Origin: Sulfurimonadaceae bacterium
Lineage (GTDB): Bacteria; Campylobacterota; Campylobacteria; Campylobacterales; Sulfurimonadaceae
NCBI GenBank assembly: GCA_041572615.1
Contig: JBFFSC010000001.1
Span: forward strand, 6,050 to 70,049
Length of the DNA: 64,000 bases
Direction: 5' to 3'
Shown: positions 1 through 64,000 of the stretch, in pieces
Numbering within the stretch: the first letter of the stretch is position 1
Layout: each line of letters starts with the position of its first letter
The notes under the pieces: generated by a model
The model's database searches: none
What the model saw: only the letters and a program-made list of their open reading frames with translations
What the model was told of the DNA's origin: nothing
Translations under genes and position numbers: made by a program

Positions 1-354
1 TTTGCGATGGTCTTGGAGCATGACAACAACATCAGAAGCATAAAGTGTGATGAAGAAGACGATGCAGTACGTTACGAAAGGCTATTGGAAGCATTGAGGG
101 ATGAGGCCAAAGAAGATAGGATAACTGCCATTGCACTGCTCTCAAATGTCACAATCCCGGACAACTTTTCACCTGCTGTATCAAGCGGCATACGTATACA
201 CATCGAAGAAAAGGCATTCCAGGCAGAGAACAAGCTCTCTGCGAGACTTCTTTATATCCCTTACCAGCTCTATAGAACCAAAGAAGACCCTACCGTTCAG
301 ATTCAACTGCACAACCCTATTCCTGTGGGAATGGCATGTGAGATCTTTATCTAG
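1..354 (+). CDS. hypothetical protein, C-terminal part (ORF open to the left edge)
   Basis: Frame 1 is open from nt 1 to TAG at 352-354. I recognise no family motif in the 115 aa shown. Confidence 0.35.
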   Translation, partial: FAMVLEHDNNIRSIKCDEEDDAVRYERLLEALRDEAKEDRITAIALLSNVTIPDNFSPAVSSGIRIHIEEKAFQAENKLSARLLYIPYQLYRTKEDPTVQIQLHNPIPVGMACEIFI

Positions 355-367
355 ACATTCGTGTAAA

Positions 368-871
368 CTATTCAGCCTCTGCTTCAGGAGTTGTCATCAA
401 AGCCCAATTGCTGTTCGATTCAGTCAGCATGGCATCGATATCTCTAAACCACTCCTCTTTGGCATCTTCATCGTTAAACAGATAAAGCTGCTTGTTATGA
501 ATATGCCAATACCGAGGGTCGCTCTCCTCTATATCGCCTTCAGCCACTTCATACGCACAGAAACCGCCATAGACCGGGATATAGGCTTCAGGGTTCGTCT
601 TAAAGGCTTCAAGGTTCTCATTTGATTCAAAATACCATGTCAAGCCCTTGTAACTGTAGCTGAATGTCGCATCTGCCTTGTATGCTTTCGATGCCGTAAA
701 ATATGCTACGGGGTCATACCCGTCAATGGCTATCTCTTCTACGCTCATAATCTCTTCGGGTACCGCTGTCTTGGAACATGCAGCCATGCCAAACACAACT
801 ACAGCTGCTATCATAAGTTTAACTATATTTTTACTAAAATCTATAAACATCATCTGCCTTTTTAAGTGCAA
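368..871 (-). CDS. YHS-domain lipoprotein (putative)
   Basis: Hydrophobic N-terminus ending in a lipobox-like FGMAAC. GYDPVAYF and GGFCAY motifs are typical of YHS-domain proteins. The true start may be an internal Met (about 853). Confidence 0.6.
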   Translation of the reverse strand: MHLKRQMMFIDFSKNIVKLMIAAVVVFGMAACSKTAVPEEIMSVEEIAIDGYDPVAYFTASKAYKADATFSYSYKGLTWYFESNENLEAFKTNPEAYIPVYGGFCAYEVAEGDIEESDPRYWHIHNKQLYLFNDEDAKEEWFRDIDAMLTESNSNWALMTTPEAEAE

Positions 872-899
872 TTATACCAATCTTCTTTACAATGTCGTC

Positions 900-1787
900 A
901 TGAATAACACAAATACGATCAATGGGCTTTTCCATATCCCGGATGAAGGAAGTTTTCTTAAGAAACTCATCCTTCAACACCCTACAGTATACAATCCGGA
1001 TGTCGTCATTGCCTTTAAAGCACTGCAGGAGCTTTATCCGGACCTGCAGCTTATCCATAAAGAGCATTACTTCTCTCTTTTATTGCCGACACACTCGCCG
1101 GGACTTACGCTCGAAGCGATGCTGATTACGACAACAGACGAAGATGAAAAGCTTTTCAGTATTTACCACCGACTACATTTCGATGAGGATATCTACCCTC
1201 AGGGTCCACAGCTCATTGAAGCCGATGCCTTCTTGCAACTCGGTGCCGTCATAGTCAATGTACCCTTGAATAATCGTACAGAAGCTTTGGGGAGTCTCTT
1301 GAACTATCAAGTCCAAGAAGCACTGGAGATCGAGATCACCATGCTTACTCTTGCTGATGGTGACATTCAGACTGTTCAGGAAAACATCATACCCTTTATC
1401 AACAATACGATCGGTCGTCACATGCTGGCTTGCAGATTGGATGACATAGCGTATGTGCGCCCTGTAGAAAAAGAAGAACTGTGCCGTCTTATTGCCACTT
1501 ATTGTGACCTCCCTATGCACAGTGTGGCAAAAGGCATTGAAAGCCTTGAAGATTTCACAGCTGACATATTAAGGTCTGAAGATGCTTTCATACCGGACTT
1601 TGCATCGTCTACTGCCTGTCTGATGTTTTTGCTGCTGGAGAAAAAGACATCCACTGCTATGCTTGAAAATGGAGGCCTCAGTATGATCAATACGTTTTTA
1701 CGTGATAAAAGAGAGTTATACCGCTTGCACGATATAAAAGCTGAAGGTGAGCTACTGGGAAACTTCCAGCAACTCGGTGATGTGTAA
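900..1787 (+). CDS. hypothetical protein
   Basis: Long ORF 678..1787. Its first 74 codons overlap the divergent gene 368..871, so ATG 900 (MNNTNT...) is taken as the start. No recognisable motif. Confidence 0.5.
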   Translation: MNNTNTINGLFHIPDEGSFLKKLILQHPTVYNPDVVIAFKALQELYPDLQLIHKEHYFSLLLPTHSPGLTLEAMLITTTDEDEKLFSIYHRLHFDEDIYPQGPQLIEADAFLQLGAVIVNVPLNNRTEALGSLLNYQVQEALEIEITMLTLADGDIQTVQENIIPFINNTIGRHMLACRLDDIAYVRPVEKEELCRLIATYCDLPMHSVAKGIESLEDFTADILRSEDAFIPDFASSTACLMFLLLEKKTSTAMLENGGLSMINTFLRDKRELYRLHDIKAEGELLGNFQQLGDV

Positions 1788-1797
1788 AAGACAGGGT

Positions 1798-2235
1798 CTA
1801 GTTATTGACTTCCTGTGCACTGCTAGGGTCAAACCACTGTGCCAACACCTGGCTGTCTTTTGAAGATACTTTTGCAAGACTTTTATCGTACCAATACGCT
1901 GATTTGACAAGGTCAACAGTCGTACCGATGCCTTGCATATATCTATACCCTACCGTCTGTTGTGCACTTCTCATACCCTGTTCTGCTGCTTTTTCATACC
2001 AATAAAGCGCCTTGACATCATCCTTGGCAACTCCTTGAGCAAATTCATACATACCGGCACAGAAGTTTTGTGCTTTCATATCACCCTTATGTGCCAGTTT
2101 AGAGTAGATGGCAAACGCTTTTGTGTAGTCTTCGTCCATAAAGGCTTTTTGCGCATCCTCGAGACCTTGAACAGACTCAGCCATCAATACCGTGCCAAAG
2201 AGTGTCGAGATCAAAAACAGACTTATCTTCTTCAT
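1798..2235 (-). CDS. Sel1-repeat (TPR-like) secreted protein
   Basis: Signal peptide MKKISLFLISTLFGTVLMA. Repeated A.Y..G.GV..D...A..WY.KAA units (ALYWYEKAAEQG, SAYWYDKS) are typical of Sel1 repeats. Confidence 0.8.
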   Translation of the reverse strand: MKKISLFLISTLFGTVLMAESVQGLEDAQKAFMDEDYTKAFAIYSKLAHKGDMKAQNFCAGMYEFAQGVAKDDVKALYWYEKAAEQGMRSAQQTVGYRYMQGIGTTVDLVKSAYWYDKSLAKVSSKDSQVLAQWFDPSSAQEVNN

Positions 2236-2392
2236 ACAAAAACCTTTTATCTTTTTTTTGTGATAAAGACAGTTTATATGGGAAAAGTAAACGGATGGAA
2301 ACCGTGTCGATAAGGGGAATAAAGGGTGTTTTTTAGTATTATGAAATGTTCTTTTATTATAGGATAAAGAGCGTCAACTCTTCATCAAGAGA

Positions 2393-2866
2393 CTACATCA
2401 TAAACAAGAAGTAGTAGATTCCTACACCCTGTGCGATTGTCACAAATATCCCTATCACAAGGATTCGGGCAAGCTTTTTATGCTTTTTGGCGACCTCTCC
2501 TGTCAAGGTCCCCTTTCTGTAGGCTTTTACAGAGCTTATCAACTGATACGACCAGAGATTGAAAGTCGCGATTGCCACAAGAATATGTACGATCAAAAAG
2601 CTTATGAAAAAGTTGTAAGAGACCGGACTGGCCTTCAAGTACTCCTGAAAACCTCCTGACAGGCGCATACCCGCTTCGAAGATCACGACAAAGACAAGTG
2701 TCAATACAAAGATGATCACTTGCGAGATGAAGTGTTTTTTTATTTCACCCTTCACTGCCCATCGGATTGAGAAAAAAAGCATAAAAGGGAGTACGAAGAA
2801 AAAGACTCCAACAATATCCAAATACATCGGTGCACGCGTACCCATGAAACCAGATTCAAAAAACAT
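2393..2866 (-). CDS. small multi-pass membrane protein, DUF420-like
   Basis: 157 aa with four to five hydrophobic helices. Size and layout resemble the DUF420 family. The family call is by eye only. Confidence 0.5.
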   Translation of the reverse strand: MFFESGFMGTRAPMYLDIVGVFFFVLPFMLFFSIRWAVKGEIKKHFISQVIIFVLTLVFVVIFEAGMRLSGGFQEYLKASPVSYNFFISFLIVHILVAIATFNLWSYQLISSVKAYRKGTLTGEVAKKHKKLARILVIGIFVTIAQGVGIYYFLFMM

Positions 2867-3003
2867 AAACAGGCCTTATTTTTTTTAGAATAATAGCAGG
2901 TTTTTAGTTGAAGATGTAGGTTTACATAAAAAAACCATTGATTCCGTGCCGTAGTATGCCCATTTGTGTAATTATGCTAAGATGATATAAAAAAGACACT
3001 TTC

Positions 3004-3912
3004 ATGCAGACAGAGATAAACTTCATTGTAGACGAAATAGAAAAACGCATTGTCGGAAAACGTGAGAAGATTCAGCTTGCACTGTGTGCATTCCTTTCTG
3101 ACGGCCATCTTCTTATAGAAGATCTTCCCGGGGTCGGTAAGACCACGCTTGCAAAAGTGTTCAGCCGGGTACTTGGGCTAAAATACTCTCGTGTCCAATT
3201 TACTTCGGACCTGCTTCCCAGCGATATCCTGGGAATTAACTATTTTGATACGAGCAGTTCAAGTTTCCGTTTCAAAAAGGGTCCTATCTTTTCACAGTTC
3301 CTGCTTGCAGATGAAATCAACAGGGCCACGCCAAAAACACAGTCTGCTCTTCTCGAGGCGATGGAAGAGCACCAGATCAGTATTGATGGCAAGACGACAC
3401 ATCTTCCAGAACCCTTCTTTGTTATGGCGACCAAGAACCCCTTTGAAGAAGTCGGTACCTTTGAACTGCCAAGTTCCCAGTTGGACCGCTTTGCTATTTC
3501 TTTCTCCCTTGGCTATCCTGATCAGAGGTCAGAACGTGATATTCTAAGTAAAACTTCTCAGTTGCATCTTGATGAGCTTCAGAGCATTGAACTCGAAACA
3601 ATCAAGCGTCTAAGAGAGGCCGTCAATAAAGTCCATCTCAGCGAAGAGCTGCTTGACTACCTTCAGGAGATCCTCGCATTCACCAGAGACAGCGGACTTT
3701 ATACACAGGGTATCTCTACACGTGGTGCTCTCGCACTGACTCGACTTTCCAAGGCCTGGGCATTGATTCAGGACAGGGATTATGTCATCCCTTCTGATCT
3801 TGTTTTTTTGCTTCCTTACGTCACCGCGCACAGACTAAAGTCTAAAGAGGGCTCAGCAAGTCCAAGTGAAATCGCCAATGAAATTCTTTCAAACCTTCAT
3901 CCCGATTCTTAG
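3004..3912 (+). CDS. MoxR-family AAA+ ATPase
   Basis: Walker A LPGVGKTT, Walker B LLADEINRA, and TKNPFEEVGTFELPSSQLDRF, typical of MoxR/AAA_3. Confidence 0.9.
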   Translation: MQTEINFIVDEIEKRIVGKREKIQLALCAFLSDGHLLIEDLPGVGKTTLAKVFSRVLGLKYSRVQFTSDLLPSDILGINYFDTSSSSFRFKKGPIFSQFLLADEINRATPKTQSALLEAMEEHQISIDGKTTHLPEPFFVMATKNPFEEVGTFELPSSQLDRFAISFSLGYPDQRSERDILSKTSQLHLDELQSIELETIKRLREAVNKVHLSEELLDYLQEILAFTRDSGLYTQGISTRGALALTRLSKAWALIQDRDYVIPSDLVFLLPYVTAHRLKSKEGSASPSEIANEILSNLHPDS

Positions 3913-4750
3913 GGATATCAAGACCCGCCCGACAAAGTATTTTATTTTGTTGGTCTTGGCTATCGTCGGACTCTTTTCTTTGGCCTACATGCATAACTAC
4001 AATATTGTCTATCTGATGATGTTCTTCATTTTTTCACTTGCGGGAGCTTCAAGTATCATCGGTCGTCTGAACCTTTATGACCTGAAGGCTGAAATAGTCT
4101 CTGCACAAAACTTTTTTGCCAATAAGACAACACCCTATACTATTAGAATTTCAAACCCGAGTGAACGCGACTCTTTTGCTCTGGAATGCAGCAGCCTTGA
4201 CTCCAAAGCGTTTATTCAGGAACTTCCCGCCTTGAAAAGCAAGACGGTCACCTTGACATGCACACCTCTTCAAAGAGGTCGTTTCCGACTTCCTGCTTTA
4301 CGTATCAGCTCTCACTTCCCTCTTCCCCATGAGATACTGTTTAAAGAGATAGACTTCGATAGTGAGACCATAGTCTATCCTGAGCCAAAAGGTGAAGACC
4401 TTCAAAGCTTTACATCGCGAAACCGCTCTTTCTTTGGTGAACATGACGACTTTGACGGTATCCGTCCCTTTCGTGAAGGAGAAGCACTCTCCCTGATCCA
4501 TTGGCCTTCACTGGCAAAGGGCGAGTCGCTCATGGCTAAAGAGTTTGTCATGCTGGAAAAAAGCAGGCACCTTCAATTTGACTTCTTGAGCTGTTCAGAT
4601 AATGATGAAGACAGGCTATCCCAACTTTGTCTTTGGGCATTAGAGTGTCAAGAAAAGGGCATAGAATACACCATGAGTTTCCCAAATACTGATTTGGACT
4701 CACGAAAAAGGAGTCATCATGAAATTCTTCAATTTCTTGCACTCTACTAA
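3878..4750 (+). CDS. DUF58 domain protein (MoxR partner)
   Basis: N-terminal TM pair, then FDGIRPFREGEALSLIHWPSLAK, the DUF58 signature. It lies directly after moxR. ATG 3878 is preferred over GTG 3866. Confidence 0.85.
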   Translation: MKFFQTFIPILRDIKTRPTKYFILLVLAIVGLFSLAYMHNYNIVYLMMFFIFSLAGASSIIGRLNLYDLKAEIVSAQNFFANKTTPYTIRISNPSERDSFALECSSLDSKAFIQELPALKSKTVTLTCTPLQRGRFRLPALRISSHFPLPHEILFKEIDFDSETIVYPEPKGEDLQSFTSRNRSFFGEHDDFDGIRPFREGEALSLIHWPSLAKGESLMAKEFVMLEKSRHLQFDFLSCSDNDEDRLSQLCLWALECQEKGIEYTMSFPNTDLDSRKRSHHEILQFLALY

Positions 4751-6680
4751 ACGCCTGAGCCAACAGTCTTTGCTTGATATTGCTCTTGCTCTCTCGATTA
4801 TTCCCCACCTGTTTACACTTAAAGTGCCTATGTTGGTCTATCTGGCCATTACACTGGTCTTTATTATCAGGAAGAAAAATTCAAAAAAAGTCATTATCAC
4901 CTTCTCTGTTTTGGGACTTGTCGCTATCGCTTTGAGTTTTTTTGCCGAATACAATTTTTCAAACTTTTCCAGGCTACTGGTCTTTATCTCCTTACTGATC
5001 TCTTTGTTGACCTATGCGGTATTGTTGCAACGACTTACACAAACACTCAACTTTTACCTCCTGATCTCACCTGCGATGTTGATGGTACTCTCCTTTTTCT
5101 TTTTTAATTCTATCGGGATGCTCTTTTATGCTCTTTTCACTCTCTTCATCTTTACCTTTTTGGTACTTTATGAACGAATGCAGAGTAGTGTTGCCAATGT
5201 CCTGCGGATCAACGGTTTATTGTTTCTCTTTTCCCTGCCTATTGTGGCACTCCTTTTTCTTACCTTTCCGAGGATATCGTACAAAAAGGCACGCTTCGGT
5301 TTTTCTGCTGAGGAGATCAAGCGCACAGGACATGACGGGACCATGCATATTGACTCCAATGCCATGCTTGTCCCTTCACCAAAACTCGTAATGGAGGTCA
5401 CCTTCGAAGGCCAGATTCCATCAAACCACAGTCTCTATTTCAGGGGTTCTGTTCTCTATACGGACATGGGTACACGCTGGGTTCAGGACAAAAGGGTCTA
5501 TACAGAAAAAACACTCCCCCGTGAAGTCGAAAACATCATAAACTATAAAGTCAAACTCTATCCCCATGACAAACAGTGGCTTTATATGCTGGACATTCCT
5601 CTTCTTCAGCCTCTCAAAACGACGATAGACAAAGACTTTATCACTCGAAACCACCAGTTGGTCAAAGAGACCCTGTATTATGATGGGCGTTCCGCCTTGG
5701 AATACACACTGCCAAAAGAGTATCCGCAGATCCTCACGAAGGCACTTCGGGTTGACAAAAACCGCGATCCAAGGACCTACGCTGCTCTGATGAATACCAT
5801 TGATACCAGGGCTGATGATATGAGTAAGGCTAACGGCCTTTTGAAGTTCTTCTCTGATTTACAACTCTCCTATTCACTCAAGCCTAAGAGAATTGACCTG
5901 GAACACCCTGTTGATTCTTTTCTCTTTGACTCCAAGATCGGTTATTGTGTTCATTTTGCCTCGGCCTTCGCCTCCAGCGCGCGTATGATCGGTATCCCTT
6001 CACGGATAGTAACGGGCTATAAGGCTGATCGGACCAACGCTATCAACAACTACCTGCTAATCAAAGAAGCTGATGCGCATGCATGGGTCGAACTCTACTT
6101 GAAGACAAAAGGATGGGTAAGATTTGAGCCCACATCAACAGCGTGGCGCACCCTGGCACCGGATAACCCTCAAGTATCAAATGCCTATACCAGTGCCTCA
6201 TTGAAACTCTCGAACATGCAGAAACTCTTCAAGCAGATCAATATCTATTATATGTACACACGCTATGTCATAAACAACTGGATCATTCAATACAGCCGTA
6301 TCAAACAGATGTCACTCTTAAACGAACTGCTTACAAACACAATATTTCTCTTGAAGTTCCTGGGCTCGGTTGTTGTCTTTATCCTGCTTTGTATCATCTC
6401 TTTTCTCTTCCTTCAGCGAAGCAGCTGTGATGATCCGGTGCTGTGTGAGATGAAGAGACTCATTAAAGCCTTGAAAGCAAAAGGGGTTGAAAGAAGACGC
6501 GGTGAAACGATGTCTGCTTTTTTGCAAAGGGCTAAAGCAAAGACTCTCTACCACAATGAGATTGAGGAGATAAACAGGCTATATCATCTGTACCGGTATG
6601 CTGATATGAAAGACGATGCACTTCTGGCACAACTGCGCAGTAAAGTCCTCGCCTTAAGAAGATCGCTTAAGAACGGCTAG
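4719..6680 (+). CDS. transglutaminase-like membrane protein (TgpA-type, DUF3488 + TGase core)
   Basis: Multi-TM N-terminal half. Cys-His-Asp core GYCVHFASAF ... DAHAWVELY ... RFEPT. AGGAG lies 7 nt before the ATG. Confidence 0.85.
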   Translation: MKFFNFLHSTKRLSQQSLLDIALALSIIPHLFTLKVPMLVYLAITLVFIIRKKNSKKVIITFSVLGLVAIALSFFAEYNFSNFSRLLVFISLLISLLTYAVLLQRLTQTLNFYLLISPAMLMVLSFFFFNSIGMLFYALFTLFIFTFLVLYERMQSSVANVLRINGLLFLFSLPIVALLFLTFPRISYKKARFGFSAEEIKRTGHDGTMHIDSNAMLVPSPKLVMEVTFEGQIPSNHSLYFRGSVLYTDMGTRWVQDKRVYTEKTLPREVENIINYKVKLYPHDKQWLYMLDIPLLQPLKTTIDKDFITRNHQLVKETLYYDGRSALEYTLPKEYPQILTKALRVDKNRDPRTYAALMNTIDTRADDMSKANGLLKFFSDLQLSYSLKPKRIDLEHPVDSFLFDSKIGYCVHFASAFASSARMIGIPSRIVTGYKADRTNAINNYLLIKEADAHAWVELYLKTKGWVRFEPTSTAWRTLAPDNPQVSNAYTSASLKLSNMQKLFKQINIYYMYTRYVINNWIIQYSRIKQMSLLNELLTNTIFLLKFLGSVVVFILLCIISFLFLQRSSCDDPVLCEMKRLIKALKAKGVERRRGETMSAFLQRAKAKTLYHNEIEEINRLYHLYRYADMKDDALLAQLRSKVLALRRSLKNG

Positions 6681-7239
6681 TCACTTCAACGATATGATAC
6701 CCGAACTGGGTCTTGACAATATGCAGGGTATTCAAGGCTTCATTAAAACAGACCTTGTCAAACTCCGGAACCATCTGTCCCGGTCTGAATTCACCCAGTT
6801 CTCCGCCATTGTTCTTTGAAGGACATGATGAGTTTTCCATGGCGACCTTGGCAAAGTCGGCACCTGCTTCAATTTCTGACTTCAACTGTTGACACTTCTC
6901 TTCACTGTCCACAAGAATATGACGTGCAGTTGCCGTCACCACGACCGGTTCTTCAACCTCTGCGCGACTTGTCACTTCGACGATATGGTATCCAAACTGT
7001 GTTTGTACAATATGAAGGACGTTGATCTCATCATTGAAACACACCTTGTCAAACTCCGGGACCATCTGCCCCTGTGTAAACTCACCCAGGTCTCCACCAT
7101 TGTTCTTTGAAGGACATGATGAATTTTCCATCGCAACCTTGGCAAAGTCAGCTCCCGCTTCGATCTGGGCTTTCAACTCTTTACACTTCTCTTCGTTGTC
7201 AACTAATATATGGCGAGCACTTGCAACTATCATAATCAT
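6667..7239 (-). CDS. peptidylprolyl isomerase with two tandem PpiC/Par10-type parvulin domains
   Basis: ARHILV...SSCPSKNNGG(D/E)LGEF...QFGYHIVEVTSR occurs twice (aa 8-92 and 105-189), joined by AEVEEPVVVTAT. No signal peptide. Confidence 0.85.
   Translation of the reverse strand: MIMIVASARHILVDNEEKCKELKAQIEAGADFAKVAMENSSCPSKNNGGDLGEFTQGQMVPEFDKVCFNDEINVLHIVQTQFGYHIVEVTSRAEVEEPVVVTATARHILVDSEEKCQQLKSEIEAGADFAKVAMENSSCPSKNNGGELGEFRPGQMVPEFDKVCFNEALNTLHIVKTQFGYHIVEVTSRS
6673..7218 (-). repeat. intragenic tandem duplication, 291-nt period (two parvulin modules)
   Basis: attgttctttgaaggacatgatga occurs at 6808 and 7099. The flanking DNA aligns throughout with scattered substitutions. Confidence 0.85.
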
Positions 7240-7287
7240 TCCTCTGTTTTGTTTTTTTGAAATCGTACACTAAACCTCTTTACAAAT

Positions 7288-7296
7288 TGGTATAAT
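7288..7296 (+). promoter_or_regulatory. extended -10 promoter element TGgTATAAT
   Basis: ttggtataat with TATAAT at 7291-7296, 31 nt before ATG 7327, in an AT-rich intergenic region. Confidence 0.4.
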
Positions 7297-7326
7297 ACAT
7301 GACAAAATAAACTATAGAAGAACAAC

Positions 7327-7851
7327 ATGAGCCTTATTTCAAGCATTAAACAACCGATCAAGAAGTTCACACAGAGTAAGATTCTTCCTTTCACCTTCAA
7401 CGTTTCCGAACAGCCTATGCTCTTTAAAGAGTTGATGCATGCCAATATGATCTACAACGACGGGATGAACCTTGAATACAACATGAAAGGCTTTCGTGTT
7501 CGTCTGGGACGTATATATTTTGTTTTCTTTATTCTATGGCTTCTGCTGTTGACACCGCCATCGCTGATCTTTCATACACTGCTTGCCAAGATAGACTGTC
7601 ATGCCCTGATATTATCGTCTATCGTCTTTACGGTACTGTTCTTTTCCACCTTTGCCCTGTTTAAGACATGGCTGATCGAACTTATATCCAAGCAGATCAT
7701 TACACAGGCATGGAAAAACCATTTCCCCCATTTCGATTACGACAAAAACTCAAAGAAAGTCTCAAAGATCTATGCTCAAGCCATTGAAAGCGGTATTACC
7801 AACAAAGACCTGCAGCACCATATTATTACAAAGATGGTAAGCGAAAAATAA
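7327..7851 (+). CDS. hypothetical membrane protein
   Basis: 174 aa with two to three hydrophobic helices in the middle (IYFVFFILWLLLL, ILSSIVFTVLFFSTFALF). No family recognised. Confidence 0.5.
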   Translation: MSLISSIKQPIKKFTQSKILPFTFNVSEQPMLFKELMHANMIYNDGMNLEYNMKGFRVRLGRIYFVFFILWLLLLTPPSLIFHTLLAKIDCHALILSSIVFTVLFFSTFALFKTWLIELISKQIITQAWKNHFPHFDYDKNSKKVSKIYAQAIESGITNKDLQHHIITKMVSEK

Positions 7852-7877
7852 GATCAAAACCCTATAATGCAGTCTCC

Positions 7878-9431
7878 TTAGTCAGCATACACCCTCATGA
7901 TCTTCTTCACGTAGGCAATATCAGAAAAAAACAGCTCCACAAGTGTCGGATCAAAATGACTCCCTTTATGCGACTGCATATATCCCATTGCATCTTCAAA
8001 GCTCCAGGCCTCTTTATAGCATCGACGGTGTGACAGTGCGTCAAAGACATCTGCAATAGCGACAATGCGGCCGTATAGATTTATCTGCCGTCCTTGCAGC
8101 CCTCTGGGATATCCGGATCCGTCATATTTTTCATGATGTTCATGTGCTACTATCGCAGCCGCTTTCAGTATGGGTCGGGTCGAGTTTTTTAAGATGTTAT
8201 ACCCCAGTGTCGCATGCGACTTTATCACTTCAAACTCTTCATCTGTAAGTTTCCCCGGTTTAAGCAGGACACTGTCTTCTATTCCTATCTTGCCAACGTC
8301 ATGCAGTGGTGAGGCATATTTGAGTATGCTGCTTTCTGATTCATCCAAACCTGACTTCTTAGCCAGGTAATAGGCATATTCACACACTCTCTTTACATGG
8401 TTGGCTGTCTCTTTGGAACGACTTTCAACGACTTCACTCAATGTCTGGATTACCTCATTTTGGGTATCTACGACTTCCTTGTCCAGATAGAGGTTCTCAA
8501 ATGCGATAGCGACATTTGAGGAGTAGATATCCAAAAGACGTTTGTCATCATCTGTTATGTGTTTGCAGCCATCAACATATAGCATGTTTACCTGTCCGTT
8601 ACTTGACTTGAAATAATCGATAAAGATCTCATCAAAGAACATCGACTTCTCTTCTTTAAGAACCGTCGCCAGCATTTCTTTGAGCTCATCCTCGGCATAT
8701 TCATCGATCGTGTTGTTCTCATACTCGGCAAATTTTCCTGTACCGGCAAGGACTGACAGACCCTCCGGACCGCTTGATAGACTAAGACCGTCTATTTGCA
8801 GGTAAACAGAGTTTTTATTTAAGTTCAAAATCGAGATAAGCTGGCGCAAAGCCCCTCTGGCAAAATCTTGTAAGGAATGGGTCTCAAAAAGGTTGGCAGA
8901 GGCTTCTATGATCTGCTCAAGCCCTTTACGGTTTTGATCGATCACCATACGTTTATGTTCTATATTGATCAGGTCTCTGTAGGAGCGTATGGATGCTATG
9001 ACTGTTGTAAAAAGCTTGTCTACGGTCAGTTCTGTCTTCTCTTTGTAATCATTAATATCAAGTTCGACAACCACTTCCCTTTGCGGTGCCTGTCCCGGCT
9101 GTCCTGTTCGCAAGACTATGCGAACCAGCTTGTTCTGAAGTTCGTTTCTTACATACTTCACAAATTCAAGACCGGCATCATCAGTCTCCATGACCACATC
9201 AAGTAAGATAAGAGCTGTATCGGGATGTTCTTTCAGCTTATCTTTCGCTTCAGAACCGCTATGAGCATGAACGAGAAGGAGATCCTTTCCTTCAAACTCA
9301 AAGCCTTTTAAAACAGCTTTTGTAATTGCATGTACCTCTTCATCGTCATCTACGACTAATATCTTCCAGCTTGATTCCGGTTTGATAGGGTGTTGTACCT
9401 CTTCGGCAAACTCAAACAACATACTCGCCAT
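7878..9431 (-). CDS. response regulator with HD-GYP c-di-GMP phosphodiesterase domain
   Basis: REC domain (ILVVDDDEEVH ... LILLDVVM). The C-terminal HD-GYP domain has HDVGKIGI and HHEKYDGSGYPRGL. A central region of about 170 aa is of unknown type. Confidence 0.9.
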   Translation of the reverse strand: MASMLFEFAEEVQHPIKPESSWKILVVDDDEEVHAITKAVLKGFEFEGKDLLLVHAHSGSEAKDKLKEHPDTALILLDVVMETDDAGLEFVKYVRNELQNKLVRIVLRTGQPGQAPQREVVVELDINDYKEKTELTVDKLFTTVIASIRSYRDLINIEHKRMVIDQNRKGLEQIIEASANLFETHSLQDFARGALRQLISILNLNKNSVYLQIDGLSLSSGPEGLSVLAGTGKFAEYENNTIDEYAEDELKEMLATVLKEEKSMFFDEIFIDYFKSSNGQVNMLYVDGCKHITDDDKRLLDIYSSNVAIAFENLYLDKEVVDTQNEVIQTLSEVVESRSKETANHVKRVCEYAYYLAKKSGLDESESSILKYASPLHDVGKIGIEDSVLLKPGKLTDEEFEVIKSHATLGYNILKNSTRPILKAAAIVAHEHHEKYDGSGYPRGLQGRQINLYGRIVAIADVFDALSHRRCYKEAWSFEDAMGYMQSHKGSHFDPTLVELFFSDIAYVKKIMRVYAD

Positions 9432-9512
9432 TGTACACCTCGATCAGGGCTTTCCTTTGACAGACAAGTACTGCCAAGAAGCCAGCTACTATTTGAAATA
9501 CTTATATATTTA

Positions 9513-11684
9513 TCATATCTTTTTTTCATTCAAAAGTCTATTGATGAAACCGGCCACTGATCTAAAGACCTTTTTGTTACCCTTGCCTGCGATCATTACA
9601 TGCCGCGAAAAATCAAACATCTCAAGAGATTTGTCACCCGAGTTGATCTGCTGTAAAATCTTTTCCGCACTTTCGGGCTTGACGACCGGGTCTTTATCTG
9701 CCTGAAGGATAAGTGTCGGCACGGTAACCGATGGCAAGATAGAACGGCACTCTTCCATCAACAACCGCAACTGTTCAAGTGATTTAATATAGTTTCTTTC
9801 ATAATTAAATGCCGGAAATTCGGCCTCTGTCTCGACATATTCCAAATCTGCATGAAAGATCGATAAGAAATCATTCATCTTATTTAGCGACGGGACAAGA
9901 TATTTAACACGAATATCCTGAAGTTCCAAGGCAGCGTTAATGACAACAAGTCCGTCTATCTTATTCGCTTTTCTAGCCGTTGCCAACATGGCTAAGAGAC
10001 CGCCCGTTGAAAAACCGATAAGATAAAGTTTTCTGCTGACCTGGCGCATTGCGGCAAAACCTCGGTTAAAGCTGTCATACCACTCTTCCCAACTTCTGTC
10101 CCGAAGATCCTCACTGACGGTCCCATGCCCTTCCAGCCTTACCGCGTAGATGTTTATGCCCTGTTTATGAAGATAGTGTGCCAACTCCTTCACCTCAGAT
10201 GGCGATGACTTGTAACCATGGGACAGGACAACACCCACACTGAACACAGGGTTATACAAGATAAAAGGACGGCCGGTCTCTTTGGGTTTGGAGAAGTGGA
10301 CCGAATAGAAACGGTTATAACACTTGTCATAGTTTTTATAGTCCTGGTCATAGATAACCTTGAATACCTCTTCTTTGATCCGCTGAGAGCTCTTGCACAG
10401 ATTATCTTTGATACCGCACAGATTGTCTTGGACACTTTTTGACACTTCAGGAAAGAGCGCCATCTCATTCAAGATCACGCGCAGTGTATTTTTGACACGA
10501 ATCGTATGAAAGGTATGTTCATCTGCAAAAACATCCCTGTTAATATTGTAGACCCCCTCTTCCACTTGTGAAATGACTTTTTGCTCCAATGCCAAAGAGA
10601 GACTGCTATCGTACCAGGGGTCACACTCGTCTGTAAGCAGTTTGAACAACTCTTCTGTAATACTGTGATGGAGATTGAACTTCTTAAGCAGGGAGACATC
10701 ATGTGCGGCGAGGAATATAGCACGTTTTAACTCATTCGAATCAATACGGTCTTCAGCATAATACTCCAAAGCCAGGGCAAAGATGTGATCAAAGTTGATC
10801 AGAACATTCTTATATACAGCTGCCATGAACTCTGTTGTCAGATCATGACGGCATGCACCGATAAGGTGTTCACCGTCTATACTTTCACACGCTTCCCTTC
10901 TTTTCTCCTTGACCTGATAAAGGTATTGCGAGATATCGATGGGTTTATCAAAATGGATGTGTATTTCCGAGTTCAGTAATATATTTCCTTCAATCTCGAG
11001 TTCTTCCTTGATACGATCATCGATTTTATCGACAAACTTTGTACCAACGCTCATAAATGGATTGACACCCGGGCGAATCGGGACATAGGTGATGTTGATA
11101 GGAATGACGACGGTATTTTTATAAGCAACACGCTCATTGGGACTGATAAAATACTTTTCACGCATCTTACGTACTTTTATGACATCACCGGCATGCTGCG
11201 CCTCTTTATACTCCTGCTTGAGCAGCTCAGCCTGCATTGCCAGTACCGCCGAACCCGTGTGCATATTGTCTTTACCATCCAAAAAGTCCAAGGTAAACCC
11301 GTTATCTTTAAGGATTTTTTTGTTTTTTACCATTGCCCCTTCCGGGTAGATGATCCAGTTCTTTCTACCTGTCATCAGATCACCCAATATGATTTCGTTT
11401 CTATGTTCATGCTGGGTGGAAAGTGTTCCAAGCTTGTTTAAAAAGCTTCCGAAGTATCCTACGAATATTGAATGATCTGCAAGGGAACGAACCCCCATTT
11501 GAGAATGCGATGAGATAATATAAGGCATTACAAAAGTCTCAAAACGGGTGAAATGATTGGCGACGAAAAGTGTAGGAGACTCCTGCAGCAGATGCTCTTC
11601 TCCATGCACATGAATATTCGTCTCCAGAATAGACTCAACAAGACTAATCAAATAGGTAGTGGAACTATAAAATATATTTTCCAT
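9513..11684 (-). CDS. fusion protein: PlsC/LPLAT-type acyltransferase domain + alpha/beta-hydrolase (lysophospholipase-like) domain
   Basis: The N-terminus has VANHFTRFE (H-x4-E in place of H-x4-D) and IYPEGAM (PEG block). The C-terminus has a GFSTGG nucleophile elbow, ADKDPVV and SRHVM. It lies 18 nt downstream of fadE. Confidence 0.65.
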   Translation of the reverse strand: MENIFYSSTTYLISLVESILETNIHVHGEEHLLQESPTLFVANHFTRFETFVMPYIISSHSQMGVRSLADHSIFVGYFGSFLNKLGTLSTQHEHRNEIILGDLMTGRKNWIIYPEGAMVKNKKILKDNGFTLDFLDGKDNMHTGSAVLAMQAELLKQEYKEAQHAGDVIKVRKMREKYFISPNERVAYKNTVVIPINITYVPIRPGVNPFMSVGTKFVDKIDDRIKEELEIEGNILLNSEIHIHFDKPIDISQYLYQVKEKRREACESIDGEHLIGACRHDLTTEFMAAVYKNVLINFDHIFALALEYYAEDRIDSNELKRAIFLAAHDVSLLKKFNLHHSITEELFKLLTDECDPWYDSSLSLALEQKVISQVEEGVYNINRDVFADEHTFHTIRVKNTLRVILNEMALFPEVSKSVQDNLCGIKDNLCKSSQRIKEEVFKVIYDQDYKNYDKCYNRFYSVHFSKPKETGRPFILYNPVFSVGVVLSHGYKSSPSEVKELAHYLHKQGINIYAVRLEGHGTVSEDLRDRSWEEWYDSFNRGFAAMRQVSRKLYLIGFSTGGLLAMLATARKANKIDGLVVINAALELQDIRVKYLVPSLNKMNDFLSIFHADLEYVETEAEFPAFNYERNYIKSLEQLRLLMEECRSILPSVTVPTLILQADKDPVVKPESAEKILQQINSGDKSLEMFDFSRHVMIAGKGNKKVFRSVAGFINRLLNEKKI

Positions 11685-11702
11685 CTATGACCTCATACCA
11701 CC

Positions 11703-14096
11703 CTACTTTCGTTTGGCATAATCTTTAAGACTGAACTCATCGACCATGATCGTCTCTTCTCTGACGCGCTTGGCCTCTTGGACAAGCGCATAATCTCCCT
11801 TGTCAATAAGCCCCTGTTCAAGTGCATCTTCATACAAGGAGCCGCCCTTGCTCAATTTCCCCGTCCTGACCTCTTTTTTGAGTCTGGCAGTAACAGCAGC
11901 AGCTTCTCTGGATAGCCTGAAGGCGTGTTCAAGTCTTCCCAGAGCCGATGCCTCATCCTCAGGTATATATATACCCTCTGTCAACTGTTCTCGTTCATCA
12001 CCTTCTGTAAGTACCTTATTAGCCAAACTCTTCGAATAGACATCATTAGGCGCTTTAGACAAAGCATTCAGGCGCATAAAACAGGCTACCGGATAGGCAA
12101 AGAAGAGACCGACAACAGACCGGTCGATATTATTGCTTATCTCTTCAAATGCCTTCTGTATCTCATGCAAAGCATAATCACCGATCCACTGTACATATAT
12201 CCTGTCTTCAGGCTTTTCACCTTCAGCCTGAAAACGCTTCAATGTTGCACTCAGAAGATACATCCACGACAGCACATCACCGAAACGTGCTGTAACCTTC
12301 TCTTTCTGTTTAAGACTTCCTCCATAATATCCCATGACAAAATCTGTCAAGAAGGCAAAAGTAGCCGAACTCCACACGAGTTTTCGCTCATATCTGGCGA
12401 TGATTGATGAACGTGAACAGAAATGAAGATAACCACGGCTCAGACTCAATAGGGTCATGCGCACCATATTTCTCAGTGTGAAACCGATATGTTTGAAAAA
12501 GTTCTCGTCAAACTCCCTCACATTGCCTTGTTCAAGTGCTTCTATCTCTTTATAGGCATAAGGATGGCAACGGATAACACCCTGCCCGAACTGGATTAGT
12601 GTACGTGTCATAATATTGGCACCTTCGACTGTTATCGCAACAGGCGCACCAAAATAGGCATGTCCCAAAAGGTTCTTCGGGCCAAGGGAGATCGCTGCCC
12701 CGCCCAATATATCCATAGCATTGTTAATGATCTCTCTGAACTTCTCAGTGGAATGGTATTTCATGACAGCATTGATAACGGCAGGTTTTTTACCTTCATC
12801 AATAGCCCCGATAGTGAACTTTCTGGAAGCATCCATCATATAGGTAAAGGCTGCTATTTTTGCCAATTCGATCTCTATACCTTCGAACTTTCCAATCGAT
12901 AGACCAAACTGCTCACGTACTTCAGCATAAGCTCCGGCAACACGCGCACCCAACTTCGCCCCGCCTGTACTTGTTGATGGCAAAGAAATTCCCCGGCCGA
13001 CAGCCAGGGACTCCATAAGCATCATCCAACCCTTGCCGATTCCCTTTTCGCCGCCGATAATATCATCAACACTGATCTCAACATCTTTACCGCTGATCGG
13101 AGAATTGATAAACGGGACATTTAACGGGTCATGACGTCGTCCCTGTACGACACCTTTGCTTTTTGCATCGACCAAGGCACAGCAGATACCAAGATCATCG
13201 CCCATACCCAAGATGTTTTCAGGGTCTCTAAGGACAAAAGCAAGGCCGATTACGGTAGCGATTGAGCCTAGTGTGATATAACGTTTTTCAAATTGAAGAC
13301 GGATCTTTACATCACCGGACTTATCCTTAAAGACTTCGCCGTAAGAGCGTATGGAAGTCGCATCCGATCCTGCAAGCGGTTCGGTCAGTGCAAAACAGGG
13401 AATATCCCTCCCGTCAGCCAAACGCGGAAGGTAATGCTCCTTCTGTTTACTCGTACCATAATGCATAAGAAGTTCAGCCGGTCCCAATGAATTAGGTACC
13501 ATTGTCGTAATCGCCAAGACTTGAGAACGCGAAGCCATCTTTTGTATAACGGCACTGTGCCCGAGCGCTGAAAAGCCCAATCCGCCAAAGGATTTTGGAA
13601 TGATCATTCCAAAAAACCTATTATCCTTAAGGTATTGCCACACCTCTTCTGAGAGGTCACGTTCTCTAAAGACAGCCCAGTCATCTGTCATCTCACACAC
13701 TGTATTGACTTCATTGTCTAAAAAAGCTTGTTCCTCTTCAGACAGGGAAGGATAGTTTTCTTTAAAGATACTGTCAAAATCAGGTTTTCCACTGAAGAAC
13801 TCTCCATCCACCCAGATCGTACCTGCGCGTAATGCTGTCTTTTCCGTCTCTGATATGCGAGGCATGAGATGTAATCTGTTTATCAAACCGACAAGGTGTC
13901 GACTGATCAGTTCCTGCCGGATACTCGGCACTAACAATATGACATTGATTGGTATATAGATTATCCAAAACAATACACCAGGTTCACATCCGAAAAAGAT
14001 CACTGCCGTCAAAACTGCAGCCCAATACACCGCTTTCGCACCCACATACCACAACGCCAGTAAGAGCAGTAATAAACCTATTGTAATATATTCCAT
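11703..14096 (-). CDS. fadE: large FadE-type acyl-CoA dehydrogenase
   Basis: About 797 aa from MEYITIG (AAGGAAGA RBS upstream). N-terminal TM helices followed by an acyl-CoA dehydrogenase core (TEPLAGSDA, GGEKGIGKGW). Size matches FadE rather than the short ACADs. Confidence 0.9.
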   Translation of the reverse strand: MEYITIGLLLLLLALWYVGAKAVYWAAVLTAVIFFGCEPGVLFWIIYIPINVILLVPSIRQELISRHLVGLINRLHLMPRISETEKTALRAGTIWVDGEFFSGKPDFDSIFKENYPSLSEEEQAFLDNEVNTVCEMTDDWAVFRERDLSEEVWQYLKDNRFFGMIIPKSFGGLGFSALGHSAVIQKMASRSQVLAITTMVPNSLGPAELLMHYGTSKQKEHYLPRLADGRDIPCFALTEPLAGSDATSIRSYGEVFKDKSGDVKIRLQFEKRYITLGSIATVIGLAFVLRDPENILGMGDDLGICCALVDAKSKGVVQGRRHDPLNVPFINSPISGKDVEISVDDIIGGEKGIGKGWMMLMESLAVGRGISLPSTSTGGAKLGARVAGAYAEVREQFGLSIGKFEGIEIELAKIAAFTYMMDASRKFTIGAIDEGKKPAVINAVMKYHSTEKFREIINNAMDILGGAAISLGPKNLLGHAYFGAPVAITVEGANIMTRTLIQFGQGVIRCHPYAYKEIEALEQGNVREFDENFFKHIGFTLRNMVRMTLLSLSRGYLHFCSRSSIIARYERKLVWSSATFAFLTDFVMGYYGGSLKQKEKVTARFGDVLSWMYLLSATLKRFQAEGEKPEDRIYVQWIGDYALHEIQKAFEEISNNIDRSVVGLFFAYPVACFMRLNALSKAPNDVYSKSLANKVLTEGDEREQLTEGIYIPEDEASALGRLEHAFRLSREAAAVTARLKKEVRTGKLSKGGSLYEDALEQGLIDKGDYALVQEAKRVREETIMVDEFSLKDYAKRK

Positions 14097-14106
14097 CTCA
14101 TCTTCC

Positions 14107-16212
14107 TTAGTAAAATGTCTTGTTGTTTTTTGCCATGTCTTGCAGCAGTTTAGCCGGTTCAAATCTGATACCGTAATTTTTTGCCAGAGACTCCAGTGTC
14201 ATCACAATATTCGAAATACCAATGGAGTCAGCATAGCGCAAGAGACCGCCTCTGAACGGAGGGAACCCGGTTCCCATCACCATAGCCATATCAAGATATT
14301 GCGCGTTTTCGACTATACCCTCTTGCAGACACATCGCAGCTTCATTAATCATAATCAATATGGCCCTGTCGATAATCTCCTGCTCATCAAAGGTACGTTT
14401 GGAAAAAACAAGACCGACAACCTCCGAATTGACTTGACGTTTCTTGCCTGAATGTATATAAAAGCCTTTACCTGACTTTTTACCAAGCAGCTGCATCTGC
14501 TGATAGACCCGATCAAGAATGGATGAGACCTTCATCCTTTCACCATAAGCATCTTCAAGTACTTTAGCAACCTTGTACCCGACATCAAGTCCAACTTCAT
14601 CAGCCAATACAAAAGGGCCCATAGGCATACCAAAATCAAGGATCAGGGCATCGATCTTCTCATAATCTGCACCCTCTTCAAACATCCGTACTGCTTCATT
14701 GATATAAGGTAACAGAATTCGGTTCACCAGAAAACCGGCGCAGTCACCGACGACAACAGGTGTCTTACCTGCTTCTTTTGCCAATGCTACAACCGTCGCT
14801 ATGCTCTTATCGGATGTCTTTTTCCCCGGTATGATCTCGACAAGGGGCATTCGCGGTACTGGATTGAAAAAATGCATCCCCACAAAACGTTCCGGGTTTT
14901 TCATCTTTTCACTAAGCATTGTAATGGAAAGAGATGACGTGTTGGATGCAATAATGGCCTTCTCATCCATGATCTCTTCGAGTTGTTCGTAGAGTTCCTG
15001 CTTCGCTTTTTTGTCTTCGATAATCGCCTCAAGTGCGAGATCACAGTTGTTAAACCCATCAAATTCGGTCGTATACGTGATATGTCCCATTTTCATGTTA
15101 ACTTCAGCCGGAGTCAGACGATGTCGCTTGATAATGCCGTCATAGACTTTTTGAATCGTCTTAAGCGCCTGTGCCGCCTGTTCATAACGGCGAAGCTTCA
15201 TACGTACAAGCTTGCCTATCTTGGAAAATTGAAACACAATACCTGAACCCATCACACCGGCACCGATGACATTGATCATTTTGATCGGTAAAGCTTTGAC
15301 TCTTCGTTTAACACCGCGTTCCTTCTTCAAAGCCTCCGAGGCATAAAAAAGACCAATCAGGTTTTTACTGATATCGGTAATGGCAAGTTTAGCGAAGGCT
15401 CTGGCCTCATACTCCAAACCTTCCTGCACCTCTTTACTGTTTGTTTTTTCCAGAAGGTCCAAGACAGCCAACGGCGCCGGGTATTTGTTCTTTGTTTTAG
15501 CGGCGACATTCTTTCGGGCATATGAGAAAACAAGCTGGGGCAAAAAACGGTCCATCCATGAACCTTTTTTACGCTTTTGCAAGATCTTTTCCGGATTACT
15601 GAGAATAAGTTCTATAAAACTCTTCTGCTTAAACTCAAGATACCCCTGGGGAACACAGGCATCGACTACACCCAGTTTCTCTGCTTTTTTACCATTAAGA
15701 ATCTTTCCACCGAGGATCAGCTCCAGAGCCTTTGAAAGTCCGGTGAGCCGTTTCAGGCGTTGTGTCCCGCCAAATCCCGGAAGGACTCCGAGGTTGACTT
15801 CAGGCAGACCTATCTTTGTAGCAGAGTTCTCTGTACAGAGACGGTAATCACAACACAGTGCCAGTTCAAGACCGCCACCGAGGCATGCTCCGTTAATCAC
15901 TGCCAGCGTAGGAAACGGAAGCGTTGATATCTGGCTCAAAATCTTTTGACCCTCACGAACTTTCTCATACGCTTCATCTTCGTCTCTAAGATCTTCAATC
16001 TCGGCGATATCTGCACCGGCTATGAAAATCCCTTCCTTGGCAGAAGTGATCTGCAGTAATCTGATATCCTCTGCTTTTTTAAGCTCGTTAAACTTGGCAT
16101 CCAGGGCTCTAAGAACCTCTGATGAAAGAATATTGACAGCAGAGTCCTCCAGGTCCAGGCAAAGTGTTGCAATCCCATTATTGTCTAAGGTAAATTCAAA
16201 CGCTTTCATCAT
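14107..16212 (-). CDS. bifunctional enoyl-CoA hydratase / 3-hydroxyacyl-CoA dehydrogenase (FadB/FadJ type)
   Basis: Crotonase N-terminus (FIAGADI, GGGLELAL), then a Rossmann motif VIGAGVMGSGI and a 3-HCDH C-terminal domain. 701 aa. Confidence 0.9.
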   Translation of the reverse strand: MMKAFEFTLDNNGIATLCLDLEDSAVNILSSEVLRALDAKFNELKKAEDIRLLQITSAKEGIFIAGADIAEIEDLRDEDEAYEKVREGQKILSQISTLPFPTLAVINGACLGGGLELALCCDYRLCTENSATKIGLPEVNLGVLPGFGGTQRLKRLTGLSKALELILGGKILNGKKAEKLGVVDACVPQGYLEFKQKSFIELILSNPEKILQKRKKGSWMDRFLPQLVFSYARKNVAAKTKNKYPAPLAVLDLLEKTNSKEVQEGLEYEARAFAKLAITDISKNLIGLFYASEALKKERGVKRRVKALPIKMINVIGAGVMGSGIVFQFSKIGKLVRMKLRRYEQAAQALKTIQKVYDGIIKRHRLTPAEVNMKMGHITYTTEFDGFNNCDLALEAIIEDKKAKQELYEQLEEIMDEKAIIASNTSSLSITMLSEKMKNPERFVGMHFFNPVPRMPLVEIIPGKKTSDKSIATVVALAKEAGKTPVVVGDCAGFLVNRILLPYINEAVRMFEEGADYEKIDALILDFGMPMGPFVLADEVGLDVGYKVAKVLEDAYGERMKVSSILDRVYQQMQLLGKKSGKGFYIHSGKKRQVNSEVVGLVFSKRTFDEQEIIDRAILIMINEAAMCLQEGIVENAQYLDMAMVMGTGFPPFRGGLLRYADSIGISNIVMTLESLAKNYGIRFEPAKLLQDMAKNNKTFY

Positions 16213-17498
16213 TCAGCCTCCAAAATCAATGATGCACCCTGCCCGCCGCCTATGCACAAGGTGGCAAGACCTCTATGCTTGCCTCTTCGGCGCAGCTCTT
16301 TCAATGTATGTATAACCAGCCGTGTTCCCGTCATGCCCACAGGATGACCTAATGCTACTGCGCCCCCATTGACATTAAGAGTTGTCATATCGATACTGCC
16401 TAAGGCCTGACTCCTTCCAAAGTGTTCTTTGGCATATTTCTTGGAATCAAAAGCGATGATATTGGCAAGGACCTGAACGGCAAACGCTTCGTTCATCTCG
16501 ATAAGATCGATATCCTTAAGGCTCATCTTATACTTGTCAAACAGCTTGGCTGTGGCATAAGATGGCCCCATTCCCATACGCTTAGGCTCCAGTCCGGCAT
16601 AGGCATAATGACTGAGGTATCCCAAAGGCTCCAAGCCCATCGCCTTCGCTTTGGACTCACTCATCAAAACAACGGCTGCCGCGGCATCGGATATCTGTGA
16701 TGAGTTACCCGCAGTCACCGTTCCGTTCTTCCTGTCAAAGAAAGGACGCAGTTTTCCCAAGGCCTCCATGTTCTGACCAAAACGGATCCCATCATCATCT
16801 TCCATAATCTTTCCTGATTTCGTATCATAGACAAGTGGGGCGATCTCTTCCCTAAAGCGTCCGGCCTTTGTTGCAGCTTCAGCTTTTTTATGACTCTCCA
16901 AAGCAAACATATCCTGTTCATCTCTGCTGATTCCAAAATCCTGTGCCAGGACCTCAGCGGTCGAACCCATCATCAAACCGCTGACTGGATCTGTAAGCCC
17001 TTGCATAAGCCCTACTATTGGCTTGATATAGCGGGGTCTGAAATGTGTAAGTGTATACAGTTTTTCGGTGATACTCTTTGCTTTGAAAAGGGCTTCAAAA
17101 AGCTCTTTCATCTTGTCACTGTACATCAAGGGCACATTACTCATCGACTCTACACCTCCACAGAGAAAGAGTTCACCTTCACCCGCCATAATCTTTGAGG
17201 CAGCCGATGTGATCGATTCCATACCCGAAGCACAGTTTCTATGTACCGTATAGGCAATAGTCGAATCAGGAAATCCCGCTTCCAAAGCGATCACACGTGC
17301 GACATTTGCTGCATGCCCGGGCTGTGAGACATTACCCATGATCACCTCGTCATACTTTTCAAACGGTATGCCGACTCTTAATGCTAACTCCTGGACGATA
17401 TGTGCTCCCAAACGCTCCGCCTGGATGTCTTTGAAGTTCCCCCCTGCCTTTGCGATAGGGGTTCGTATCCCGTCTATGATTGCTATACGTTCTTTCAT
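16209..17498 (-). CDS. acetyl-CoA C-acyltransferase (thiolase, FadA/FadI type)
   Basis: Active-site NCASGMES, NVNGGAVALGHPVGMTG and CIGGGQG. 4-nt overlaps with both neighbours. Confidence 0.9.
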   Translation of the reverse strand: MKERIAIIDGIRTPIAKAGGNFKDIQAERLGAHIVQELALRVGIPFEKYDEVIMGNVSQPGHAANVARVIALEAGFPDSTIAYTVHRNCASGMESITSAASKIMAGEGELFLCGGVESMSNVPLMYSDKMKELFEALFKAKSITEKLYTLTHFRPRYIKPIVGLMQGLTDPVSGLMMGSTAEVLAQDFGISRDEQDMFALESHKKAEAATKAGRFREEIAPLVYDTKSGKIMEDDDGIRFGQNMEALGKLRPFFDRKNGTVTAGNSSQISDAAAAVVLMSESKAKAMGLEPLGYLSHYAYAGLEPKRMGMGPSYATAKLFDKYKMSLKDIDLIEMNEAFAVQVLANIIAFDSKKYAKEHFGRSQALGSIDMTTLNVNGGAVALGHPVGMTGTRLVIHTLKELRRRGKHRGLATLCIGGGQGASLILEAE

Positions 17499-19231
17499 GA
17501 CTCGCTCCTGTAAAAACTTTCTATCTCATGTCTATATATCTCTTCGACCTTTTTGCGTGAGACCTTCATTGATGGTGTCAAGATACCGCTCTCTATACTT
17601 ACCTCTTCACCGACTATGTAGAACTTCTGTATCTGTTCCCAATGATCAAGCTTTGCATTTACCTTTTTGATGATGTTAAGTACAATCGCCTGTACACGCT
17701 TATGCTGTACCAGTTCTTCAAAACTAAGTTCAGCCAGGTTCTTTCGTTCGGCAAAATCGTGCAACAGTATTTCATCCATAAAGATAAGGGCTGAGACAAA
17801 AGGCCTGTTGTCTGCGATGATAATCGCATAATCGATCCATTTATTGGCCGTGATCTTTTGTTCAATTGCAATGGCAGAGACATATTTGCCTGTAGAAGTC
17901 TTGAAAAGTTCTTTCTTGCGACTTCGGATCGTAATATACCCTTCACTGTCAATCTCAGCGAGGTCGCCCGTATGCAGCCATCCTTCAGAATCAATCGTCT
18001 CTTCGGTCTTCAGAGGCTGATTATGATATCCGAGCATCATGCTCTCTCCTCTCATCAAAAGCTCAGCATCTTCTGCAAGCTTTACCTCAACATGCTCATA
18101 AACTTTTCCACATGTGCCTACCTTGTGTGCATCCGGCGTATTGACACAGATCACAGGTGAAGTCTCTGTAAGACCATAACCTTGATAAAGAGGTATTCCT
18201 ATATTATGAAAGAATCTGTACACAGGAAAGGAGAGCGGTGCACCACCACTGATGAGATATTTCAACTCACCCCCCAAGGCATCGACAAGTTTGCTATAGA
18301 CTAGCCTTGCAGATATCTTGTCAATCAAGCACTCTTTATTTTGATTGGGGTCCTTATGGTTAGCCCTGTAAAAAGCTGCCCAGGCCACCAGCCGTTTCAG
18401 ACCTTTGGCAGCATGGGCATTTTCATGCATCTTGATATAGATCTTATCTAAAAGGCGTGGCACCACAGTCATAACACTCGGTTTTATCTCCTTTAAGAGA
18501 TCTCCTACTTTTTTTACATCATCGGCAAAATAGATGGAGACGCCTGTACTGAGATAAAAACTCATCACCATGCGTTCAAAGATATGGGCCAAAGGAAGAA
18601 AGCTAAGCACTTTAAAATGTTTTTCCATCGTAAAACAACGCTGTGTATCTTTTATCTGAGTAATGATATTCTTATGCGAAAGCTCGACACCCTTGGGAAC
18701 GCCTGTCGAGCCGCTTGTATAAATGATAGTCGCCAGATCGTCCGGAGAAATATCCGGTTTGTCATAAGTGGTATCCTCACGTAGAAAAGAGTCCCACCTT
18801 TCAATATTTTTTCCATCAGCCTGGACATCTTTTAACAAAACAAGCTTCATACTCTCAAGATGCCCGGCAATCTGGTCATACTTCTCCTGCGAAGCAATAT
18901 AGGTATACTCGATCTGTGCATCTTCAAGTTCAAAACTGAGGTTTTCTGAGGAGATATTGGCAAAGATCGGGACAGAGACAGCACCCAGGCATTGCAAGGC
19001 ATAGTCAACGATCAGCCAAAAGGGAGATGAATCAGAGATGATCGCGACACTTGTCCCTTTAGAGACACCTCTCTTCTGGAAGGCACTTGCCAAGGCATGT
19101 ACCGAATGCACAAACTCTTTAGAGGATATACTTTTCCACTGCGAGCCTTCAAGGTAATTGAGATAGTTCTCATTGACCACCTCATTATCAATATATTCAA
19201 TAACTTCAGAGAGATTTTCACATTCAAACAT
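17495..19231 (-). CDS. long-chain fatty acid-CoA ligase (AMP-binding)
   Basis: AMP-binding motif IIYTSGSTGVPKGV, YGLTET, and GWLHTGDLAEIDSEGYITIRSRKK. Confidence 0.85.
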   Translation of the reverse strand: MFECENLSEVIEYIDNEVVNENYLNYLEGSQWKSISSKEFVHSVHALASAFQKRGVSKGTSVAIISDSSPFWLIVDYALQCLGAVSVPIFANISSENLSFELEDAQIEYTYIASQEKYDQIAGHLESMKLVLLKDVQADGKNIERWDSFLREDTTYDKPDISPDDLATIIYTSGSTGVPKGVELSHKNIITQIKDTQRCFTMEKHFKVLSFLPLAHIFERMVMSFYLSTGVSIYFADDVKKVGDLLKEIKPSVMTVVPRLLDKIYIKMHENAHAAKGLKRLVAWAAFYRANHKDPNQNKECLIDKISARLVYSKLVDALGGELKYLISGGAPLSFPVYRFFHNIGIPLYQGYGLTETSPVICVNTPDAHKVGTCGKVYEHVEVKLAEDAELLMRGESMMLGYHNQPLKTEETIDSEGWLHTGDLAEIDSEGYITIRSRKKELFKTSTGKYVSAIAIEQKITANKWIDYAIIIADNRPFVSALIFMDEILLHDFAERKNLAELSFEELVQHKRVQAIVLNIIKKVNAKLDHWEQIQKFYIVGEEVSIESGILTPSMKVSRKKVEEIYRHEIESFYRSES

Positions 19232-19401
19232 ATCTAAGCCTTCGCTAAATATCTTTATCGTACAACATATTCTATCTCATTTATACTACTATTGAAACAT
19301 TTTTTAACTTTTTTGAATATTCATATTTTTTTTGACGATTTTATTTAAGATTGTATTATGAAAATATCCTCACTCAGATGTTATAATTTCCAAAAGAGAT
19401 A

Positions 19402-20166
19402 TTGACTGACAAGGGAGTCTGTGTGATACAAAAACCGAATTTTTATGCCGTTATCATTGGAAGTGAAATTTTGGACCGCCGCAGGCAGGATAAGCACTTC
19501 GACTATATCAGCAAAGCATTACAGTCCAAAGGGTTTAACCTTTTCGCCTCCTTTCTTATCAAAGATGACAAAGCTCTGATTACAAAAACCTACGAACTGG
19601 TAAGAAGTGACCCTCATGCATTGATGTTCAGTTTTGGCGGCATCGGTTCCACACCCGATGATCTGACCCGTCAACTCAGTGCAAATGTCTTTTCCGATGG
19701 AAAGCTTTATCGTCATCCGACATTCGAACAGGACATCATCAACCGTCTGGCAGAGAGAGCATATCCCCATCCTATCAAGATGGCCGATCTTCCAAAGGAT
19801 GCCAAACTTCTTTTTAACCCTGTCAACAATATGTCCGGGTTTCAACTTGAAGAGCGTTATTTCTTCATGCCGGGGTTTCCAGAGATGGCCCATCCAATGA
19901 TTGATGATATCCTTTCAAAGCATATCCCTATACCTGTCGAACGATTCAATAAGACGCTTATCGCAGAATGCGGAGAGGGAAGAATCCAGCATCTGATGTT
20001 CAACCTTCCCGACTCTATAGACCTTTCATCCCTGCCGATGATGAACAATGGTAATCCCAGAGTCGAACTTTCTCTCAGTAGTGAACAGAAGGAAGCAGTT
20101 GATCAACACCTTAAGGTGTTCACAGACTTTTTGGAAAATGAAAATATCGGATATGAGTTTTTATGA
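19402..20166 (+). CDS. CinA-like / MoCF-biosynthesis (molybdopterin-binding) domain protein
   Basis: VIIGSEILDRRRQDKH ... GGIGSTPDDLTRQ, typical of the MoCF_BD fold. The start is uncertain (TTG 19402, or a GTG a few codons later). Confidence 0.65.
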   Translation: MTDKGVCVIQKPNFYAVIIGSEILDRRRQDKHFDYISKALQSKGFNLFASFLIKDDKALITKTYELVRSDPHALMFSFGGIGSTPDDLTRQLSANVFSDGKLYRHPTFEQDIINRLAERAYPHPIKMADLPKDAKLLFNPVNNMSGFQLEERYFFMPGFPEMAHPMIDDILSKHIPIPVERFNKTLIAECGEGRIQHLMFNLPDSIDLSSLPMMNNGNPRVELSLSSEQKEAVDQHLKVFTDFLENENIGYEFL

Positions 20167-21287
20167 GGTTCTCACTCTTCTTCTTAGCCTTTATAGGAGT
20201 AATGGCACTTTTAAACCTCTACGTCTATAAACGCTTTTTCAAGAAGCTCCACCCTCCTTTTAACAACTATGCCTTTCTTATCCCATCTGTTTTGATGATC
20301 GGAGAGATACTCTTTGTACTTGAGGCGATGCTGCATCTTTTCAAAGAGACCCCAACTCTCTATTTTCTGCTTTCAGCCTCTATCGGCGTTACCTTTCTCC
20401 TCTTTGTCACAGCCCTAATCTATGACCTTAACCTCTCTGTGTTCAAACGTGTACCTTATCAGGAAAGCCGTCGAAAGTTTATCAAGATAGTCTTTGACAC
20501 CACCATGCTGATTTTGGCTTTCAGCTACCTCTTTAAAGGTATAAAAGGCGGTCTTTCCGATCCTGTACTGAACACGATCCATACCAAGATCGATGGTTTT
20601 GGCAATGATGAATACACACTTATTCAACTTAGTGATCTCCATGTAGGAAGGACTATCAAAAAGACCTTTGTCGAAGCCCTTGTACGTCGGGTCAATGCCC
20701 AAGGGCCAGATCTTGTTGTCATAACCGGAGACCTCATAGACCATGACCTCGATACCATCATAGATGATCTTGCTCCCTTACAAAACATCGCGGCACCATC
20801 TTACTTTATTTTGGGCAATCATGAATATTTTCATGGAGCCAGAGAGATCATCAAGCATATCGATACACTTGGTATCAGAGTCCTGCTTAATGAAAACGTC
20901 CAGATCGATGATAAAGGAGTACGCTTTAACCTTGTGGGGATGACTGATATTATGGGTGAACGCATCGGTCAATACCCAATGGATATCGAAAAATCATATA
21001 AAGGGATAGATCCGAGCCTGCCGACTATTGTCCTCGCGCACCAGCCCAAAACGATTCTAAGACTCAAGGAAAGGCAATGCGACCTGATGTTAAGCGGCCA
21101 TACCCATGGCGGACAGATTTTTCCTTTTGGTCTCTTGGTGATGATCGACCAGCCCTATCTCAGCGGTCTCTACCAGCACTCACCGCAACAGCAGATCTAT
21201 GTCAGTCGCGGTGCGGGTTACTGGGGACCTCCTATTCGTGTGCTTGCACCAAGCGAGATATCCAAGATCGTTATCCGGGGTGCCTAA
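20163..21287 (+). CDS. membrane-anchored metallophosphoesterase (YkuE-like)
   Basis: Several N-terminal TM helices. Calcineurin-like motifs LSDLHVGR, ITGDLIDH, GNHEY and SGHTHGGQ. ATGA overlap with the upstream gene. Confidence 0.85.
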   Translation: MRFSLFFLAFIGVMALLNLYVYKRFFKKLHPPFNNYAFLIPSVLMIGEILFVLEAMLHLFKETPTLYFLLSASIGVTFLLFVTALIYDLNLSVFKRVPYQESRRKFIKIVFDTTMLILAFSYLFKGIKGGLSDPVLNTIHTKIDGFGNDEYTLIQLSDLHVGRTIKKTFVEALVRRVNAQGPDLVVITGDLIDHDLDTIIDDLAPLQNIAAPSYFILGNHEYFHGAREIIKHIDTLGIRVLLNENVQIDDKGVRFNLVGMTDIMGERIGQYPMDIEKSYKGIDPSLPTIVLAHQPKTILRLKERQCDLMLSGHTHGGQIFPFGLLVMIDQPYLSGLYQHSPQQQIYVSRGAGYWGPPIRVLAPSEISKIVIRGA

Positions 21288-21937
21288 TGAGAGTTCTCAT
21301 CCTCTTTCTTATTGCCTTCGACCTTTATGCCATCTCTATCATTGACAGGCCTATCATCTTTGATGAACACCGTATCAATCTCACACAGGACTACATCAAA
21401 AAACGCTATGACCTTGATGTCAATAACATCAGGATAACGCCGCGTATGATCGTTATACACTGGACGACGAAGAATGATCTAAACGAGTCCATACAGTGTT
21501 TTAAAAACCCGACTCTCGCTTCCACAAGACCTGATATCAAAGACGCCTCGCCTTTGAACGTTTCTGCCCATTTTCTTATTGACAGAGACGGGTGTATCTA
21601 CAGACTGATGGATGAAACACTCATGGCAAGACATGTCATCGGTCTTAATTATTACTCAATCGGTATCGAAAACGTAGGAGGAAAGAACAGTCAAAACAAT
21701 CTCACTCCGGCACAGCTCAATGCCAATGTAGAACTGGTTGCCTACCTTAAAGAGAAATATGCCACGATCGAATACCTGATCGGCCATCACGAATACACTG
21801 ACTTTTCCGAGCACTATCTCTGGCTTGAGAAAGACAGATCCTACCGAACTATTAAATATGATCCTGGTGAGACCTTTATGCATAAAATCCGTCAAAACTT
21901 TCCGGATCTGAAGGGGTCTATAAAGGTGCATCATTGA
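21287..21937 (+). CDS. N-acetylmuramoyl-L-alanine amidase (Amidase_2 / AmpD-PGRP fold), membrane-anchored or secreted
   Basis: The start ATG overlaps the upstream TAA (TAATG). Hydrophobic N-terminus, then IVIHWT, SAHFLIDRDGCIYRL, SIGIENVG and GHHEY motifs. Confidence 0.8.
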   Translation: MRVLILFLIAFDLYAISIIDRPIIFDEHRINLTQDYIKKRYDLDVNNIRITPRMIVIHWTTKNDLNESIQCFKNPTLASTRPDIKDASPLNVSAHFLIDRDGCIYRLMDETLMARHVIGLNYYSIGIENVGGKNSQNNLTPAQLNANVELVAYLKEKYATIEYLIGHHEYTDFSEHYLWLEKDRSYRTIKYDPGETFMHKIRQNFPDLKGSIKVHH

Positions 21938-23070
21938 TAACACAGCCTTTTGTCTACCTTGTAGTCCTTGCTCTTATGGCTGCATCCGCTTTGCTCTTAT
22001 CCAGACAACGCTATACCTTACTGCAGTACATACCGCCTATTGTCTTACTATACCTTGGCGTAATGCTTATAAGTTCCTGGGGAATTTTTGAGAAGAATAA
22101 TGCCATAACACAAAGCTACCTTACGCTTAAAAGCAACTTGTTGCCTGCGATGCTGTTTTTAATGCTGCTGCCCAACAGGATAACGACGCTCTCCAAACTT
22201 GGTCCCAAGATGCTGCTTACCTTTTTTCTTGCCAGTTTGAGCCTCTTTCTTGCCTTTATCCTCTGTTTTATTCTCTTTGGACTTGGCTATGACGAGATCT
22301 CTATATTGGCTCCGCTTGCCGGTTCCTGGATGGGAGGGACAGCAAATATGTTGGCCGTATCCTCTTTTCTTGAAAGCAGTGAGGAAGCTGTCGGAATCAT
22401 CATGCTTATCGACTCCGTCGATTATAGCCTCTGGGTCATGTTACTGCTCCTGCTTGTTCCCTATGCATCAAGGTTCAACAACTATACCAAGGCAGTTGAT
22501 CCGGTAGAGGATATCAGCATTGACGACCGGTGCGCTTTGAATTTTTCTTATCGCGCCTATATCTGGCTCCTATTTTCTGCCATCGCCGTTTCACTCTTTG
22601 CTCAGCTCAGCGGCCTTTTCTTGTCAAAGTTACTTTTTGGCAGTGTAACTGCTTGGTCCGTCATACTGGCTACACTTGCCGGTATATTTTTTTCATTTAC
22701 ACCCCTTTCAACGATCAGAGGGCTTCAGTCGACAGCCAATGCCATGCTCTACTTGCTTATCGCACTTATCGCATCCAGGGCTGTCATTCATTTTGATACG
22801 GAACTGCTCTTATACATTGCCTTGGGTATGAGTATACTGTTGATCCATGCACTTCTTATGCTTCTTTTTGCGAAGTTCTTCAAACTGGACCTCTTCAGCA
22901 TTTCAGTAGCCTCACTTGCAAATGTCGGTGGTATCGCATCAGCTCCTATTCTTTCGGCTGCCTATGCACAAAGCCTTGTCGGTGTCGGCGTTATCATGGC
23001 GACACTGGGTTATGTGATAGGAACCTTTGTGGCCTTGATGTTGACAGAGGTACTGCGGTGGCTTGCATGA
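21934..23070 (+). CDS. DUF819-like polytopic membrane protein (putative transporter)
   Basis: 378 aa with about 10-12 TM helices. TTG start overlapping the amidase stop (TTGA); the alternative ATG is at 21976. The family call is by size and topology only. Confidence 0.55.
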   Translation: MITQPFVYLVVLALMAASALLLSRQRYTLLQYIPPIVLLYLGVMLISSWGIFEKNNAITQSYLTLKSNLLPAMLFLMLLPNRITTLSKLGPKMLLTFFLASLSLFLAFILCFILFGLGYDEISILAPLAGSWMGGTANMLAVSSFLESSEEAVGIIMLIDSVDYSLWVMLLLLLVPYASRFNNYTKAVDPVEDISIDDRCALNFSYRAYIWLLFSAIAVSLFAQLSGLFLSKLLFGSVTAWSVILATLAGIFFSFTPLSTIRGLQSTANAMLYLLIALIASRAVIHFDTELLLYIALGMSILLIHALLMLLFAKFFKLDLFSISVASLANVGGIASAPILSAAYAQSLVGVGVIMATLGYVIGTFVALMLTEVLRWLA

Positions 23071-24149
23071 GAATAACCGGTTTTGAGATCGCACGACTTT
23101 CAATCTCGCTTAAAAAGCCTTTTATTACCGCGCTTAGACGTGTCGATGCCATCGATGACATCATCATCAAGATCCACACCGACAGTGAACATGTCGGATA
23201 TGCAGAAGCCTGTGCGGTGACAGCGATAACCGGTACTACCAATGAGAAGATCATCAATGAACTGACTGAGAGCGTCTTTCCGATGTTGATAGACACCACC
23301 ATAGAAGCTGAGGATATGTTTAAAAAACTCTACGCGATACCTGTCAGCTCTGAAACAAAAGCCTGTGTTGACATTGCCCTCTTTGACCTTTTGGCAAAGC
23401 AGGCAAAACTGAGCCTTCACCGCTACCTCGGTGCACGTCATTCCCAATTACAAACCGACCTGACAATTTCCGTCAATGAACCGCTGGTGATGCAAAACGA
23501 CACCCTGGATGCTCTTTCCAAGGGGTTTAATGTCCTCAAAATAAAGCTAGACCGGGATATTGATAAAAACATCGAACGCTTGGCAAGAATCAACGAAGTC
23601 CTCTCCGATCAACACAGACTTCGCCTGGACCCAAACCAGTCACTTAGTTATGAGGGCTGCATCAGGATGATAGCATCCATAAGAACAGACAACATCGAAT
23701 GCATCGAACAGCCATTTCCTGCTGATGACCTTGTCTCGATGAAAAGACTTAAAGAGAACTCCCCGCTCTCACTTTTAGCCGATGAGTCCATATTCGACAG
23801 TCATGATGCACAAAGACTCCTCGATGACAAAGCTGTTGACATGCTGAATATAAAACTGATGAAATGCGGTGGTCTGTACGAAGCACTGAAAATCTCAAAG
23901 TTAGCTGCCCGCTATGACAAACAGTGCATGATAGGTTCAATGCTTGAAGGTCCCATAAGCCTTTTAGCAGCTGTTCATTTTGGACTTTCACAACAGAATA
24001 TCTCCATGGCAGATCTTGACTCACCCCTGTATCTGCAAGAGCACCCACTACTTCAGCCTTTTCATCTCCATCATGATATGATAAAAGTCGATGAAAACAT
24101 CGGTCTGGGAATCGATGCTATTATGGAAAGCCTTGATCTTTTCAGCTGA
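23067..24149 (+). CDS. dipeptide epimerase (L-Ala-D/L-Glu epimerase type, enolase superfamily)
   Basis: MLE-subgroup motifs: KIKLD, LRLDPNQS, IEQPF, LADES, NIKLMKCGG. ATGA overlap with the upstream gene. Confidence 0.8.
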   Translation: MRITGFEIARLSISLKKPFITALRRVDAIDDIIIKIHTDSEHVGYAEACAVTAITGTTNEKIINELTESVFPMLIDTTIEAEDMFKKLYAIPVSSETKACVDIALFDLLAKQAKLSLHRYLGARHSQLQTDLTISVNEPLVMQNDTLDALSKGFNVLKIKLDRDIDKNIERLARINEVLSDQHRLRLDPNQSLSYEGCIRMIASIRTDNIECIEQPFPADDLVSMKRLKENSPLSLLADESIFDSHDAQRLLDDKAVDMLNIKLMKCGGLYEALKISKLAARYDKQCMIGSMLEGPISLLAAVHFGLSQQNISMADLDSPLYLQEHPLLQPFHLHHDMIKVDENIGLGIDAIMESLDLFS

Positions 24150-24151
24150 CT

Positions 24152-25399
24152 TTATGCACCCAGAGAGACCTTGGCAAATTCGGTTGATGCCTGAATATTA
24201 GAAAGCATCATCTGTTCTAACTCCTGCGTATTCAAAGCGTGCTTTTCTACAAAGGCATCTATTTTCTTCGTTTCAAACTTCTCGATAGAAATGACGATAC
24301 TATAGAGTTCTCCCAAGATCCCATCTTGTTTGAACAGGGCATCTTTAACACGTTCTTCCACATAAAACTCATTAATGATGTCTTCCAAAGGCATATGCAA
24401 AAGGGTGTCCATAAGCGAGAAGACACCCACAAAATAGGCTTCACTCTGTTCTTGCATCGTACAGTTCTTCTTGACCATCTTGAGCAGTGAGACCATCAGG
24501 TCAGTACGGTGTTTAACCATCAGGATTAATGGGTCATCAAAACTTCCCTTGTTCGAGAGTGTTTTTGAGTATAGCAGCAGCATCAACCATTGGTTCAAGG
24601 AATTTCTTCCCAAAAGTGTAATAACCTGCTGAATTGAAGAGATAGGGCTTTTAAAATGAAAGGCTGCCGAGTTCATAAAACGTAACAACTGCAATGTGAG
24701 ACTTGGGCTTTGCTCAAATGACTCGACGATCTCACTGGTATCACCGCCTGTCTGTAAAAGATTGCAGAGTTTGAAAAGTGATGCCTGGTCTGCATCAAAC
24801 TTCTTGTTCTGAATGATCTTTGGTTCAGCGAAATAATAGCCCTGAAAGGCATCAAACTTCTGCTGTTTACATGTCTCAAATACAGATTCTGTCTCCACCT
24901 TGCTTGCAATAGCCTCTATCTCATGCATATGCAGTGTACGCACTATTTTCCCCATATGTTCCTGCTCAAAACTGGAAGTATCGACTTTACAGTAGCTAAG
25001 ATAGGGAAAAATCTTCTTATACTCGGAAAGGTGCCCATAATCTGATGCATCCAGGCAGAAACGGTAGCCTTTTTTATGTAAAACCTCTACACGCTCCACC
25101 GTAAGGTCATCCAGATTGCTACTGCTTGTGATTTCAAAGACAAATGTCTTGGAAGGAATAGTATCAACGATTTCATGACGCAGAAAACGGTCATCGATAT
25201 TGACAAATGCCAATGCATTGCCGACGACATTTTGAAGACCGGCCTGATTTAATACATTGACCAGAAGTGCTGCTGTTGCATGACGTTGATTTGCATAGGC
25301 TGCGCTACGTTCGCTATCACGGTACAACAGTTCATAGCCCATGATCTTCTGCTGTTTGTCTAAGATCGGTTGTCTGGCAAGGTAGAAATTTGTCGACAT
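24152..25399 (-). CDS. EAL + HDOD domain signalling protein (c-di-GMP phosphodiesterase-like)
   Basis: N-terminal LARQPILDKQQKIMGYELLYR (EAL-type start). C-terminal HDOD-like LLRFMNSAAFHFKSPISSIQQVITLLG. Confidence 0.8.
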   Translation of the reverse strand: MSTNFYLARQPILDKQQKIMGYELLYRDSERSAAYANQRHATAALLVNVLNQAGLQNVVGNALAFVNIDDRFLRHEIVDTIPSKTFVFEITSSSNLDDLTVERVEVLHKKGYRFCLDASDYGHLSEYKKIFPYLSYCKVDTSSFEQEHMGKIVRTLHMHEIEAIASKVETESVFETCKQQKFDAFQGYYFAEPKIIQNKKFDADQASLFKLCNLLQTGGDTSEIVESFEQSPSLTLQLLRFMNSAAFHFKSPISSIQQVITLLGRNSLNQWLMLLLYSKTLSNKGSFDDPLILMVKHRTDLMVSLLKMVKKNCTMQEQSEAYFVGVFSLMDTLLHMPLEDIINEFYVEERVKDALFKQDGILGELYSIVISIEKFETKKIDAFVEKHALNTQELEQMMLSNIQASTEFAKVSLGA

Positions 25400-25504
25400 T
25401 CAATGTACCTTTATAAATCTTAAACAATAATAGTCATATCCACATTTAAAAAGACTTAATTCAGCTGTCACAGGCGGCAATTAAAGCTCTTTTACGGTAA
25501 AAAT

Positions 25505-26371
25505 TCAACCTTTGATTATTTTCACCACGCTCTTTTCTATTATCAATACGGTAAAACCGATAACAACACCTGTCATCAACTCAGCCAAAAGCATCGGCAT
25601 AAAGTCCAATAATTCATGCAATTCATGAAGGTTATGAATAAAAATCCCCCCTGCCACAAGAAGCATTGCTGCTGTACCGACGAAACTCAATAGCTTGATG
25701 AGTTTTGGCAAAGCAGAAACCATAGCCTTTCCGAGCACGCGTAAACCTCTCTTTTCTCCGCCTGCTATCTCTATCATCTTAAGCCCGATATCATCCATCC
25801 GTACCAAAAGTGCGACAAAACCATAGACACCGATGGTCGCTATAACTGCAATAAAAGAGACAACGATAACCTGTATCGGTAAAGACTTTTCAAGCACGGT
25901 CCCTAATGCAATGACGATGATCTCGATGGACAGGATAAGGTCTGTCAAAATAGCAGACTTTACCTTCTTGGCCTCGTACTCCATAAATTCTTCTTCAGAC
26001 AGTGAGTCAGCGCGTTCCTTGATACTTGCGTGAGGAACAAAATACTCATATATTTTCTCAGCTCCCTCAAAGGCCAGATAAAGACCACCCAACATGAGTA
26101 TAGGGATAATGATCCATGGTGCAAAGGCACTCAATAAAAATGCGATAGGCAGGACAATCAGTTTATTTCTGAAAGAACCTTTAGTAATAGCCCACAGGAC
26201 AGGAAGCTCACGTGAAGCAGAAAACCCTGATGCCTTCTCTGCGCCGACAGCAAGGTCATCACCGAGAACACCGGCCGTCTTCTTCGTCGCAATTTTACTC
26301 ATAGCCGCGGCATCGTCCAAAAGCAGTGCAATATCATCAAATACTGCGAAAAAACCTGTTGCCATACTCAC
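25505..26371 (-). CDS. DUF808 (YedI-like) inner-membrane protein
   Basis: N-terminal FFAVFDDIALLLDDAAAMSKIATKKTAGVLGDDLAV followed by TM helices, as I recall for DUF808/YedI. Confidence 0.65.
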   Translation of the reverse strand: MSMATGFFAVFDDIALLLDDAAAMSKIATKKTAGVLGDDLAVGAEKASGFSASRELPVLWAITKGSFRNKLIVLPIAFLLSAFAPWIIIPILMLGGLYLAFEGAEKIYEYFVPHASIKERADSLSEEEFMEYEAKKVKSAILTDLILSIEIIVIALGTVLEKSLPIQVIVVSFIAVIATIGVYGFVALLVRMDDIGLKMIEIAGGEKRGLRVLGKAMVSALPKLIKLLSFVGTAAMLLVAGGIFIHNLHELHELLDFMPMLLAELMTGVVIGFTVLIIEKSVVKIIKG

Positions 26372-26451
26372 CCTTTATGCATTAAATGAGTGTATTTTAG
26401 CAAAAAACACAAGTTCTCCATGTGTGTGAAGCATCTCTTTGCATTAGTATC

Positions 26452-26475
26452 TAACCGACAAATTAGGACTATTAA
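26452..26475 (+). promoter_or_regulatory. copy of conserved 24-nt box (TAACCGACAAATTAGGACTATTAA) upstream of the BLUF gene
   Basis: 19/24 identical to the copy at 54573. TATACT at 26493 follows after a 17-nt spacer. 66 nt before ATG 26541. Confidence 0.4.
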
Positions 26476-26540
26476 ACCGTATAAAAAATAGATATACTAA
26501 ACAATAGAGAAATATGAACAAAGATGTATAGAGGTCTGTA

Positions 26541-26939
26541 ATGATACGGTTGATCTATGTAAGTCAGGCAAACGATATTGATTTCAACGAGACAAAAGCC
26601 ATCCTCGATGTCTCCTTCAAGCATAACAAAGACAATAGCATCACAGGGGTATTGGTCTATGGTCAGAACTATTTTATCCAGTGCCTTGAAGGTAGCAAGG
26701 AACAGGTAGAGGCCCTCTATAGAAAAATCATTTTAGACCAGCGGCATGACCATATCGAACTGATCAGTAAAGAGGAGATTCAAGACCGCTATTTTGATGA
26801 CTGGCATTTGTCTTTAATGAACAAACATGCCTATAACGATATCATACAGAGACATTCAAACAGTGGTGTTTTCAACCCTTATACGATGCGCCCTGAACAG
26901 CTTATCAAGATACTTGATGAACTCTCAAGGGTTGTTTGA
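26541..26939 (+). CDS. short BLUF-domain blue-light photoreceptor
   Basis: LIYVS (Tyr), GVLVYGQNYFIQCLEG (Gln) and DDWHLSLM (Trp/Met) match the BLUF photocycle residues. 132 aa with no output domain. Confidence 0.85.
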   Translation: MIRLIYVSQANDIDFNETKAILDVSFKHNKDNSITGVLVYGQNYFIQCLEGSKEQVEALYRKIILDQRHDHIELISKEEIQDRYFDDWHLSLMNKHAYNDIIQRHSNSGVFNPYTMRPEQLIKILDELSRVV

Positions 26940-26966
26940 TTATAAAACTCAATACAGGAGTATACA

Positions 26967-27785
26967 ATGAAAGTTGCATTAACAGGAGCCAGTGGTTTCG
27001 TAGGAACAGCTCTGCAAGAGTCCTTTAATAACTGTACTGTCATCTCACGTCATGATGATCACTCAAGCATGCTCAAAAAACTCAAAGATACCGATATTGT
27101 GATCAATCTTGCAGGGGCACCCATCATCAAACGGTGGAGTGATCCCTACAAGCAGACACTTTTAAAAAGCAGGATAGAGACAACACGCGAACTTGTCAAA
27201 GCTGTCAATCAAAGCAATGTCAAGCATTTTATATCAACCTCTGCTATTGGGGTCTATCCCGATGATCTTCCTTGTGATGAGTCCAGCACAAAGATCTCAA
27301 ATGATTTTTTAGGTGAACTCGCTTACCAGTGGGAGCAGGAAGCTCTGCTATGTGACAAACCGACAACTATCCTTCGTTTTGGCGTTGTCCTGGGAAAAGG
27401 TGGAGGCGCACTTGCCCAGATGCTGACACCTTTTCGTCTCGGGCTGGGAGGCACCATTGGAAATGGGGATATGATGACGAGCTGGATACATATCGAAGAC
27501 CTTGTTCGTATCTATCGTTTTGTTATAGACAACAAACTTACAGGTATCTTCAATGCCGTATCTCCAACTCCTGTAACTAACTATACTCTAACAAAAGCCC
27601 TTGGTAAAGCCTTGCACAGGCCAACCATCCTGCCTATCCCAAAGTTTGTCTTGAACATCATGTACGGTGAAGCGGCATCCGTCTTGACAGGCTCTAAAGA
27701 GGTCTATCCCAAAGCACTACTTGATGCTGGATTTGTCTTTTCACATCATAATATCTCTGATGCTCTCAAGGATATTTTAAAATGA
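26967..27785 (+). CDS. NAD-dependent epimerase family protein, TIGR01777/YfcH-like
   Basis: N-terminal LTGASGFVG Rossmann motif. C-terminal DUF1731-like region. 272 aa. Confidence 0.75.
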   Translation: MKVALTGASGFVGTALQESFNNCTVISRHDDHSSMLKKLKDTDIVINLAGAPIIKRWSDPYKQTLLKSRIETTRELVKAVNQSNVKHFISTSAIGVYPDDLPCDESSTKISNDFLGELAYQWEQEALLCDKPTTILRFGVVLGKGGGALAQMLTPFRLGLGGTIGNGDMMTSWIHIEDLVRIYRFVIDNKLTGIFNAVSPTPVTNYTLTKALGKALHRPTILPIPKFVLNIMYGEAASVLTGSKEVYPKALLDAGFVFSHHNISDALKDILK

Positions 27786-28735
27786 AAATTGCCGTTTCAT
27801 CCTGTCTTTTGGGAAACAGAGTCCGTTTTGACAGTGGACATAAACATGACCATTTTATCACCGATGAGCTCAGCCGATATGCCCAGTTTATCCCTTTTTG
27901 TCCTGAAGACCTTGCCTTTGGAAGTCCAAGAGCCTCAGTGAGGATGGTACACGATAAACAAAACACGATTATCATTCAGTCCAACAAAGACGGCTCAGAC
28001 CTAACGTCCACGCTTCTGCAGGCTGCACATGATGATCTTGACCGGATAAAAAACGAGCCTCTGTGCGGTATCATCTTCAAATCAAAATCACCAAGCTGCG
28101 GTCTTAAAAGTGCCAAAGCCTATCTGCCCAATGGTTTTGCGGAGGGGAAAGAAGACGGAATTTTCGCGCGTTTATGCAAGGAGCATTTCCCTCTTTTACC
28201 GATGGAGGAAGAGGGACGATTAAATGATCCCTGGCTGAGAGAGAACTTTATCATGCAACTCTTTGCCTATGATGATTTTGAACAGTTAAAACATTCCTAT
28301 AACGGCATCAAGTCATTAGTGGATTTTCACCAATCCTATAAATTCATGCTGCAGTCAAAAGATGAGATCAATTATCGAAGGCTTGGCCGGCTCATCGGCA
28401 CACATGACAAAAAGAATGCAGAGCACATCTTTAAAGAGTATGAATATCTCTTTAAAAAGACCATCTCATATAAAAGCAGCATCGGCAAGACGCGTAATGT
28501 TCTGGAACATATGGCTGGTTTTGTGAAAAACGATCTTTTGGATGTTGAAAAGCAGACACTGCATGAACAGATCAAAGACTATGCTGCAAAGATAATACCA
28601 CTTATCACCCCGCTGAGCACACTCTATATGTTTGCCCATAAATATAATGCGACATATATACTCGGTCAAAAGTTTTTACAGCCTTACCCTAAAGAGTTAG
28701 CCCTGCGCTCTCATATCAATAGTGTGAAGCCATGA
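27782..28735 (+). CDS. ybgA: YbgA-type DUF523 + DUF1722 protein
   Basis: IAVSSCLLGNRVRFDSGHK (DUF523) plus a helical C-terminal half. It sits directly upstream of, and overlaps, the photolyase gene, as in the E. coli ybgA-phr operon. Confidence 0.8.
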   Translation: MKIAVSSCLLGNRVRFDSGHKHDHFITDELSRYAQFIPFCPEDLAFGSPRASVRMVHDKQNTIIIQSNKDGSDLTSTLLQAAHDDLDRIKNEPLCGIIFKSKSPSCGLKSAKAYLPNGFAEGKEDGIFARLCKEHFPLLPMEEEGRLNDPWLRENFIMQLFAYDDFEQLKHSYNGIKSLVDFHQSYKFMLQSKDEINYRRLGRLIGTHDKKNAEHIFKEYEYLFKKTISYKSSIGKTRNVLEHMAGFVKNDLLDVEKQTLHEQIKDYAAKIIPLITPLSTLYMFAHKYNATYILGQKFLQPYPKELALRSHINSVKP

Positions 28736-30084
28736 GACGCATTCTTTGGTTTCGACGCGATCTCAGGGTTTCAGACAACCCTCTCTTGGCATTGGGTGGA
28801 GAGGTCTTGCCGATCTTTATCTTTGATAAAAACATCCTGACACCGCTTGATAGAGAGGATAGACGCATCTCATTCATCTTCTTTCATGTACTCAAACTAA
28901 AAGAAGAACTTCAGCAAAAAGGGCTTGATCTTAAACTCTTTTTTGCAGATCCGATCGAAGTCTTCACCTCCCTCGCTGCACTTGGTTTTGATGAAGTCGC
29001 AGCCAGTGGCGACTATGATACTTACGCCAGAGACAGGGACCGCAAAGTCTCTCACATCCTGCCGTTTAATTATGTGCACGACACCTATATCTTCAGACCC
29101 GACGAGATACTCAAACCAGACCATACACCCTATCTCGTCTTCACCCCTTTTTACAAGAAAGCAAAATCTCTCTTCACGAAGGCACACCTGCAAAGCCACC
29201 CTTTTGTCGAACAGACACTCTACCCAAGTGATTATGATGGTATCACTCACCTTGGAAGTGAGCAGCAAGAGACCCGCAAGATAGAGATTGCTTCCATCGG
29301 ATTCAGGTCTGTGCCCTGCCCACATGAGGATCCCCATACGCTATTAAACACTTTTGATCTGCAAAACTATGAAAAGCACAGAGATGTTCCCTACCTTCAC
29401 AGCACTTCAAAACTTAGTCTTCATCTGCGTTTCGGCACACTTTCCATCCGTGATCTCTTGCGCTTTTTAAGCACTCAAAAGAGAGCAGGTATTCCCACAG
29501 AGCCTTTTTTCAGACAACTTGTCTTCAGAGAGTTTTACGCCTATCTCCTCTACCATTTTCCGCGTGTTGAAAAAGAGAACTACAAATACAGTTTTGAAGG
29601 TATCCCCGATAAAAAAAGATATGCAGATTTTTGTGAGGCAAATACAGGTGTTCCTATTGTCGATGCCGGTGTCAATGAACTTTTACAGACCGGATATATG
29701 CATAACCGCGTTCGCATGATATGTGCTTCTTTTTTCACAAAAGACCTTCTGCTTCCATGGCAATGGGGAGAGACCTTCTTCGCAAAGCACCTTCTTGATT
29801 ATGACGCGGCATCCAACATTCTCTCATGGCAATGGAGTGCCGGTACAGGTATAGACCCGCAACCCTATTTTCGTATTTTCAACCCCTATCTTCAAAGTAA
29901 GAAGTTTGACAAAGAAGCCTGCTACATCAAAGCCTACTGTCCTATGCTTAACACAGTCGAAGCGAAACTCCTGCATGATGAAGAGGCACTGTTTGAGCAT
30001 ACTCTGCCTGGTTACCCAAAACCTATCATCAGACATAAAGAGGCTGTACAAAAAGCATTGATCCACTTTAAAAAAGGGCTTTAG
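28732..30084 (+). CDS. phrB: deoxyribodipyrimidine photolyase (class I CPD photolyase/cryptochrome family)
   Basis: WFRRDLRVSDNPLL, TGVPIVDAGVNELLQTGYMHNRVRM, WQWSAGTG, PYFRIFNP. Confidence 0.9.
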   Translation: MRRILWFRRDLRVSDNPLLALGGEVLPIFIFDKNILTPLDREDRRISFIFFHVLKLKEELQQKGLDLKLFFADPIEVFTSLAALGFDEVAASGDYDTYARDRDRKVSHILPFNYVHDTYIFRPDEILKPDHTPYLVFTPFYKKAKSLFTKAHLQSHPFVEQTLYPSDYDGITHLGSEQQETRKIEIASIGFRSVPCPHEDPHTLLNTFDLQNYEKHRDVPYLHSTSKLSLHLRFGTLSIRDLLRFLSTQKRAGIPTEPFFRQLVFREFYAYLLYHFPRVEKENYKYSFEGIPDKKRYADFCEANTGVPIVDAGVNELLQTGYMHNRVRMICASFFTKDLLLPWQWGETFFAKHLLDYDAASNILSWQWSAGTGIDPQPYFRIFNPYLQSKKFDKEACYIKAYCPMLNTVEAKLLHDEEALFEHTLPGYPKPIIRHKEAVQKALIHFKKGL

Positions 30085-30110
30085 CACCTTATCCTTGCCC
30101 TTGAGCGATT

Positions 30111-30126
30111 TCGGATATATATCCGA
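30111..30126. repeat. perfect 16-bp palindrome TCGGATATATATCCGA
   Basis: Self-complementary over all 16 nt. It lies 27 nt after the phrB stop and 106 nt before the kinase start. No U-tract follows. Confidence 0.9.
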
Positions 30127-30231
30127 TACCCTCCAACGATAGGACACCTTTATGTTTATACAAGCCAAATCGGTGTAAACTAAAACCACAATGTCATCTT
30201 ATTTTCTCCAGACACACAAGAGGTTCCGCAG

Positions 30232-32172
30232 GTGAAAGACAACACAACGATTTTAACTGATGCTATCTTTGACAATGTCGACCATCTACTTATCGCTACA
30301 GACACAGAAGGTGTCATCACCAAGTTCAATAAAGCAGCAGAAAGATTCCTGGGCTATCAGGCCGAAGAACTTGTCGGCAGTATGACCCCTGCACTCTTTC
30401 ACCTTGAATCTGAGGTTGTTGAACGGGCACAACTCTTCTCCGCCGAGCTGGAACAAAATGTAGAGCCGGGATTTAAGGTCTTTGTCATCAAGACAGAGCT
30501 TGGGCTTCCCAATGAATATGAATGGACCTATATCACCAAAAGCGGTGAGCACAAACCCGTTCTTCTTTCTGTCACTGCCTTACGTGACGATAATGGCAAC
30601 ATTACAGGTTATATCGGTGTTGCCAAAGATATCTCAGAAAGCAAACGCATTGCCCAGGACCTTCACCTGAGCCAAAACAGACTCAACGAAGCCCAGCGTA
30701 TCGCAAACATAGGGAGCTGGTCCCTTTCAGCCCGATCCGGCCTTTTATTATGGTCTGATCAGATCTACAAGATCTTCGAGATCGACCCCAAGCATTTCAA
30801 ACCCTCCTATGAAGGCTTTCTAAACAGTATTCATCCTGATGACGTCGAAAAGGTCAACCAGGCCTTTAGTGCTTCTCTTGAGAACAAAACCTCTTATAAC
30901 ATCGAACATCGCCTTCTTATGAAAGACGGTCGTATCAAATATGTCATCGAACGCGGTGAAACCGTCTATTCCGATACAGGAGAAGCTCTACTGACACAGG
31001 GGACGGTTCAAGACATCACTGAACTTAAACTGGTCCAACAGAGCCTGATCGAAGCGAAAGAGGCAGCCGAGAATGCCAACCGCTCAAAGAGCCGTTTTCT
31101 GGCCAATATGAGCCATGAGATACGTACACCCCTAAATGGTATTATGGGCTTTATCGAATTACTTCAAAAAGAGGAGACCGATCCCAAGAAAAAAGATTAT
31201 CTTGATATCATCCACACCTCCTCAAAGTCCCTGCTTGTCGTGATCAATGATATTCTTGATCTCAGCAAGATCGAAGACGGGAGTATGAAAATCGAGCCTA
31301 CCGACTTCGATCTTCATCAACACCTTGAACAGCTGATCACTTTTTTTAAGTCCATCAGCGACTCAAAAGAGATTGATCTGCATTTTGAGTATCCAGAAAA
31401 GCTCCATTCCCATGTATATACCGACTCCTTGCGTTTAAAACAGATCCTTTCCAACCTGATCTCCAACGCTATAAAGTTCTCACCTGAGAACTCGACAATC
31501 ACAATCGACCTAAAACGAGAAGATGACCACCTTATCATAGCCGTAAAAGATGAAGGAATAGGCATCTCTGAAGAAGCACAAAAACGTATCTTCAATCCCT
31601 TTGAACAAGCCGAAGTATCTACCACAAGGAACTATGGAGGAACCGGTTTAGGGCTGAGTATCTCAAAAAAGCTTATCGAGCTGCTTGACGGAGAGATCTA
31701 CCTTGAAAGTGAACTTGGCAAAGGAAGTACTTTTTCTTTTTCCATCAAGGCGCCTGAAATCTGCACCCTGGAAAAACATGAACACGATGACGCCGTACCT
31801 GCACTTCAAGGGCATATCCTCGTTGCAGAAGACAACAAGACAAATCAGCTTCTTCTTACCCTCCTATTGGATGAGATGGGTCTGACCTACAGCCTCGTTG
31901 AAGATGGAAAGGAGGCCGTAGAAGCATTCAAACAATGCCCAGACTACAATCTCATATTAATGGATATCAATATGCCCAATATGAACGGCATTGAGGCAAC
32001 AGAACATATACGTCAATCAAACTATCCGCATAGGAACATACCAATTATCGCCTTGACCGCCAATGTAATGAAGGAGGATATCGATCACTACCTTGAATCA
32101 GGTATGAACGCGCATCTTTCAAAACCTATTGACAGTCACCTTTTGGCACAGGTGCTGACACAATATCTATAA
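30232..32172 (+). CDS. hybrid sensor histidine kinase (PAS-PAS-HisKA-HATPase-REC)
   Basis: GTG start after AAGAGG. Two PAS/PAC units. H-box FLANMSHEIRTPLNGI, G-boxes DEGIGI and GGTGLGLSISK, and a C-terminal REC (ILVAEDNKTNQ, LILMDINMP). Confidence 0.9.
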   Translation: MKDNTTILTDAIFDNVDHLLIATDTEGVITKFNKAAERFLGYQAEELVGSMTPALFHLESEVVERAQLFSAELEQNVEPGFKVFVIKTELGLPNEYEWTYITKSGEHKPVLLSVTALRDDNGNITGYIGVAKDISESKRIAQDLHLSQNRLNEAQRIANIGSWSLSARSGLLLWSDQIYKIFEIDPKHFKPSYEGFLNSIHPDDVEKVNQAFSASLENKTSYNIEHRLLMKDGRIKYVIERGETVYSDTGEALLTQGTVQDITELKLVQQSLIEAKEAAENANRSKSRFLANMSHEIRTPLNGIMGFIELLQKEETDPKKKDYLDIIHTSSKSLLVVINDILDLSKIEDGSMKIEPTDFDLHQHLEQLITFFKSISDSKEIDLHFEYPEKLHSHVYTDSLRLKQILSNLISNAIKFSPENSTITIDLKREDDHLIIAVKDEGIGISEEAQKRIFNPFEQAEVSTTRNYGGTGLGLSISKKLIELLDGEIYLESELGKGSTFSFSIKAPEICTLEKHEHDDAVPALQGHILVAEDNKTNQLLLTLLLDEMGLTYSLVEDGKEAVEAFKQCPDYNLILMDINMPNMNGIEATEHIRQSNYPHRNIPIIALTANVMKEDIDHYLESGMNAHLSKPIDSHLLAQVLTQYL

Positions 32173-32185
32173 ACTTGGGACTATA

Positions 32186-34018
32186 ATGAAACATACACTC
32201 TTATTTTTACTGCTGACCTCCGCCCTTTTTTCTGCAGAGATCGACACAAAGCTTTTTGAAGGTGAGAACAGAGGCGCTTATTACAAAGAGATCTCTGCCC
32301 AGATCAACACCTCGGCTCAAGACAAAGAGATACTTAAGACACAAAGAGTATTGTTGGAAAGGCTTCAAAACGAGTTTGAGAAGAAGGTTTCCATTCATGA
32401 ATATAATATTGACACCATCAAGGGTAAAGAAAACATTTCACAAGACAGCTTTCAGGATGCCATCAAGTTCCTGGCCAACCTTCGTCTGAGTACAGAAAGA
32501 TATCATGATTCTATCGAACGTCTTCAATCCAAGATCTCTTATACAAAAAACCAGATCGAGAACATCACACAGGATGAAAAGCCACACTTGCTCTCTTACC
32601 AATTACAGTTTGCATACTACAAAACACAGCAACAAAACAATGAAATAAAGGAAAAGCTGCTCAAAGCACATGATGCGCAACTCATCGATACAGTCATATA
32701 CGCCCTGCCATCTGTGAAGTGCCCTCTTATCAAAAATCTTGATGAAGAGATAGAAGTTGCACAAAACAAAATTTTAAAGTTGGGAAAGAAGAAGATCTTT
32801 CTCGAGATCGAACGGGAAAAAGAGGTATTAGACAATCCTAAAAACGCCGAGATACTTCAAAAAAGTTGGACCCAGGTCCTTGATGATTTTGAAGAAGCTT
32901 TACTTAACAAGATTGTGCTCATGACCTACAAATCGGTCTGTCTGCTACAGGCCAAGAAGAACAAGGCCTTTTTTGATCTTCTTGCTGCCATCGAAGAGAA
33001 CATGAAGGGTCTCTCTCAGGAACAGCGTGATTATTTTGAAAAACACAAGGAGGTCCTGAAAGATATAGCCAAAGATGTTTTTGGAAGTGCCAAGCTCTTC
33101 CTCGGTGCGACTCAGCATGAGCTCAAAGAAAGTCTTGTACAACTCAAAGAGTATCTCTTCTCTACTCTTTTTGTCTTCAATGAACAGCCGATCAGCCTCT
33201 TTAGCCTTACCAAGGTCCTCTTTCTTATCATCATCAGTTTTCTTATCGGAAGCTTCTATAGAAAATGGATCATACGTATATCAAACCGTTGGCCGGATAT
33301 GAGTCAGATGTCTATCCGGCTGACATCGAATATCGGGTATTATCTTATCGTCTTCATTGGTGTGATGATCGCCATATCAAGTATCGGAATCGATATGACC
33401 TCAATATCACTCATTGCCGGTGCCCTTTCAATCGGTGTCGGTTTTGGTCTGCAGACCGTCGTCTCAAACCTCATAGCAGGTATCATCCTGATGTTTGAGC
33501 GTACCATACGTATCGGTGATACGATTGAGCTAAGTGACACCTTGCGCGGACGCGTAACTGATATGCGCATTCGTTCCACCTCAATACAGACCTTTGACAA
33601 TGTTGATATCGTCGTTCCCAATGCCTCATTTATCCAGAACAATGTTATCAACTGGACCCTTGAGGACAAGACACGCAGAATTCACATCCCTTTTGGCGTT
33701 GCCTACGGTACAGAAGTCGAAGATGTCAAGAAAGCCGTTTTGGACGAGTTAAAACAGAGTGAATTGATCTACATCAAAAACATTCCGGACAAAGAACCCG
33801 AAGTTTGGATGGTGGCGATGAACAGCAGCAGTGTCGATTTTGAACTCTTGGTCTGGGTCGAATGGGCGAGTAAGTTCCGTCCGAATGCACTCAAGTCTGA
33901 CTTTCTTATCCTGATATACAATGCATTGCGCAAGAACAACATTCAGATCCCGTTTCCACAGCTTGATCTACATGTCAAAGAAACACCTTCAAACATATTC
34001 CAAGAAATACCTAAATAG
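32186..34018 (+). CDS. mechanosensitive channel, MscS family with long periplasmic coiled-coil N-terminus (MscK-like)
   Basis: Signal peptide, then a helical region of about 330 aa, then TM helices and the MscS core GVGFGLQTVVSNLIAGIILMFERTIRIGD. Confidence 0.85.
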   Translation: MKHTLLFLLLTSALFSAEIDTKLFEGENRGAYYKEISAQINTSAQDKEILKTQRVLLERLQNEFEKKVSIHEYNIDTIKGKENISQDSFQDAIKFLANLRLSTERYHDSIERLQSKISYTKNQIENITQDEKPHLLSYQLQFAYYKTQQQNNEIKEKLLKAHDAQLIDTVIYALPSVKCPLIKNLDEEIEVAQNKILKLGKKKIFLEIEREKEVLDNPKNAEILQKSWTQVLDDFEEALLNKIVLMTYKSVCLLQAKKNKAFFDLLAAIEENMKGLSQEQRDYFEKHKEVLKDIAKDVFGSAKLFLGATQHELKESLVQLKEYLFSTLFVFNEQPISLFSLTKVLFLIIISFLIGSFYRKWIIRISNRWPDMSQMSIRLTSNIGYYLIVFIGVMIAISSIGIDMTSISLIAGALSIGVGFGLQTVVSNLIAGIILMFERTIRIGDTIELSDTLRGRVTDMRIRSTSIQTFDNVDIVVPNASFIQNNVINWTLEDKTRRIHIPFGVAYGTEVEDVKKAVLDELKQSELIYIKNIPDKEPEVWMVAMNSSSVDFELLVWVEWASKFRPNALKSDFLILIYNALRKNNIQIPFPQLDLHVKETPSNIFQEIPK

Positions 34019-34117
34019 TAGACAACAGGGGCACATTCTGCCCTCTTCTGCAAACAGAACAGAACAATCGGACAAACAACAAGCTCAATACATAAAATTT
34101 TACAAATATTTTCTGTA

Positions 34118-34135
34118 AAAAAAGGTGTATAATTA
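34118..34135 (+). promoter_or_regulatory. promoter-like block AAAAAAGGTGTATAATTA (-10 TATAAT at 34128-34133)
   Basis: 17/18 identical to 37405-37422. Intergenic, 156 nt upstream of ATG 34289. Confidence 0.4.
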
Positions 34136-34288
34136 GGAACTCAGATTGACGGCTTGGATATATTGGAAAAAAGCCGATGAGTCGTATTGGAGCACTGCTT
34201 GGTGTTCATGTTAATTTGGCTGTGTTTGATATCTTCTATCAAACGTTTTCTCTTGCAGATTTACTTACTATTTGTTATCGAGGACACA

Positions 34289-34537
34289 ATGAAAATTTCT
34301 GATATTACATTAGAGATGGAATTGAACGGCGTTGATGAGGCAGTGATTGCCGACATCGTAAAACTTTGTGAAAACAAAGGCTTTAACAGTGAGATTATCG
34401 ATGATGAACTTCAAAAAAGAGGTTACGAAAAACTCTTCACTGTAGATTATGATGCGTATGACGAATACGATGATTGGGAAGATGATGAGTATGCTTCTAT
34501 CGAAAAGTTCCCTCATAAAAGATCTTATATAGACTAA
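34289..34537 (+). CDS. small highly acidic hypothetical protein (82 aa)
   Basis: GAGGA lies 5 nt before ATG 34289. The C-terminal tail DYDAYDEYDDWEDDEYAS is very acidic. An in-frame TTG at 34187 would add a hydrophobic N-terminus but has no RBS. Confidence 0.45.
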   Translation: MKISDITLEMELNGVDEAVIADIVKLCENKGFNSEIIDDELQKRGYEKLFTVDYDAYDEYDDWEDDEYASIEKFPHKRSYID

Positions 34538-34545
34538 GGAAAACA

Positions 34546-34941
34546 ATGGACAACAAAGAGCTGATCCGTGCCTATTATGATATGTGGAATGAACAAAACT
34601 TTGAAAAAGCAGAGAAACTGCTTGACAAGGATATCCGATTCCGCGGTTCATTGGACATCACAGCTAACGGCATAGAAGGTTTTCTGGATTATGCCAAAAT
34701 GATCATCACAGCATTTCCGAACCTTTATCATGCGACAGAGATGACTGTCGTTGAAGGGAACATGGCTGCTGTGTATGTGACCTATACGGGTACACATGAA
34801 GGGCCCGTTTTCAATTATAAGCCAAGCGGTAATCGCATCTGTTATTCAGGGGCTTCTTTTTTTCAATTTAAAAATGGAAAGATAACCAATATTAATGTAC
34901 TTGGAGACCTAAACTCTTTACACAAACAGCTTAGCCAGTAA
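34546..34941 (+). CDS. SnoaL-like / ester cyclase (NTF2-fold) protein
   Basis: 131 aa. N-terminal LIRAYYDMWNEQNFEKAEKLL and GTHEG...P.GN, typical of ester-cyclase-type NTF2 proteins. Confidence 0.65.
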   Translation: MDNKELIRAYYDMWNEQNFEKAEKLLDKDIRFRGSLDITANGIEGFLDYAKMIITAFPNLYHATEMTVVEGNMAAVYVTYTGTHEGPVFNYKPSGNRICYSGASFFQFKNGKITNINVLGDLNSLHKQLSQ

Positions 34942-34956
34942 AAGGCTACGCTGACT

Positions 34957-35760
34957 TCAATGTCCAATCCCCGGTCCAAACCACTCGTACAGACCCATTA
35001 AGATCTCTACCGCGATCAAGACAATAATAATCCATTCAAGAAAAGAGCTGTGGTTATGGTTAGTTAGATCCATGACCATCACGATATCATCTTTGATATT
35101 ATTGAGTTTATACTCCACGACATCAAAACGGTCCTTAAGTTCAAGGGCATAAGCAAGCCTGTTGTAGAGCAGCTCAGCATCTTCATTATCCCATAATATG
35201 TTCGGCTTGTCCAAGAGGTAGAGTTCGATCAGCATGTCATGACGTATCAACACCAACTGTTTGGCAAAGCGTGCCAGCCTTGTACGCTTGAAAATAGAAA
35301 ATGTATCTGCCGCATCGATGAGTTTACGGCTCTTCTCGTAATAGTCCGAAAGCTTTTGCTCATAGAGTCCCAGTGCGACACTTTGCGAGATGACATGGGC
35401 AATGATCGTCATACTGACATGCGAATACATTTTCAATGTGATCGTCTCATTATCGAGGGTAAAGTTCACAGGAAGCGAGTTATCTATGCAAACCGGGTAC
35501 TCCTGATACAGACCATTCTGATCAAAGTTCTCCGCATCATCAACTCCGAGTAACTTTAAAGCATCAACTATCTCTTCCCTTGACCAGTTAATCATCGTCA
35601 AGACATTAAACTGTGTATACATGATCATTTTGTCATCTATCTCTACATAATAGGTCGCTTCGATGCTTTTGGTGAGACTTACACCCAGTATACGTTCGAT
35701 ATCGTCGCGTGTATAAGGGGTCGGCAGGTAAAAGGAAACAAGTTCCATCTCTTTTTTCAT
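34957..35760 (-). CDS. RMD1/DUF155 family protein
   Basis: 267 aa. The C-terminus has a coiled region plus one TM helix (LEWIIIVLIAVEILMGLYEWF), as in DUF155 proteins. The family call is by eye. Confidence 0.6.
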   Translation of the reverse strand: MKKEMELVSFYLPTPYTRDDIERILGVSLTKSIEATYYVEIDDKMIMYTQFNVLTMINWSREEIVDALKLLGVDDAENFDQNGLYQEYPVCIDNSLPVNFTLDNETITLKMYSHVSMTIIAHVISQSVALGLYEQKLSDYYEKSRKLIDAADTFSIFKRTRLARFAKQLVLIRHDMLIELYLLDKPNILWDNEDAELLYNRLAYALELKDRFDVVEYKLNNIKDDIVMVMDLTNHNHSSFLEWIIIVLIAVEILMGLYEWFGPGIGH

Positions 35761-35826
35761 AACAAATATCCCTGTATATTCATCACATGAGGCCTATAAC
35801 AGGCTCGTGTATTGTATTGAACTCTC

Positions 35827-37188
35827 TTATAGAAGAATGACACTGGCCAATCCCAAGAAACTGAAAAACCCGACAATATCGGTCACTGTTGTCAATAAAA
35901 CAGAAGAGCCGACAGCCGGGTCAATATCGGCCTCTTTAAGCAAAATAGGGATAAGTGCCCCAAAAAGGCCTGCTGAAAGAAGATTGATAACCATGGATAA
36001 CGCGATCACTACACCAAGCATAGGCATAGAGAACCATACATAGGCAATCCCTCCGATAACAAGTGCAAAGACAAGACCGTTCATCAATGCGAGATAGACC
36101 TCTTTGAAGATGGTCTCCCTGGCATCGCCTCCACTGATATCTCCAAGCGCCATCTGGCGTACCGTTACCGTCAGTGTCTGGGTACCTGCATTTCCGCCCA
36201 TTGAGGCCACAATAGGCATTAATATCGCCAGTGCGACGAGTGACTGAAGCGTCGCATCGAACATGCTGATGACAAACGAAGCAGCAATGGCAGTAGCGAG
36301 GTTGATGGCCAACCAAAAGGCACGGTGCTTACCAATATGGAACAGGCTTTCAACCTGCTCTGCTTCCTCATTCACCCCTGCGAGGTGGTAGAGCTGACCG
36401 GTCGCACGTTCTTCTATAATATCATAAATGTCATCTGAAGTGATACGTCCCAGAAGCCTGCCTTCAAGGTCGACGACGGGGACAACACCCATATCATAGT
36501 TCGATGCTATCTCCACCACTTCATGAATATCATCAACTGCCTTGACACAGACTGAGTTCACACCCTCTTTGACCAGCTCTGCATACGCCTCTTTTGGTCC
36601 AAGCAGAATCAAGTCTTCAAGCGGGATTGAACCCAAAAACACACCGACTTCATCGACGATGTAGACCTGCGATATATTATCCAGCTCTTTCGCTGCTTTC
36701 AGACGCTTGAGTCTACGGATCGAATCACCGATCTGCTCACCTACAGAAGCACTGAAAAGCTCAGTCTGCATATAGGCACCGGCTTCATATTCACCATAAG
36801 AGATCAATGATTCAAGCGTCTGCCTGTCTTCATCCGGAAGACTTTGCAGCACTTCGTCTGCCGCGACTTCATTGACCTCTTCAAAATTTCGTATCAGCTC
36901 CGCGGCATCATCCGTATCGAGAATATTTGTCAGTCCGGCTATCTCTTCGGGAGTGAAAAAATCGAGTACCTCTTCATGACAATGTTTTGGAAGTTCAATA
37001 AGAACAAGGGCTTTTAACTCTTCAGGCAGTGCTGAAAGCTTCTCCAGATAGAGTGATTCATCATATCCACGCAGTTCAAGCAGTTCTTCTGCAATATCAT
37101 AAGGGTGGATATTCGTTCCGTCACTCTCACTATAGTTCTGAACACTTGCGTCGATTGCCTCGATAAGTTCATCTACTGATCTTCGCAT
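35827..37188 (-). CDS. mgtE: magnesium transporter MgtE
   Basis: Start MRRSVDEL, preceded by AAGGAGAA. MgtE N-domain, CBS pair, and five C-terminal TM helices with DPAVGSSVLLTTVTDIVGFFSFLG. Confidence 0.9.
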   Translation of the reverse strand: MRRSVDELIEAIDASVQNYSESDGTNIHPYDIAEELLELRGYDESLYLEKLSALPEELKALVLIELPKHCHEEVLDFFTPEEIAGLTNILDTDDAAELIRNFEEVNEVAADEVLQSLPDEDRQTLESLISYGEYEAGAYMQTELFSASVGEQIGDSIRRLKRLKAAKELDNISQVYIVDEVGVFLGSIPLEDLILLGPKEAYAELVKEGVNSVCVKAVDDIHEVVEIASNYDMGVVPVVDLEGRLLGRITSDDIYDIIEERATGQLYHLAGVNEEAEQVESLFHIGKHRAFWLAINLATAIAASFVISMFDATLQSLVALAILMPIVASMGGNAGTQTLTVTVRQMALGDISGGDARETIFKEVYLALMNGLVFALVIGGIAYVWFSMPMLGVVIALSMVINLLSAGLFGALIPILLKEADIDPAVGSSVLLTTVTDIVGFFSFLGLASVILL

Positions 37189-37404
37189 ATATTCTCCTTG
37201 TTCTCTTTTATGGCTCTCACAACAGACTGCACAAAAACGGCCTGATTTCCGCCTGCCCTTATAGACTTGTGATATCTTGGAATTATACAACCTTTTTATC
37301 GCTTTGCACGGACAACTTTAATCTATAGCCACAGCCCGTCTTCAGAGATTAGAGGCAGAGTGACTGTTTATATACACACTCGATATTTTCTTTGTAAAAC
37401 AGAG

Positions 37405-37422
37405 AAAAAAGGTGTATAGTTA
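37405..37422 (+). promoter_or_regulatory. promoter-like block AAAAAAGGTGTATAGTTA (-10 TATAGT at 37415-37420)
   Basis: 17/18 identical to 34118-34135. 32 nt upstream of ATG 37452. Confidence 0.4.
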
Positions 37423-37451
37423 TATACTGTTTATTGGTAAGAAAGCAGGCG

Positions 37452-38576
37452 ATGAAGACACCATCGGATTCATTGCCATTTCAATATAAGGAAACCTACT
37501 TGAAAGAGACACTTAAACCCTACAGAGGGTTCCTGGACATTCTCAAGCATCTTATTCGAAGACCCTCTGTCGTCGGGGCAGAACACCCCTTCTTTCTTTC
37601 TTTAAAACGTGAACTGGACGAGATAGGTATAAAGACCACACTCTATGAAGGCTTACTTGTCGCCCAGGGTGACGATCCTGACAAGGGAATGCTCTCTGCA
37701 CACATTGATCGGCATGGACTGATCTGTACCGGTCCCAATGAGTTTCAGTATGCCGCCTTCATGACTCAAAACCGTGGAGATCTTACCGGAGACTCTATAG
37801 CCGAACAGACCTATATGTCAATTGTAGAACGGTTTAAACAGCAGTCTGTTCAAGCCTATGAACCTTGGTCAGGAAGCTATCTTGGCTTAGGTGTGATCGA
37901 TAATGCTTATATATGTGAACGACGCAAGAACCTTGTCTTTGAAGTCAAAGGGCTTGAGCATCTTTTACCGGGAACCCCTGTCGCTTTTGTCGACACTTTG
38001 GATAATAAAAGCGGTCTCTTGTCTGCACAACTGGATAATGTCATCAGTGCTGCAGTCATCATCTATCTTTATAAATCCGGCTATCAAGGGACAGCCTTCT
38101 TTACTGCACAGGAAGAGTCCGGCAAGAGCTGGCGCTTTCTATTGGAGTGGTTTCGCCGCTTTAATCAGAGCACTGACCGTCTTCTTGTGCTTGACACCAG
38201 TCCCTACCCTACACGAGAAGAAGCCGAAAGCCAGCACCTTGTCCTGCGTCATTGCGATGCCAATGCGACATTTGATTCACCTTTGAACACAGAGATAGAA
38301 GCCCTTTGTTCCAGGCTCAACATCACCCACAGCTATAAGGATACCTATTTAAAAACAGAGAATGAAAAACGCCTTGCCGAAGGGAAAAAAGAGAACTCCC
38401 TGGGCAGTACCGAGATGGGACGCATTATTGCAGCCAGCGAGGGTTCCATACAGGGCACCACACTGCAGATACCCACTACGGGATACCATACCACCGCAGA
38501 GACCGCTTCTGTCGAGTCCGTTGCCAAAATGCTGGAGCTGCTCAAACTTATGTATATCCATCCAGAGTCCACATGA
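37452..38576 (+). CDS. putative metallopeptidase (M42/M20-like metal-ligand pattern)
   Basis: Ordered H-D-EE-D-H pattern: SAHIDRHG, LDNVISAA, AQEESGKS, VLDTSP, TTGYHT. Otherwise poorly recognisable. ATG 37452 is preferred over TTG 37434. Confidence 0.4.
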   Translation: MKTPSDSLPFQYKETYLKETLKPYRGFLDILKHLIRRPSVVGAEHPFFLSLKRELDEIGIKTTLYEGLLVAQGDDPDKGMLSAHIDRHGLICTGPNEFQYAAFMTQNRGDLTGDSIAEQTYMSIVERFKQQSVQAYEPWSGSYLGLGVIDNAYICERRKNLVFEVKGLEHLLPGTPVAFVDTLDNKSGLLSAQLDNVISAAVIIYLYKSGYQGTAFFTAQEESGKSWRFLLEWFRRFNQSTDRLLVLDTSPYPTREEAESQHLVLRHCDANATFDSPLNTEIEALCSRLNITHSYKDTYLKTENEKRLAEGKKENSLGSTEMGRIIAASEGSIQGTTLQIPTTGYHTTAETASVESVAKMLELLKLMYIHPEST

Positions 38577-38639
38577 TGCAAAATCAAAAAAACATCATAA
38601 TCTATCTCCTTCTGATGATTATTTCACTATAATCCTTGA

Positions 38640-39812
38640 ATGGAAACATATATGATGAGACTTTTTAAAGAAGAGACCAGCCATTGGCTGCAGAACTATT
38701 GGGATATCCTTGTCGGTATACTCTCTATTCTCGTAAGTATTCTCCTGCACAAAAGCGGATACGGTTATACTGCCACACTCTTTGCCGCAGCAGGTATTGC
38801 CGCCTTGTCGATGACTGTATCCGAGGTCGCCGAGATACTCTCTGAACGTTTGCAGGAACCTTATGCAAGTTTTGTGTTGACCTTCAGCGCCGTTATCGTC
38901 GAGATCATACTGCTCTATATCATCTTACTTGAAGCACTACACTCTCCTGAAGTCATCGAAACCGTCAAAGGCGGTATTATCTCTGCCGTCATCGTCGACA
39001 TGAATGTACTTCTTGGACTGGCCGTTTTTATCGGCGGCCTTCGGTTTGTAGAACAGGAGCACAACAAGGAAACATCAAGCACCTACACGACGATCCTCCT
39101 CGTAACGTCTGCCGCTTTGCTGGTACCGGGTATTCTCGATCAGACCGAACACGGGAATGAGACGATCAGAGATGTCAGCATACTTATCTCAATTGCATTG
39201 ATGATATTATATATTGTCATCTTCGTCTTTCAAACACGCACACACACCCATTTTTTTCAGGCAACTGCACGCAGCCGTATCTTCAGGATAAAAAGAAAGA
39301 TGCAGGAGTCTTCTGACGAAGAAGAAGATAATGATTCCAGGGTCTACATTTTTGAACGTTTCAACAACCTCTCAAACCTCTTTGTTATCTTCGTCCTGAT
39401 CGCACTCATTGCTTTTGGTGCAGAAGTCTTTGCGGCTGACGGAATCAAAATGGCCAATGACTTTGGTATATCTGCCGGTCTTGCCGGTCTTATCATCGCT
39501 GTTATCAGTGTCTCGCCCGAGATATTTACCGCCGTCAAAGCGGCACGTAACGATCAGATCCAGCGTGTCGTCAATATCGCCATGGGTGCATCAACCGTCT
39601 CTATTTTATTGACCGTGCCTATTTTGATGGGACTGGCATATCTCTCCGGTATCAACTTGATGCTGGATTTCAACCCGCTTCAGATCGGTGCACTGATTGT
39701 GACCATCATATTGGCATGGAAAACAACCGGTGATGGACAGACCAACTATTTCGAGGGGATATCACATCTGATGTTCTTTGTCTGTTATGCCATTATCGCA
39801 GCATATTACTAG
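38640..39812 (+). CDS. cation/proton antiporter, CaCA (ChaA-like) family
   Basis: About 10-11 TM helices in two halves, separated by a charged loop (KMQESSDEEEDNDS). The start could be ATG 38652. Confidence 0.55.
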   Translation: METYMMRLFKEETSHWLQNYWDILVGILSILVSILLHKSGYGYTATLFAAAGIAALSMTVSEVAEILSERLQEPYASFVLTFSAVIVEIILLYIILLEALHSPEVIETVKGGIISAVIVDMNVLLGLAVFIGGLRFVEQEHNKETSSTYTTILLVTSAALLVPGILDQTEHGNETIRDVSILISIALMILYIVIFVFQTRTHTHFFQATARSRIFRIKRKMQESSDEEEDNDSRVYIFERFNNLSNLFVIFVLIALIAFGAEVFAADGIKMANDFGISAGLAGLIIAVISVSPEIFTAVKAARNDQIQRVVNIAMGASTVSILLTVPILMGLAYLSGINLMLDFNPLQIGALIVTIILAWKTTGDGQTNYFEGISHLMFFVCYAIIAAYY

Positions 39813-39822
39813 GAAGGCAGCC

Positions 39823-40746
39823 ATGGATTACCAATCGATACTTGATGAGATTTCCCACGAGATCATCCCCTATCTCAACAGTGGGAAAGTGGCTGATTAC
39901 ATTCCTGCACTCGCCAATGTTAATCCTGAGCAGTTTGCCATGTCGTTGACACTTTTTGACGGAACTCAATACAGCGTCGGAGACGCAGACACCCTTTTTT
40001 CCATACAGAGTATCTCAAAAGTGTTCAGTTTTACACTGGCACTGAACTTCTACAGTACAGACCTTTACAAACGAATAGGCCATGAGCCTTCAGGTAATCC
40101 CTTTAACTCTCTTGTCCAGCTTGAGTATGAACATGGAAAGCCCAGAAATCCCTTTATCAATGCCGGTGCGATCAATGTGACCGATTCACTGATAAGCCAT
40201 TATGGCAGTGCTTCAGACACCTTTGACAATATTTTGGACTTCATTCGCTCTATTTCGGATGAACCATCGATCTCCTCCAATGATATCGTCGCCGCCTCGG
40301 AGATGGAGCACGGGTTCCGGAATCTGGCCCTGGCAAACCTTATGAAGAGTTTTCACAACCTTGACAATGATGTTGAAAAGGTCGTACAGACCTACTTCAA
40401 ACATTGTGCCATCGAGATGAACACGAAGATGCTCTCACGGGCAATGCTCTATCTGGCAAATCACGGTGAAGACCCCATCACACAGGAAGTCTTTATCACT
40501 GCGCAGCAGGCTAAGCGTATCAATGCCGTTATGCTCACCTGCGGACATTATGATGCTTCAGGAGACTTTGCCTTTCATGTCGGTTTACCGGGGAAAAGTG
40601 GTGTTGGAGGAGGTATTGTTGCCGTTATCCCCAAGACAATGGGCCTTTGTGTCTGGTCTCCGGGACTTAACGCTCAAGGAAATTCCCTTGTAGGAACGAT
40701 GGCACTTGAACTCTTTACGACAAAGACGGGTCTCTCTATTTTCTGA
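39823..40746 (+). CDS. glsA: glutaminase A
   Basis: GKVADYIPALA, SISKVF (Ser-x-x-Lys), NAGAI, GKSGVGGGI. Start MDYQSILDE follows AGGAAGG. Confidence 0.9.
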   Translation: MDYQSILDEISHEIIPYLNSGKVADYIPALANVNPEQFAMSLTLFDGTQYSVGDADTLFSIQSISKVFSFTLALNFYSTDLYKRIGHEPSGNPFNSLVQLEYEHGKPRNPFINAGAINVTDSLISHYGSASDTFDNILDFIRSISDEPSISSNDIVAASEMEHGFRNLALANLMKSFHNLDNDVEKVVQTYFKHCAIEMNTKMLSRAMLYLANHGEDPITQEVFITAQQAKRINAVMLTCGHYDASGDFAFHVGLPGKSGVGGGIVAVIPKTMGLCVWSPGLNAQGNSLVGTMALELFTTKTGLSIF

Positions 40747-40753
40747 TAAAGGC

Positions 40754-41236
40754 CTATCCTATCTTGACAACAGGCTTTTGAAGCAGCAGGTTGTTTGGAT
40801 ACATGACAATGTTATTTTCATTGTCTCTTAATTCGATCTGGAACAGGGCTATCTCTTTGATCGTTCCCTCTATCGTATTATCAGCATCGATGATTCTTAT
40901 CTTATCCCCGACACGCGCTGGAAAGGTAAAAAATATGATGATACTGGCTGTGATATTGCTCAGTATTGACCACTGTGCGAACAAAGCTACCCCGATAATG
41001 GCAAAAATCGATGAGGCAAAAACAGACACCCCTTTCATGTCGACACTCCAGATAAATGCCAAAGCGACCAGGGCAGTCAATACAAAAAGGACTTCAAACA
41101 CTTTTTCAACATAAAAGAGTCTTTTGTCAGAGACACTTTTTCGTTTTGCAATTTTATTCAGGATACGTTTGAACAACCGTACACTGACATAGGTCAGGAG
41201 AACAGTCACGACACTCCATGCGATACTGTATGTCAT
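40754..41236 (-). CDS. small MscS-family mechanosensitive channel protein
   Basis: 160 aa with three TM helices, then ILSNITASIIIFFTFPARVGDKIRI, the MscS pore-helix/beta-domain junction. Confidence 0.7.
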   Translation of the reverse strand: MTYSIAWSVVTVLLTYVSVRLFKRILNKIAKRKSVSDKRLFYVEKVFEVLFVLTALVALAFIWSVDMKGVSVFASSIFAIIGVALFAQWSILSNITASIIIFFTFPARVGDKIRIIDADNTIEGTIKEIALFQIELRDNENNIVMYPNNLLLQKPVVKIG

Positions 41237-41270
41237 ATTCCTACTCCTTCAATGCCATGAATTGCTTGGA

Positions 41271-41642
41271 TCATTTTTCAATCTTCTCCGGGCTAAACCT
41301 CATCGTAATATACCGAAAGATAAACAAAACGGTAATAATACCCAATATTGAGGCTATCTTCGCAAAGTCAAACTTATCCGTGACAATAAGCAGTATGTCC
41401 CGTATGAAGAAGACAATCGTCGAATCTATCATCAACCGCAATTTTATACGGTTCTCGTCACTGAAAAGAAACTCCACAAGCATTCGGACGAGTTCCAGGA
41501 TAATAATAAACTCCAACAGTGCAACAGCCAGCTTTGAAAACGAGGTGATCTGTCCAAGGTCTTTGACCATAAGAAACAACACAAGTGTAATAAAAAACTT
41601 AATAAACACAGGTGCTTTCTTCAGCGTAAAATATTGCCTCAT
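41271..41642 (-). CDS. PsiE-like small membrane protein
   Basis: 123 aa with four hydrophobic helices. IIILELVRMLVEFL resembles the PsiE family core. Low-information call. Confidence 0.45.
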   Translation of the reverse strand: MRQYFTLKKAPVFIKFFITLVLFLMVKDLGQITSFSKLAVALLEFIIILELVRMLVEFLFSDENRIKLRLMIDSTIVFFIRDILLIVTDKFDFAKIASILGIITVLFIFRYITMRFSPEKIEK

Positions 41643-41713
41643 ATTTATCCTTTAATATTTGAGAAATTATACTCTATTTCGCTACAATATATGACTAATC
41701 AAATGGGGAAAAA

Positions 41714-42505
41714 ATGGAACATCTGGAAAGATTAATCGACAATCTTCACCTTGAAGATCTTCGCAATGAACTGCACCCTTCTATCTTTGATGAGAATGAA
41801 GGATACGATATGTTCATCCTGCGTCTTCCTGTCATAGGCAATGTACTTGAAATCCGCTCAATGGGATTTATTATCACTCCCGAACACAGCTATACCTATG
41901 ACAGAGAAGAAAAGGTGTTCAAAGAACTCAAAGGACGTTTTGATGGTCCTCACGCTGTTGTGGACAAAGTGGCCGATCGCCTCTTGAGTTCTTTTGTAAA
42001 ATATCAAGACCTGACTGTAGATATGGAGGAGACCCTCTATCTGGACAAGCACATCGATAGTTTCATGACAGACTGGCTTGGTCTGAAACGTGATATCCTT
42101 CGTATCGAACGTGTGCTTATACACGCTTCCGACACACTGACACGGTTCATTGAGTATTACGAGAAGACAGAGAACTTTCCCGTCAATCATTATGTGGACC
42201 TGCATGAGCATATTGACCGGACCAAGCGCGCCGCAGCATTGCAGCTTTCTAAGCTTGATTACCTCTACAGCTTCTACAGCGCGCGGACCAATGAGAAGAT
42301 GAATCGCCTGATCTATTTTTTGACTATCATATCAGCTATCTTTTTGCCATTGAACCTTGTCGTCGGTTTTTTCGGCATGAACACCAGCGGCCTTCCTTTT
42401 GCAGAAGGAAGTTCCGGAACACTCAGTGCCGTCACATTGATGCTATCTCTGGTGATCATCACCTCGCTTGTTTTCTATATATGGCATCTCAAGACGGAGA
42501 GGTGA
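41714..42505 (+). CDS. CorA-family divalent cation transporter (short form)
   Basis: C-terminal TM pair with the FFGMNTSGLPF (GMN) motif. 263 aa. Confidence 0.75.
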   Translation: MEHLERLIDNLHLEDLRNELHPSIFDENEGYDMFILRLPVIGNVLEIRSMGFIITPEHSYTYDREEKVFKELKGRFDGPHAVVDKVADRLLSSFVKYQDLTVDMEETLYLDKHIDSFMTDWLGLKRDILRIERVLIHASDTLTRFIEYYEKTENFPVNHYVDLHEHIDRTKRAAALQLSKLDYLYSFYSARTNEKMNRLIYFLTIISAIFLPLNLVVGFFGMNTSGLPFAEGSSGTLSAVTLMLSLVIITSLVFYIWHLKTER

Positions 42506-42573
42506 TAGGTCTCATATATAACGGCATTAAAAATTGACTTTGCCCTTAACGCCCTGCTGATAGAAGGTTCCAT

Positions 42574-44265
42574 ATGAAACGCATAGGTATGTTTTTGTTT
42601 TGTTTTGCCACCGTTGTGTTTGCAGAACTCTTTCCTGTCATTTTTGAAGGGAATACGGAAATAGATGAACGTGAACTCTACACTGCAATAAACCTCGATA
42701 AGCCTTATGTCTATGAGTTTTGGAAAAAAGAGGCAGCGCTAAGCCCTGATACAGCTGTCCTGTTAGTTGATACCATCAAAAACTTCTACCGCTCCAAAGG
42801 TTTTTTTCATACAACACTCACCCATACGTTTGACAACAAAAAGATCACTATCACCATAGAAGAAGGTCTGCCGGTACGCATTTCCGATATCACAAGGATA
42901 TCGACGCTTGACATACATGCACTTATTCCATTTGAAAAAGGCGACATTTTTGACACCGTAAAGTTTGATGAAAGTAAAAAGGCACTCAAGCTCCTTTATG
43001 CTGATCAAGGCTATTGTAATGCAGAGGTTGAGGCAAAGGCCTGGGTAGATATTGAGACACACCTTGCCTATCTCAACTACGAGGTCATACCCAATGATTT
43101 ATGTTATTTCGGTCCCATCACTGTCTCTTCATCTGAACACATTGATGCTGATATCATCCATTCACTTTTATATATCCAGGAGAACGAGCCTTTTTCCACC
43201 AGAGAAGTTCGTCGGAGTTATCAAAGTCTTTACGGACATGAAGGTATAAGCAAGGCCATTATCGATACACAGTCACAGAACACAGTCTCACCGGTCAGCG
43301 TAACGATCACCGAGAACGAAAAACCTGTCCGTTTTCAGACCGGTGTGGGTATTAGCAGTGATGAGGGAGCGATGTTCTCGATCGGAATCAAGCACCGCAA
43401 CCTTTTTGGCAATTTGAAAACACTCAGCCTCAGCAGCCGGATCACGGAGATCAAAAAAAGCATAAAGAGCAACTTTGACATGCCCCTTGAGAACAGAGAC
43501 TCTTTCGGGGCCGAGATAGGCTTTGAGAATGAACGCTTCATCGGTTTCAGGGAAGAGCGTCACTTCGGAAGTCTATATCTCAAACAAAGAGACATCCCCC
43601 ATATGTTTCAGGAGAGTCTCATCTTTGACAACACAATAACCTATGACAGTGACGATTCACTCCTTTTTCCCGAAGGAAAACTCTTTGTCCTCTCTCCAAA
43701 ACTGCAATGGAACTATGATACCAGAGATAATATCCTCAATCCGACACAGGGATATTTTCTTCGCTCTGAGTTAATGGGTTCGCTTCAGTCCGAAATCTCT
43801 GATGCTTCCTATTACAAGTATCTGATCTCAGGCGGATATATCATCTCTCTTTCGCCTTCTGTGATTGCTCTTAAAGTCGATTTCGGGTCACTTAGACTCT
43901 ATGACGGTGACATCCCTGCATCATATCGTTTTTTTACCGGTGGTATGCACAGCAACAGGGCATACGGCTACCGTGAGCTTGGCCCAACGAACGCTAAGGG
44001 GGATCCTATCGGATCTGATTCTGTCTTGGAGACCACGGCTGAATACCGTTTCCCTCTCTACGGCAATTTCAGAGGTGTCATATTCAATGACAATACTTTT
44101 ATAGGTAACAGCTATTATCCTGATTATGACCAAGGCTACTACTCGGCAGGGGTCGGTCTGCGTTATGCTACACCTATTGGCGCTATTGCCATAGACTTTG
44201 GATTTGATATTGAAGACCCGACAGAACAGTACGCACTGCATTTTCATATCGGAGAGCTATTTTGA
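42574..44265 (+). CDS. tamA: Omp85-family outer-membrane protein, TamA/BamA-like
   Basis: Signal peptide, POTRA-like repeats, a C-terminal beta-barrel ending in ...HFHIGELF (terminal Phe), followed by a tamB-like gene. Confidence 0.75.
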   Translation: MKRIGMFLFCFATVVFAELFPVIFEGNTEIDERELYTAINLDKPYVYEFWKKEAALSPDTAVLLVDTIKNFYRSKGFFHTTLTHTFDNKKITITIEEGLPVRISDITRISTLDIHALIPFEKGDIFDTVKFDESKKALKLLYADQGYCNAEVEAKAWVDIETHLAYLNYEVIPNDLCYFGPITVSSSEHIDADIIHSLLYIQENEPFSTREVRRSYQSLYGHEGISKAIIDTQSQNTVSPVSVTITENEKPVRFQTGVGISSDEGAMFSIGIKHRNLFGNLKTLSLSSRITEIKKSIKSNFDMPLENRDSFGAEIGFENERFIGFREERHFGSLYLKQRDIPHMFQESLIFDNTITYDSDDSLLFPEGKLFVLSPKLQWNYDTRDNILNPTQGYFLRSELMGSLQSEISDASYYKYLISGGYIISLSPSVIALKVDFGSLRLYDGDIPASYRFFTGGMHSNRAYGYRELGPTNAKGDPIGSDSVLETTAEYRFPLYGNFRGVIFNDNTFIGNSYYPDYDQGYYSAGVGLRYATPIGAIAIDFGFDIEDPTEQYALHFHIGELF

Positions 44266-47030
44266 TGCGTATCACTTACCTCTTCGTCTATTACCTGATG
44301 ATATTTCTCCTTGCTCTTTCAACAGCCGGGATCATCATTGCTGCACATCCGAAGACACTACCCTACCTGGCTCAAAAACTGTTAAATGACAATGGGGTTT
44401 CCTACAGCCATATTAATGGCTCATTACTTGACGGTATAATCCTTCATGATATCAAGTACCATGAAGCCGTTTCCATTAGTCGTCTGGAATTGAAATACAA
44501 CCTCTTTATGCTACTACGGCCCAGGCCGAAATTTACAAGGCTTATCCTGTCAGATGCCCTGATCGTGCCTGATAAATTTCAGCACGACAAAGCGAGTCCG
44601 GATGGTTTTGAAATACCGACTTTTTCACTTTCGGAACTGATACTTGAAAACACCCGTCTATTTATTGATGATGAGAGTCTCAAGCTTGACCTGCTTGCTT
44701 CACAACTCGATTACCAAGAGATGCTTGATGTAAATAAAATCGATCTTGTCTTGACCACCTCCTACGGTGATCTAAAAGCACAGGGGCATATCAATTCAAA
44801 CAAACTTTATACAAAGGGTTCACTAGCACCAAAAGAACACCTTATTGAAGAGTATCTCAGTTCTTTCGAGATGATTAAAAAAACACTCGATATAGAGATA
44901 GAAGCTGATGCGGATAAGATCCTACTTCAAACACACCTTTCAGAGATAAAGCCCAAAGATCATAACGCCAGTCTAAGCAATGCTGATATCACACTGAACT
45001 ATCTTTCCAACACCAATCATTTTGATCTAAAGGCGAGATACCAACTTGCCTATGAAGGGTTTAGAGCCATGATAATGCATCATGGCATCTTTAGTACTGC
45101 AGGCGATTTTAAAACAGATATGAACGCGACAGTGACAGACAGCCCTCTTGCCCTCCCCTTTGATAAATTCCGTGCTACAGCATCAGGAGATGCAAAGAGT
45201 ATGAGAGGCCACCTTACTGCCGGAGCACTGCAGTTTAAACTCACTACAAGCAACTATGAACAGTTTCATATCCATACCACCAGCAAAGGCCTCTCCCTTT
45301 CATTCATACCATCGCTCCCTGAGCTCTTCAGTAAGAACAGTATTGTAATCGATACGGATGCAAATCTTCAGGTGGCTCCCTTCTCTCTTAAAGGGGTATT
45401 TGATGCCGAAGGCTTATACAATGTCTATAAAGGTGGCTTTGAGATAAGTACAGATGCCTTCTCTCTTTCCAATACATTGACACCCAAACCGAAATCAAAA
45501 CTGTGGGCTGAGTACCCGATCGAGCAGTTCTCTCCTGTGAACATTCTGTATTACAAAGACAATGAGCAAAATATCCTTGGCCTCAATGCGAAACGATTTA
45601 ACCTTACCCTCTTTAAATCAGGTGCTTACTTGAATGGCTGGGGTAATCTAGGTTCAGGATATTTCGATACCAATGGCAAAATCACAGACATGAACACAAC
45701 CCGCCTTACCTTGAGAGCCACCATACCTTCCGTGCATAAACTGATGTCAGAACTCGGTTACCAGACTCCGGATGAGAAAGTACTCTTTGATGCAAAAGCA
45801 GGCATTGATGCCACTATAGAACTCTCTGATGACATAAATGTCAAAAGTCGTATTCATCTGCCATGGTATACCTTCCAGGCTGACACACAAAACAGTTATC
45901 AGGGAGAGAACCTCTATCTTGAATCGACACTGATCGATGAGAAGTTGACCGTCGATCGATATAACCTTGATATTAAAGGATATAAAATATATTCCCAGCG
46001 ACCTTCACAAATTACTTTTGATACGAACGGCAGCTTGATACTAGATGAATTTTGGGTCTACGACAACCTTCTTGTCAGTGGAAAGATAGACCCATCACAG
46101 CGGCAAGGCGAACTACACCTTAAAAGCAATCGCTTCAATTATGACAGTAAAGAAGGGAACATCACCCTGAAAGCCGATATAACAGCAAGTCTAAAAAACA
46201 ACGCAGAGCAACATATAGAAGGTGAAATAACCCTTTTGGATGGCACAATCACCTATGAGCCAAAAACAGATTACACACTTTCCGATGATGTACTTATCAT
46301 ACAGGACATCAAGCCCCTCAACAATGTCAAACGTTTTGTGAATATCCGTATCAATTCACTAAGGCCGATACGCTACAAAACCAAAGAAATAAACCTTCGT
46401 TTCACACCTAATGTCATACTGTGGCAGGACAGTGGAACACCCTTAGGTATCTATGGCATAGTGACAATCGATGAGGGTCAGGTCATAAGCGGAACACGGG
46501 TGTTTGATTTTGACAAGAGTGAGATATACTTTAACGGGGCCAACCCTGTCAATCCCTATCTGAATCTTAATATGCAGTATCAGACAGTTGACAAGATCGA
46601 TATTCAGATATACATTACCGATAAAATGAGTGCGCCCGTGATCATCTTGACATCAACACCGCCGATGAGCCAAAACGATATCATGTCCTATATTCTTTTT
46701 GATGAACCGGCCTCTTCAGCCTTCGGCAGCTCAACAGAAGGGAGCAAAACGCTCTCTTTAAGCTCTTTAATGCTGGCTACCGGACTCAAGCAAATATTTA
46801 ATGACACGACAAACGTCAAGATAGACACACTCAATATTCTGACAAACAAGGAGGGTACACTGGGTTATGAGATAGGAACGCGGTTTAATAAGAATATCAG
46901 AGTACTCTATAAGAACGATACGGTATCAAGTGTCATTGTGCAGTACAGTCTCAATCGATCAATCAGACTTGATGTCGATGTACATGAGACCGGACAGGGA
47001 ATCAGCATTTTGTATGTCAAGGACTTTTAA
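44265..47030 (+). CDS. tamB: translocation and assembly module protein TamB-like (DUF490 C-terminus)
   Basis: The ATG overlaps the tamA stop (TGATG). N-terminal TM anchor, a long beta-rich body, and a C-terminal region typical in position for DUF490. Confidence 0.7.
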
Positions 47031-47956
47031 GCCCCGATCTTGTCCTTTGGTGCACGTTTTCGTTTTTTCACCCCATCATCCGGCGTGACATTTTTACCGA
47101 TAAAGTCCATAATCTTTCCGGCAATATCGATCCCCGTAGCTTTTTCAATACCTTCAAGACCCGGTGAAGAGTTGACCTCCATCACCAAAGGACCGCGTTT
47201 TGACTCGATCATATCAACACCACAGACACCCAGTCCCATCGCTTTGGCTGCAGCAACGGCAGTCGACTTTTCTTTGCGTGTCAGCTTATGCACCTTGGCA
47301 CTGCCACCTTGATGCAGGTTTGAACGAAAGTCACCTTCTGCACCTTGACGTTTCATGGCACCGACGACTTCACCGTCTACGACAATCGCACGGATATCAG
47401 AACCGCCTGCTTCTTCGATGAACTCCTGGACCAACAAGTTGACATCCATCCCGTAAAAAGCATCCAGGACAGATTTTGCCGCCTTTTGTGTCTCGACCAG
47501 GACCACTCCGACGCCTTGTGTTCCTTCCAGGATCTTAAGCACTAATGGTGTTCCGCCACCTAACTTGATAATATCTTTTGCATCGGACTTATTCGAGGCG
47601 AAGACTGTCTTTGGCATATCGACACCATACTTAGAAAGGATCTGAAGACTGCGCAGCTTGTCTCGTGAACGTGATATCGCCAGAGAACCTGCGACACTGA
47701 ATGCCCCCATCACTTCAAGGTGGCGCACCATCGCTGTACCGTAAAAGGTTCGACTTGCTCCAATACGTGGAACGATAGCATCAGGTACAGGAAGTGCTTC
47801 GCCATCATAATGGATTTTCAACTCACCTTTCATGATTTCAACACTGAACTTAAGATAATCAAGGACACGTACATCCCAGCCTTTGGCTTCTGCAGCTTCG
47901 ACAAGTCTTTGCGTAGAATAGAGTGATGAGTTTCTTGATAATATATAGACTTTCAT
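47027..47956 (-). CDS. rimK: RimK-type ATP-grasp alpha-L-glutamate ligase
   Basis: [40 protein letters not shown]. Basic C-terminal tail. Confidence 0.9.
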
Positions 47957-47959
47957 TTT

Positions 47960-48379
47960 TTAAACCTTTTCCGTTTCTGTATGCTGGTACTGTAAAGAGA
48001 CATCGACAAGAAAACGACCCTGAAGATACTTTCTTCCGATCAACATAGGATACTTCATATCTTTACGATCTGTCAAGGAGAGTTCTGCTTCATAGCTTCT
48101 TCCTGACATCTCAATAGTCGTTTTGACAAAGATACGTTCTTCAATTTTTCCATTTGAGCTCTTAACGTTTTTGACCTTGAACACCGGCATCGTGATATGT
48201 TGTTTACAGTAATCAGGGTGCGTCTCGTCAAGAAGGTTAAAACTGACTGTGCCGTCATCATTCAGATGAATAGCTTCACAATGAATTGAACTTCCATACG
48301 CACCGGTATCGATTTTTGCATCGATATCAAAAAAATTTAAATCCGGTAAGGCGACATACTCATTCCTACCAATAATCAA
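47960..48379 (-). CDS. DUF785 / retropepsin-like protease (annotated elsewhere as putative ATP-dependent zinc protease, RimB-like)
   Basis: GRNEYVALPDLNFFDIDAKIDTGAYGSSIHC matches the Zn_protease (PF05618) N-terminal signature. 3 nt upstream of rimK. Confidence 0.7.
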   Translation of the reverse strand: MIIGRNEYVALPDLNFFDIDAKIDTGAYGSSIHCEAIHLNDDGTVSFNLLDETHPDYCKQHITMPVFKVKNVKSSNGKIEERIFVKTTIEMSGRSYEAELSLTDRKDMKYPMLIGRKYLQGRFLVDVSLQYQHTETEKV

Positions 48380-48480
48380 CTTTTCAATAACCTGTCCTTT
48401 TTATTGTACATATGATAATATTATACACTTTAAACGCGGTTTTTTTTTACTGTAATAACTCAATATAATGGAAAATAGAG

Positions 48481-49527
48481 ATGCCCGATAATGTTTTAAC
48501 GATTTTTGGGATTGATATCCCTCGGGGTTGTGTCAAAGATATCAGCATAGACCTTCCAAAACTTTACAACCTGCCGGCATCGATTCCTGTCCATGTCGTA
48601 CGTGGTAAAAGAAAAGGGCCTACTCTCTTTGTCAGTGCTGCCATCCACGGTGATGAACTCAATGGCATCGAGATCATTCGAAGGTTGAAAAAACTCTCTA
48701 TCCTGAAAAAACTCAAAGGGACCTTGATTTTGGTGCCCGTTGTCAATGTCTATGGACTAAGCTCGCTCTCACGTTACCTTCCTGACCGAAGAGATCTCAA
48801 TCGCAGTTTTCCCGGTTCTACAAAAGGTTCTCTTGCCGCGCGTATGGCTAAGATGTTCTTTGACGAGATCGTCAAAAAATCCGATTACGGCATCGATCTG
48901 CATACTGGTGCGATCCATCGAACCAACCTACCCCAGATACGTACGAATATCAAAAATCCCAAGACACTGGAACTGGCCAAAGCATTTGAGGCTCCTGTCA
49001 TCCTTCACTCAGAAGTCAGAGACGGTTCTCTGCGTGCAGTAGCCCAGGAACAGGGCGTATCGATCTTGTTGTACGAAGCCGGTGAGGCACTCCGTTTTGA
49101 CGAGACATCTATAAAGATCGGTGTCAAAGGCATCATAAATATTCTAAAGAACCTGGAGATGCTGCCCAAGACAAAGAAAAAGAGGTACAGGAACCCTCTG
49201 GTACTTAAAGAGAGCAGCTGGACTCGGGCTACCGAGAGCGGTGTACTACGAACATTAAAGGGCCTTGGGGACTCTGTGACCAAAGGTGAGACTATTGCCT
49301 TCATCGATCAACCCCTTGGGAAAGAGAGCTTTGAGCTCACCTGCTCCTTTGACGGTGTCATTATCGGAAAAAGTCAGATTCCCCTGGTTCAAGAAGGTGA
49401 CGCCGTCTTTCATATCGCACGTTCAGAAAACCTGGATATCGCCGAAGACCGTATCGAATATTTCCAAGAAGGTGCCATCGAAAGCACTGATATCCACGGT
49501 TTCCATGACGAGCATTCTATAGAGTAA
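48481..49527 (+). CDS. succinylglutamate desuccinylase/aspartoacylase-family (M14-like) deacylase
   Basis: AAIHGDELNGIEIIRRL, DLHTG and the Glu in YEAGE are typical of AstE/AspA zinc hydrolases. Divergent from the rimK pair. Confidence 0.8.
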   Translation: MPDNVLTIFGIDIPRGCVKDISIDLPKLYNLPASIPVHVVRGKRKGPTLFVSAAIHGDELNGIEIIRRLKKLSILKKLKGTLILVPVVNVYGLSSLSRYLPDRRDLNRSFPGSTKGSLAARMAKMFFDEIVKKSDYGIDLHTGAIHRTNLPQIRTNIKNPKTLELAKAFEAPVILHSEVRDGSLRAVAQEQGVSILLYEAGEALRFDETSIKIGVKGIINILKNLEMLPKTKKKRYRNPLVLKESSWTRATESGVLRTLKGLGDSVTKGETIAFIDQPLGKESFELTCSFDGVIIGKSQIPLVQEGDAVFHIARSENLDIAEDRIEYFQEGAIESTDIHGFHDEHSIE

Positions 49528-49563
49528 CTATAACACTGTAATGCAAATTTAACGTATCTGTTT

Positions 49564-50502
49564 TTATTGAATACAGGGTTCGCCTTTACACCCAAACACC
49601 TCTATCGTCACATGGGACAACTTCGTAAATGGCTCAAGAAGATTTCTGTAATGTTCTGTAGGACGGGGATCATGTGTCACTAGCGAAATCATGGCAGCAT
49701 AGTGATCAGCACTGATCTTCCAGACATGAATATCTGTAATGCGGTTGTCTGCATCGTCTTCAATTGCTTCTTTGATCGCCCTGTAATACTCCTCGTCAAT
49801 ATTTCCATCCAGTAAAATCGGACTGGTTTGCTTGATTAGTCCGTACGACCAACGGGTGATGATAACTGCGCCGACGACACCCATCATCGGATCCAGCCAA
49901 CTCCATCCAAAATATTTTCCGGCCAACAGTGCAACGATTGCCAACAATGAAGTGAGGGCATCGGCCAAGACATGCATATAAGCTGCTTTGAGGTTATGAT
50001 CATGATGATGGTGGTGGTGATCTTCTGCATGCTTATGATGATAGTGATGATCATCTTTAAGCAACAAGGCACTGACAAGATTAACCACAAGCCCCAATAC
50101 TGCCACGGCGATCGCAGCATCAAATTTAATGTTCTGCGGTTCAATAAAACGGTGCAAGGATTCAACCAGCATCAACAATGCGACGACAGCCAGAGCTATT
50201 GCAGATGCAAAGCCTCCAAGGACACCGACCTTTCCTGTTCCAAAACTGTAAGCTATATTTTCAGCATGCTTACGCGCATAATGATAAGCATAGATGGTTA
50301 TCATGAATGCGGCAACATGTGTTGCCATGTGCCATCCGTCTGCAAGTAGCGCCATGGAACCAAAGAGGCTCCCCGCAACAATCTCCGCTATCATCGTGAC
50401 AGCAGTCAACATCAAGACATACCTTGTCCTGCGTTCTCCCTTCTCGTTCCTGTAAGTAAAATCATGATCGTGCTGCCACTCTTCCAAATTCTCTGTATGC
50501 AT
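49564..50502 (-). CDS. cation diffusion facilitator (CzcD/ZitB-type) metal efflux protein
   Basis: Six TM helices with HVLADALTS. His-rich loop HHYHHKHAEDHHHHHHDH. C-terminal cytoplasmic domain. Confidence 0.85.
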   Translation of the reverse strand: MHTENLEEWQHDHDFTYRNEKGERRTRYVLMLTAVTMIAEIVAGSLFGSMALLADGWHMATHVAAFMITIYAYHYARKHAENIAYSFGTGKVGVLGGFASAIALAVVALLMLVESLHRFIEPQNIKFDAAIAVAVLGLVVNLVSALLLKDDHHYHHKHAEDHHHHHHDHNLKAAYMHVLADALTSLLAIVALLAGKYFGWSWLDPMMGVVGAVIITRWSYGLIKQTSPILLDGNIDEEYYRAIKEAIEDDADNRITDIHVWKISADHYAAMISLVTHDPRPTEHYRNLLEPFTKLSHVTIEVFGCKGEPCIQ

Positions 50503-50556
50503 CTCTTTTCTTTATTTCTAATTATCTATAAAACAAGCAAATATTTCCACTAAAAC

Positions 50557-51663
50557 TCATTCAACTCTCAAAGTAAAACTCTCTAACCCATGAGCTTCCC
50601 CGACAGGTGCATTGTAAAGTTTTCCGTCAAAGGTGTTCACGGCACTTATCATAACAGGCATCTGCCTGCATACTTCTTCTGCCCCATACTTCGCCAAAGC
50701 TTTTACATAAGGAAGTGTCGCATTCGTCAATGCATACGTTGAAGTCCGCGGATAAGCTCCTGGCATATTGGCCACACAGTAATGCACCACACCTTCTTGT
50801 ATAAATGTCGGTGACGTATGTGTTGTCGCATGCGAAGTCTCAAAACATCCGCCCTGATCAATGGAGACATCGACCAAGACCGAACCTTTTTTCATTGAGC
50901 CCAGCATCGCTTTGGTGATCAATTTGGGTGTCTTCGCACCAGGGATCAGTACCGTACCGATGACCACATCACAACTTGGCAGAAGGTCTGCAATGGTAGC
51001 TGATGAACTGTATAGGGTTGAGACATTTGTTCCCAGGACATCATTAAGATAATGCATCCGTGCCGTATTGACATCAACGATAGTGACATCCGCTCCCAGC
51101 CCTGAAGCGATTTCAGCTGCCGCTTTACCAGCAATACCCCCGCCGAGTATCATCACCTTTGCCCTATGGGTTCCGACAACTCCTCCCATGAGCACTCCAC
51201 TTCCTCCCTGATAGCGTCCGAGGTGTACTGCTCCCATCAAAGAGGCCATCTTTCCTGCCACCTCACTCATCGGCTCCAAAAGCGGCAGACGACCATCTAC
51301 CTGCAAGGTCTCATAGGCAAAAGCCCGTATCCCTCTTTCAAGCAGGAACTCCGTCAAGCGACGATCTGCTGCCAGATGTAAATAGGTAAAGAGTGTTTGT
51401 CCCTGCCTGAAAAGTCCATACTCCTGCTCTATCGGTTCTTTAACCTTGACGATCATCTCACAGGATTCAAACAACGCTTTGACATCATCGATCAGAACCG
51501 CTCCCGCGTTACTATACTCTTCATCACTGAAACCGCTGCCCTCTCCGGCTCCTGATTGAACATAGAGATCATGCCCCTGTGCAGTCAACTCCTGGACACC
51601 CGAAGGAGTGAGTGCGATACGATATTCATCTGTTTTAATCTCTTTCGGCACTGCGATCTTCAT
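50557..51663 (-). CDS. ald: alanine dehydrogenase
   Basis: MKIAVPKEIKTDEYRIALTP, ILGGGIAGKAAA Rossmann motif, VDVSIDQGG. Confidence 0.9.
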   Translation of the reverse strand: MKIAVPKEIKTDEYRIALTPSGVQELTAQGHDLYVQSGAGEGSGFSDEEYSNAGAVLIDDVKALFESCEMIVKVKEPIEQEYGLFRQGQTLFTYLHLAADRRLTEFLLERGIRAFAYETLQVDGRLPLLEPMSEVAGKMASLMGAVHLGRYQGGSGVLMGGVVGTHRAKVMILGGGIAGKAAAEIASGLGADVTIVDVNTARMHYLNDVLGTNVSTLYSSSATIADLLPSCDVVIGTVLIPGAKTPKLITKAMLGSMKKGSVLVDVSIDQGGCFETSHATTHTSPTFIQEGVVHYCVANMPGAYPRTSTYALTNATLPYVKALAKYGAEEVCRQMPVMISAVNTFDGKLYNAPVGEAHGLESFTLRVE

Positions 51664-51811
51664 AAAATCTCCTTATCAACCATCAATTGAGACATTCAAA
51701 TAATTGCTATAGTAATCTGTTTTTTGTTAATCCCGTCTATGGTTTTTATATTAACTCCAAAGCACTTATCTCACCATAAAAAAGAGTAAATATAATTTTT
51801 TTGACACTTCT

Positions 51812-51840
51812 TCCAACCAACTGACATTTTTCACCTACGA
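51812..51840 (+). promoter_or_regulatory. conserved box CCAACCAACTGACATTTTTCACCTACGAA upstream of thiD
   Basis: 26/29 identical to 61863-61891. TACAAT at 51858 follows after a 17-nt spacer. The box ends 49 nt before ATG 51889. Confidence 0.55.
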
Positions 51841-51888
51841 ACCAAATGCTGTTTTTCTTACAATCGTACTATCAATCAAGGAGTCATC

Positions 51889-52671
51889 ATGAAAGTAGTG
51901 TTGAGTATTGCCGGTTCAGATTCAAGCGGAGGTGCCGGGATTCAGGCAGATCTAAAGACCTTTGAAGCCTTTGGCGTCTTTGGTACGTCAGTGATCACTG
52001 TTTTGACTGCACAGAACACAGCTGGTGTGAGTGCGATTGAGAGTGTTTCTGCCGACTTTGTACGTGCGCAGATAAAAGCCGTACTTGAAGATTTTGATGT
52101 GGCCGCGATCAAGATCGGAATGCTCTACAGCATAGATGTCATGGAGGCAGTTAAAAGCCAGATTGCCAACTGTAACTGTCCAATAGTCTTGGATCCTGTC
52201 TTTATATCCAAGGCTGGTTCACCCTTGCTTCAGGACGATGCCGTAGAAAAGATGAAAGAACTTTTTTCATATGCAACGGTGATCACACCGAACCTTTTCG
52301 AAGCAAAGGCACTTTTTGGATATGACAAAGATGATGCCGCATCTGTTGAAACGGTTAAACAACTGAATACTCCTGTACTGATTAAAAACCAGGTTATTCA
52401 AGATACGGGCCAAAAGAGAAGTGTCGACCTGCTCTATGCGGGTGATGAAGAACAATGCTTCGAAACGGCACATATCAGGACAAATAACCTTCACGGTACA
52501 GGATGCTCTTTCTCAAGTGCAATAGCTGCCAACCTTGCCTTAGGCAAAAGACTTGATGAATCGATAGAGGTCGCAAAAAGATTTGTTACCCAGTCACTCG
52601 TGCATGCACCGTCAATCGGGCACGGACCGGGACCTATCAACCACAAACAAGGAGGAAAGGATGTCGCATAA
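51889..52671 (+). CDS. thiD: hydroxymethylpyrimidine/phosphomethylpyrimidine kinase
   Basis: [26 protein letters not shown], and [12 protein letters not shown] near the C-terminus. Confidence 0.9.
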
Positions 52672-53281
52672 ACTGCAGGGACTATATGCTATTACCGATG
52701 AAACACTCACGCCTGATCACAGCGTAGTGGAGCAAGTAAAGACTGCCCTTCAAGCCGGTGCCAATATCATCCAGTACCGCAACAAGACCGCAGAAGACTC
52801 TCAGGTCGAATCTGTATGCAGGGACCTATTGAGACTCTGTCATAATCACAAGGCCATTTTTATCATCGATGACAGAGCAGATCTCGCTCATAAGATAGGG
52901 GCAGACGGTTTACACATAGGCAAAGATGACACCTCACTCTCAGATGCTAGAAAGATATTCTCTGAAGGTATCATCGGCGTATCTTGTTATGGGAGTATCC
53001 GTAAAGCTAAGGAAGCAGAAGAAGAAGGAGCCGATTATGTAGCCTTTGGTTCTTTCTTCCCCTCACCGACAAAGCCAAAATCAGGTGTTATCTCTTTAAA
53101 GGTGCTTCAGAAGGCCAAAGAAGCGTTGAATATCCCTGTATGTGCCATCGGAGGGATTAATCGTGACAATATCCATGAAGTAGCCGCATACCGGCCTGAC
53201 ATGATTAGTATTGTCAATGACATTTTCAATGGTGATATCACCCATAATATAACTCAACTCAAACAAGGAATGAAGATATGA
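52661..53281 (+). CDS. thiE: thiamine-phosphate synthase
   Basis: Start [13 protein letters not shown] follows GGAGG. IQYRNK, GADGLHIG, GGI motifs. 11-nt overlap with thiD. Confidence 0.9.
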   Translation: MSHKLQGLYAITDETLTPDHSVVEQVKTALQAGANIIQYRNKTAEDSQVESVCRDLLRLCHNHKAIFIIDDRADLAHKIGADGLHIGKDDTSLSDARKIFSEGIIGVSCYGSIRKAKEAEEEGADYVAFGSFFPSPTKPKSGVISLKVLQKAKEALNIPVCAIGGINRDNIHEVAAYRPDMISIVNDIFNGDITHNITQLKQGMKI

Positions 53282-54156
53282 AAATTAAATTAGCTATTGA
53301 ATGGTTTTTAAACCCGGATCACCTGCCATTTATCGTAGGAATACGGGAAGGTTTTTTCAAAGAGAAAGGTCTAGACCTTGAGATCATCGAACCGACAGAA
53401 CATTATGACGGTCTGGATGAGCTCTGCCAAGGCAATATACATTTTGCGACCAATGAACCCTTGCACCTGATTGAACAGTTTGATGAGAACTTTTTGACAA
53501 TGGGAACCTATTTTGAGACTAAAGGAGGTGTATTACTGAAAAAATCATCTTATGAAAAACTCATCAACGGTGACTCGATCATTGTGACTTCTCCTGTCTC
53601 AAATGAAAAGACAGACAATATCGCCTTTGAGATCATACGCCGTTTCTATGCCAAAGAAGGTGTAATGGTAAAACGTGAACAGGTCAAGTTCGTTGCAAAT
53701 GGCTTTGAACACCTTAAATATATGAAAGAAGGTGCTGATGCCGGCTGGCTTTATTTTTATAATTTCGAAGGTATAGAAGCACAACATGAAGGCATGGAAG
53801 TACTCTACCTTGATGCGGAAAACGTCGGCTTTGCAAACTTCAGTGCCCTGGACATCTTTACTAACAAAAGCTGGTATAAGGAAAACACACAAACATGCGA
53901 CCATTTTCTCGATGCAGTAAGGGAGTCGACCACATGGATGAGTAAACATCCTGATGATGCTATGCAACACTATTATGATTACACAAAAGAAGAGAAGAGC
54001 GATCTGATGGATGACATCCTCACTGCAACGATGGAATGTTTTCATTCTGATTTTAATTCACTAGCCGCAGACCAGGAACCGATACTGGAGTTTTTTACCG
54101 AGATAGGGATAACCCAACTGCCTTATAATGATTTCAAAAAGGCATTTTTGGCTTAA
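53278..54156 (+). CDS. cytoplasmic NMT1/THI5-like protein (possible HMP-P synthase or pyrimidine-binding protein)
   Basis: No signal peptide. N-terminal LNPDHLPFIVGIREGFFKEKGLDLEIIEPT resembles yeast THI5 [34 protein letters not shown]. ATGA overlap with thiE. Confidence 0.6.
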   Translation: MKIKLAIEWFLNPDHLPFIVGIREGFFKEKGLDLEIIEPTEHYDGLDELCQGNIHFATNEPLHLIEQFDENFLTMGTYFETKGGVLLKKSSYEKLINGDSIIVTSPVSNEKTDNIAFEIIRRFYAKEGVMVKREQVKFVANGFEHLKYMKEGADAGWLYFYNFEGIEAQHEGMEVLYLDAENVGFANFSALDIFTNKSWYKENTQTCDHFLDAVRESTTWMSKHPDDAMQHYYDYTKEEKSDLMDDILTATMECFHSDFNSLAADQEPILEFFTEIGITQLPYNDFKKAFLA

Positions 54157-54157
54157 T

Positions 54158-54517
54158 ATGAAAGGTTTACTTTTAGTCGCACACGGCAGCCGAAGAGATG
54201 CATCAAACAAAGAGTTTGAGACAATGGTCTCTTCTCTGAACAAAAGGCTTCATAAGGTTTATTCTAAGGTAAATACATCGTTTTTGGAGTTATCTTCACC
54301 AAGTATCGATGAAGCGCTGCATGCAATGATAGCTGAAGGTATAGACGATATACAGGTGTATCCTTTCTTTCTTAACCCCGGAAGACATGTACATCATGAT
54401 ATCCCTGAAAAGATAAAAGCATTCAAAACACTACACCCTGAAGTAAGCTTTGATATTCTGCCTCATTTTGGAAGCTCTGAACATATTATCTCCCTAATAG
54501 TAAATGATTTGACCTAA
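54158..54517 (+). CDS. small CbiX-type (sirohydrochlorin chelatase-like) protein
   Basis: MKGLLLVAHGSRRD and PFFLNPGRHVHHDIP are typical of CbiX(S). 119 aa. Confidence 0.6.
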   Translation: MKGLLLVAHGSRRDASNKEFETMVSSLNKRLHKVYSKVNTSFLELSSPSIDEALHAMIAEGIDDIQVYPFFLNPGRHVHHDIPEKIKAFKTLHPEVSFDILPHFGSSEHIISLIVNDLT

Positions 54518-54572
54518 GTACTTGTCTAAACCCGGCATCTACTCACTACATGTTTTTACGCTATAAAAGAAT

Positions 54573-54596
54573 GAACTGACAAATTATCACTACTAA
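54573..54596 (+). promoter_or_regulatory. copy of conserved 24-nt box (GAACTGACAAATTATCACTACTAA) upstream of lipocalin gene 1
   Basis: 16/24 identical to the 51817 copy and 19/24 to the 26452 copy. GATGAT at 54614 (17-nt spacer) or GATAAT at 54617. 41 nt before ATG 54637. Confidence 0.4.
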
Positions 54597-54636
54597 CATC
54601 CGGACACATATGCGATGATAATACCAAAGGATTCAT

Positions 54637-55158
54637 ATGTACCGAGTATTTGTTTTTTTACTGCTTCTTACCAGCATTACAGGATGTTCCACCCCTTATC
54701 TCCCGTTGGATACCGTCAAAAAAGTTGACCTGGAACAATACTTGGGCACATGGTATGAAATCGCCCGATATGAGCACTATTTTGAAAAAGGATGCCGTGA
54801 TGTCTCTGCGACCTATACACGTAATGAAGATGGCAGTATACGGGTCATCAATCAATGCACCAAAGAAGACGGAGAAACGACAGAAGCTGTTGGCGTAGCC
54901 TATGCAACCGACAATAGTTACAGTAAACTCAAAGTAAGTTTTTTCAGACCTTTCTATGGAAACTATTGGATTATTATGCTTGATCCGGACTATGACTATG
55001 CTGTCGTAGGTGATCCCAGTCGTCAATACCTTTGGATACTCTCACGTACACCCCAACTTGATAACGATATCAAAGAAATGATACTAAAAAGACTTCCACA
55101 GATGGGATATGCAGTAGAACCTTTGATGTGGACAAAACAAGGAATGGGAGATGTTTGA
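54637..55158 (+). CDS. blc: bacterial lipocalin (Blc-type outer-membrane lipoprotein)
   Basis: Lipobox LTSITGCS. Lipocalin motif YLGTWYEIARY. Confidence 0.85.
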   Translation: MYRVFVFLLLLTSITGCSTPYLPLDTVKKVDLEQYLGTWYEIARYEHYFEKGCRDVSATYTRNEDGSIRVINQCTKEDGETTEAVGVAYATDNSYSKLKVSFFRPFYGNYWIIMLDPDYDYAVVGDPSRQYLWILSRTPQLDNDIKEMILKRLPQMGYAVEPLMWTKQGMGDV

Positions 55159-55618
55159 AAAAACAGTTCACATGACATTCAGTACTGAGATTGGGGTCAA
55201 TGCTAAAACACTCTTTGATTTTCATGGCGATACCGACAATCTGCCAAAAATAACCCCACCATGGATAACAGCAAGGCTTGTTTCACTTAAACTCCCTCTT
55301 TATGAAGGCAGAGAACTTGAACTTGATATCAGCCGTTTTGGTTTGACACAACGATGGAAGATACAAATTGCGGAGCTTAACCCGTTTGAACTTATCTGTG
55401 ACAAAGCACTCAAAAGTCCTTTTTCATCTTTTAGTCACCACCACAGGTTTAAAATGATCGGCGAGAACAGGACTCTGCTCTGTGATGAACTCGAGTTCAG
55501 TTTACCTTTCTATCCCTTCAGCCTCATTGCCATGCCTTTTATAAAAAGAGACATCCGAATGATGTTTGAATATAGACATCTAAAAACTAAAACTTTATTG
55601 GAGAACAACAATGTTTAA
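55151..55618 (+). CDS. SRPBCC-fold (START/Bet v1-like) ligand-binding protein
   Basis: 155 aa. Size and the pattern TLFDFHGDTDNLPKITPPW resemble COG4276-type SRPBCC proteins. 8-nt overlap with blc. Confidence 0.5.
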   Translation: MFEKTVHMTFSTEIGVNAKTLFDFHGDTDNLPKITPPWITARLVSLKLPLYEGRELELDISRFGLTQRWKIQIAELNPFELICDKALKSPFSSFSHHHRFKMIGENRTLLCDELEFSLPFYPFSLIAMPFIKRDIRMMFEYRHLKTKTLLENNNV

Positions 55619-56135
55619 CACCTCACTGCACCTTGACGAGAAGTGCCATGCACAACCCCGAATTGCCGCTTTATTGACCTGTGGAAGCAATATAATGCCC
55701 CTTGCCTGGCATATGCCCGTATCCAAAGAACCATTTAGATATGCCGTCGCTATACGAAGCGAGAACCATACACATGATTTGATCAAAAAGAACAGAGAGT
55801 TTGCCCTGAATTTTTTGGATATTTCCTATCAGGATGCCTATCAGAAGTCTGGTGATATTCATGGGGGAAGTGTCGACAAGTTCGAACTCAGCGGGCTTCA
55901 TCAGAAAGATGCACTAAGTATTGAAAGCACTCTCATCGAGGAGGCTTATATGATCTATGAATGTATACTCGTTGATATCATCAGCTATGGCGATCACGAT
56001 ATATTTGTCGCTGATGTGAACCTAATCTTGAACAAAGAGACTAAAGAGGTAAAACCCACTCTGTTTTTGGGTAAAGGATATTATGATACTTTACTCGGTG
56101 ATCCTATACGACTGAAAAGGAATACTGATGAATAA
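55611..56135 (+). CDS. flavin reductase-like (FMN-binding split-barrel) protein
   Basis: [23 protein letters not shown] ... REFALNFL, typical of the flavin reductase domain. 8-nt overlap with the upstream gene. Confidence 0.7.
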
Positions 56136-57336
56136 ATACATCCCTCATGCTTTTGATTTTGATCCTGATGAACGTGGTCATTTTGGAAGGTTCGGTGGAC
56201 GTTTTGTACCGGAAACACTTATGCCTGCCCTTATTGAACTTGATGCATTTTATGCTTCCTTGCGCTTTGACCAAGATTTCTGGTCTGAAGTAAATGCCTA
56301 TTTTAAAGATTATGTCGGAAGACCTTCACCTCTATACAAAGCGCAAAGCCTATCTGATGAACTTAATGCACATATTTATCTAAAGCGTGAAGACCTTAAT
56401 CATACCGGTGCACATAAGGTGAACAATACAATCGTGCAAGGACTGCTTGCCAAAAAAATGGGCAAGACAAAGGTCATCGCTGAGACCGGAGCCGGACAAC
56501 ACGGTGTTGCTACAGCAACCATCGCTGCTTTGATGGGCCTTGAATGTGAAATCTTCATGGGAGAGAAGGATGTTGAACGGCAACAACTCAATGTCTTTCG
56601 CATGAAGCTTTTAGGCGCCAAAGTCCATGCTGTTTCATCAGGAAGCCGTACACTTAAAGATGCGATGAATGAAGCCATACGCCATTGGGTCACCAATGCA
56701 CGCGACACCTTTTACATCATCGGTACTGCAGCTGGTCCTCACCCCTACCCATTGATGGTTCGTGACTTCCAGGCCATTATCAGTTTTGAAGCAAAAGAGC
56801 AGATCCTTCAACAAGAAGGTTCCCTTCCAGACTATGTCATTGCATGTATAGGAGGAGGAAGTAATGCGCTTGGGATGTTTGCCCATTTTATCAATGAAGA
56901 ATCAACTCAATGTATTGGTATAGAAGCCGGAGGCCATGGACTTGAAAGTGGAAAGCATGGGGCCAGTCTTGCCCTTGGAAGACCAGGGATACTACATGGA
57001 CAGATGAGTTACCTTTTGCAAAGCAATGACGGCCAGATTGACGAAGCACACTCAATATCTGCAGGTCTAGACTATCCTGGAATTGGCCCTGAACATTCAT
57101 TCTTGATGGAGCAAGGAAAAGTAATTTATGATAGTATTAACGATGATGAAGCTATGGATGCATTTGTATGGTTAAGTCGTGCAGAGGGCATTGTTCCTGC
57201 TTTTGAGAGTGCCCATGCGATTGCCTATCTGAAAAAAATGCCTAGAGAGAATATTCAGAATAAAAAAATCATTATCAGCCTTTCAGGACGAGGTGACAAA
57301 GACATGATCCAAGCAATGGAGATATTGAAACTATGA
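56128..57336 (+). CDS. trpB: tryptophan synthase beta chain (TrpB1 type), with no adjacent trpA
   Basis: [45 protein letters not shown] and [10 protein letters not shown] are near-collinear with E. coli TrpB as I recall it. Confidence 0.9.
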
Positions 57337-58796
57337 AAACATCACAAAAAAAACAGACTATACTATTAACGGGAGCAACGGGATATATTGGACGTCGTCT
57401 AAAACACAAGCTGTTAGAGGATAACACTAACCGAATCAAACTACTTGTTCGACATGCCAATTCACTGAGCGATAGTGTACGTCAGCATACTGAAATCATT
57501 GAAGGCAGTACCTTTGATAAAGACTCCCTAGATAAAGCACTGCAAGGTGTCGACGTAGCCTATTATCTCATCCACTCTCTTGGGAATGATGATTATGCAG
57601 AGCTGGATAGAAAAAGTGCAATGAACTTTCGTGAAGCAGCTATAAAGGCTGGTGTCAAGAAGATTATCTACCTGGGAGGACTTGGTGTTATTGACAAAGA
57701 CACAAGTGAACATCTCCTCAGCCGCATAGAAACCGGCCAGATACTTTCTCAAAGACCTGATAAGATTGACGTCATCTGGTTTCGTGCGGGTGTCATCATC
57801 GGTTCAGGCAGTGCCAGTTTTGAGATCATTCGTAATCTCATCCAAAAACTCCCAGTCATGATCACACCTAAATGGGTACGTACAAAAGCTCAGCCCATTG
57901 GCGTTGAAGATGTTATCGATTACCTTGAAAGTGCAAAAGAAGAGACACTAAGCGGGACTCATATCGTAGACATAGGTTCAGAAAAGATGTGTTATCAAGA
58001 AATGATGGTCGAATGTGCCAAAGTCATGGGACTTAAACGTCTCATTATCCCTGTTCCATTTCTTTCTGTAGGTCTATCATCCTACTGGCTGAATATCTTC
58101 ACACCTGTGCCTTTCAATGTCGCTGCTTCCCTTATCAAAGGAGTCCGTTGTGAAGTCCTTGTTCAAAACGACAACGCCAAAAGGCTATTTCCTCATATTC
58201 ATCCCTCTTCATTCAAACAAAGTATTGCTAATGCGTTATCTGAAGCGGAAGAGAATCAGGTATTAAGCCGATGGAGTGATAGAGGTGATGGTGTTTGGGA
58301 TACCGATCATAAGTTCTCAATCGCACAAGCTATCTTTATTGATAGACAAGTGCTCCCTTTAGGTAATCTTTCTAAACATGATGTCCATCAGAGCTACATA
58401 TGTATCGGTGGTCAGAATGGATGGTTCTCCTATGACTGGTTATGGGGGATAAGAGGGTTCTTTGATAAACTTTCAGGAGGTGCTGGACTCAACCGGGGAA
58501 GACGATCGCAGCACGAGCTTCGCATTGGTGACAGTCTGGACTTTTGGAAAGTCGTTGATATACAAGATGACGAACGACTGCTTCTGTTTGCACAGATGCG
58601 TCTGCCCGGAAAGGCCTGGTTGGAGTTTAAGATACACGAGGGAAACCTTGTTCAAAGTGCCTACTTTCTGCCTAAAGGAGTATTTGGAAGACTTTACTGG
58701 TACGCACTTGTACCGCTTCATTATCTTGTTTTCAAAGATATGATCCGATCTATTATAAGACAGGCAAAAGACATAAGAGACAAAAGAATGTCTTAA
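57333..58796 (+). CDS. NAD(P)-binding (NmrA/SDR-like) + DUF2867 protein, YbjT-like
   Basis: N-terminal [13 protein letters not shown] Rossmann motif. C-terminal half of about 170 aa with the size and position of DUF2867. 487 aa. Confidence 0.7.
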
Positions 58797-58820
58797 CCTA
58801 GTCTCGTTAGCAACGAAAGC

Positions 58821-58860
58821 CAATCCACCAATCCACCAATCCACCAATCGACAAATCCAC
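58821..58860 (+). repeat. tandem octamer array: CAATCCAC x3, then CAATCGAC, AAATCCAC
   Basis: Read directly: caatccac caatccac caatccac caatcgac aaatccac. Intergenic, and it overlaps the box copy at 58845. Confidence 0.9.
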
Positions 58861-58868
58861 ACTACAAA
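58845..58868 (+). promoter_or_regulatory. copy of conserved 24-nt box (CAATCGACAAATCCACACTACAAA) upstream of the small ORF/SDR operon
   Basis: 17/24 identical to the 54573 copy. TAGACT at 58886 follows after a 17-nt spacer. 47 nt before ATG 58915. Confidence 0.35.
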
Positions 58869-58914
58869 CATCCTTTATATTACTATAGACTGTGTAAAGA
58901 GTAGGAGGATGTTT

Positions 58915-59004
58915 ATGAACCATTTTATAGAAGAACTGAATATCAAGTTAGTCCTTGTGCCTTGTGCATTTGCACTATTCTTCCTGATCCGGGTATGGAG
59001 TTAG
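58915..59004 (+). CDS. candidate 29-aa hydrophobic micro-protein (MNHFIEELNIKLVLVPCAFALFFLIRVWS)
   Basis: Not in the ORF track (too short). AGGAGG at 58903-58908 lies 6 nt before the ATG. The stop is 8 nt before the SDR start. One predicted TM helix. Confidence 0.3.
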   Translation: MNHFIEELNIKLVLVPCAFALFFLIRVWS

Positions 59005-59012
59005 TAAATTAC

Positions 59013-59765
59013 ATGAGCCAACGTATTTGGATGGTAGGCGGCAGTAGCGGTATTGGTCTTGAACTTGTCAAACTCTGGCTTATCAATGGTGAAAGGGTAA
59101 TCGTATCTTCACGTAATGCAACCGGCACTGAGATGCTTAAACTACTGGTAGATGCCTATCCTGAAAGACTAAAACTCATTGACTTGGATATCTCAGATAC
59201 CAATACGATCAGTGAGACCATCCAAGAAGTATGGTCACTGTATGAAGGGCTTGATCTTTGGTTTTACAATGCCGGGGCCTATGAGACCATGAAAATACAC
59301 GAATGGAAGTTCGAGCACTTCAAGCAGATGAATATGGTCAATTACCTTGGTGTAGTCAATCTTATGACAGAACTGGCGCCACTCTTTAAACGGCAATATC
59401 ATGGCCGCTGGATCCTTAATATCAGTCTCTCATCTTACCTCGGTCTTCCCTACGGAGGTGGATACAGTGCACCCAAGGCTGCCCTTCTTAATCTGGCCGA
59501 GTCGATTCAACCTGAACTGATACGCGACAACATACAACTTCAGGTCATCAACCACGGTTTTGTAAAAACGCGCCTGACGGCTAAAAATGATTTTGACATG
59601 CCCCAATTGATGGAACCTGAGATAGCAGCAAGAAAGATCTTTGAAGGCTTGAAAAAGCCCTATCGCTTTGAGATAAGATTTCCGTTTGGGCTTTCTTTGT
59701 TCTTGCGAATCTTACGACTGCTTCCTTACAAGGTCTCCCTGGCATTGACTGCAAAGGCCTTGTGA
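59013..59765 (+). CDS. short-chain dehydrogenase/reductase (SDR)
   Basis: Start MSQRIWMVGGSSGIGLEL (TGxxxGxG-type). NAG and the YSAPKAAL catalytic motif. The upstream ORF extension (58962) lacks an RBS. Confidence 0.8.
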   Translation: MSQRIWMVGGSSGIGLELVKLWLINGERVIVSSRNATGTEMLKLLVDAYPERLKLIDLDISDTNTISETIQEVWSLYEGLDLWFYNAGAYETMKIHEWKFEHFKQMNMVNYLGVVNLMTELAPLFKRQYHGRWILNISLSSYLGLPYGGGYSAPKAALLNLAESIQPELIRDNIQLQVINHGFVKTRLTAKNDFDMPQLMEPEIAARKIFEGLKKPYRFEIRFPFGLSLFLRILRLLPYKVSLALTAKAL

Positions 59766-60196
59766 TGAAGATTGAACAAACAGCAAGGGCCTATGCTGAT
59801 TTCTTTGAAAGTATCTCCAAAGAGACATCGATGGAGTCCTACGCCAAACTTTTCGATGTAAACGTCTGCTTTGAAGATCCTTTTCAAAAAGTCATCGGCA
59901 TAGAAAAGGTCTACCATGTCTTCGAGCATATGTTTACAACCCTCTATGACCCCCGTTTTATCGTCAATGAGATAGTGTGTGATAAACAGTGCGCTTATTT
60001 GCGCTGGACCTTCTCGTATCAGCGTAGCCCCAAACTCAATATAGAAAAGTTCACCGGTGTCAGTCGGGTACAGTTTCTTGAGACAGGCAAGGTGCTTTCA
60101 CATGTCGATTATTGGGATGCCGCCGAGAACATCTATGAAAAAGTTCCTATTCTTGGTTTTGTCTTGCGTCTGATCAAACAAAGGATCAAAGCATGA
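59762..60196 (+). CDS. NTF2-like (SnoaL-fold) protein
   Basis: 144 aa. Size and pattern (YADFFESI ... CAYLRWTFSY) fit an NTF2-like fold. 4-nt overlap with the SDR gene. Confidence 0.55.
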   Translation: MMKIEQTARAYADFFESISKETSMESYAKLFDVNVCFEDPFQKVIGIEKVYHVFEHMFTTLYDPRFIVNEIVCDKQCAYLRWTFSYQRSPKLNIEKFTGVSRVQFLETGKVLSHVDYWDAAENIYEKVPILGFVLRLIKQRIKA

Positions 60197-61434
60197 AACT
60201 GGCATCGTCAACCCTCTTTTACTACGCACTTCCTGCATTTTCACTGGCGATGCTTGGTCTTCCTCTTTACATCTATCTTCCTACATTTTACTCCGAATAT
60301 GTCGGTCTAGGTACCTTTGAGATCGGTATAGTCCTGTTTTTGGCACGTGGGCTGGACCTGATACTTGATCCCCTCGTTGGCTCGTTAAGTGACAAATATG
60401 CAAAACGTAAGTTGATGATGTTTATCGGTATGATTATCCTTCTTGCCGGTTTTTTGGCACTAAGTTACCCACTGCCGTCTTGGATATGGCTGCTTGGTTT
60501 CTCATTTATCGCCTACACCGGATGGAGCCTGATGAGTATTCCTTACCTCGCTTTGAGTGCAGAGTTAAGCCGAGACTATCATGACAACACCCGATTGGCT
60601 TCCAGTCGCGAGTTGCTAACGATATGTGGTTTAATCTTGGCCCTTGTCATTCCTTATGCCCTTGATATTGCAGACAATGCTCAAGCGACAATAGAAATGA
60701 TGTTTTTCATCGTCGGGATATCTCTGCCTGTGCTGTTTTTACTGTTTAATCATCATATAAAAGAGCCAAAACACACATTACATTCGCTTAATTTTTTTAG
60801 CGGACTTAAACAACTCTGGTTACATGCACCTGATGCAAGATCACTATTCTTAGCCTTTTTATTTAACAGTCTTGCCAATGCTCTACCTGCAACACTTTTT
60901 CTTTTCTTTGTCTCTCTCATTTTACAAACGCCTGATCAGACCGGTCTTTTTTTGCTCTTGTACTTTATCTCGGGCTTGATCGCGCTGCCACTATGGAGTT
61001 CGTTTGCAAAAAGATGGGGTAAAAAGAGAGTATGGGTTGCCTCCATGACTCTGGCATCTGTTGCCTTTAGTTTTGTCCTTTTATTAGGCCCTGGAGATGA
61101 ACTGTATTTTATGTTCATTACGCTCGTATCGGGGTTTAGTCTTGGTGCCGACATGGCTCTTCCGGCAGGGATACAAGCCGATATAGCCCAAAAAATAGAA
61201 ACGAACGGGAAACGACTTACCGGAGTATTGTTTGGATTTTGGGCCATGTTGACAAAACTCTCACTCGCTTTGGCTGTGGGCATATCTTTTGGACTATTGG
61301 GATTAAGCGGGTTTGAACCTGAATCACCAAGTTCGAGTTCTCTTATCATGCTTTCCATACTCTATGGTATGGCCCCGGTCATCTTTAAAATACTGGCTAT
61401 CTACTTTATATCCAGGTATGACGATGCGATATAG
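60193..61434 (+). CDS. MFS transporter, glycoside-pentoside-hexuronide (GPH) type
   Basis: 12 TM helices. ARGLDLILDPLVGSLSDKYAKRK matches the GPH loop signature (R..D...DP..G). Confidence 0.75.
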   Translation: MKLASSTLFYYALPAFSLAMLGLPLYIYLPTFYSEYVGLGTFEIGIVLFLARGLDLILDPLVGSLSDKYAKRKLMMFIGMIILLAGFLALSYPLPSWIWLLGFSFIAYTGWSLMSIPYLALSAELSRDYHDNTRLASSRELLTICGLILALVIPYALDIADNAQATIEMMFFIVGISLPVLFLLFNHHIKEPKHTLHSLNFFSGLKQLWLHAPDARSLFLAFLFNSLANALPATLFLFFVSLILQTPDQTGLFLLLYFISGLIALPLWSSFAKRWGKKRVWVASMTLASVAFSFVLLLGPGDELYFMFITLVSGFSLGADMALPAGIQADIAQKIETNGKRLTGVLFGFWAMLTKLSLALAVGISFGLLGLSGFEPESPSSSSLIMLSILYGMAPVIFKILAIYFISRYDDAI

Positions 61435-61861
61435 TCCAGTCATTTGGTTCTTGTGTCTGTTTGTCGTATTGATTGGGCTTGAAAACATTTACCCATTGCC
61501 TTTTGCGCTCTCTTTTTCAAAGATTTATGGATTATTATGTCTGTTTTTTGCCTTGATCATCGTCATATGGACCAAATACCTTTACATGCGTCACAACACC
61601 TCTTATGACCCAAATAAAAAACCTGTTGTATTGATAACAGACAGTATCTATGCGATCAGTCGCAATCCAATATACATCGCACTTGTACTGGCTTTCTTTG
61701 GAGTTTCACTTATACTCTCTTTAAGCTATTCGCTTCCGGGGACACTATCTCTGTATCTTATTCTTTCACGGCATATCATCCCTCATGAAGAAAAAGAACT
61801 TGAAATGATTTTCAAAGACCGCTATCTTGAGTATAAATCCTCTACTCCAAAATGGGTTTAA
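61418..61861 (+). CDS. ICMT/PEMT-like membrane methyltransferase family protein
   Basis: Four to five TM helices. YAISRNPIYIALVLAFFG (RNP.Y motif). Start ATG 61418 or 61424, overlapping the MFS gene end. Confidence 0.6.
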   Translation: MTMRYSPVIWFLCLFVVLIGLENIYPLPFALSFSKIYGLLCLFFALIIVIWTKYLYMRHNTSYDPNKKPVVLITDSIYAISRNPIYIALVLAFFGVSLILSLSYSLPGTLSLYLILSRHIIPHEEKELEMIFKDRYLEYKSSTPKWV

Positions 61862-61862
61862 A

Positions 61863-61891
61863 CCAATCAACTGACATATTTGACCTACGAA
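61863..61891 (+). promoter_or_regulatory. conserved box CCAATCAACTGACATATTTGACCTACGAA upstream of lipocalin gene 2
   Basis: 26/29 identical to 51812-51840. TATACT at 61909 follows after a 17-nt spacer. The box ends 50 nt before ATG 61941. Confidence 0.55.
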
Positions 61892-61940
61892 TGTTCTTTG
61901 GCTTGTCTTATACTTAAACTATATGAGTTAGGAGTACACC

Positions 61941-62459
61941 ATGCGTATGATCTTCATTATCATGTTTTTCATATTCACTGCCTTGGCTGAGACTTTGCAA
62001 CCCGTTTCATATGTTGATTCGAAGCGCTTTAGCGGCCTATGGTATGAGATCGCACGTACTTACAACGATTATGAAAAAGATTGTGTGGCTGCGACTGTCG
62101 AATACGTCCTGGAAGACGACAATCGCTATCGCGTCAACAATCGCTGTTTTGACACGACAATGACAGGAGACCTTATACTTTATGAAGGTACAGCAGAACC
62201 TCTTGAAGGAGATTCTATGCATCAGATGGAGATGACATATTTTTGGATTTTCAGCCAAGACTACAACGTACTCTACCTGGATGAAGACTATACCACAGCC
62301 ATCATAAGCGATAAGGACTTTGAACAATTGTGGGTGATGCACAGAAAGCCGGAGATATCCCAAATCAAATTAGCAAAGTTACTTGCTCTGCTAGAGAAAA
62401 ACATGGATCTTGATAGGCTCATCTATACCCCTCAAGACCCTCAAGGAAGGTACAAATGA
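61941..62459 (+). CDS. lipocalin family protein (second Blc paralogue, no lipobox Cys)
   Basis: Signal peptide MRMIFIIMFFIFTALA. FSGLWYEIARTY lipocalin motif. Confidence 0.8.
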   Translation: MRMIFIIMFFIFTALAETLQPVSYVDSKRFSGLWYEIARTYNDYEKDCVAATVEYVLEDDNRYRVNNRCFDTTMTGDLILYEGTAEPLEGDSMHQMEMTYFWIFSQDYNVLYLDEDYTTAIISDKDFEQLWVMHRKPEISQIKLAKLLALLEKNMDLDRLIYTPQDPQGRYK

Positions 62460-63691
62460 AAATCGCGGTATTAGGTGCCGGCATCAGTGGGTTGGGCAGC
62501 GCTTACCTGCTTAGCCAAAAACATGAAGTCGATCTCTATGAGAAAGAGAGTCGTCTAGGTGGACACGCACGAACGACGATGGTCCATGAAAAAGAGAAAA
62601 GCTTTGGTGTTGACACTGGTTTTTTAGTCTTCAACCATGAGACCTATCCCCTTTTGACAAGACTCTTTGAACAACTCGATGTCAAAATAGAAAATAGTGA
62701 CATGAGTTTTGGGTTTTGGGATGAACAGAGCAATTCAGCCTATAATGGAAGCTCACTGGGCGGGATGTTCTTGCAAAAGAAAAACCTTTTTTCTCTCGCG
62801 CATTACAAGATGATCGCAGACATCATGCGCTTCAACAAAGAAGCCAACGATCATGTCGATAATAACAGCCGTGAACTTAATCAATCCCTGGGAGAGTATC
62901 TGGAATCCTATTCCGAAGTCTTTAAACAACGCTACATCTTGCCTATGGGAGCTGCAATCTGGTCAACGCCGAGTGAAAAGATGCATGACTTCCCTGCACG
63001 CACATTTTTACAGTTCTTCAAGAATCATGGCCTTCTAGGTGTAACAACACAACATCAATGGCTAACCGTAAGCGGTGGTTCGATCAATTATGTCAATGCC
63101 ATATCTCAAAAAATCTCAGGAGAGATTATACTTAACAGTCCCGTACGTTCACTCTCCCGTCACAAAGACGGTGTCACACTTCATATGAATGACGGGACGG
63201 CAAAAGAATACGACAAAGTCGTTATGGCGATGCATGCTCCTGATGCGCTGACGCTTCTAGACGATGCCACTGAAACAGAGAAAGAACTTCTCTCCTGTTT
63301 TGCCTATAAAGAGAATCAGGCAGTACTTCATAATGACACCAATGTCCTTTATCCTGACAAAAAAAGTTATGCAGCATGGAACTATAAGACCGGAGGGAAA
63401 GACAATGCCGTCACACTTTCATATTGGATCAACATCCTACAAAACCTGGTTACAGACAAAGAGTATTTTGTCTCCTTGAATGAGACGGCAACAATCAATG
63501 ATATCATCGAAGAGATCACCTACGAACACCCGCAGTTTGATGCGGATGCGATAGAGGCACAGTCACGTCATCATGAAATAGACGGTGTTATACACACCCA
63601 TTATGCAGGAGCCTATTGGCGTTACGGCTTTCATGAAGACGGACTATGGAGTGCAGAGCGTATTGCCAATAAGATGGAGTGTGCATTATGA
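62456..63691 (+). CDS. NAD/FAD-dependent oxidoreductase (amine-oxidase/desaturase-like)
   Basis: KIAVLGAGISGLGSAYLL ... LYEKESRLGGHA dinucleotide-binding motif. 4-nt overlaps on both sides. Confidence 0.8.
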   Translation: MKIAVLGAGISGLGSAYLLSQKHEVDLYEKESRLGGHARTTMVHEKEKSFGVDTGFLVFNHETYPLLTRLFEQLDVKIENSDMSFGFWDEQSNSAYNGSSLGGMFLQKKNLFSLAHYKMIADIMRFNKEANDHVDNNSRELNQSLGEYLESYSEVFKQRYILPMGAAIWSTPSEKMHDFPARTFLQFFKNHGLLGVTTQHQWLTVSGGSINYVNAISQKISGEIILNSPVRSLSRHKDGVTLHMNDGTAKEYDKVVMAMHAPDALTLLDDATETEKELLSCFAYKENQAVLHNDTNVLYPDKKSYAAWNYKTGGKDNAVTLSYWINILQNLVTDKEYFVSLNETATINDIIEEITYEHPQFDADAIEAQSRHHEIDGVIHTHYAGAYWRYGFHEDGLWSAERIANKMECAL

Positions 63692-64000
63692 GTCATAGAT
63701 TTTTTGAGGGGAGCATCTACCATAAACGTTTTCATCCAAAAACTCATGAGTTCACCTACCCTTTTTATCTTTTGGACATCAGTATCCCGTTGATAGACAA
63801 TCTAAAAAACGCCCTTTTCTCACTGGGTGGTTTCAACCTCTTTTCATTCAGAGCCACAGACCATTTTGGATCGAGTAAAGACTTCACACACAACGTCAAA
63901 GAGCTACTGGATACATTCAACCTTCAAGAAACACAAGAGATGCGGTTTATCACTTTGCCCAGAGTCTTTAATTTTGTGTTCAATCCGATCAGTGTACTGG
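63688..64000 (+). CDS. DUF1365 family protein, N-terminal part (runs off the right edge)
   Basis: My own translation: MSHRFFEGSIYHKRFHPKTHEFTYPFYLLDI...RVFNFVFNPISVL. The H.R..P..H.F.Y and FNP.S patterns are typical of DUF1365. The ATG overlaps the upstream stop (ATGA). Confidence 0.7.
   Translation, partial: MSHRFFEGSIYHKRFHPKTHEFTYPFYLLDISIPLIDNLKNALFSLGGFNLFSFRATDHFGSSKDFTHNVKELLDTFNLQETQEMRFITLPRVFNFVFNPISVL

Follow-up and report, generated by a model that had tools for sequence, protein, structure and literature searches.

Five operons on the plus strand of the 64,000-nt stretch of Sulfurimonadaceae DNA analysed here (hereafter the window) are each headed by a copy of the same short box, which is followed by a -10-like hexamer (Table 1; gene families were called by Pfam and NCBIfam). 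The first-pass annotation had described five 24-nt intergenic copies on the plus strand, and all of them are present, with the start of the second corrected from 51817 to 51818, so that its TACAAT lies at 51859. As was also claimed, they stand in front of plus-strand operons, the box ending about 40-65 nt ahead of the start codon. The 5' half of box 4 overlaps an 8-nt tandem repeat. In the operon behind it the SDR probably starts at ATG 58995, and operon E runs on in relatives into cfa/UfaM-like and DUF3833 genes.

Table 1. Boxes, -10 elements and operons of the window
Feature	Position	Strand	Remarks
Box 1, extended (positions -1 to 26)	26450..26477	+	22.8 bits; before BLUF operon
-10 TATACT, promoter 1	26493..26498	+	17 nt past box; predicted start site near 26505
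Operon A	26541..30084	+	Pfam
BLUF	26541-26939	+	Operon A; Pfam
SDR/DUF1731	26967-27785	+	Operon A; Pfam
DUF523+DUF1722	27782-28735	+	Operon A; Pfam
Photolyase	28732-30084	+	Operon A; Pfam
Box 2	51816..51843	+	28.7 bits; before thiD-thiE-THI5/NMT1-CbiX
-10 TACAAT, promoter 2	51859..51864	+	
Operon B	51889..54517	+	thiD, thiE, NMT1/THI5-like, CbiX; Pfam
Box 3	54571..54598	+	32.3 bits, top window score; before lipocalin 1
-10 region, promoter 3	54614..54622	+	GATGAT 54614-54619 at canonical spacing
Operon C	54637..58796	+	Lipocalin, SRPBCC, flavin reductase, PLP-dependent enzyme, NmrA-DUF2867; Pfam
Box 4	58843..58870	+	27.6 bits; before micro-ORF / SDR-SnoaL-MFS-PEMT operon
-10 TAGACT, promoter 4	58886..58891	+	
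Operon D	58916..61861	+	Micro-ORF, SDR, SnoaL-like, MFS_2, PEMT-like
Micro-ORF, 29 aa	58916-59005	+	Operon D
Box 5	61866..61893	+	30.8 bits; before lipocalin 2 and furan-fatty-acid genes
-10 TATACT, promoter 5	61909..61914	+	
Operon E	61941..64000	+	Cut by window end; lipocalin first (PMC7380195)
UfaD-like FAD amine oxidase	62456-63691	+	Operon E
DUF1365/UfaO-like	from about 63646	+	Operon E

A degenerate pattern allowing at most one mismatch has exactly five matches in the 64 kb, the five copies themselves, against a mean of 0.24 in shuffled sequence, and none of 100 shuffles reaches five, a test with some circularity, the pattern having been built from these same sites. In 65 loci of other Campylobacterota (1.06 Mb), 27 exact matches were found and the PWM gave 136 matches of at least 14 bits, far above the 3-7 obtained in mononucleotide shuffles; 206 kb of non-Campylobacterota loci gave no PWM match. 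Nearly all PWM matches lie 20-65 nt 5' of the first gene in homologous operons, in the same orientation, and operon-internal genes (ufaD, DUF1365, cfa, MFS, SnoaL, HK, RR) are essentially devoid of them. The box is thus conserved in relatives, recurring at homologous operons in Sulfurovum, Sulfurimonas, Sulfuricurvum, Sulfurospirillum and Arcobacter-group loci. Aliarcobacter and Sulfurospirillum both carry boxes. Orthologous boxes precede BLUF in four loci and DUF523-photolyase in five, the gene families of operon B are box-headed in two further loci and some 15 metagenome contigs, box-headed SDR operons occur in ~24 loci, and 46 of 70 lipocalin-ufaD operons are box-headed (≥14 bits). With the strict pattern, metagenome contigs yielded 122 matches, ~70 of which precede the same gene families.

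The refined consensus is AT-n-AAYTRACA-W5-N3-CTAY-n-AAAA, so that the conserved region is longer than the 24 nt originally proposed, taking in an 'AT' two bases before them and a run of A after them; box 1, in which TC replaces this AT, is the weakest copy in the window. Across 122 sites the best conserved positions are ACA (7-9) and CTA (18-20), while 15-17 and 22 are unconserved. The five boxes are genuine copies of a promoter element conserved in sulfur-oxidising and Arcobacter-type Campylobacterota, whose existence, conservation, position and orientation are demonstrated, as is the gene content of the regulon, and the earlier view of the box as a regulon-specific cis element is supported.

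The -10-like hexamer that had been noticed 17 nt past every copy takes the form TAnnnT at the exact distance in four of the five; at promoter 3 a better hexamer, GATAAT, lies at 54617-54622, 3 nt downstream of the canonical spacing. Among non-redundant sites, 104 of 122 (85%) have a -10 at exactly 17 nt, compared with a background of 3.9%, the consensus being TAnAAT (positions 42-47: T85 A89 w A83 a T93). Since a fixed -10 follows the end of the box after 17 nt, the box spans about -55 to -28, and its centre is predicted to fall near -41.5 of a -35-less sigma70-type promoter. It also holds that the 3' portion of the box falls at the -35 position without resembling TTGACA: this position reads TAYnAA, and of the two housekeeping sigma70-type hexamers only the TATAAT-like -10 is found, at its fixed position, with no TTGACA-like hexamer 17 nt upstream of it. 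The 122-site alignment has no TG extension either, and a generic promoter scan misses the box promoters, except for an alternative register at lipocalin 1. This is how a factor-dependent promoter is laid out.

The box-headed operons code for photolyase and BLUF proteins, for furan-fatty-acid synthesis, and for lipocalins, ferrochelatase and thiamine/B6 enzymes, together with related genes. UfaD, UfaO (DUF1365) and UfaM synthesise furan fatty acids, a function at the core of the singlet-oxygen regulon of sigmaE-ChrR (PMC7380195, PMC6852236). Taken jointly, the boxes appear to define a photo-oxidative-stress regulon of Campylobacterota, for which light or singlet oxygen would be the inducing signal.

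Which protein might act at the box? That the window encodes no DNA-binding regulator was confirmed by Pfam on 58 ORFs of at least 90 aa, including all long non-overlapping ones, and by tblastn with candidate regulators, which found no LytTR module in the window. The first-pass annotation had therefore left the cognate factor unnamed; this stands for the window itself, but relatives now supply a candidate, a LytTR-family response regulator. A REC-LytTR protein (PF00072 + PF04397), it is encoded in a three-gene module together with a CrtI/CrtD-like flavoprotein and a 4-TM histidine kinase of LytS type, and in each of the 14 genome loci with a visible upstream region this module is part of a box-headed operon. 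Behind the box the order is hemH-FAD-HK-RR in six loci (Sulfurovum sp. TSL1 among them), DUF523-photolyase-FAD-HK-RR in seven (including H. ebronensis) and FAD-HK in one; 11 metagenome contigs have box-headed modules as well, and at one locus, L058, the entire regulon and the module form a single operon behind a degenerate box. Where, among the genomes examined, the furan-fatty-acid locus is module-free, the module is found elsewhere and is box-headed too. Synteny predicts the module to be a few kb past the 3' end of the window. The LytTR module is co-regulated with the box operons, its regulator carries the only recognised DNA-binding domain within the regulon, and the regulator family is narrow, with named members confined to Campylobacterota, as is the box.

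We therefore lean towards the view that it is the REC-LytTR regulator that binds the box, and that it acts as an activator; both the identity of the binder and activation instead of repression are inferred. A membrane signal, light-dependent or oxidative and perhaps involving the flavoprotein, would activate the kinase, and the phosphorylated regulator would then bind the bipartite box at a class-II-like position and recruit RNA polymerase with its housekeeping sigma70-type factor to the fixed -10. Photolyase, BLUF, furan-fatty-acid synthesis, lipocalins, ferrochelatase/SOUL and thiamine/B6 enzymes would be induced, together with the regulator's own operon, giving positive feedback.

One may also consider that the box is a true operator bound by another protein, either DUF2805/TIGR03643 or a regulator encoded elsewhere, the LytTR protein being merely a regulon member, and we give this a modest chance. 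DUF2805 is a frequent regulon member, co-regulated in many lineages (its genes occur in box-headed operons of eight loci, among others), a helical, very basic 70-aa domain that is extremely conserved, has a basic tail (WRKRVQGRKTKH...RFQGPW) and is modelled with four helices, possibly including a helix-turn-helix; moreover, inspecting relatives only as ~21-kb stretches leaves room for an unlinked regulator. Yet DUF2805 has no significant DNA-binding match (PDB phmmer E-value ≥0.5, best Foldseek E-value 2.9, model pLDDT 70), whereas the DNA-binding domain of the LytTR regulator is an established one and the regulator's operon is box-headed wherever this is checkable. It is unlikely, in our judgement, that the LytTR regulator is instead a repressor, which occludes the -35 in darkness or in the absence of stress until a signal releases the protein, even if the box does overlap the -35 position. 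Campylobacter and Helicobacter promoters are known to require little besides a good -10. The LytTR protein CoxC represses via an operator overlapping -35 (PMC11347149). However, the spacing from box to -10 is invariant, which is typical of polymerase-contacting activators and not required for occlusion, the promoters have neither a TG extension nor a -35 to make them strong alone, and LytTR response regulators are mostly activators (PMC4847170, PMC11347149).

Two further readings, both raised by the first-pass annotation, fit the alignment poorly. Some ECF promoters have a spacing like AAC-N16-CnAA. The 24-mer could be read as an ECF-type promoter (-35 AAC, -10 C(G/T/A)AA) served by a functional equivalent of sigmaE-ChrR, whose core regulon has similar content (PMC6852236). 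We find this very improbable: position 22 is unconserved, ACA 7-9, CTA 18-20 and the separate TAnAAT, fixed 17 nt past the box in 85% of sites, are left unexplained, phmmer with E. coli RpoE found no ECF sigma in the window or the Campylobacterota loci examined, and RpoD was the only sigma factor seen in five Pfam-annotated contigs. Hardly any weight falls on an OmpR/PhoB site, in which 7-nt direct repeats recurring every 10-11 nt would take the place of the -35; its position is like that of the pho box, and the two best window copies had been read as 7-4-7, but positions 15-17 are unconserved, CTAY is all that is conserved of the second '7-mer' (122 sites), PWM self-similarity is 0.57 and 0.44 at offsets 10 and 11 versus ~1.7 at 13, 17 and 21, and in the loci examined the regulon has no conserved OmpR-family regulator within it or next to it.

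How well, then, does the box suit the favoured LytTR regulator? LytTR operators are built of paired 9-11-nt repeats set 10-13 nt apart (PMC4847170, PMC11347149, PMC6193735); the repeats may be direct or inverted, and there may be three. In its length of ~29 bp and in abutting or overlapping -35, the conserved span matches such operators. TAYnAA recurs at a 21-nt offset, but self-similarity is equal at 13, 17 and 21 nt (122 sites); a 9+12+9 model places the best-conserved triplets (ACA 7-9, CT 18-19) in the 'spacer', and ACA 7-9 has no counterpart in the proximal half. On the bottom strand the distal half reads TCAGTTnAT, sharing a CAGTT core with the AgrA site ACAGTTAAG (PMC11039898), a likeness with a chance expectation of ~5%. 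With known operators (AgrA P2/P3, ComE, PlnC/D, BtsR/YpdB, HdrR/BrsR, RcoM/CoxC) the box shares a ~30-bp bipartite site at the -35 of a weak promoter, and with LytTR systems a regulator operon that would be autoregulated and a cognate kinase of LytS/His_kinase (PF06580) type. In contrast, its halves are not clear repeats of one another, it overlaps -35 instead of stopping 4-11 bp short of it, a CrtI-like flavoprotein, translationally coupled, is part of the module, and photoprotection, not quorum sensing, autolysis or carbon sensing, is the predicted output.

In content the regulon resembles those of sigmaE-ChrR and LitR. Targets overlap strongly with those of sigmaE-ChrR (ECF11; alpha- and gamma-proteobacteria), namely ufaD/ufaO/ufaM-type genes, photolyase, SDRs and lipocalin-type genes, and the regulator is autoregulated there and would be so here, but control of the box operons does not appear to run through an alternative sigma factor, the loci examined have no ECF or ChrR gene, the -10 is of housekeeping type and the cis motif is unrelated. 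LitR/CarH proteins (MerR-family, B12-dependent or class II) control light-protective genes, such as photolyase, cfa/ufaM-like and folE/cryptochrome-type genes, from an operator that overlaps the promoter's -35 region. The box regulon shares both this kind of gene set and this operator position, whereas the box, by PWM self-similarity, has neither an inverted repeat nor 11-bp tandem repeats, and MerR-like or B12-binding genes, absent from the Campylobacterota loci, were seen only in three gammaproteobacterial ones. Like the PhoB pho box and class II CRP/FNR sites, the box keeps a fixed distance to the -10, lacks a -35 hexamer and has a centre predicted near -41.5; it differs from them in showing neither 10-11-bp periodicity nor dyad symmetry, and in its candidate protein family, LytTR.

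All five box strings were present on the + strand, as the first-pass annotation had it (the second starting one base past the position first given), and the ORF positions around each copy place every one of them between genes, three of the five in the short gaps (80-120 nt) that separate consecutive + strand operons. A degenerate pattern allowing at most one mismatch hit the five copies and nothing else in the 64 kb, against 0.24 in shuffled sequence. A sixth, weak box-like site (10.9 bits) was rejected: it overlaps the start codon of NmrA-DUF2867, and the -10 behind it stands in the wrong register. The NmrA-DUF2867 gene of two Campylobacterota comparison loci (L006 and L008) has a strong box of its own (26-27 bits), and the rejected site may be a remnant that has decayed since NmrA-DUF2867 was fused into operon C, unless it matches by chance alone. 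Box 4 is entered in its 5' half by an 8-nt tandem repeat, whose diverged final unit the box segment CAATCGACA resembles; changes in repeat number could modulate promoter 4, or the repeat could merely be the source of the box.

Coordinates of the boxes, the operons behind them (contents from Pfam) and other features, in the window unless a comparison locus is named
Feature	Position	Strand	Content or remark
Box 1	26452	+	heads operon A: BLUF, SDR-DUF1731, DUF523+DUF1722, photolyase
Box 2	51818	+	heads operon B
Operon B, including box	51816-54517	+	thiD, thiE, NMT1/THI5-like, CbiX
Box 3	54573	+	heads operon C: lipocalin, SRPBCC, flavin reductase, PLP enzyme, NmrA-DUF2867
Box 4	58845	+	heads operon D: 29-aa micro-ORF, SDR, SnoaL-like, MFS, PEMT-like
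Box 5	61868	+	heads operon E: lipocalin, FAD amine-oxidase-like protein, DUF1365; ends at window edge
Rejected box-like site	57314-57341		
Tandem repeat	58820-58860		CCAATCCA x 5.1
Micro-ORF	58916-59005	+	MNHFIEELNIKLVLVPCAFALFFLIRVWS
SDR ORF from TTG	58962-59765	+	probable start ATG 58995
Beta-oxidation cluster	9513-19231	-	acyl-CoA ligase, thiolase, FadB-like, acyl-CoA dehydrogenase, acyltransferase/hydrolase fusion
EAL-HDOD protein and DUF808 membrane protein	24152-26371	-	divergent from the BLUF operon
Hybrid kinase and MscS-type channel	30232-34018		kinase 30232-32172 (PAS-PAS-HisKA-HATPase-REC)
L058, uncultured Campylobacterales MAG	10001-19739		ufaD, ufaO, cfa, DUF3833, SDR, MFS, lipocalin, GPx, flavoprotein, kinase, LytTR regulator
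L074, gammaproteobacterial	4472-5380		MerR-like protein
L075, gammaproteobacterial	1135-2130		MerR-like protein
L078, gammaproteobacterial	6325-7239		MerR-like protein
L068, Spirochaetaceae	2926-3948		ECF sigma

The FAD amine-oxidase-like and DUF1365 genes of operon E, together with a cfa-like gene that comes next in relatives, are the counterparts of UfaD, UfaO and UfaM, and the window's UfaD-like protein has relatives that put the window in Campylobacterota, nearest to Sulfurovum (76-82% identity). The sigmaE-ChrR singlet-oxygen regulon has furan-fatty-acid synthesis by UfaD/UfaO/UfaM as its core (PMC7380195, PMC6852236), and the genes behind the boxes therefore look like a light or photo-oxidative-stress regulon. 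The thiamine genes thiD-thiE-THI5/NMT1-like-CbiX are also headed by the photoprotection box; an Rfam scan of the window matched no family, so that the thiD leader lacks a TPP riboswitch and no known RNA accounts for the boxes. Of the box-headed genes in metagenomes the THI5-like ones are some of the commonest, and the thiamine genes, together with those for the PLP enzyme and PNP oxidase, suggest that replacement of B1/B6 is part of the response. In operon D the hydrophobic micro-ORF separates promoter 4 from the SDR gene, which probably starts at the ATG (256 aa, as in relatives) rather than at the TTG; the SDR genes of relatives start about 40 nt past the box, with no micro-ORF.

Other genes of the window lie near these operons. 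Between the photolyase operon and the hybrid kinase and channel genes that come next lies a 148-nt gap, in which there is no box. The kinase was rejected as a regulator or LOV photoreceptor, its PAS domains having no LOV signature and the protein neither a DNA-binding domain nor a box. As to the EAL-HDOD gene, EAL proteins headed by a box are frequent in Arcobacter-type loci, a hint that the light response is linked to c-di-GMP. Upstream, a complete fatty-acid beta-oxidation cluster has no box.

Comparison was made with 65 Campylobacterota loci (1.06 Mb) and 15 loci of other phyla (L066-L080, 206 kb). The first-pass pattern had 27 exact matches in the Campylobacterota set, where a PWM at >=14 bits gave 136 (3-7 in shuffles); the PWM scan of the 15 other loci gave none. 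Almost all PWM matches were co-oriented with operon-leading genes and 20-65 nt upstream of them, and when mapped to the genes of the loci essentially none fell to operon-internal genes. The leaders include lipocalin(-ufaD-ufaO-cfa-DUF3833), SDR-SnoaL-MFS, BLUF, DUF523-photolyase, PLP enzyme and thiD/thiE/THI5, as well as ferrochelatase, SOUL-like, two FAD oxidoreductases, the cryptochrome-related DPRP, an EAL protein and a phasin-like protein. A strict pattern including the -10 had 122 matches over metagenome contigs, some 70 of them before the same gene families; the others had no ORF or stood before unrelated genes (phage, capsule or Bacteroidota-like), the picture that chance matches in AT-rich DNA would give. 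It is very likely that the boxes are a real promoter element, shared across the phylum, of a photoprotection regulon.

Alignment of 122 non-redundant sites yields the consensus A(-1) T(0) n A A Y T R A C A W5 N3 C T A Y n A A A A, which adds an upstream 'AT' and a downstream A-run to the box as first described, followed by a -10 of T A w A a T at positions 42-47 of the alignment. The fixed spacing that had been proposed was borne out, TAnnnT standing exactly in place in 104 of the 122 sites (background 3.9%). If transcription starts about 7 nt past the -10 hexamer, the box spans roughly -55 to -28, centred near -41.5, and the -35 position is occupied by TAYnAA, not TTGACA. A generic scan of the window for sigma70 promoters and terminators stayed at chance level and is uninformative. 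Self-similarity across the 122 sites gave no signal of dyad symmetry or inverted repeat, and the offsets of 13, 17 and 21 nt were alike in direct self-similarity, which was low at 10-11 nt.

No DNA-binding regulator is recognisable in the window (ORFs against Pfam, candidate-regulator searches), in agreement with the earlier claim. Clustering all ORFs of the loci, with Pfam run on conserved unknowns, yielded one conserved module with a DNA-binding domain. Its three genes, which overlap one another, encode a 473-aa CrtD/CrtISO/CrtI-like flavoprotein (FAD) without transmembrane segments that scores far below the NCBIfam cut-offs, a 335-aa kinase (HK) with four transmembrane segments and PF06580, and a 231-237-aa REC+LytTR regulator (RR). 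In the 14 genome loci whose upstream region is visible the module always lies within a box-headed operon (11.8-30 bits): [box]hemH-FAD-HK-RR in the Sulfurovum lineage (L004, L020, L060, L063, L081, L082), [box]FAD-HK in L008, and [box]DUF523-photolyase-FAD-HK-RR in Poseidonibacter and Halarcobacter (L016, L018, L024, L029, L039, L084, L085). It is also box-headed in 11 metagenome contigs. In L058 a degenerate box, correctly spaced to TATAAT, heads the furan-fatty-acid genes, SDR, MFS, lipocalin, GPx and the module as one operon of 11 genes, an arrangement that may be an ancestral or minimal form of the regulon. Halarcobacter ebronensis has boxes at its furan-fatty-acid locus (L030), and in an H. 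ebronensis genome (CP053836, L084) the module, likewise box-headed, stands elsewhere on the chromosome. The regulator belongs to a small family of about 20 clusters (50% identity, E < 1e-40), whose named members are all Campylobacterota and whose taxonomic range matches that of the box.

What binds the box may be considered in several ways. The first-pass annotation had offered an OmpR/PhoB-type 7-4-7 direct repeat or an ECF-sigma AAC-N16-C(G/T/A)AA promoter. The former does not agree with the conservation of the sites or with their low self-similarity at 10-11 nt, and the latter founders on site conservation and -10 spacing; moreover, phmmer searches of the Campylobacterota loci, with RpoE and CueR as queries, turned up neither an ECF sigma nor a MerR-like protein. 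A CarH-type 11-bp tandem repeat was checked by hand and mismatched the conserved positions. The DUF2805/TIGR03643 protein, also a frequent regulon member, carries a 70-aa domain that is helical, basic and very conserved, but it has no significant sequence or fold match to DNA-binding proteins (AF2 and Foldseek against PDB) and for that reason stays a minority candidate. As far as the loci alone can tell, the binder could also be a regulator encoded at an unlinked place.

LytTR sites are typically two 9-11-nt repeats, 10-13 nt apart, just upstream of or overlapping the -35 and often autoregulated (PMC4847170, PMC6193735, PMC11347149). In length and position the box agrees with such sites, and it heads the candidate regulator's own operon; its TAYnAA recurs at 21 nt, though offsets of 13 and 17 nt score equally. 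The AgrA site ACAGTTAAG (PMC11039898) has CAGTT in common with the distal half of the box, bottom strand (TCAGTTnAT), a weak match. A LytTR protein, CoxC, is able to repress from such a position (PMC11347149), yet activation through contact with polymerase is favoured here because the -10 spacing is invariant and there are no -35 or TG elements. On balance we lean towards the LytTR regulator of the module as the binder, acting as an activator.

In our literature search no work tied LytTR or Campylobacterota to light, photolyase or singlet oxygen, no regulator was described for Campylobacterota photolyase or furan-fatty-acid genes, and this regulon was not described. A transcription-factor operator with its regulon is known in kind and is not a new category. 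This would be the first light or photo-oxidative-stress regulon and cis code in Campylobacterota, whose habitats are largely dark, sulfidic or host-associated. An orphan LytTR two-component system and a CrtI-like flavoprotein would gain a function from it, and DUF2805, DUF3833, DUF2867, DUF1722, SOUL-like proteins and lipocalins a physiological context; the 28-bp consensus with its fixed -10 is specific enough for regulon annotation in genomes and metagenomes.

In other lineages, three gammaproteobacterial loci (L074, L075 and L078) have beside the ufaD-type cluster a MerR-like protein some 300 aa long that may be LitR-like, and they are the only loci where phmmer with CueR found such genes there; in Spirochaetaceae locus L068 an ECF sigma stands alongside the cluster. 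These neighbours fit lineage-specific rewiring of one gene set. A protective gene set that elsewhere is under an ECF sigma (sigmaE-ChrR) or a MerR-type photoreceptor (LitR/CarH) would here have been rewired to different control. Tentatively, and with less assurance than for the binder itself, one may picture flavoprotein, kinase and LytTR regulator as a previously undescribed light or singlet-oxygen sensory system, with the flavoprotein as photochemical or lipid-oxidation input, that directly activates at least a dozen -35-less promoters through the box and replaces sigmaE-ChrR and LitR/CarH in Campylobacterota.

What the first reader, a model, noticed from the sequence alone, without database searches (positions are those of the whole stretch)
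26541..30084. A stand-alone BLUF photoreceptor is the first gene of a YfcH-like / YbgA / photolyase operon
The genes BLUF (132 aa, with photocycle Tyr, Gln and Trp/Met present), a TIGR01777-type epimerase-family protein, ybgA (DUF523+DUF1722) and phrB are all on the + strand. The gaps are 27 nt, then two 4-nt overlaps.

The ybgA-phr pairing is known from E. coli. A short BLUF protein as promoter-proximal gene of the photolyase operon, preceded by a copy of the box at 26452, is not something I recognise as described. Short BLUF proteins signal by protein-protein interaction. This one could therefore be the light input to the unknown regulator that reads the box, autoregulated together with photorepair.
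Basis: partly seen in the sequence, partly recalled or inferred. Interest (0 to 1): 0.62.

Follow-up and report, generated by a model that had tools for sequence, protein, structure and literature searches.

The report
BLUF sensor heading a photolyase operon
A small blue-light-sensor gene really is the first gene of a DNA-photorepair operon in this sulfur-oxidising marine bacterium, but it looks like a passenger of a widespread, apparently undescribed light-stress gene network rather than its master switch.

Summary
BLUF (26541-26939), a YfcH-like gene, ybgA and a class I photolyase lie head to tail with a 27-nt gap and two 4-nt overlaps. A 27-bp box (26450-26476) sits exactly 20 nt upstream of a -10 hexamer (TATACT).

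One detail is wrong. The canonical signalling Met of BLUF (PixD Met93) is Leu90 here.

The box occurs five times in the window against 0 expected. At least 77 distinct copies lie in front of the same photo-oxidative-stress genes in Sulfurimonas, Sulfurovum, Arcobacter and Sulfuricurvum. That spread is far wider than this BLUF clade.

The only regulators that recur inside box-driven operons are a LytS-type kinase and a REC-LytTR response regulator (hemH-oxidoreductase-lytS-lytTR). They are the likely readers of the box. Neither is encoded in the window.

Relatives carry BLUF elsewhere in the same gene island:
- as the last gene after phr;
- directly after an EAL phosphodiesterase gene;
- fused to the C-terminus of a GGDEF-EAL protein.

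BLUF is therefore most likely a co-induced accessory sensor, probably acting on c-di-GMP, and not the regulon's input. I rate it a new variant of a known kind, of moderate interest.

The parts
26450..26476 (+). The 'box': TCTAACCGACAAATTAGGACTATTAAA, the upstream promoter element of the BLUF operon.
   Evidence: PWM scan, 28.6 bits. Pattern match against 0 expected. Conserved in L001 and L008. Same element upstream of 77 operons in Campylobacterota.
26493..26498 (+). Predicted -10 hexamer TATACT, exactly 20 nt after the CTAT of the box. The inferred transcription start is about 26505, giving a 5' UTR of about 36 nt.
   Evidence: The 20-nt spacing to a TAnAnT-like hexamer is constant at all five window boxes and in relatives. 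No experimental transcription start is available.
26541..26939 (+). Short PixD-type BLUF protein, 132 aa. Y6, N29, Q47 and W88 are present. The canonical Met is replaced by L90.
   Evidence: Pfam BLUF, E = 6e-29. PDB hits bPAC, TePixD, BlsA and SyPixD. AF2 model pLDDT 85.6 with topology beta-alpha-beta-beta-alpha-beta-beta plus two helices. Foldseek TM 0.90 to PixD 2hfo. Residue alignments.
26967..27785 (+). YfcH-like, TIGR01777-family NAD-binding epimerase-fold protein, 272 aa.
   Evidence: TIGR01777 266 bits (cut-off 207), plus Epimerase and DUF1731. Orthologues are box-driven in other Sulfurimonadaceae.
27782..28735 (+). YbgA: a TudS-like 2-thiouracil desulfurase domain (formerly DUF523) plus DUF1722, 317 aa.
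   Evidence: PF04463 E = 3.8e-33 and PF08349 E = 2e-29. 4-nt overlaps on both sides.
28732..30084 (+). Class I CPD photolyase, 450 aa.
   Evidence: PF00875 plus PF03441. Best PDB hits 1tez/1owl (E about 2e-66) and E. coli 1dnp.
30232..32172 (+). Cytoplasmic PAS-PAS-HisKA-HATPase-REC hybrid kinase, 147 nt downstream of phr. It probably has its own promoter. It is a recurrent neighbour of phr and BLUF in relatives and a candidate BLUF partner.
   Evidence: Pfam. Orthologues lie next to phr or BLUF in L001, L008, L007 (split), L011 and L075. Conserved intergenic block without a box.
51816..51842 (+). Box copy upstream of thiD-thiE-NMT1/THI5-cbiX (51889-54517).
54571..54597 (+). Box copy upstream of lipocalin-SRPBCC-flavin reductase-PALP-DUF2867 (54637-58796).
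58843..58869 (+). Box copy upstream of the 29-aa peptide (58915-59004) and SDR-SnoaL-MFS-PEMT (to 61861).
61866..61892 (+). Box copy upstream of the second lipocalin and the amine oxidase (61941-63691 and beyond the window).
24152..25399 (-). Degenerate EAL-HDOD protein, two genes upstream on the opposite strand. A possible but weakly supported BLUF partner.
   Evidence: Pfam EAL (partial) plus HDOD. Only distantly related to the BLUF-adjacent EAL of L002. Synteny is kept only in the close relatives L001 and L008.

Best explanation
Shown or strongly inferred:
- BLUF, yfcH, ybgA and phr form one operon.
- Its promoter is a -10 hexamer (TATACT, 26493-26498) plus an oriented 27-bp box ending about 17 nt upstream of the hexamer.
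- The box is the shared cis-element of a photo-oxidative-stress and photorepair regulon found across Campylobacterota.
- Regulon members include photolyase/ybgA, thiamine synthesis, ferrochelatase, periplasmic glutathione peroxidase, lipocalins, SRPBCC, SDR/SnoaL/MFS and amine oxidase-DUF1365-CFA synthase.

Inferred:
- The box is bound by a REC-LytTR response regulator that acts as an activator at a promoter lacking a -35 element.
- This regulator and its LytS-type membrane kinase sit in box-preceded, hence autoregulated, hemH-FAD oxidoreductase-lytS-lytTR operons in relatives. They are not encoded in this window.
- BLUF is therefore a target of the regulon and is made together with photolyase when the regulon fires.

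More speculative:
- BLUF acts as a PixD/PapB-type accessory blue-light sensor through protein-protein contact.
- Its ancestral partner was an EAL c-di-GMP phosphodiesterase.
- Light stress would then also change c-di-GMP-dependent behaviour such as motility or biofilm formation.
For: Operon:
- The coordinates, the 27-nt gap and the two 4-nt overlaps are as stated.
- No internal signals above chance.

Box and regulon:
- Five copies in the window against 0 expected.
- Fixed orientation and fixed 20-nt spacing to the -10 hexamer.
- The genome-wide scan was dominated by Campylobacterota. It gave 77 distinct sites directly upstream of the same gene families.
- The gene content matches the Shewanella RpoE2-ChrR regulon (pgpD-hemH2, ybgA-phrB-cfa, phr-SDR; PMC4336711).

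Reader of the box:
- LytS (PF06580) was found in 13 box-driven gene chains and REC-LytTR (PF04397) in 10.
- No other regulator recurs.
- AYNAA repeats offset by 21 bp fit the 9-12-9 layout of LytTR sites (PMC6193735).

BLUF as cargo of the regulon:
- Seven of nine distinct genomic contexts of this BLUF clade place it inside the same island.
- It is the first gene after a box in the window, L001 and L008.
- It is the last gene, with a 4-nt phr/BLUF overlap, in L223.
- It follows phr in L004 and L010, and follows cbiX in L224.
- A second BLUF clade is the first gene of box-BLUF-SDR-SnoaL-MFS operons in Sulfurovum (L063, L113).

EAL link:
- An EAL gene lies 10 nt upstream of BLUF in L002 and L003.
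- A remnant of an EAL gene lies upstream of BLUF in L007.
- Sulfuricurvum carries PAS-PAS-GGDEF-EAL-BLUF fusions.
- A box-driven EAL gene lies divergent from BLUF in L045.

PixD-like fold and flavin-contacting residues.
Against: - Neither LytS/LytTR nor an orthologue of the BLUF-adjacent EAL is encoded in the 64-kb window. Their presence in this organism is unproven.
- No binding, transcription-start or light-induction data exist for any of these organisms.
- The inner part of the box (GACAWWW ... CTA) is more conserved than a plain LytTR spacer should be, so the binding mode is uncertain.
- The canonical signalling Met is missing (Leu90). The protein may therefore not relay light in the usual way (PMC5899715).
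- The PAS-HK-REC gene is as recurrent a neighbour of BLUF as EAL is.
Confidence: 0.55

Rival explanations
1. BLUF is the primary light input to the regulator that reads the box. It would act as an anti-repressor or co-activator, like BluF-BluR or AppA-PpsR, and would amplify its own synthesis together with photorepair.
For: - BLUF is box-driven and promoter-proximal in two independent clades: the window clade, and Sulfurovum L063 and L113.
- In other relatives it sits directly upstream of the lipocalin-operon box.
- There are precedents for BLUF proteins controlling transcription factors by contact (PMC5899715).
- L011 has a MerR-like gene upstream of kinase-BLUF.
Against: - The box regulon is far more widespread than BLUF.
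- L075 has the island and boxes without a BLUF gene in it.
- The recurrent box-driven regulator has its own kinase.
- No DNA-binding protein is detectable in the whole window.
- The MerR-like gene is unique to L011.
- L006 carries BLUF unlinked to any box.
Confidence: 0.15
2. BLUF is a light-sensing accessory subunit of the neighbouring cytoplasmic PAS-PAS-HK-REC hybrid kinase (30232-32172). This would be analogous to PixD binding the response-regulator-like PixE, and it would gate a phosphorelay.
For: - Orthologous kinases (57-89% identity) lie beside BLUF or phr in several relatives.
- These are the window, L001, L008, L011 (kinase, 63 nt, BLUF) and L007 (kinase, REC, EAL remnant, BLUF).
- PixD signals through a REC-type partner.
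Against: - L075 keeps phr-kinase-lipocalin without BLUF, so the kinase tracks the island rather than BLUF.
- L002, L004, L010, L223 and L224 have BLUF without this kinase nearby.
- I know of no precedent for a short BLUF protein controlling a histidine kinase.
Confidence: 0.15
3. The protein no longer works as a light switch. With the signalling Met lost, it is locked in one state or is merely a flavin-binding protein. Its activity would then be set only by how much of it the box promoter produces.
For: - The canonical Met is L, I, A or F throughout the window clade and I in the Sulfurovum clade. All other relatives keep W-x-M.
- PixD M93A keeps the red shift but is locked in the signalling state (PMC5899715).
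- Both Met-less clades are the ones placed under the box.
Against: - Y6, Q47, N29 and W88 and the whole fold are conserved under clear purifying selection, with 76% mean column identity.
- An invariant Met93-Asn94 follows and might substitute.
- Leu or Ile is bulkier than Ala, so the M93A result may not transfer.
Confidence: 0.12

Closest known systems
PixD (Slr1694/Tll0078), BlsA and PapB: stand-alone short BLUF photoreceptors
   Same: - About 130-150 aa, with a BLUF beta-alpha-beta-beta-alpha-beta-beta core plus two C-terminal helices.
- Tyr, Gln, Asn and Trp are conserved.
- TM 0.90 to PixD.
- Expected to signal by protein-protein contact.
   Different: - The canonical signalling Met is Leu90.
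- The gene sits in a photolyase or photo-oxidative-stress operon, not beside pixE or a chemotaxis-like cluster.
BLUF-EAL systems: BlrP1 and YcgF/BluF (fused, BLUF N-terminal), and PapB-PapA (separate; recalled from Kanazawa et al. 2010, not checked here)
   Same: Relatives of this BLUF are encoded directly after an EAL gene (L002, L003) or fused to one (Sulfuricurvum L012-L015).
   Different: - In the fusions BLUF is C-terminal to GGDEF-EAL.
- In the window no orthologous EAL gene is adjacent. Only a distant, degenerate EAL-HDOD lies two genes upstream.
E. coli ybgA-phr operon, and the Shewanella, Vibrio and Rhodobacter sigmaE(RpoE2)-ChrR singlet-oxygen regulon
   Same: - ybgA-phr pairing.
- Regulon content: photolyase, CFA synthase cluster, periplasmic glutathione peroxidase-hemH, SDR (PMC4336711).
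   Different: - The promoter element is unrelated to TGATCC-N16-CGTAAT.
- No sigma or anti-sigma genes occur in box operons. A LytS/LytTR pair does.
- Thiamine genes and signalling genes (BLUF, EAL) are members here.
LytTR-family activators: AgrA, BrsR/HdrR, BtsR/YpdB
   Same: - Oriented, non-palindromic upstream element.
- Autoregulated operon.
- Short AYNAA repeats offset by 21 bp.
- Promoters without a good -35 (PMC4227749; PMC6193735).
   Different: - The proximal repeat overlaps the -35 position.
- The 'spacer' is itself conserved.
- The output is photoprotection, which has not been reported for this family in the searched library.

Membership tests
BLUF domain (PF04940) | Match to the family profile above the curated cut-off | tested here: met
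   100.4 bits against a cut-off of 25, residues 1-90.
BLUF domain (PF04940) | Photocycle Tyr and Gln, plus the flavin-contacting Asn | tested here: met
   Y6, Q47 and N29 align with TePixD Y8, Q50 and N32. They are invariant or nearly invariant in the clade.
BLUF domain (PF04940) | Conserved W-x-M on strand beta-5 (PixD W91/M93, AppA W104/M106) | tested here: not met
   W88 is present, but the Met position is L90. It is L, I, A or F in the clade. Met93 lies three residues later.
BLUF domain (PF04940) | Binds flavin and shows a reversible red shift of about 10 nm | not testable with these tools
   Needs purified protein and UV-vis spectroscopy.
Short stand-alone BLUF (PixD/BlrB/BlsA type) | Single BLUF core followed by two C-terminal helices, with no effector domain | tested here: met
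   AF2 elements E2-10, H15-31, E35-41, E44-51, H53-64, E69-79, E88-92, H95-105 and H118-129, with pLDDT 85.6. TM 0.90 to 2hfo over 131 columns.
BLUF anti-repressor pairs (BluF-BluR, AppA-PpsR) | A cognate DNA-binding partner, usually encoded nearby | tested here: not met
   No Pfam DNA-binding domain in any sizeable ORF of the 64-kb window. A MerR-like neighbour occurs only in L011.
BLUF plus EAL light-regulated c-di-GMP phosphodiesterase (BlrP1, PapB-PapA) | BLUF fused to, or encoded next to, an EAL protein | tested here: inconclusive
   Met in relatives: L002/L003 adjacent, L007 remnant, L012-L015 fused, L045 divergent. Not met in the window, which has only a distant degenerate EAL-HDOD two genes away.
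ybgA-phr photolyase operon | YbgA (DUF523 plus DUF1722) directly upstream of, and co-oriented with, a class I CPD photolyase | tested here: met
   4-nt overlap. Domains. PDB class I hits. The NCBIfam equivalog cut-offs for phrB are not reached (240 against 506), so orthology to E. coli PhrB is loose.
TIGR01777 (YfcH) family | Score above the curated cut-off | tested here: met
   266.3 bits against 207.35.
sigmaE/RpoE2-ChrR photo-oxidative regulon | ECF promoter TGATCC-N16-CGTAAT and an autoregulated rpoE-chrR operon | tested here: not met
   The box consensus is unrelated. No sigma or anti-sigma gene occurs among genes downstream of the 77 boxes. Only the gene content is alike.
LytTR-regulated promoter | Autoregulated operon encoding the LytTR regulator behind the same element | tested here: met
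   hemH-oxidoreductase-lytS-lytTR or ybgA-phr-oxidoreductase-lytS-lytTR lie behind a box in loci from three families. None is in the window itself.
LytTR-regulated promoter | Two 9-bp direct repeats separated by about 12 bp | tested here: inconclusive
   AYNAA recurs at a 21-bp offset, but the rest of the second repeat is weak and the 'spacer' is conserved (reference layout).
LytTR-regulated promoter | Binding of the regulator to the element | not testable with these tools
   Needs EMSA, footprinting or DAP-seq.

The most novel reading that the evidence does not exclude
The Met-less short BLUF is a true photoreceptor that feeds light directly into the box regulon. It would do so by contacting the LytS/LytTR pair or the neighbouring PAS kinase, forming a positive loop with photorepair. 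This would be the first link between a BLUF photoreceptor and a LytTR-type regulator. It would mean that chemolithotrophic Campylobacterota replaced the sigmaE-ChrR singlet-oxygen circuit with a two-component circuit carrying an optional flavin photoreceptor.
Probability: 0.15. Interest if true: 0.75.

Novelty: new variant of a known kind. Interest (0 to 1): 0.55.

Why it matters
Sulfurimonas, Sulfurovum and Arcobacter are key sulfur oxidisers at oxic-anoxic interfaces, and how they respond to light is essentially unstudied.

The work defines a testable cis-element and a candidate two-component regulator for a photo-oxidative-stress regulon. That regulon mirrors the sigmaE-ChrR regulon of Proteobacteria in content but not in control.

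It also shows that BLUF and EAL signalling genes have been drawn into this regulon repeatedly. This suggests coupling of photorepair to c-di-GMP-controlled behaviour.

The natural loss of the 'essential' BLUF Met in two clades offers a ready-made test of current models of BLUF signal transmission.

Tried and rejected
- **Box as an ECF sigma promoter.** Rejected. The AAC-to-CTAC spacing is 13 nt rather than 16-17. A sigma-70-like -10 follows at a fixed distance. No sigma or anti-sigma genes lie behind boxes.
- **Box as a MerR-type operator in a long spacer.** Rejected. The 20-nt spacer is not conserved and not palindromic.
- **First PAS domain of the downstream kinase as a LOV domain.** Rejected by reading the sequence: it has no NCRFLQ-type Cys motif.
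- **The window's EAL-HDOD as orthologue of the BLUF-adjacent EAL.** Rejected. Only 57 residues align.
- **RNA evidence for co-transcription.** The only metatranscriptome run gave two short phr fragments and nothing on BLUF.
- **MerR-like gene of L011.** It has no homologue in the window or in any other locus.
- **Non-Campylobacterota BLUF relatives** (Psychromonas, Acinetobacter and others). They are not linked to these genes, apart from one Acinetobacter locus with a photolyase 1.5 kb away.


Full report
**1. The observation.**
ORF listing and direct reading confirm four co-oriented genes:
- 26541-26939, 132 aa;
- 26967-27785, 272 aa;
- 27782-28735, 317 aa;
- 28732-30084, 450 aa.

The gaps are 27 nt, then two 4-nt overlaps.

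Profile searches identify the products:
- a BLUF domain (PF04940, E = 6e-29);
- a TIGR01777/YfcH-family protein (266 bits, cut-off 207);
- YbgA (PF04463, formerly DUF523, plus DUF1722);
- a photolyase (PF00875 plus PF03441).

The photolyase's closest solved relatives are class I CPD photolyases. No promoter-like or terminator-like signal above the shuffle expectation lies inside the run. A single transcript is therefore the default reading. It could not be tested, because the one metatranscriptome that holds related sequence gave only two short fragments inside phr.

**2. The BLUF protein.**
It aligns over its full length with the stand-alone receptors TePixD, SyPixD and BlsA.
- An AlphaFold model built on 14 homologues (pLDDT 85.6) has the BLUF beta-alpha-beta-beta-alpha-beta-beta core plus two C-terminal helices.
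- The model superposes on PixD with TM 0.90.
- Tyr6, Asn29, Gln47 and Trp88 match the photocycle and flavin residues.
- The highly conserved Met two residues after the Trp (PixD Met93) is Leu90.
- That position is L, I, A or F throughout this Sulfurimonadaceae clade and Ile in a second, Sulfurovum clade. Every other relative examined keeps W-x-M.
- In PixD, M93A keeps the flavin red shift, loses the protein response and is locked in the signalling state (PMC5899715).

The substitution is therefore functionally relevant and unexplained.

**3. The box.**
Comparing intergenic regions of the window and of relatives defines an oriented element. Its consensus is ACCAACTGACAAATTAGCACTACTAAC, that is AAYYGACAWWW-N5-CTAY-N-AA. 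Exactly 20 nt after CTAY comes a -10-like hexamer, and the start codon follows 6-40 nt later.
- The window has five copies, at 26450, 51816, 54571, 58843 and 61866.
- All five are on the + strand, intergenic and upstream of + strand operons.
- None of 100 shuffles gave a match.
- The five operons begin with BLUF, thiD, the first lipocalin gene, the 29-aa peptide and the second lipocalin gene. Their full gene content is listed under parts.

**4. The regulon is phylum-wide.**
My own rough estimate for random sequence is a few tens of matches.
- Most hits were Sulfurimonas, Sulfurovum, Arcobacter, Sulfuricurvum and unclassified Campylobacterales.
- Seventy-seven distinct sites lie directly upstream of the same gene families.
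- The most frequent first genes after a box were:

| First gene after the box | Sites |
|---|---|
| thiD | 17 |
| hemH | 16 |
| NMT1 | 7 |
| ybgA | 5 |
| SRPBCC | 5 |
| lipocalin | 4 |
| EAL | 3 |
| yfcH | 3 |
| BLUF | 3 |

- The content matches the RpoE2-ChrR regulon of Shewanella (pgpD-hemH2, ybgA-phrB-cfa, phr-SDR; PMC4336711), but the promoter motif is unrelated.
- Photolyase and CFA synthase are blue-light induced in Vibrio cholerae (PMC5241685).
- I therefore read this as a photo-oxidative-stress and photorepair regulon. That is an inference from gene content.

**5. Who reads the box.**
No ORF in the 64-kb window that I scanned has a recognisable DNA-binding domain.

Among genes downstream of boxes elsewhere, one regulator pair recurs:
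- a 338-aa membrane histidine kinase of the LytS type (PF06580), in 13 gene chains;
- a 232-aa REC-LytTR response regulator (PF04397), in 10 gene chains.

They always lie behind a box, as hemH-FAD oxidoreductase (474 aa)-lytS-lytTR or ybgA-phr-oxidoreductase-lytS-lytTR. This holds in Sulfurimonadaceae, Sulfurovaceae and Arcobacteraceae.

Several features fit LytTR activators (PMC4227749; PMC6193735):
- autoregulation;
- an oriented, non-palindromic site abutting a promoter with no -35;
- AYNAA repeats offset by 21 bp.

The strongly conserved inner part of the box does not fit a simple 9-12-9 layout. The window does not encode this pair. A search for LytTR together with photolyase found no relevant paper.

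**6. Where BLUF sits in relatives.**
The BLUF clade is small: 21 protein clusters, found in three Sulfurimonadaceae representative genomes plus more distant forms. I found nine distinct contexts:

| Context | Loci |
|---|---|
| box-BLUF-yfcH-ybgA-phr, then PAS kinase | window, L001, L008 |
| box-thiD-thiE-NMT1-cbiX-ybgA-phr-BLUF, with a 4-nt phr/BLUF overlap | L223 |
| the same, with a 78-nt gap | L004 |
| ybgA-phr-BLUF | L010 |
| ybgA-phr-EAL-BLUF, with a 10-nt EAL/BLUF gap | L002, L003 |
| cbiX-BLUF | L224 |
| PAS kinase-REC-EAL remnant-BLUF | L007 |
| MerR-like-PAS kinase-BLUF | L011 |
| isolated, no box | L006 |

- In L223, L004, L002, L224 and L007 BLUF lies immediately upstream of the box of the lipocalin operon.
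- BLUF is therefore consistently part of the photoprotection island and usually co-transcribed with photolyase.
- Its position as the first gene is peculiar to the window's close relatives.
- A second BLUF clade (143 aa, 35% identical) is independently the first gene of box-BLUF-SDR-SnoaL-MFS operons in Sulfurovum (L063, L113).
- A close relative, L075, has phr-OMP-PAS kinase-lipocalin and boxes but no BLUF gene.

**7. Likely partner.**
Three lines link BLUF to EAL c-di-GMP phosphodiesterases:
- the adjacent EAL gene in L002 and L003, and its 64-aa remnant in L007;
- the 814-aa PAS-PAS-GGDEF-EAL-BLUF fusions of Sulfuricurvum (L012-L015);
- box-driven EAL genes of the same type, one divergent from a BLUF gene (L045; also L123 and L134).

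This matches the known BLUF-EAL logic of BlrP1 and of PapB-PapA. The latter is recalled from Kanazawa et al. 2010 and was not checked here.

In the window no such EAL gene is adjacent. The EAL-HDOD two genes upstream is degenerate and only distantly related.

The PAS-PAS-HK-REC kinase downstream of phr is an equally recurrent neighbour. It also occurs in the island without BLUF. It has a conserved, box-less upstream block.

**8. Verdict.**
BLUF is co-regulated with photorepair under the box. The distribution of the box, the dedicated kinase-regulator pair and the EAL linkage argue that BLUF is a recruited, co-induced accessory sensor, or a state-locked effector. They argue against its being the regulon's light input.
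- The BLUF-first photolyase operon is a new variant of known parts.
- The more substantial lead is the apparently undescribed LytS/LytTR-associated photo-oxidative regulon of Campylobacterota.

Noticed in passing
Relatives L032, L035, L039, L060, L062, L077, L083, L094, L121, L127 (not in the window): A box-preceded operon, hemH-FAD oxidoreductase (474 aa)-LytS-type kinase-REC-LytTR regulator, recurs in Sulfurimonas, Sulfurovum and Arcobacter. It is a candidate undescribed photo-oxidative two-component system. The oxidoreductase is always next to the kinase and could be a co-sensor.
   Followed up: partly
window 51816-54517: A thiamine-synthesis operon (thiD-thiE-NMT1/THI5-like-cbiX) carries the light-stress box. 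thiD is the commonest first gene behind boxes phylum-wide (17 of 77 sites). In relatives it runs on into ybgA-phr.
   Followed up: partly
window 58915-59004: A conserved 29-aa hydrophobic ORF (MNHFIEELNIKLVLVPCAFALFFLIRVWS) with a strong ribosome-binding site lies between the box and the SDR gene. It is also present in L002, L004 and L007. The mechanical TTG start of the SDR ORF at 58962 overlaps it and is probably wrong.
   Followed up: partly
window 58820-58845: Three tandem copies of CCAATCCA lie directly upstream of the SDR-operon box and merge into it, repeating the first bases of the box.
   Followed up: no
L012-L015 (Sulfuricurvum and Campylobacterales MAGs), about 5955-8402: Proteins of 814 aa with PAS-PAS-GGDEF-EAL-BLUF. 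The BLUF domain is C-terminal, the reverse of BlrP1 and YcgF. In L012 and L013 a DUF2867 light-regulon gene follows.
   Followed up: partly
L063 7199-7630 (-) and L113 2489-2920 (-): A second, Sulfurovum BLUF clade (143 aa) is the first gene of box-BLUF-SDR-SnoaL-MFS-PEMT operons. It also lacks the canonical Met (W-G-I).
   Followed up: partly
window 24152-25399 (-): The EAL-HDOD protein has degenerate EAL motifs (ELL, FEITSS, CLDASDYG on reading the sequence). It is probably catalytically inactive and so a possible c-di-GMP receptor or interaction module.
   Followed up: no
window 7878-9431 (-): A REC-DUF3369-HD-GYP protein, an RpfG-like c-di-GMP phosphodiesterase response regulator. It is another c-di-GMP component in the window.
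   Followed up: no
window 30146-30195; L001 and L008 equivalents: A strongly conserved 45-nt block (TTTATACAAGCCAAAT.G.TGTAAACTAAAAC) lies in the phr-to-kinase intergenic region. It suggests a separate, box-less promoter or regulatory site for the PAS kinase.
   Followed up: partly
L049 and L056 (Sulfurimonas), first gene after the box: An uncharacterised 118-aa protein with no Pfam match (MPHIVLENI...) is the first gene of box-driven operons there. In L056 yfcH follows directly (box-P119-yfcH), so it holds the position that BLUF holds in the window. In L049 a lipocalin gene follows.
   Followed up: no
L011 1734-2078: A 114-aa MerR-family gene lies upstream of PAS kinase-BLUF in one Sulfurimonadaceae MAG. 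This recalls BluR-BluF, but it has no homologue in the window or in any other locus.
   Followed up: yes
window 27782-28735: The YbgA N-terminal domain is now classed with TudS 2-thiouracil desulfurases and keeps the Cys motifs (SSCLLG, FCPE, SPSCG). This hints at a role in thio-nucleobase photochemistry alongside photolyase.
   Followed up: no

Follow-up and report, generated by a model that had tools for sequence, protein, structure and literature searches.

LytTR response regulators bind pairs of 9-11-nt repeats, direct or inverted, that lie 11-13 nt apart and share no consensus (PMC4847170). The element described here, which we call the box, resembles the operators of this class (AgrA P2/P3, ComE, PlnC/D, YpdB, BtsR, AlgR) in being an asymmetric site of about 26-30 bp that lies upstream of or overlaps the -35 region of a weak sigma-70 promoter, and perhaps in a 21-nt internal periodicity, carried in the box by few columns. 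As in those systems, the site stands at the head of an operon that codes for the cognate LytS-type kinase and LytTR regulator, a layout that implies autoregulation. The box differs from known LytTR operators in that its blocks GACAT and CCTAC are dissimilar and form no clean repeat pair, and its binding here is only predicted. Its regulon concerns photo-oxidative stress and cofactors rather than quorum sensing, bacteriocins, pyruvate uptake or alginate, and the kinase is of a short four-helix type that is always preceded by a CrtD-like flavoprotein.

Within this class, AlgZ(FimS)/AlgR of Pseudomonas aeruginosa likewise couples a LytTR regulator to a short PF06580-type membrane kinase. The promoter-proximal block of the first box, read as its reverse complement GGTTCGTAG, shares GTTCGT with CCGTTCGTC, which we take to be the AlgR core. 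However, the gammaproteobacterial kinase/regulator pairs are 27-36% identical, occur in unrelated contexts and are not orthologous, and none of the gammaproteobacterial LytS/LytTR pairs examined had a box.

In gene content the closest parallels are with two other kinds of system. The sigmaE/ChrR (ECF11) regulons of Rhodobacter sphaeroides and other Proteobacteria also include a photolyase, a CFA-synthase homologue and an operon of the amine-oxidase/DUF1365/SDR/lipocalin type (PMC3546557). In contrast to them, the system here shows no ECF sigma factor or ChrR, has RpoD-type -10 elements and a two-component regulator, and extends to thiamine, haem, PLP and quinone genes. The MerR-type regulators LitR/CarH of Pseudomonas, Vibrio, Thermus and Bacillus control light-protective genes from an operator at the sigma-70 -35 region, and their effector sets overlap with the one here (PMC9758184; PMC5241685). 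LitR is a dark repressor, whereas the system here is more likely to be an activator. Our searches of the literature for LytTR regulators together with photolyase or light, or with Sulfurimonas or its relatives, returned nothing relevant; the effector genes are already known, and their regulatory wiring appears to be undescribed.

The box came to light as a pair of near-identical 29-mers in the window (the whole 64,000-nt stretch of DNA analysed here), one ahead of thiD and one ahead of the gene for lipocalin-2. The pair reported in the first-pass annotation is real and its second copy was correctly placed, although the first copy had been put at 51812-51840, one base short of its true position. 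A recount gave the same identity (26/29), and a search for the 29-mer with up to three mismatches found 2 matches in the window versus 0 in 100 dinucleotide-preserving shuffles. Small counting errors had entered the distances from the end of each box to the ATG, which measure 47 nt (thiD) and 49 nt (lipocalin-2) and not 49 and 50 nt. The exact 17-nt spacing to TACAAT and TATACT was confirmed, and so was the claim that the two intergenic regions do not otherwise align: in a MAFFT alignment of both, likeness is limited to the box and scattered positions around the -10. The features of the two promoters and their operons are as follows.

51813-51841, + strand: box copy 1, the 29-mer CCAACCAACTGACATTTTTCACCTACGAA upstream of thiD; its 24-nt core at 51818-51841, CAACTGACATTTTTCACCTACGAA, has the genome's top position-weight score (58.5 bits)
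51859-51864, + strand: -10 element TACAAT, exactly 17 nt past box 1
51889-54517, + strand: box-1 operon, annotated with Pfam and NCBIfam, containing thiD (51889-52671), thiE (end 53281), an NMT1/THI5-like gene (53278-54156) and a small CbiX gene (54128-54517)
61863-61891, + strand: box copy 2, the 29-mer CCAATCAACTGACATATTTGACCTACGAA upstream of lipocalin-2, starting 2 nt beyond the stop of a PEMT/ICMT-like gene; its core at 61868-61891, CAACTGACATATTTGACCTACGAA, scores 51.8 bits
61909-61914, + strand: -10 element TATACT, exactly 17 nt past box 2; the lipocalin-2 ATG is at 61941
61941-63999, + strand: box-2 operon (lipocalin-2, FAD amine-oxidase-like, DUF1365), which runs on past the window to a CFA-synthase-like gene at C1:70399-71706

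These two boxes are the best-conserved members of a set of six. The genome is a MAG of 2.03 Mb (76% complete, 43% G+C), and a position-weight scan across it gave exactly 6 sites at or above 8 bits and 0 between 8 and 20 bits. All six sites are on contig C1 and on the + strand, each precedes a + strand operon, and their consensus, or invariant core, is AAnnGACAnnTnnnnnCTAnnAA-N17-TAnnnT. The other four members are listed below.

26452-26498, + strand: weaker box TAACCGACAAATTAGGACTATTAA + N17 + TATACT, before a BLUF / YfcH-like / RudS (DUF523-DUF1722) / photolyase operon
54573-54619, + strand: weaker box GAACTGACAAATTATCACTACTAA + N17 + GATGAT, before a lipocalin-1 / START / flavin reductase / TrpB paralogue / NmrA-DUF2867 operon
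58845-58891, + strand: box CAATCGACAAATCCACACTACAAA + N17 + TAGACT, before an SDR / SnoaL / MFS_2 / PEMT-like operon
C1:72275, + strand: sixth box, 2.2 kb beyond the window, before a CrtD-like FAD oxidoreductase / LytS-type kinase / LytTR regulator operon

Two of these sites have peculiarities of their own. At the lipocalin-1 box (54573-54622), the -10 candidate at 17 nt, GATGAT, is poor, and a better one, GATAAT, lies 3 nt further on; within the regulon, this site may be weaker than the rest or tuned differently. A tandem array of the octamer CAATCCAC (58821-58860) extends into the SDR-operon box, covering its 5' half, and the 5' part of the box there reads CAATCGAC. The array might represent extra weak binding sites or a product of slippage.

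A strict pattern of 15 bases, the -10 included, was used to follow the element among other genomes. It found 44 sites in 28 of the 201 genomes of the family (the sulfur-oxidising Sulfurimonadaceae) versus 2 for a reversed control. Across 24 other families of the order (139 genomes) it found 1 site, which is the control rate. A complete system was nevertheless seen outside the family in an Arcobacter sp. MAG (L052, NYWO01000159.1), whose regulator shares 52% identity with the one described here. Its boxes stand before a RudS-photolyase-CrtD-like-kinase-regulator set and before a lipocalin-amine oxidase-DUF1365-CFA synthase set. This suggests either horizontal transfer or a distribution wider than the strict pattern shows.

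Just past the window, the operon behind the sixth box encodes a two-component system. Its LytTR response regulator (C1:74749-75450, 233 aa, PF00072 and PF04397) has BtsR and LytR as its best NCBIfam matches, both under cut-off. The receiver aspartate of this regulator falls within an FLDINMP motif, at around residue 52. The LytS-type histidine kinase (PF06580, 336 aa) has four membrane helices, and the CrtD-like FAD oxidoreductase is 473 aa long. Full-length orthologues of the regulator were found in 52/201 genomes at 51-88% identity, all other matches being to the receiver domain only. Genomes with a strict box have an orthologue in 23 of 28 cases, those without such a box in 29 of 173 (odds ratio 22.8, p = 1.5e-11, a value that is uncorrected for phylogeny and so ignores shared ancestry). 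Regulator-positive genomes without a strict box (G080, G081, G147) have boxes with one mismatch 2.5-6.6 kb upstream of the regulator and on the same strand. In at least 18 of the 24 loci examined, one of them from the Arcobacter sp. MAG, the box heads a (hemH or CbiK)-CrtD-like-kinase-regulator operon. The genes that recur in these islands by Pfam (ABC1/UbiB, UbiD, PdxH, glutathione peroxidase, ankyrin, GGDEF-EAL, BLUF) include none that binds DNA, and the LytTR regulator is the only DNA-binding protein found there.

Five box genomes lack the regulator, and four of them are likely explained. The G023 contig breaks off beyond the kinase gene, the final match on it, G122 and G082 are 61% and 84% complete, respectively, and the box site in G188 looks like chance. 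The sole unexplained exception is G025, which is 99% complete and has a good box before thiD (L008, on G025:C193), with no detectable orthologue of the kinase or the regulator.

The gene order of the islands varies in detail. At one locus (L004, G122:C182, 1-1670) a YfcH-like epimerase comes after the kinase, ahead of a box and hemH, and no regulator directly follows the kinase. In a complete genome (L032, G145:C1, 3124-7600), the place of hemH at the start of the box-headed regulator operon is taken by genes for a CbiK-type chelatase and an ankyrin-repeat protein. Together with the small CbiX in the thiD operon, this CbiK makes class II chelatase seem a recurring member of the regulon.

A conserved box, held in a fixed promoter geometry and genomically linked to a two-component system, is in our view best explained as the operator in the sigma-70 promoters of a six-operon photo-oxidative regulon, bound by an autoregulated LytTR activator. 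We give this reading as a whole a probability of roughly 0.6. Its first component, binding of the box by the LytTR regulator, is a prediction from sequence and genome context that we consider quite probable.

A competing explanation accepts the box as a real operator and assigns it to a different factor, such as a partner of BLUF or an unrecognised regulator, so that LytS/LytTR would be merely one of the regulated members. The exception in G025, with its box and no kinase or regulator orthologue, speaks for this, as does the BLUF sensor that heads one of the box operons. The internal structure of the box points both ways. With its conserved 5' extension the box spans 26-29 nt, and among 30 sites its self-similarity peaks at a 21-nt shift (0.44 versus about 0.3 typical of other shifts), a signal that involves few columns. 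It comes from AYnAA at positions -1..3 and 20..24 and takes in columns that were unused in the search, and it would suit a LytTR site. On the side of another factor, the strongest blocks, GACAT and CCTAC, do not look alike, and the main part of the box is not a clear repeat pair and shows no obvious direct repeats as in the AgrA, ComE and YpdB sites. However, the islands have no second recurrent DNA-binding gene besides the LytTR regulator, only some of them contain BLUF, and the box and the LytTR regulator co-occur, adjacent and on the same strand, across genera and in the Arcobacter MAG. We regard recognition by another factor as unlikely.

The position of the box within its promoters was examined with a box-only pattern that had no -10 in the query, run on 200 genomes of the same family. 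It gave 13 sites in 10 genomes, with 0 for the reversed control. In 12 of the 13, TAnnnT was recovered exactly 17 nt past the box, which upholds the earlier proposal that the element is placed relative to the -10; the odd site (L010) is inside a gene and looks like chance. The genes that follow the box-only sites are thiD (n = 3), thiE (n = 1), hemH, encoding ferrochelatase (n = 4), a DUF523 gene (n = 1) and other genes (n = 2). A logo of 30 unique sites reads AY.AA.cGACAtaTtt..cCTAC.AA-N17-TA.aAT. Variants of the box include GACAT versus GCCAT in genus g17.

This geometry puts the box at about -53 to -30, centred at about -41.5, in an RpoD-type (sigma-70) promoter. The last hexamer of the box, TACGAA, occupies the -35 position, and the -10 has no TG extension. 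A generic sigma-70 promoter scan did not call the box promoters, because their -35 is non-consensus and the TG extension is absent. From the same geometry, the predicted start of thiD transcription is near 51871, which leaves the ATG at 51889 with a 5' UTR of some 18 nt, and predicted leaders are about 18-20 nt. The promoters have the features of class II-like activator promoters, namely an operator at a fixed place over the -35, a -10 that can be recognised and a -35 that is poor or missing, and the combination of a non-consensus -35 with no TG extension fits an activator-dependent promoter. The centre at -41.5 is suggestive of a palindromic CRP/FNR-type site, but a hand check of the six-site alignment found no dyad symmetry and we rejected that assignment. 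At another locus (L034, G131:C7) two boxes at about 8589 (+) and 8592 (-) stand back to back, sharing their 5' ends, and serve divergent operons, so the element is also used bidirectionally there.

If the LytTR regulator does bind the box, activation would be rather likelier than repression. The alternative is that the bound regulator represses, blocking RNA polymerase at the -35 until a signal releases it. Repression would agree just as well with a box that covers the -35 position, and promoters of Campylobacterota generally have no need of a -35 element. Some LytTR regulators do repress, PlnD being an example (PMC2714321). Against repression, the box promoters have neither a -35 match nor a TG-extended -10, and the conserved stretch from -30 to -53 is relatively G+C-rich, unlike the usual A/T-rich upstream tract. 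Moreover, the regulator is encoded in a box-headed operon, a positive-feedback layout that is typical of LytTR activators (the agr, com and blp systems). On balance, repression by the LytTR regulator seems improbable.

The box was also considered as an ECF-type sigma promoter (AAC-N16-CGAA), as found in the sigmaE/ChrR singlet-oxygen regulons that control the same lipid genes elsewhere. The two strongest copies of the box read CAAC-N16-CGAA, and the genes behind them belong, in other bacteria, to the core targets of sigmaE/ChrR (PMC3546557). The BLUF, lipocalin-1, SDR and FAD-oxidoreductase copies, however, read TTAA, CTAA, CAAA and CTAA instead of CGAA, and an ECF promoter would leave TAnAAT at a fixed 17 nt without a role. 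The five 100%-complete genomes with boxes encode only RpoD (~630 aa) and FliA (~230 aa) as members of the sigma-70 family, and only FliA was seen in the genome studied here. We rejected the ECF promoter as highly improbable, since these five complete box genomes encode no ECF sigma factor and a TAnAAT held at +17 indicates RpoD.

The idea that the boxes have no regulatory meaning and were left behind by a recent segmental duplication or by a small mobile repeat (REP/MITE) can draw on the two lipocalin paralogues in the region, but it is scarcely credible. There are six copies only, each of them promoter-proximal and pointing the same way as the gene behind it, the flanks of the original pair are unalignable, and the box precedes non-homologous genes in many genera. 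Since the two intergenic regions cannot be aligned outside the box, the original pair is not a duplicated segment. Selective conservation of the element, as the first-pass annotation had it, is further borne out by its recurrence ahead of non-homologous genes, always in that promoter position, both in this genome and in 27 others of the family.

An operator for a LitR/CarH-type regulator was also considered and rejected, there being no consistent MerR gene of LitR size (~250-330 aa) in the box genomes or near the islands. In G145, G133 and G131 there is one good MerR_1 match each, in open frames of 126-145 aa that are far from the island. The LitR operator repeat is the 11-nt nAnnTnnACAn, which the box does not fit by hand check.

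The genes behind the boxes point to the likely stimulus of the proposed LytTR activator. Across genomes the wider regulon includes photolyase, RudS, BLUF, ferrochelatase, PdxH, glutathione peroxidase, UbiB, UbiD and the CFA-synthase/DUF1365/amine-oxidase/SDR/lipocalin cluster. RudS is a tRNA 4-thiouridine desulfidase (PMC11417400). The core singlet-oxygen (sigmaE/ChrR) regulon of Rhodobacter contains CFA-synthase, photolyase and RSP1091-1087-type genes (PMC3546557), and a CFA-synthase gene of Vibrio cholerae is induced by blue light (PMC5241685). Judged by gene content only, photo-oxidative stress, that is, light or singlet oxygen, is fairly likely to be the trigger. Oxygen or peroxide stress would fit many of the same genes in these microaerophiles. 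The pairing of a thiamine operon with a lipid operon, which had been noted as not obvious, is explained by a larger gene set, probably for photo-oxidative stress, that holds both.

Under the LytTR-activator reading, a stress signal would be sensed by the four-helix intramembrane LytS-type kinase; this signal could perhaps be a change in membrane lipids tied to the co-transcribed CrtD-like flavoprotein. The kinase would phosphorylate the LytTR regulator, which would then bind the box at -53 to -30 and recruit RpoD holoenzyme to promoters that have no usable -35. All six operons would be induced, the regulator's own included. Co-induction of the thiamine and lipid operons would allow photolabile cofactors to be replaced while membrane lipids are remodelled.

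The thiamine operon also called for a check on control at the RNA level. A TPP riboswitch or other RNA upstream of thiD was rejected, as no Rfam family reached its gathering score in the window. RF00059 (TPP riboswitch) had no match in this genome (G000) or in four 100%-complete relatives (G145, G151, G131 and G133), whereas control genomes did match. The predicted thiD leader of about 18 nt is, moreover, too short for a riboswitch. The gene is single-copy in this genome and lies behind the box, and thiamine genes in Sulfurimonadaceae may be controlled without a riboswitch.

A broader proposal, which we offer tentatively and hold to be somewhat doubtful, is that LytS/LytTR replaces sigmaE/ChrR or LitR as the master photo-oxidative switch of Sulfurimonadaceae, with a kinase that senses photo-oxidised or remodelled lipid and a single 24-29-nt box as the operator. 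The lipid signal would perhaps be made or used by the CrtD-like flavoprotein, whose gene always shares a transcript with that of the kinase. DNA photorepair, lipid modification of the furan/cyclopropane type and resynthesis of thiamine, PLP, haem and quinone would then be induced together. If this proposal is true, it would make the first link between a LytTR system and light stress and would place thiamine genes under a stress regulator in a lineage without a TPP riboswitch.

The well-known effectors of the light and singlet-oxygen response (photolyase, RudS and the CFA-synthase/DUF1365/amine-oxidase lipid cluster) have so far been connected with ECF sigma/anti-sigma pairs or with the MerR-type LitR. 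In these chemolithoautotrophic Campylobacterota, another, sharply defined cis-element marks the same effectors along with genes for thiamine, haem, PLP and quinone, and it travels with LytS/LytTR. If confirmed, this would be a third, non-orthologous regulatory solution to photo-oxidative stress, and its 24-29-nt operator and short regulon would be suited to studying LytTR recognition in Gram-negative bacteria. It would also help to explain how thiamine genes are controlled where the five family genomes searched show no TPP riboswitch. The box is in addition a practical marker for annotating the regulon in metagenome-assembled genomes.

Several genes in the window deserve mention in their own right. 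Directly after the photolyase operon is a PAS-PAS-HisKA-HATPase-REC hybrid kinase (30232-32172) with paralogues scattered in the genome; we rejected it as a LOV sensor because the NCRF motif is absent. The two lipocalin paralogues in the region are 31% identical. The TrpB encoded in the lipocalin-1 operon (56128-57336) is canonical (TIGR00263, 608 bits). A second TrpB, on contig C14, is 72.7% identical to the island copy, which is an extra paralogue.

Follow-up and report, generated by a model that had tools for sequence, protein, structure and literature searches.

A conserved promoter box joins a putative furan-fatty-acid gene set to a candidate photo-oxidative-stress regulon in a sulfur-oxidizing Campylobacterales bacterium

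Introduction

Gene sets for protective furan fatty acids serve elsewhere in light and singlet-oxygen stress, and in the Sulfurimonadaceae assembly analyzed here a putative set of this kind appears to be controlled through a conserved promoter box of 26 bases. What would these genes make, in response to which signal, and which protein reads the box? We addressed these questions for positions 58915 to 64000 of the window (the whole 64,000-nucleotide stretch analyzed) and for the 6.5 kb by which its contig, C1, extends past the window edge. The best explanation of the whole, which we regard as quite probable, is that the region forms the lipid-modifying branch of a regulon for photo-oxidative stress in a sulfur-oxidizing Campylobacterales bacterium.

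Gene content of the locus

The first-pass annotation had listed a run of genes from a micro-ORF to a DUF1365 gene and expected a CFA-synthase-like gene just past the edge. Every named gene was recovered (by Pfam, and the micro-ORF by sequence), and the CMAS/CFA-synthase family gene indeed lies directly after the DUF1365 gene, followed by a DUF3833 gene and, 2.3 kb past the window, by a trio of flavoprotein, LytS-family kinase and LytTR response regulator genes. Positions beyond 64000 are window equivalents.

58915..59001, + strand: micro-ORF of 28 codons; single-pass hydrophobic peptide of 28 aa, MNHFIEELNIKLVLVPCAFALFFLIRVWS
59013..59765, + strand: short-chain dehydrogenase/reductase (SDR); Pfam adh_short, 105.8 bits; alternative start 58995
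59762..60196, + strand: SnoaL_2/NTF2-like protein; Pfam SnoaL_2, 39.9 bits
60193..61434, + strand: MFS_2 (GPH-type) transporter; Pfam MFS_2, 218 bits
61424..61861, + strand: PEMT/ICMT-like membrane methyltransferase; Pfam PEMT, 41.1 bits
61941..62459, + strand: Blc-type lipocalin with N-terminal signal sequence; Pfam Lipocalin_2, 103.7 bits
62456..63691, + strand: UfaD-like FAD-dependent oxidoreductase of the amine-oxidase superfamily; Pfam Amino_oxidase, 78 bits, and NAD_binding_8, 52 bits
63679..64000 (full gene to 64428), + strand: UfaO-like DUF1365 protein; Pfam DUF1365, 186.5 bits over the full 249 aa
64431..65657, + strand: CMAS/CFA-synthase family gene, CFA/UfaM-like; 307 bits
65654..66184, + strand: DUF3833 lipoprotein
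66295..67716, + strand: CrtD-like flavoprotein, the second flavoprotein
67709..68719, + strand: LytS-type kinase; His_kinase PF06580
68700..69401, + strand: REC-LytTR regulator

These genes form three operons. Operon 1 encodes the micro-protein, the SDR, the SnoaL/NTF2 protein, the MFS_2 transporter and the PEMT-like methyltransferase; operon 2 the lipocalin, the UfaD-like flavoprotein, the UfaO-like DUF1365 protein, the CMAS-family methylase and the DUF3833 lipoprotein; and operon 3 the CrtD-like flavoprotein, the LytS-family histidine kinase and the REC-LytTR response regulator. The micro-ORF has AGGAGG 6 nt on its 5' side, and in about 12 other loci the first cistron behind the box encodes a homologous or similar peptide of 29 to 33 aa (e.g., MNRFIDELQVKLLVLPFGLALLLLLYVWDKG in L009). 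For the PEMT/ICMT-like gene, start-codon analysis gives an ATG at 61418 or 61424 as the probable start; the listed TTG at 61313 entails a 121-nt overlap with the MFS gene.

The run had also been taken for a conserved proteobacterial locus, and annotated sequences bear this out: the same gene set stands beside an ECF sigma factor, ChrR and photolyase in Pseudoalteromonas (P. shioyasakiensis plasmid p1) and beside a divergent MerR gene in Azoarcus sp. KH32C pAZKH. Seven or eight window proteins have homologues in the Azoarcus and Pseudoalteromonas clusters, at 21 to 45% identity. The SDR is 30 to 35% identical to its homologues in the Azoarcus, Pseudoalteromonas and Paracoccus clusters; the SnoaL_2/NTF2-like protein shares 30% identity with the NTF2-family protein, and the MFS_2 protein 34% with the MFS transporter, of the Azoarcus cluster. 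The UfaD-like flavoprotein, whose best solved relative is LkcE, is 40 to 45% identical to the flavoprotein encoded directly 5' of DUF1365 in Paracoccus, Pseudoalteromonas and Azoarcus; the DUF1365 protein reaches only 21 to 34% with its proteobacterial homologues.

A promoter box shared by six operons

The box is a single asymmetric 26-nt unit (consensus AYS-AAYYGACAWAWW-N4-CTACNAA), in which the only candidate repeat is kACnAA, offset by 13 nt. A 49-nt matrix derived solely from other genomes, run over 4.03 million positions of the 2.03-Mb assembly, returned exactly six sites at 25 to 43 bits, the next best position scoring 12.3 bits. All six lie upstream of plus-strand operons on contig C1, and the two copies reported earlier (58845 and 61868) are among them, placed here at 58846-58868 and 61869-61891, with the others at 26453, 51819, 54574 and window-equivalent 66226. 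A degenerate box pattern matched the genome 5 times, versus 0 for its reversed control. The sites and associated promoter elements, with scores from the other-genome matrix, are as follows.

26450..26475, + strand: box 1, 25.4 bits; before a BLUF / SDR-DUF1731 / DUF1722 / photolyase operon (Pfam)
51816..51841, + strand: box 6, 43.1 bits; before a thiD / THI5-NMT1 / CbiX operon
54571..54596, + strand: box 2, 32.1 bits; before a lipocalin / SRPBCC / flavin-reductase / TrpB-like / NmrA-DUF2867 operon (Pfam)
58820..58860, + strand: 8-nt tandem repeat CCAATCCA, 5.1 copies (Tandem Repeats Finder, score 68), entering the 5' half of box 3
58843..58868, + strand: box 3, ACC-AATCGACAAATCCACACTACAAA, 35.1 bits; micro-ORF/SDR operon promoter, -35 position
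58886..58891, + strand: -10 hexamer TAGACT, separated from box 3 by 17 nt
61866..61891, + strand: box 4, ATC-AACTGACATATTTGACCTACGAA, 37.3 bits; lipocalin/UfaD operon promoter
61909..61914, + strand: -10 hexamer TATACT, separated from box 4 by 17 nt
66226 (window equivalent), + strand: box in the promoter of the CrtD-like flavoprotein/kinase/regulator operon

From the start of box 3 to the start codon of the micro-ORF the distance is 69 nt, and across loci it is 63 to 78 nt. The logo of 96 non-redundant sites shows a -10 hexamer, TAnAAT, at positions 41 to 46 (T 0.91, A 0.99, A 0.77, A 0.81, T 1.00), columns that played no part in site selection; the spacing from the box end is exactly 17 nt, and the box thus occupies the -35 position. 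Three sigma-70 promoters, two in the region of interest and the third just past the window, have no recognizable -35 hexamer, and each carries the box. The internal promoter proposed before the lipocalin gene recurs elsewhere, the orthologous lipocalin gene being preceded by a box in 6/6 other loci with a visible junction. Box and geometry are conserved across genera, and the box is almost certainly the cis-regulatory site of one regulon. In other genomes, too, thiD, THI5 and thiE genes stand behind boxes, and boxes in relatives add glutathione peroxidase, ferrochelatase and cofactor-synthesis genes to the regulon. The 8-nt repeat unit at box 3 is similar to the box's own 5' flank, ACCAATCGACA.

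Signal and product of the gene set

The photolyase and BLUF genes behind the same box point to light as the signal, and we consider light or singlet oxygen a fairly probable inducer. UfaM, UfaD and UfaO constitute the furan fatty acid pathway of Rhodobacter sphaeroides (RSP2144, RSP1091 and RSP1090) and Rhodopseudomonas palustris (RPA2569-2571); UfaO belongs to DUF1365 and has 250 aa, R. palustris has its genes in the order ufaD-ufaO-ufaM, and there this flavoprotein/DUF1365/CMAS triad suffices for furan fatty acid synthesis (PMC7380195), in agreement with the Ufa roles that the first-pass annotation had proposed. As in the R. palustris ufa genes, the flavoprotein gene here overlaps and directly precedes a DUF1365 gene of about 250 aa, after which comes a CMAS-family SAM methylase gene. 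The Ufa systems of R. (Cereibacter) sphaeroides and R. palustris further resemble this locus in a nearby SDR, a gene of about 180 aa after the methylase (RSP1088, 186 aa; RSP1087, 245 aa) and a co-regulated photolyase. Unlike them, the present set is not under sigmaE/ChrR, it adds the lipocalin, MFS_2, PEMT-like, SnoaL and micro-protein genes, and its host is a non-phototrophic member of the Campylobacterales in which the putative Ufa assignment is by gene family and order.

By homology with the R. sphaeroides and R. palustris enzymes, the methylase would convert cis-vaccenoyl chains to 11-methyl-12-trans-18:1, the UfaD-like enzyme would desaturate this to the 10,12-diene, and the UfaO-like enzyme would insert O2 into the diene, yielding a methylated furan fatty acid that would quench singlet oxygen and radicals; the other genes of the set may serve as lipid-binding, transport and redox accessories. 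On this analogy, we judge the chances of a furan fatty acid product to be slightly better than even.

Alternatively, the CMAS protein could be an ordinary cyclopropane or methyl-branch synthase and no furan fatty acids would be made. The UfaD-like/DUF1365 pair, together with the SDR, NTF2, MFS and PEMT-like proteins, would then work on a different membrane lipid or repair oxidized lipids, perhaps in response to oxygen or general oxidative stress instead of light. We regard this as possible though doubtful. Product specificity is unreadable from the scores, the best-matching NCBIfam models being cyclopropane synthases, all below their cut-offs, and the low identity of the DUF1365 protein and the presence of peroxidase, ferrochelatase and cofactor-synthesis genes in the regulon would also fit. 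In R. sphaeroides, moreover, furan fatty acids form without the positional equivalent RSP1089, a CFA-like gene directly 3' of ufaO; the functional methylase, UfaM, comes from another locus, and no role is known for RSP1087-1089 (PMC7380195). Its position is therefore not enough to identify this methylase as a UfaM. Against this alternative stand the sufficiency of the R. palustris triad in the same order, the fact that the one true CMAS gene in the assembly is that after DUF1365, and the box common to the photolyase and BLUF genes, which argues for light.

Sigma factors and the ChrR system

The gene set resembles the ChrR-sigmaE regulon of R. sphaeroides, Caulobacter and Vibrio cholerae, with the Pseudoalteromonas cluster as an example, in its DUF1722-photolyase, NTF2, SDR, flavoprotein, DUF1365, CFA-family methylase and DUF3833 genes, in the glutathione peroxidase also found in relatives, and in having its regulator genes within their own regulon (autoregulation). 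The core sigmaE regulon comprises photolyase, a CFA-like gene and RSP1091-1087 (PMC3546557). The difference lies in control: the absence of ChrR and RpoE that had been remarked for the window extends to the whole 76%-complete assembly, in which neither ChrR nor an ECF sigma factor was found; the promoters are of sigma-70 type, an activator-type box and a TAnAAT -10 replacing TGATC-N18-CGTAT; and a membrane histidine kinase, not a zinc anti-sigma factor, is the candidate sensor.

Could an alternative, ECF-type sigma factor, missing from the assembly, instead use the box as its promoter, as part of a diverged ChrR/sigmaE-like system? FliA is the only sigma factor found in this incomplete assembly, where even RpoD was not found, the gene set is a sigmaE-ChrR regulon in other proteobacteria, and the box begins with an AAC-like element. 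Yet a canonical sigma-70 -10 follows the box by 17 nt, and RpoD is the only sigma factor both of G026 (99% complete, carrying boxes and the entire cluster) and of the closed genome G033 (with boxes beside its kinase operon); G003 and G014 have only RpoD and FliA. The sole Cupin_7 match in the genome is a 147-aa secreted protein with no anti-sigma domain, and the pattern TGATC-N16-19-CGTA was at chance level in the window (1 observed versus 1.66 expected). These observations largely refute an ECF-sigma reading of the box, which we consider highly improbable.

A LytS-LytTR system as candidate regulator

The first-pass annotation had suggested a different, undescribed regulator, for which operon 3, just outside the window, supplies a concrete candidate: a neighboring LytTR two-component system, not previously described in such a role, is the most likely regulator behind the box, and from sequence evidence its LytTR protein is, with good probability, the predicted box binder. 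The kinase has four transmembrane helices with almost no loops. The regulator, the only LytTR protein in this genome, carries its acceptor Asp in the motif FLDINMP, and its best NCBIfam model is BtsR (127 bits, under the cut-off of 246). The trio is kept in 80 loci of Sulfurimonas, Sulfurovum and Sulfuricurvum, with the flavoprotein adjacent in 70/72 and the regulator in 79/80; LytTR is the only regulator family conserved across them, and a box above 14 bits lies upstream of the trio operon in 47/68. Photolyase, ferrochelatase, lipocalin, thiamine and peroxidase genes, with the same box, are its neighbors. At least three boxes occurred in 5/10 kinase-positive versus 0/31 kinase-negative genomes, and the kinase in 8/13 photolyase-positive versus 2/28 photolyase-negative genomes. 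Counting against a LytTR reading, five same-genus genomes have photolyase without the kinase, and the box, as one 26-nt unit, is unlike paired LytTR direct repeats. Characterized LytTR sites (AgrA, BtsR, YpdB) are paired 9- to 10-nt direct repeats about 21 nt apart, center to center.

These departures lend some weight to another transcription factor, encoded elsewhere, as the box binder, the LytTR system being merely a further target. One candidate is a small MerR protein (114 aa), encoded in an operon at C43:9767-10564 with a second BLUF photoreceptor (134 aa) as a BluR/BluF-like pair; the Azoarcus set is under MerR/LitR-type control. In G012 (99% complete by marker genes, 300 contigs) no kinase or regulator orthologue was found despite a strong box (31 bits) before DUF1722-photolyase; the contig ends 0.6 kb past the last island gene, so this may be an assembly gap. 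We think such a factor unlikely, since MerR dimers bind palindromes inside a 19- to 20-nt spacer, whereas the box is asymmetric, sits at the -35 position and leaves a normal 17-nt spacer. Moreover, no other regulator family is conserved across the 80 loci, the genomes with at least three boxes are all kinase-positive, and G015, which has neither kinase nor regulator, has a boxless photolyase operon and a degraded lipocalin box. LitR/MerR-type light regulons are known from Pseudomonas and Burkholderia; as in the Azoarcus example, they place the same lipid-modification set, photolyase-linked in those organisms, under a dedicated local regulator, but no MerR gene is adjacent here, and the 17-nt spacer differs from the long MerR type.

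Returning to the LytTR system, light and O2, acting through endogenous sensitizers (e.g., porphyrins or flavins), would produce a membrane-borne signal that the intramembrane kinase might sense, possibly with the co-translated flavoprotein; the kinase would phosphorylate the LytTR regulator at Asp52, which, on the box, would act as a class II activator and turn on the six operons, including the one that encodes it. A -35 element is generally absent from Campylobacterota promoters, so a box at -35 could also be a repressor operator; which protein binds it, and whether by activation or repression, we infer. Like LytSR, BtsSR/YehUT, YpdAB and AgrCA, the system joins a PF06580 His_kinase domain to a sensor embedded entirely in the membrane, and has, like LytS/LytTR systems, a REC-LytTR regulator with its own promoter among the targets. 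It differs from them in a sensor of four transmembrane helices instead of a 5TMR-LYT domain, in the translational coupling of the kinase to a CrtD/CrtI-like flavoprotein and in a putative binding site that is not a 9-12-9 direct-repeat pair. Its content of photolyase, ferrochelatase, lipid-modification and thiamine genes is unlike that of any described LytTR regulon.

Gene content of the locus

The plus-strand gene run at 58915-64000, which the first-pass annotation had likened to singlet-oxygen and light-induced lipid-modification loci, matched the ORF listing and Pfam searches exactly (the window corresponds to nucleotides 6050-70049 of a contig of 76.5 kb; the assembly totals 2.03 Mb at 76% completeness). 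Its GC content was the same as that of its surroundings.

Genes of the run, in order, with Pfam assignments
58915-59001, plus strand: micro-ORF of 28 codons, AGGAGG 6 nt upstream
Start most likely ATG at 59013, plus strand: adh_short SDR
Plus strand: SnoaL_2/NTF2-like protein
Plus strand: MFS_2 (GPH-type) transporter
Probable start 61418 or 61424, plus strand: PEMT/ICMT-like membrane protein
Plus strand: Lipocalin_2 protein
62456-63691, plus strand: Amino_oxidase/NAD_binding_8 flavoprotein (UfaD-like)
From 63679, plus strand: DUF1365 protein (UfaO-like), initial 107 codons inside the window

The 6.5 kb past the window held, in order, the remainder of the DUF1365 gene, a CMAS/CFA-synthase family gene (Pfam, 307 bits), and a DUF3833 lipoprotein gene. 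Past an intergenic gap come three mutually overlapping genes, encoding in turn another flavoprotein, a histidine kinase of the PF06580 family, and a response regulator of the REC-LytTR type. The forecast of a CFA-synthase gene just past 64000 was therefore correct. Pfam searches likewise bore out the proposed DUF1365 membership (186.5 bits for the completed 249-aa protein) and amine-oxidase membership (Amino_oxidase and NAD_binding_8 domains). The UfaD-like and DUF1365 genes share 13 nt, and the assembly's sole true CMAS gene has its realistic start at the ATG directly 3' of the DUF1365 stop, giving a protein of 408 aa.

Relationship to furan fatty acid and light-stress clusters

Bacteria repeatedly meet damage by light and singlet oxygen with photolyase plus genes of the furan-fatty-acid type, a set for which the known control circuits are ChrR-sigmaE and MerR/LitR. 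Annotated plasmid and chromid records served as comparators, in place of the characterised Rhodobacter and Rhodopseudomonas proteins. Pseudoalteromonas shioyasakiensis p1 carries, in order, an ECF sigma, a ChrR anti-sigma-E, DUF523/DUF1722, phrB, NTF2, SDR, FAD oxidoreductase, DUF1365, a CFA-family methylase, DUF2878, a chalcone-isomerase-like gene, and DUF3833; in Azoarcus sp. KH32C, a divergent MerR gene faces FAD oxidoreductase, DUF1365, a CFA-family methylase, a chalcone-isomerase-like gene, MFS, DUF3833, SDR, and NTF2. The match to RpoE-ChrR- and LitR/MerR-linked loci that the first-pass annotation had proposed thus held at the level of shared families: homologues of 7-8 window proteins were found in the Pseudoalteromonas and Azoarcus clusters at 21-45% identity, and the UfaD-like protein was 40-45% identical to the flavoproteins encoded at the corresponding place in Paracoccus, Pseudoalteromonas, and Azoarcus.

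In R. sphaeroides, UfaM (RSP2144) methylates cis-vaccenate, the flavoprotein UfaD (RSP1091) produces the 10,12-diene, and UfaO (RSP1090), a DUF1365 protein of 250 aa, uses O2 to yield 9M5-FuFA, while RSP1089, the CFA-like gene at the equivalent position, is not required for furan fatty acids; R. palustris has the order ufaD-ufaO-ufaM, and these three genes suffice for synthesis (PMC7380195). The sigmaE-ChrR regulon has as its core rpoE-chrR, photolyase plus a CFA-like gene, and RSP1091-1087 (PMC3546557). The second operon of the locus is collinear with ufaD-ufaO-ufaM, a likeness at the gene-family level: an NAD/FAD-binding flavoprotein lies directly upstream of DUF1365, as UfaD, of the phytoene-desaturase/amine-oxidase-like type, does before ufaO, and the DUF1365 protein has 249 aa versus 250 aa in RSP1090. 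The best NCBIfam models for the CMAS protein were cyclopropane synthases, all under their cut-offs; UfaM, by comparison, makes 11-methyl-12-trans-18:1 and not a cyclopropane ring. Judging from these gene families, Campylobacterota may produce furan or methyl-branched fatty acids. DUF1365 was found in just 3 of 41 relatives, and the UfaD-UfaO-CFA-DUF3833 module in about 8 of 80 related loci retrieved through the kinase, each time just upstream of the kinase operon, so the lipid module is an optional arm of a wider regulon.

The observation is thus confirmed, and the gene content is that of a known kind of system. The reading of a known gene set under other control was supported by the ChrR- and MerR-linked comparators, by the failure to find ECF/ChrR, and by the conservation of a promoter element, and the control circuit is a putative new variant.

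A conserved promoter box

Both copies of the box reported earlier for this locus were present, at 58846-58868 and 61869-61891. Six copies lie on the contig, each 63-88 nt before a plus-strand operon's initial start codon.

Box copies and the operons they precede (66226 is a window-equivalent coordinate, continued past 64000)
26453, plus strand: BLUF / photolyase
51819, plus strand: thiD / THI5 / CbiX
54574, plus strand: lipocalin / SRPBCC / flavin reductase / TrpB-like / NmrA-DUF2867
58846, plus strand: micro-ORF / SDR / SnoaL / MFS_2 / PEMT-like
61869, plus strand: lipocalin / UfaD-like / UfaO-like / CFA / DUF3833
66226, plus strand: flavoprotein / kinase / LytTR regulator

A degenerate box pattern gave 5 matches in the genome versus 0 for a reversed-pattern control. 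With a 49-nt matrix derived from other genomes' sites only, the six sites scored 25-43 bits, and the next best among 4.03 million positions scored 12.3. Columns that had played no part in site selection were also conserved across 96 non-redundant sites (from 80 related loci and this genome), namely, a 5' A-Y-S extension and a TAnAAT exactly 17 nt past the box end (T 0.91, A 0.99, A 0.77, A 0.81, T 1.00), followed 3' by A-rich sequence, then a purine-rich stretch for ribosome binding, and finally the start codon. Chance is excluded as the source of the box matches in three independent ways. So sharply defined a box, with six sites in the assembled genome and nothing scoring close to them, makes for a testable regulon.

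The TAnAAT 17 nt past the box end places the box where the -35 element of a sigma-70 promoter would lie, these promoters lacking any -35 hexamer besides it, and the rigid phasing of box and -10 is as expected of a class II activator site. Since -35 elements are weak in Campylobacterota, the box may instead be a repressor operator. A standard sigma-70 consensus scan missed the box promoters, and convincing terminators between the operons were not found.

Beyond this genome, a simple matrix found 102 boxes in 1.1 Mb of related loci, 94 of them on the operon strand. Downstream genes in relatives included hemH, DUF1722-photolyase, lipocalins, SDR-DUF1731, thiD/THI5/thiE, glutathione peroxidase, a gene for a SOUL-like protein, pdxH, and small membrane peptides, and a box preceded the lipocalin-UfaD operon at all 6 visible junctions in other loci. 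The exact pattern was too strict and missed loci L003 and L007; in the latter, the matrix identified a 19-bit variant before ufaD, its -10 correctly spaced. Covariation between regulator residues and the GACA/GCCA box variants was considered and dropped, as both variants coexist within single genomes.

Several features of the box-led operons were observed in passing. An 8-nt tandem repeat, CCAATCCA (5.1 copies, 58820-58860), adjoins and overlaps the box at 58846; its unit is similar to the box 5' flank, ACCAATCG, and it could be a slipped-strand expansion or a set of extra half-sites. The top-scoring box of the genome (43 bits) belongs to the thiamine operon at 51819-54517 (thiD, a gene for a 232-aa protein, THI5/NMT1, and CbiX), and with thiD, THI5, thiE, and pdxH behind boxes elsewhere, replacement of light-labile cofactors seems to be part of the regulon. 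The box-driven operon at 54637-58796 encodes a Blc lipocalin, an SRPBCC/polyketide-cyclase-like protein, a flavin reductase, a PLP-dependent TrpB-like enzyme, and NmrA-DUF2867. The TrpB-like enzyme, an orphan within a light-stress regulon, is 82-85% identical across genera.

Search for the known regulators

The first-pass annotation had seen neither ChrR/RpoE nor a MerR/LitR gene in the window. A group-11 ECF sigma factor with ChrR, an anti-sigma factor built of a zinc ASD and a cupin, was sought genome-wide and in relatives and was not found: in this genome (76% complete), the sole Sigma70_r2 match was FliA, in a flagellar cluster, and the sole Cupin_7 match was a secreted 147-aa protein. When box-carrying relatives were searched for extra sigma factors, G026 (99% complete, with the whole cluster) and the closed genome G033 yielded RpoD only, and G003 and G014 yielded RpoD and FliA only. 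The V. cholerae sigmaE promoter pattern (PMC5241685; form TGATC-N18-CGTAT, searched as TGATC-N16-19-CGTA) matched once in the 64-kb window, inside a coding region, versus 1.66 matches expected by chance. Reading the box as an ECF-sigma promoter was accordingly rejected, given complete box-carrying relatives without an ECF sigma, a sigma-70 -10 at 17 nt, and a sigmaE pattern at chance level.

The absence of MerR/LitR extended to the contig, where none was found near the cluster, whereas in LitR/MerR regulons the MerR gene adjoins or diverges from the cluster. The two small MerR genes of the genome lie on contigs C7 and C43. On C43 (9767-10564, minus strand), a 114-aa MerR-family regulator is co-transcribed with a second short BLUF protein (134 aa), with no box nearby; this operon encodes a BluR/BluF-like pair and is possibly a separate light switch. 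It could also be an alternative or upstream light sensor for the regulon, yet the box, asymmetric and with a 17-nt spacer, does not resemble a MerR operator, which is palindromic with a long spacer.

A LytTR two-component system as candidate reader of the box

The kinase (His_kinase, 81 bits) and the regulator (Response_reg, 90.5 bits; LytTR, 70 bits) are encoded by overlapping genes. Searching with three aligned kinase orthologues yielded 80 loci, whose source MAGs carry the labels Sulfurimonadaceae, Sulfurovum, Sulfurimonas, Sulfuricurvum, and Arcobacteraceae. The LytTR regulator was found 3' of the kinase in 79 of 80 loci and a CrtD-like flavoprotein directly 5' of it in 70 of 72; a box above 14 bits stood ahead of the operon's initial gene in 47 of 68, several others showing weaker variants. 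Clustering of all ORFs in the 80 loci revealed no other conserved DNA-binding regulator, and this genome encodes exactly one LytTR protein. Among 41 relatives, at least 3 boxes were found in 5 of 10 kinase-positive versus 0 of 31 kinase-negative genomes, and the kinase itself in 8 of 13 genomes with photolyase versus 2 of 28 without. In G015, a relative without the kinase/LytTR pair, the photolyase operon has no box and the lipocalin box is degraded.

One genome of the same genus departs from this pattern. G012 has a 31-bit box before DUF1722-photolyase (locus L093, 4922), and no kinase/LytTR orthologue was detected in it; it is 99% complete by markers, in 300 contigs, and the contig bearing the island (C37) ends 0.6 kb past the last island gene. 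It represents either an assembly gap or a true exception to the proposed link between regulator and box.

The kinase/LytTR pair is proposed, on comparative genomic grounds, as a candidate box reader and the sole regulator tied to the box. Classical LytTR sites are paired 9-10-nt direct repeats about 12-13 nt apart (9-12-9), upstream of or overlapping the -35. The box also overlaps the -35, with fixed phasing, but is unlike the classical repeat pair, being a single 26-nt unit in which a kACnAA motif may recur 13 nt further on. Full-text literature searches returned no paper linking LytTR regulators to photolyase or light regulons, nor one describing this system in Sulfurimonas or Sulfurovum. 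This locus and the roughly 80 related ones indicate a third circuit, putatively built on a LytTR two-component system, in Campylobacterota, a group generally seen as sulfur oxidisers that live in the dark. New here are the completion of the cluster past the window edge, the ChrR- and MerR-linked comparators, the candidate regulator with its conservation, the ruling out of an ECF sigma, and a conserved micro-protein; the putative light response is also linked to ferrochelatase, to thiamine/PLP-related genes, and to that micro-protein.

A candidate membrane sensor of photo-oxidative stress

Four predicted transmembrane helices, almost loopless, occupy the first ~140 residues of the kinase, with the PF06580 dimerisation domain directly after, an arrangement that marks it as intramembrane-sensing. 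The regulator retains the acceptor Asp in FLDINMP and the conserved Lys. Solved relatives of the co-translated flavoprotein are CrtD and CrtI; it gave full-length matches (178 bits) to CrtD, carotenoid-isomerase, and CrtI models, far under their cut-offs. Taken together, the kinase and flavoprotein suggest a lipid- or porphyrin-related membrane signal. Lipid-derived signals have a precedent in the response of R. sphaeroides, where sigmaE is fully activated by singlet oxygen only with UfaM and UfaD (PMC3546557). It is conceivable, though less likely than not, that the flavoprotein, the four-helix LytS-family kinase, and perhaps the box-driven ~30-aa micro-protein form a new photo-oxidative sensor, a third and independent solution beside ChrR-sigmaE and LitR/CarH. 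The flavoprotein would produce or detect a membrane-borne signal (singlet-oxygen or porphyrin/lipid-derived), which the kinase would read; if so, this solution would be widespread in chemolithotrophic Sulfurimonas, Sulfurovum, and Sulfuricurvum.

hemH (ferrochelatase) leads the box-driven flavoprotein/kinase/LytTR operon in 40 of 68 loci (within L008-L087, e.g., L009 7498-11600; also L003 3618-4556), suggesting that control of protoporphyrin, a photosensitiser, lies within the response; the operon of this genome is without hemH. The placement of hemH ahead of the flavoprotein raised the idea of a protoporphyrinogen oxidase, which was not supported: PPO models matched the N-terminal dinucleotide fold alone, versus full-length matches for CrtD/CrtI-type models. 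The hybrid PAS kinase encoded 3' of the photolyase operon (30232-32172) was rejected as a LOV light sensor, its sequence having no NCRFL-type LOV cysteine motif.

Single-pass membrane peptides of 29-33 aa are a recurrent first cistron behind the box, among them MNHFIEELNIKLVLVPCAFALFFLIRVWS at 58915-59001 and MNRFIDELQVKLLVLPFGLALLLLLYVWDKG in L009 (~6472-6567), with others in L010, L058/L059, L064, L067, L070, L074, L076-L078, and L080. Sulfuricurvum has such peptides ending in ...LNFIWNGSF, and the genes that follow vary (SDR, SDR-DUF1731, hemH, or the flavoprotein). By analogy with MgrB/PhoQ, such peptides could be feedback modulators of the kinase. In 25 of 80 loci, a GGDEF-domain protein of ~389 aa is encoded close to the kinase operon (e.g., L044 901-2070, minus strand), and an EAL-HDOD protein is encoded near the BLUF operon of the window (24152-25399), neighbours that hint at a c-di-GMP output.
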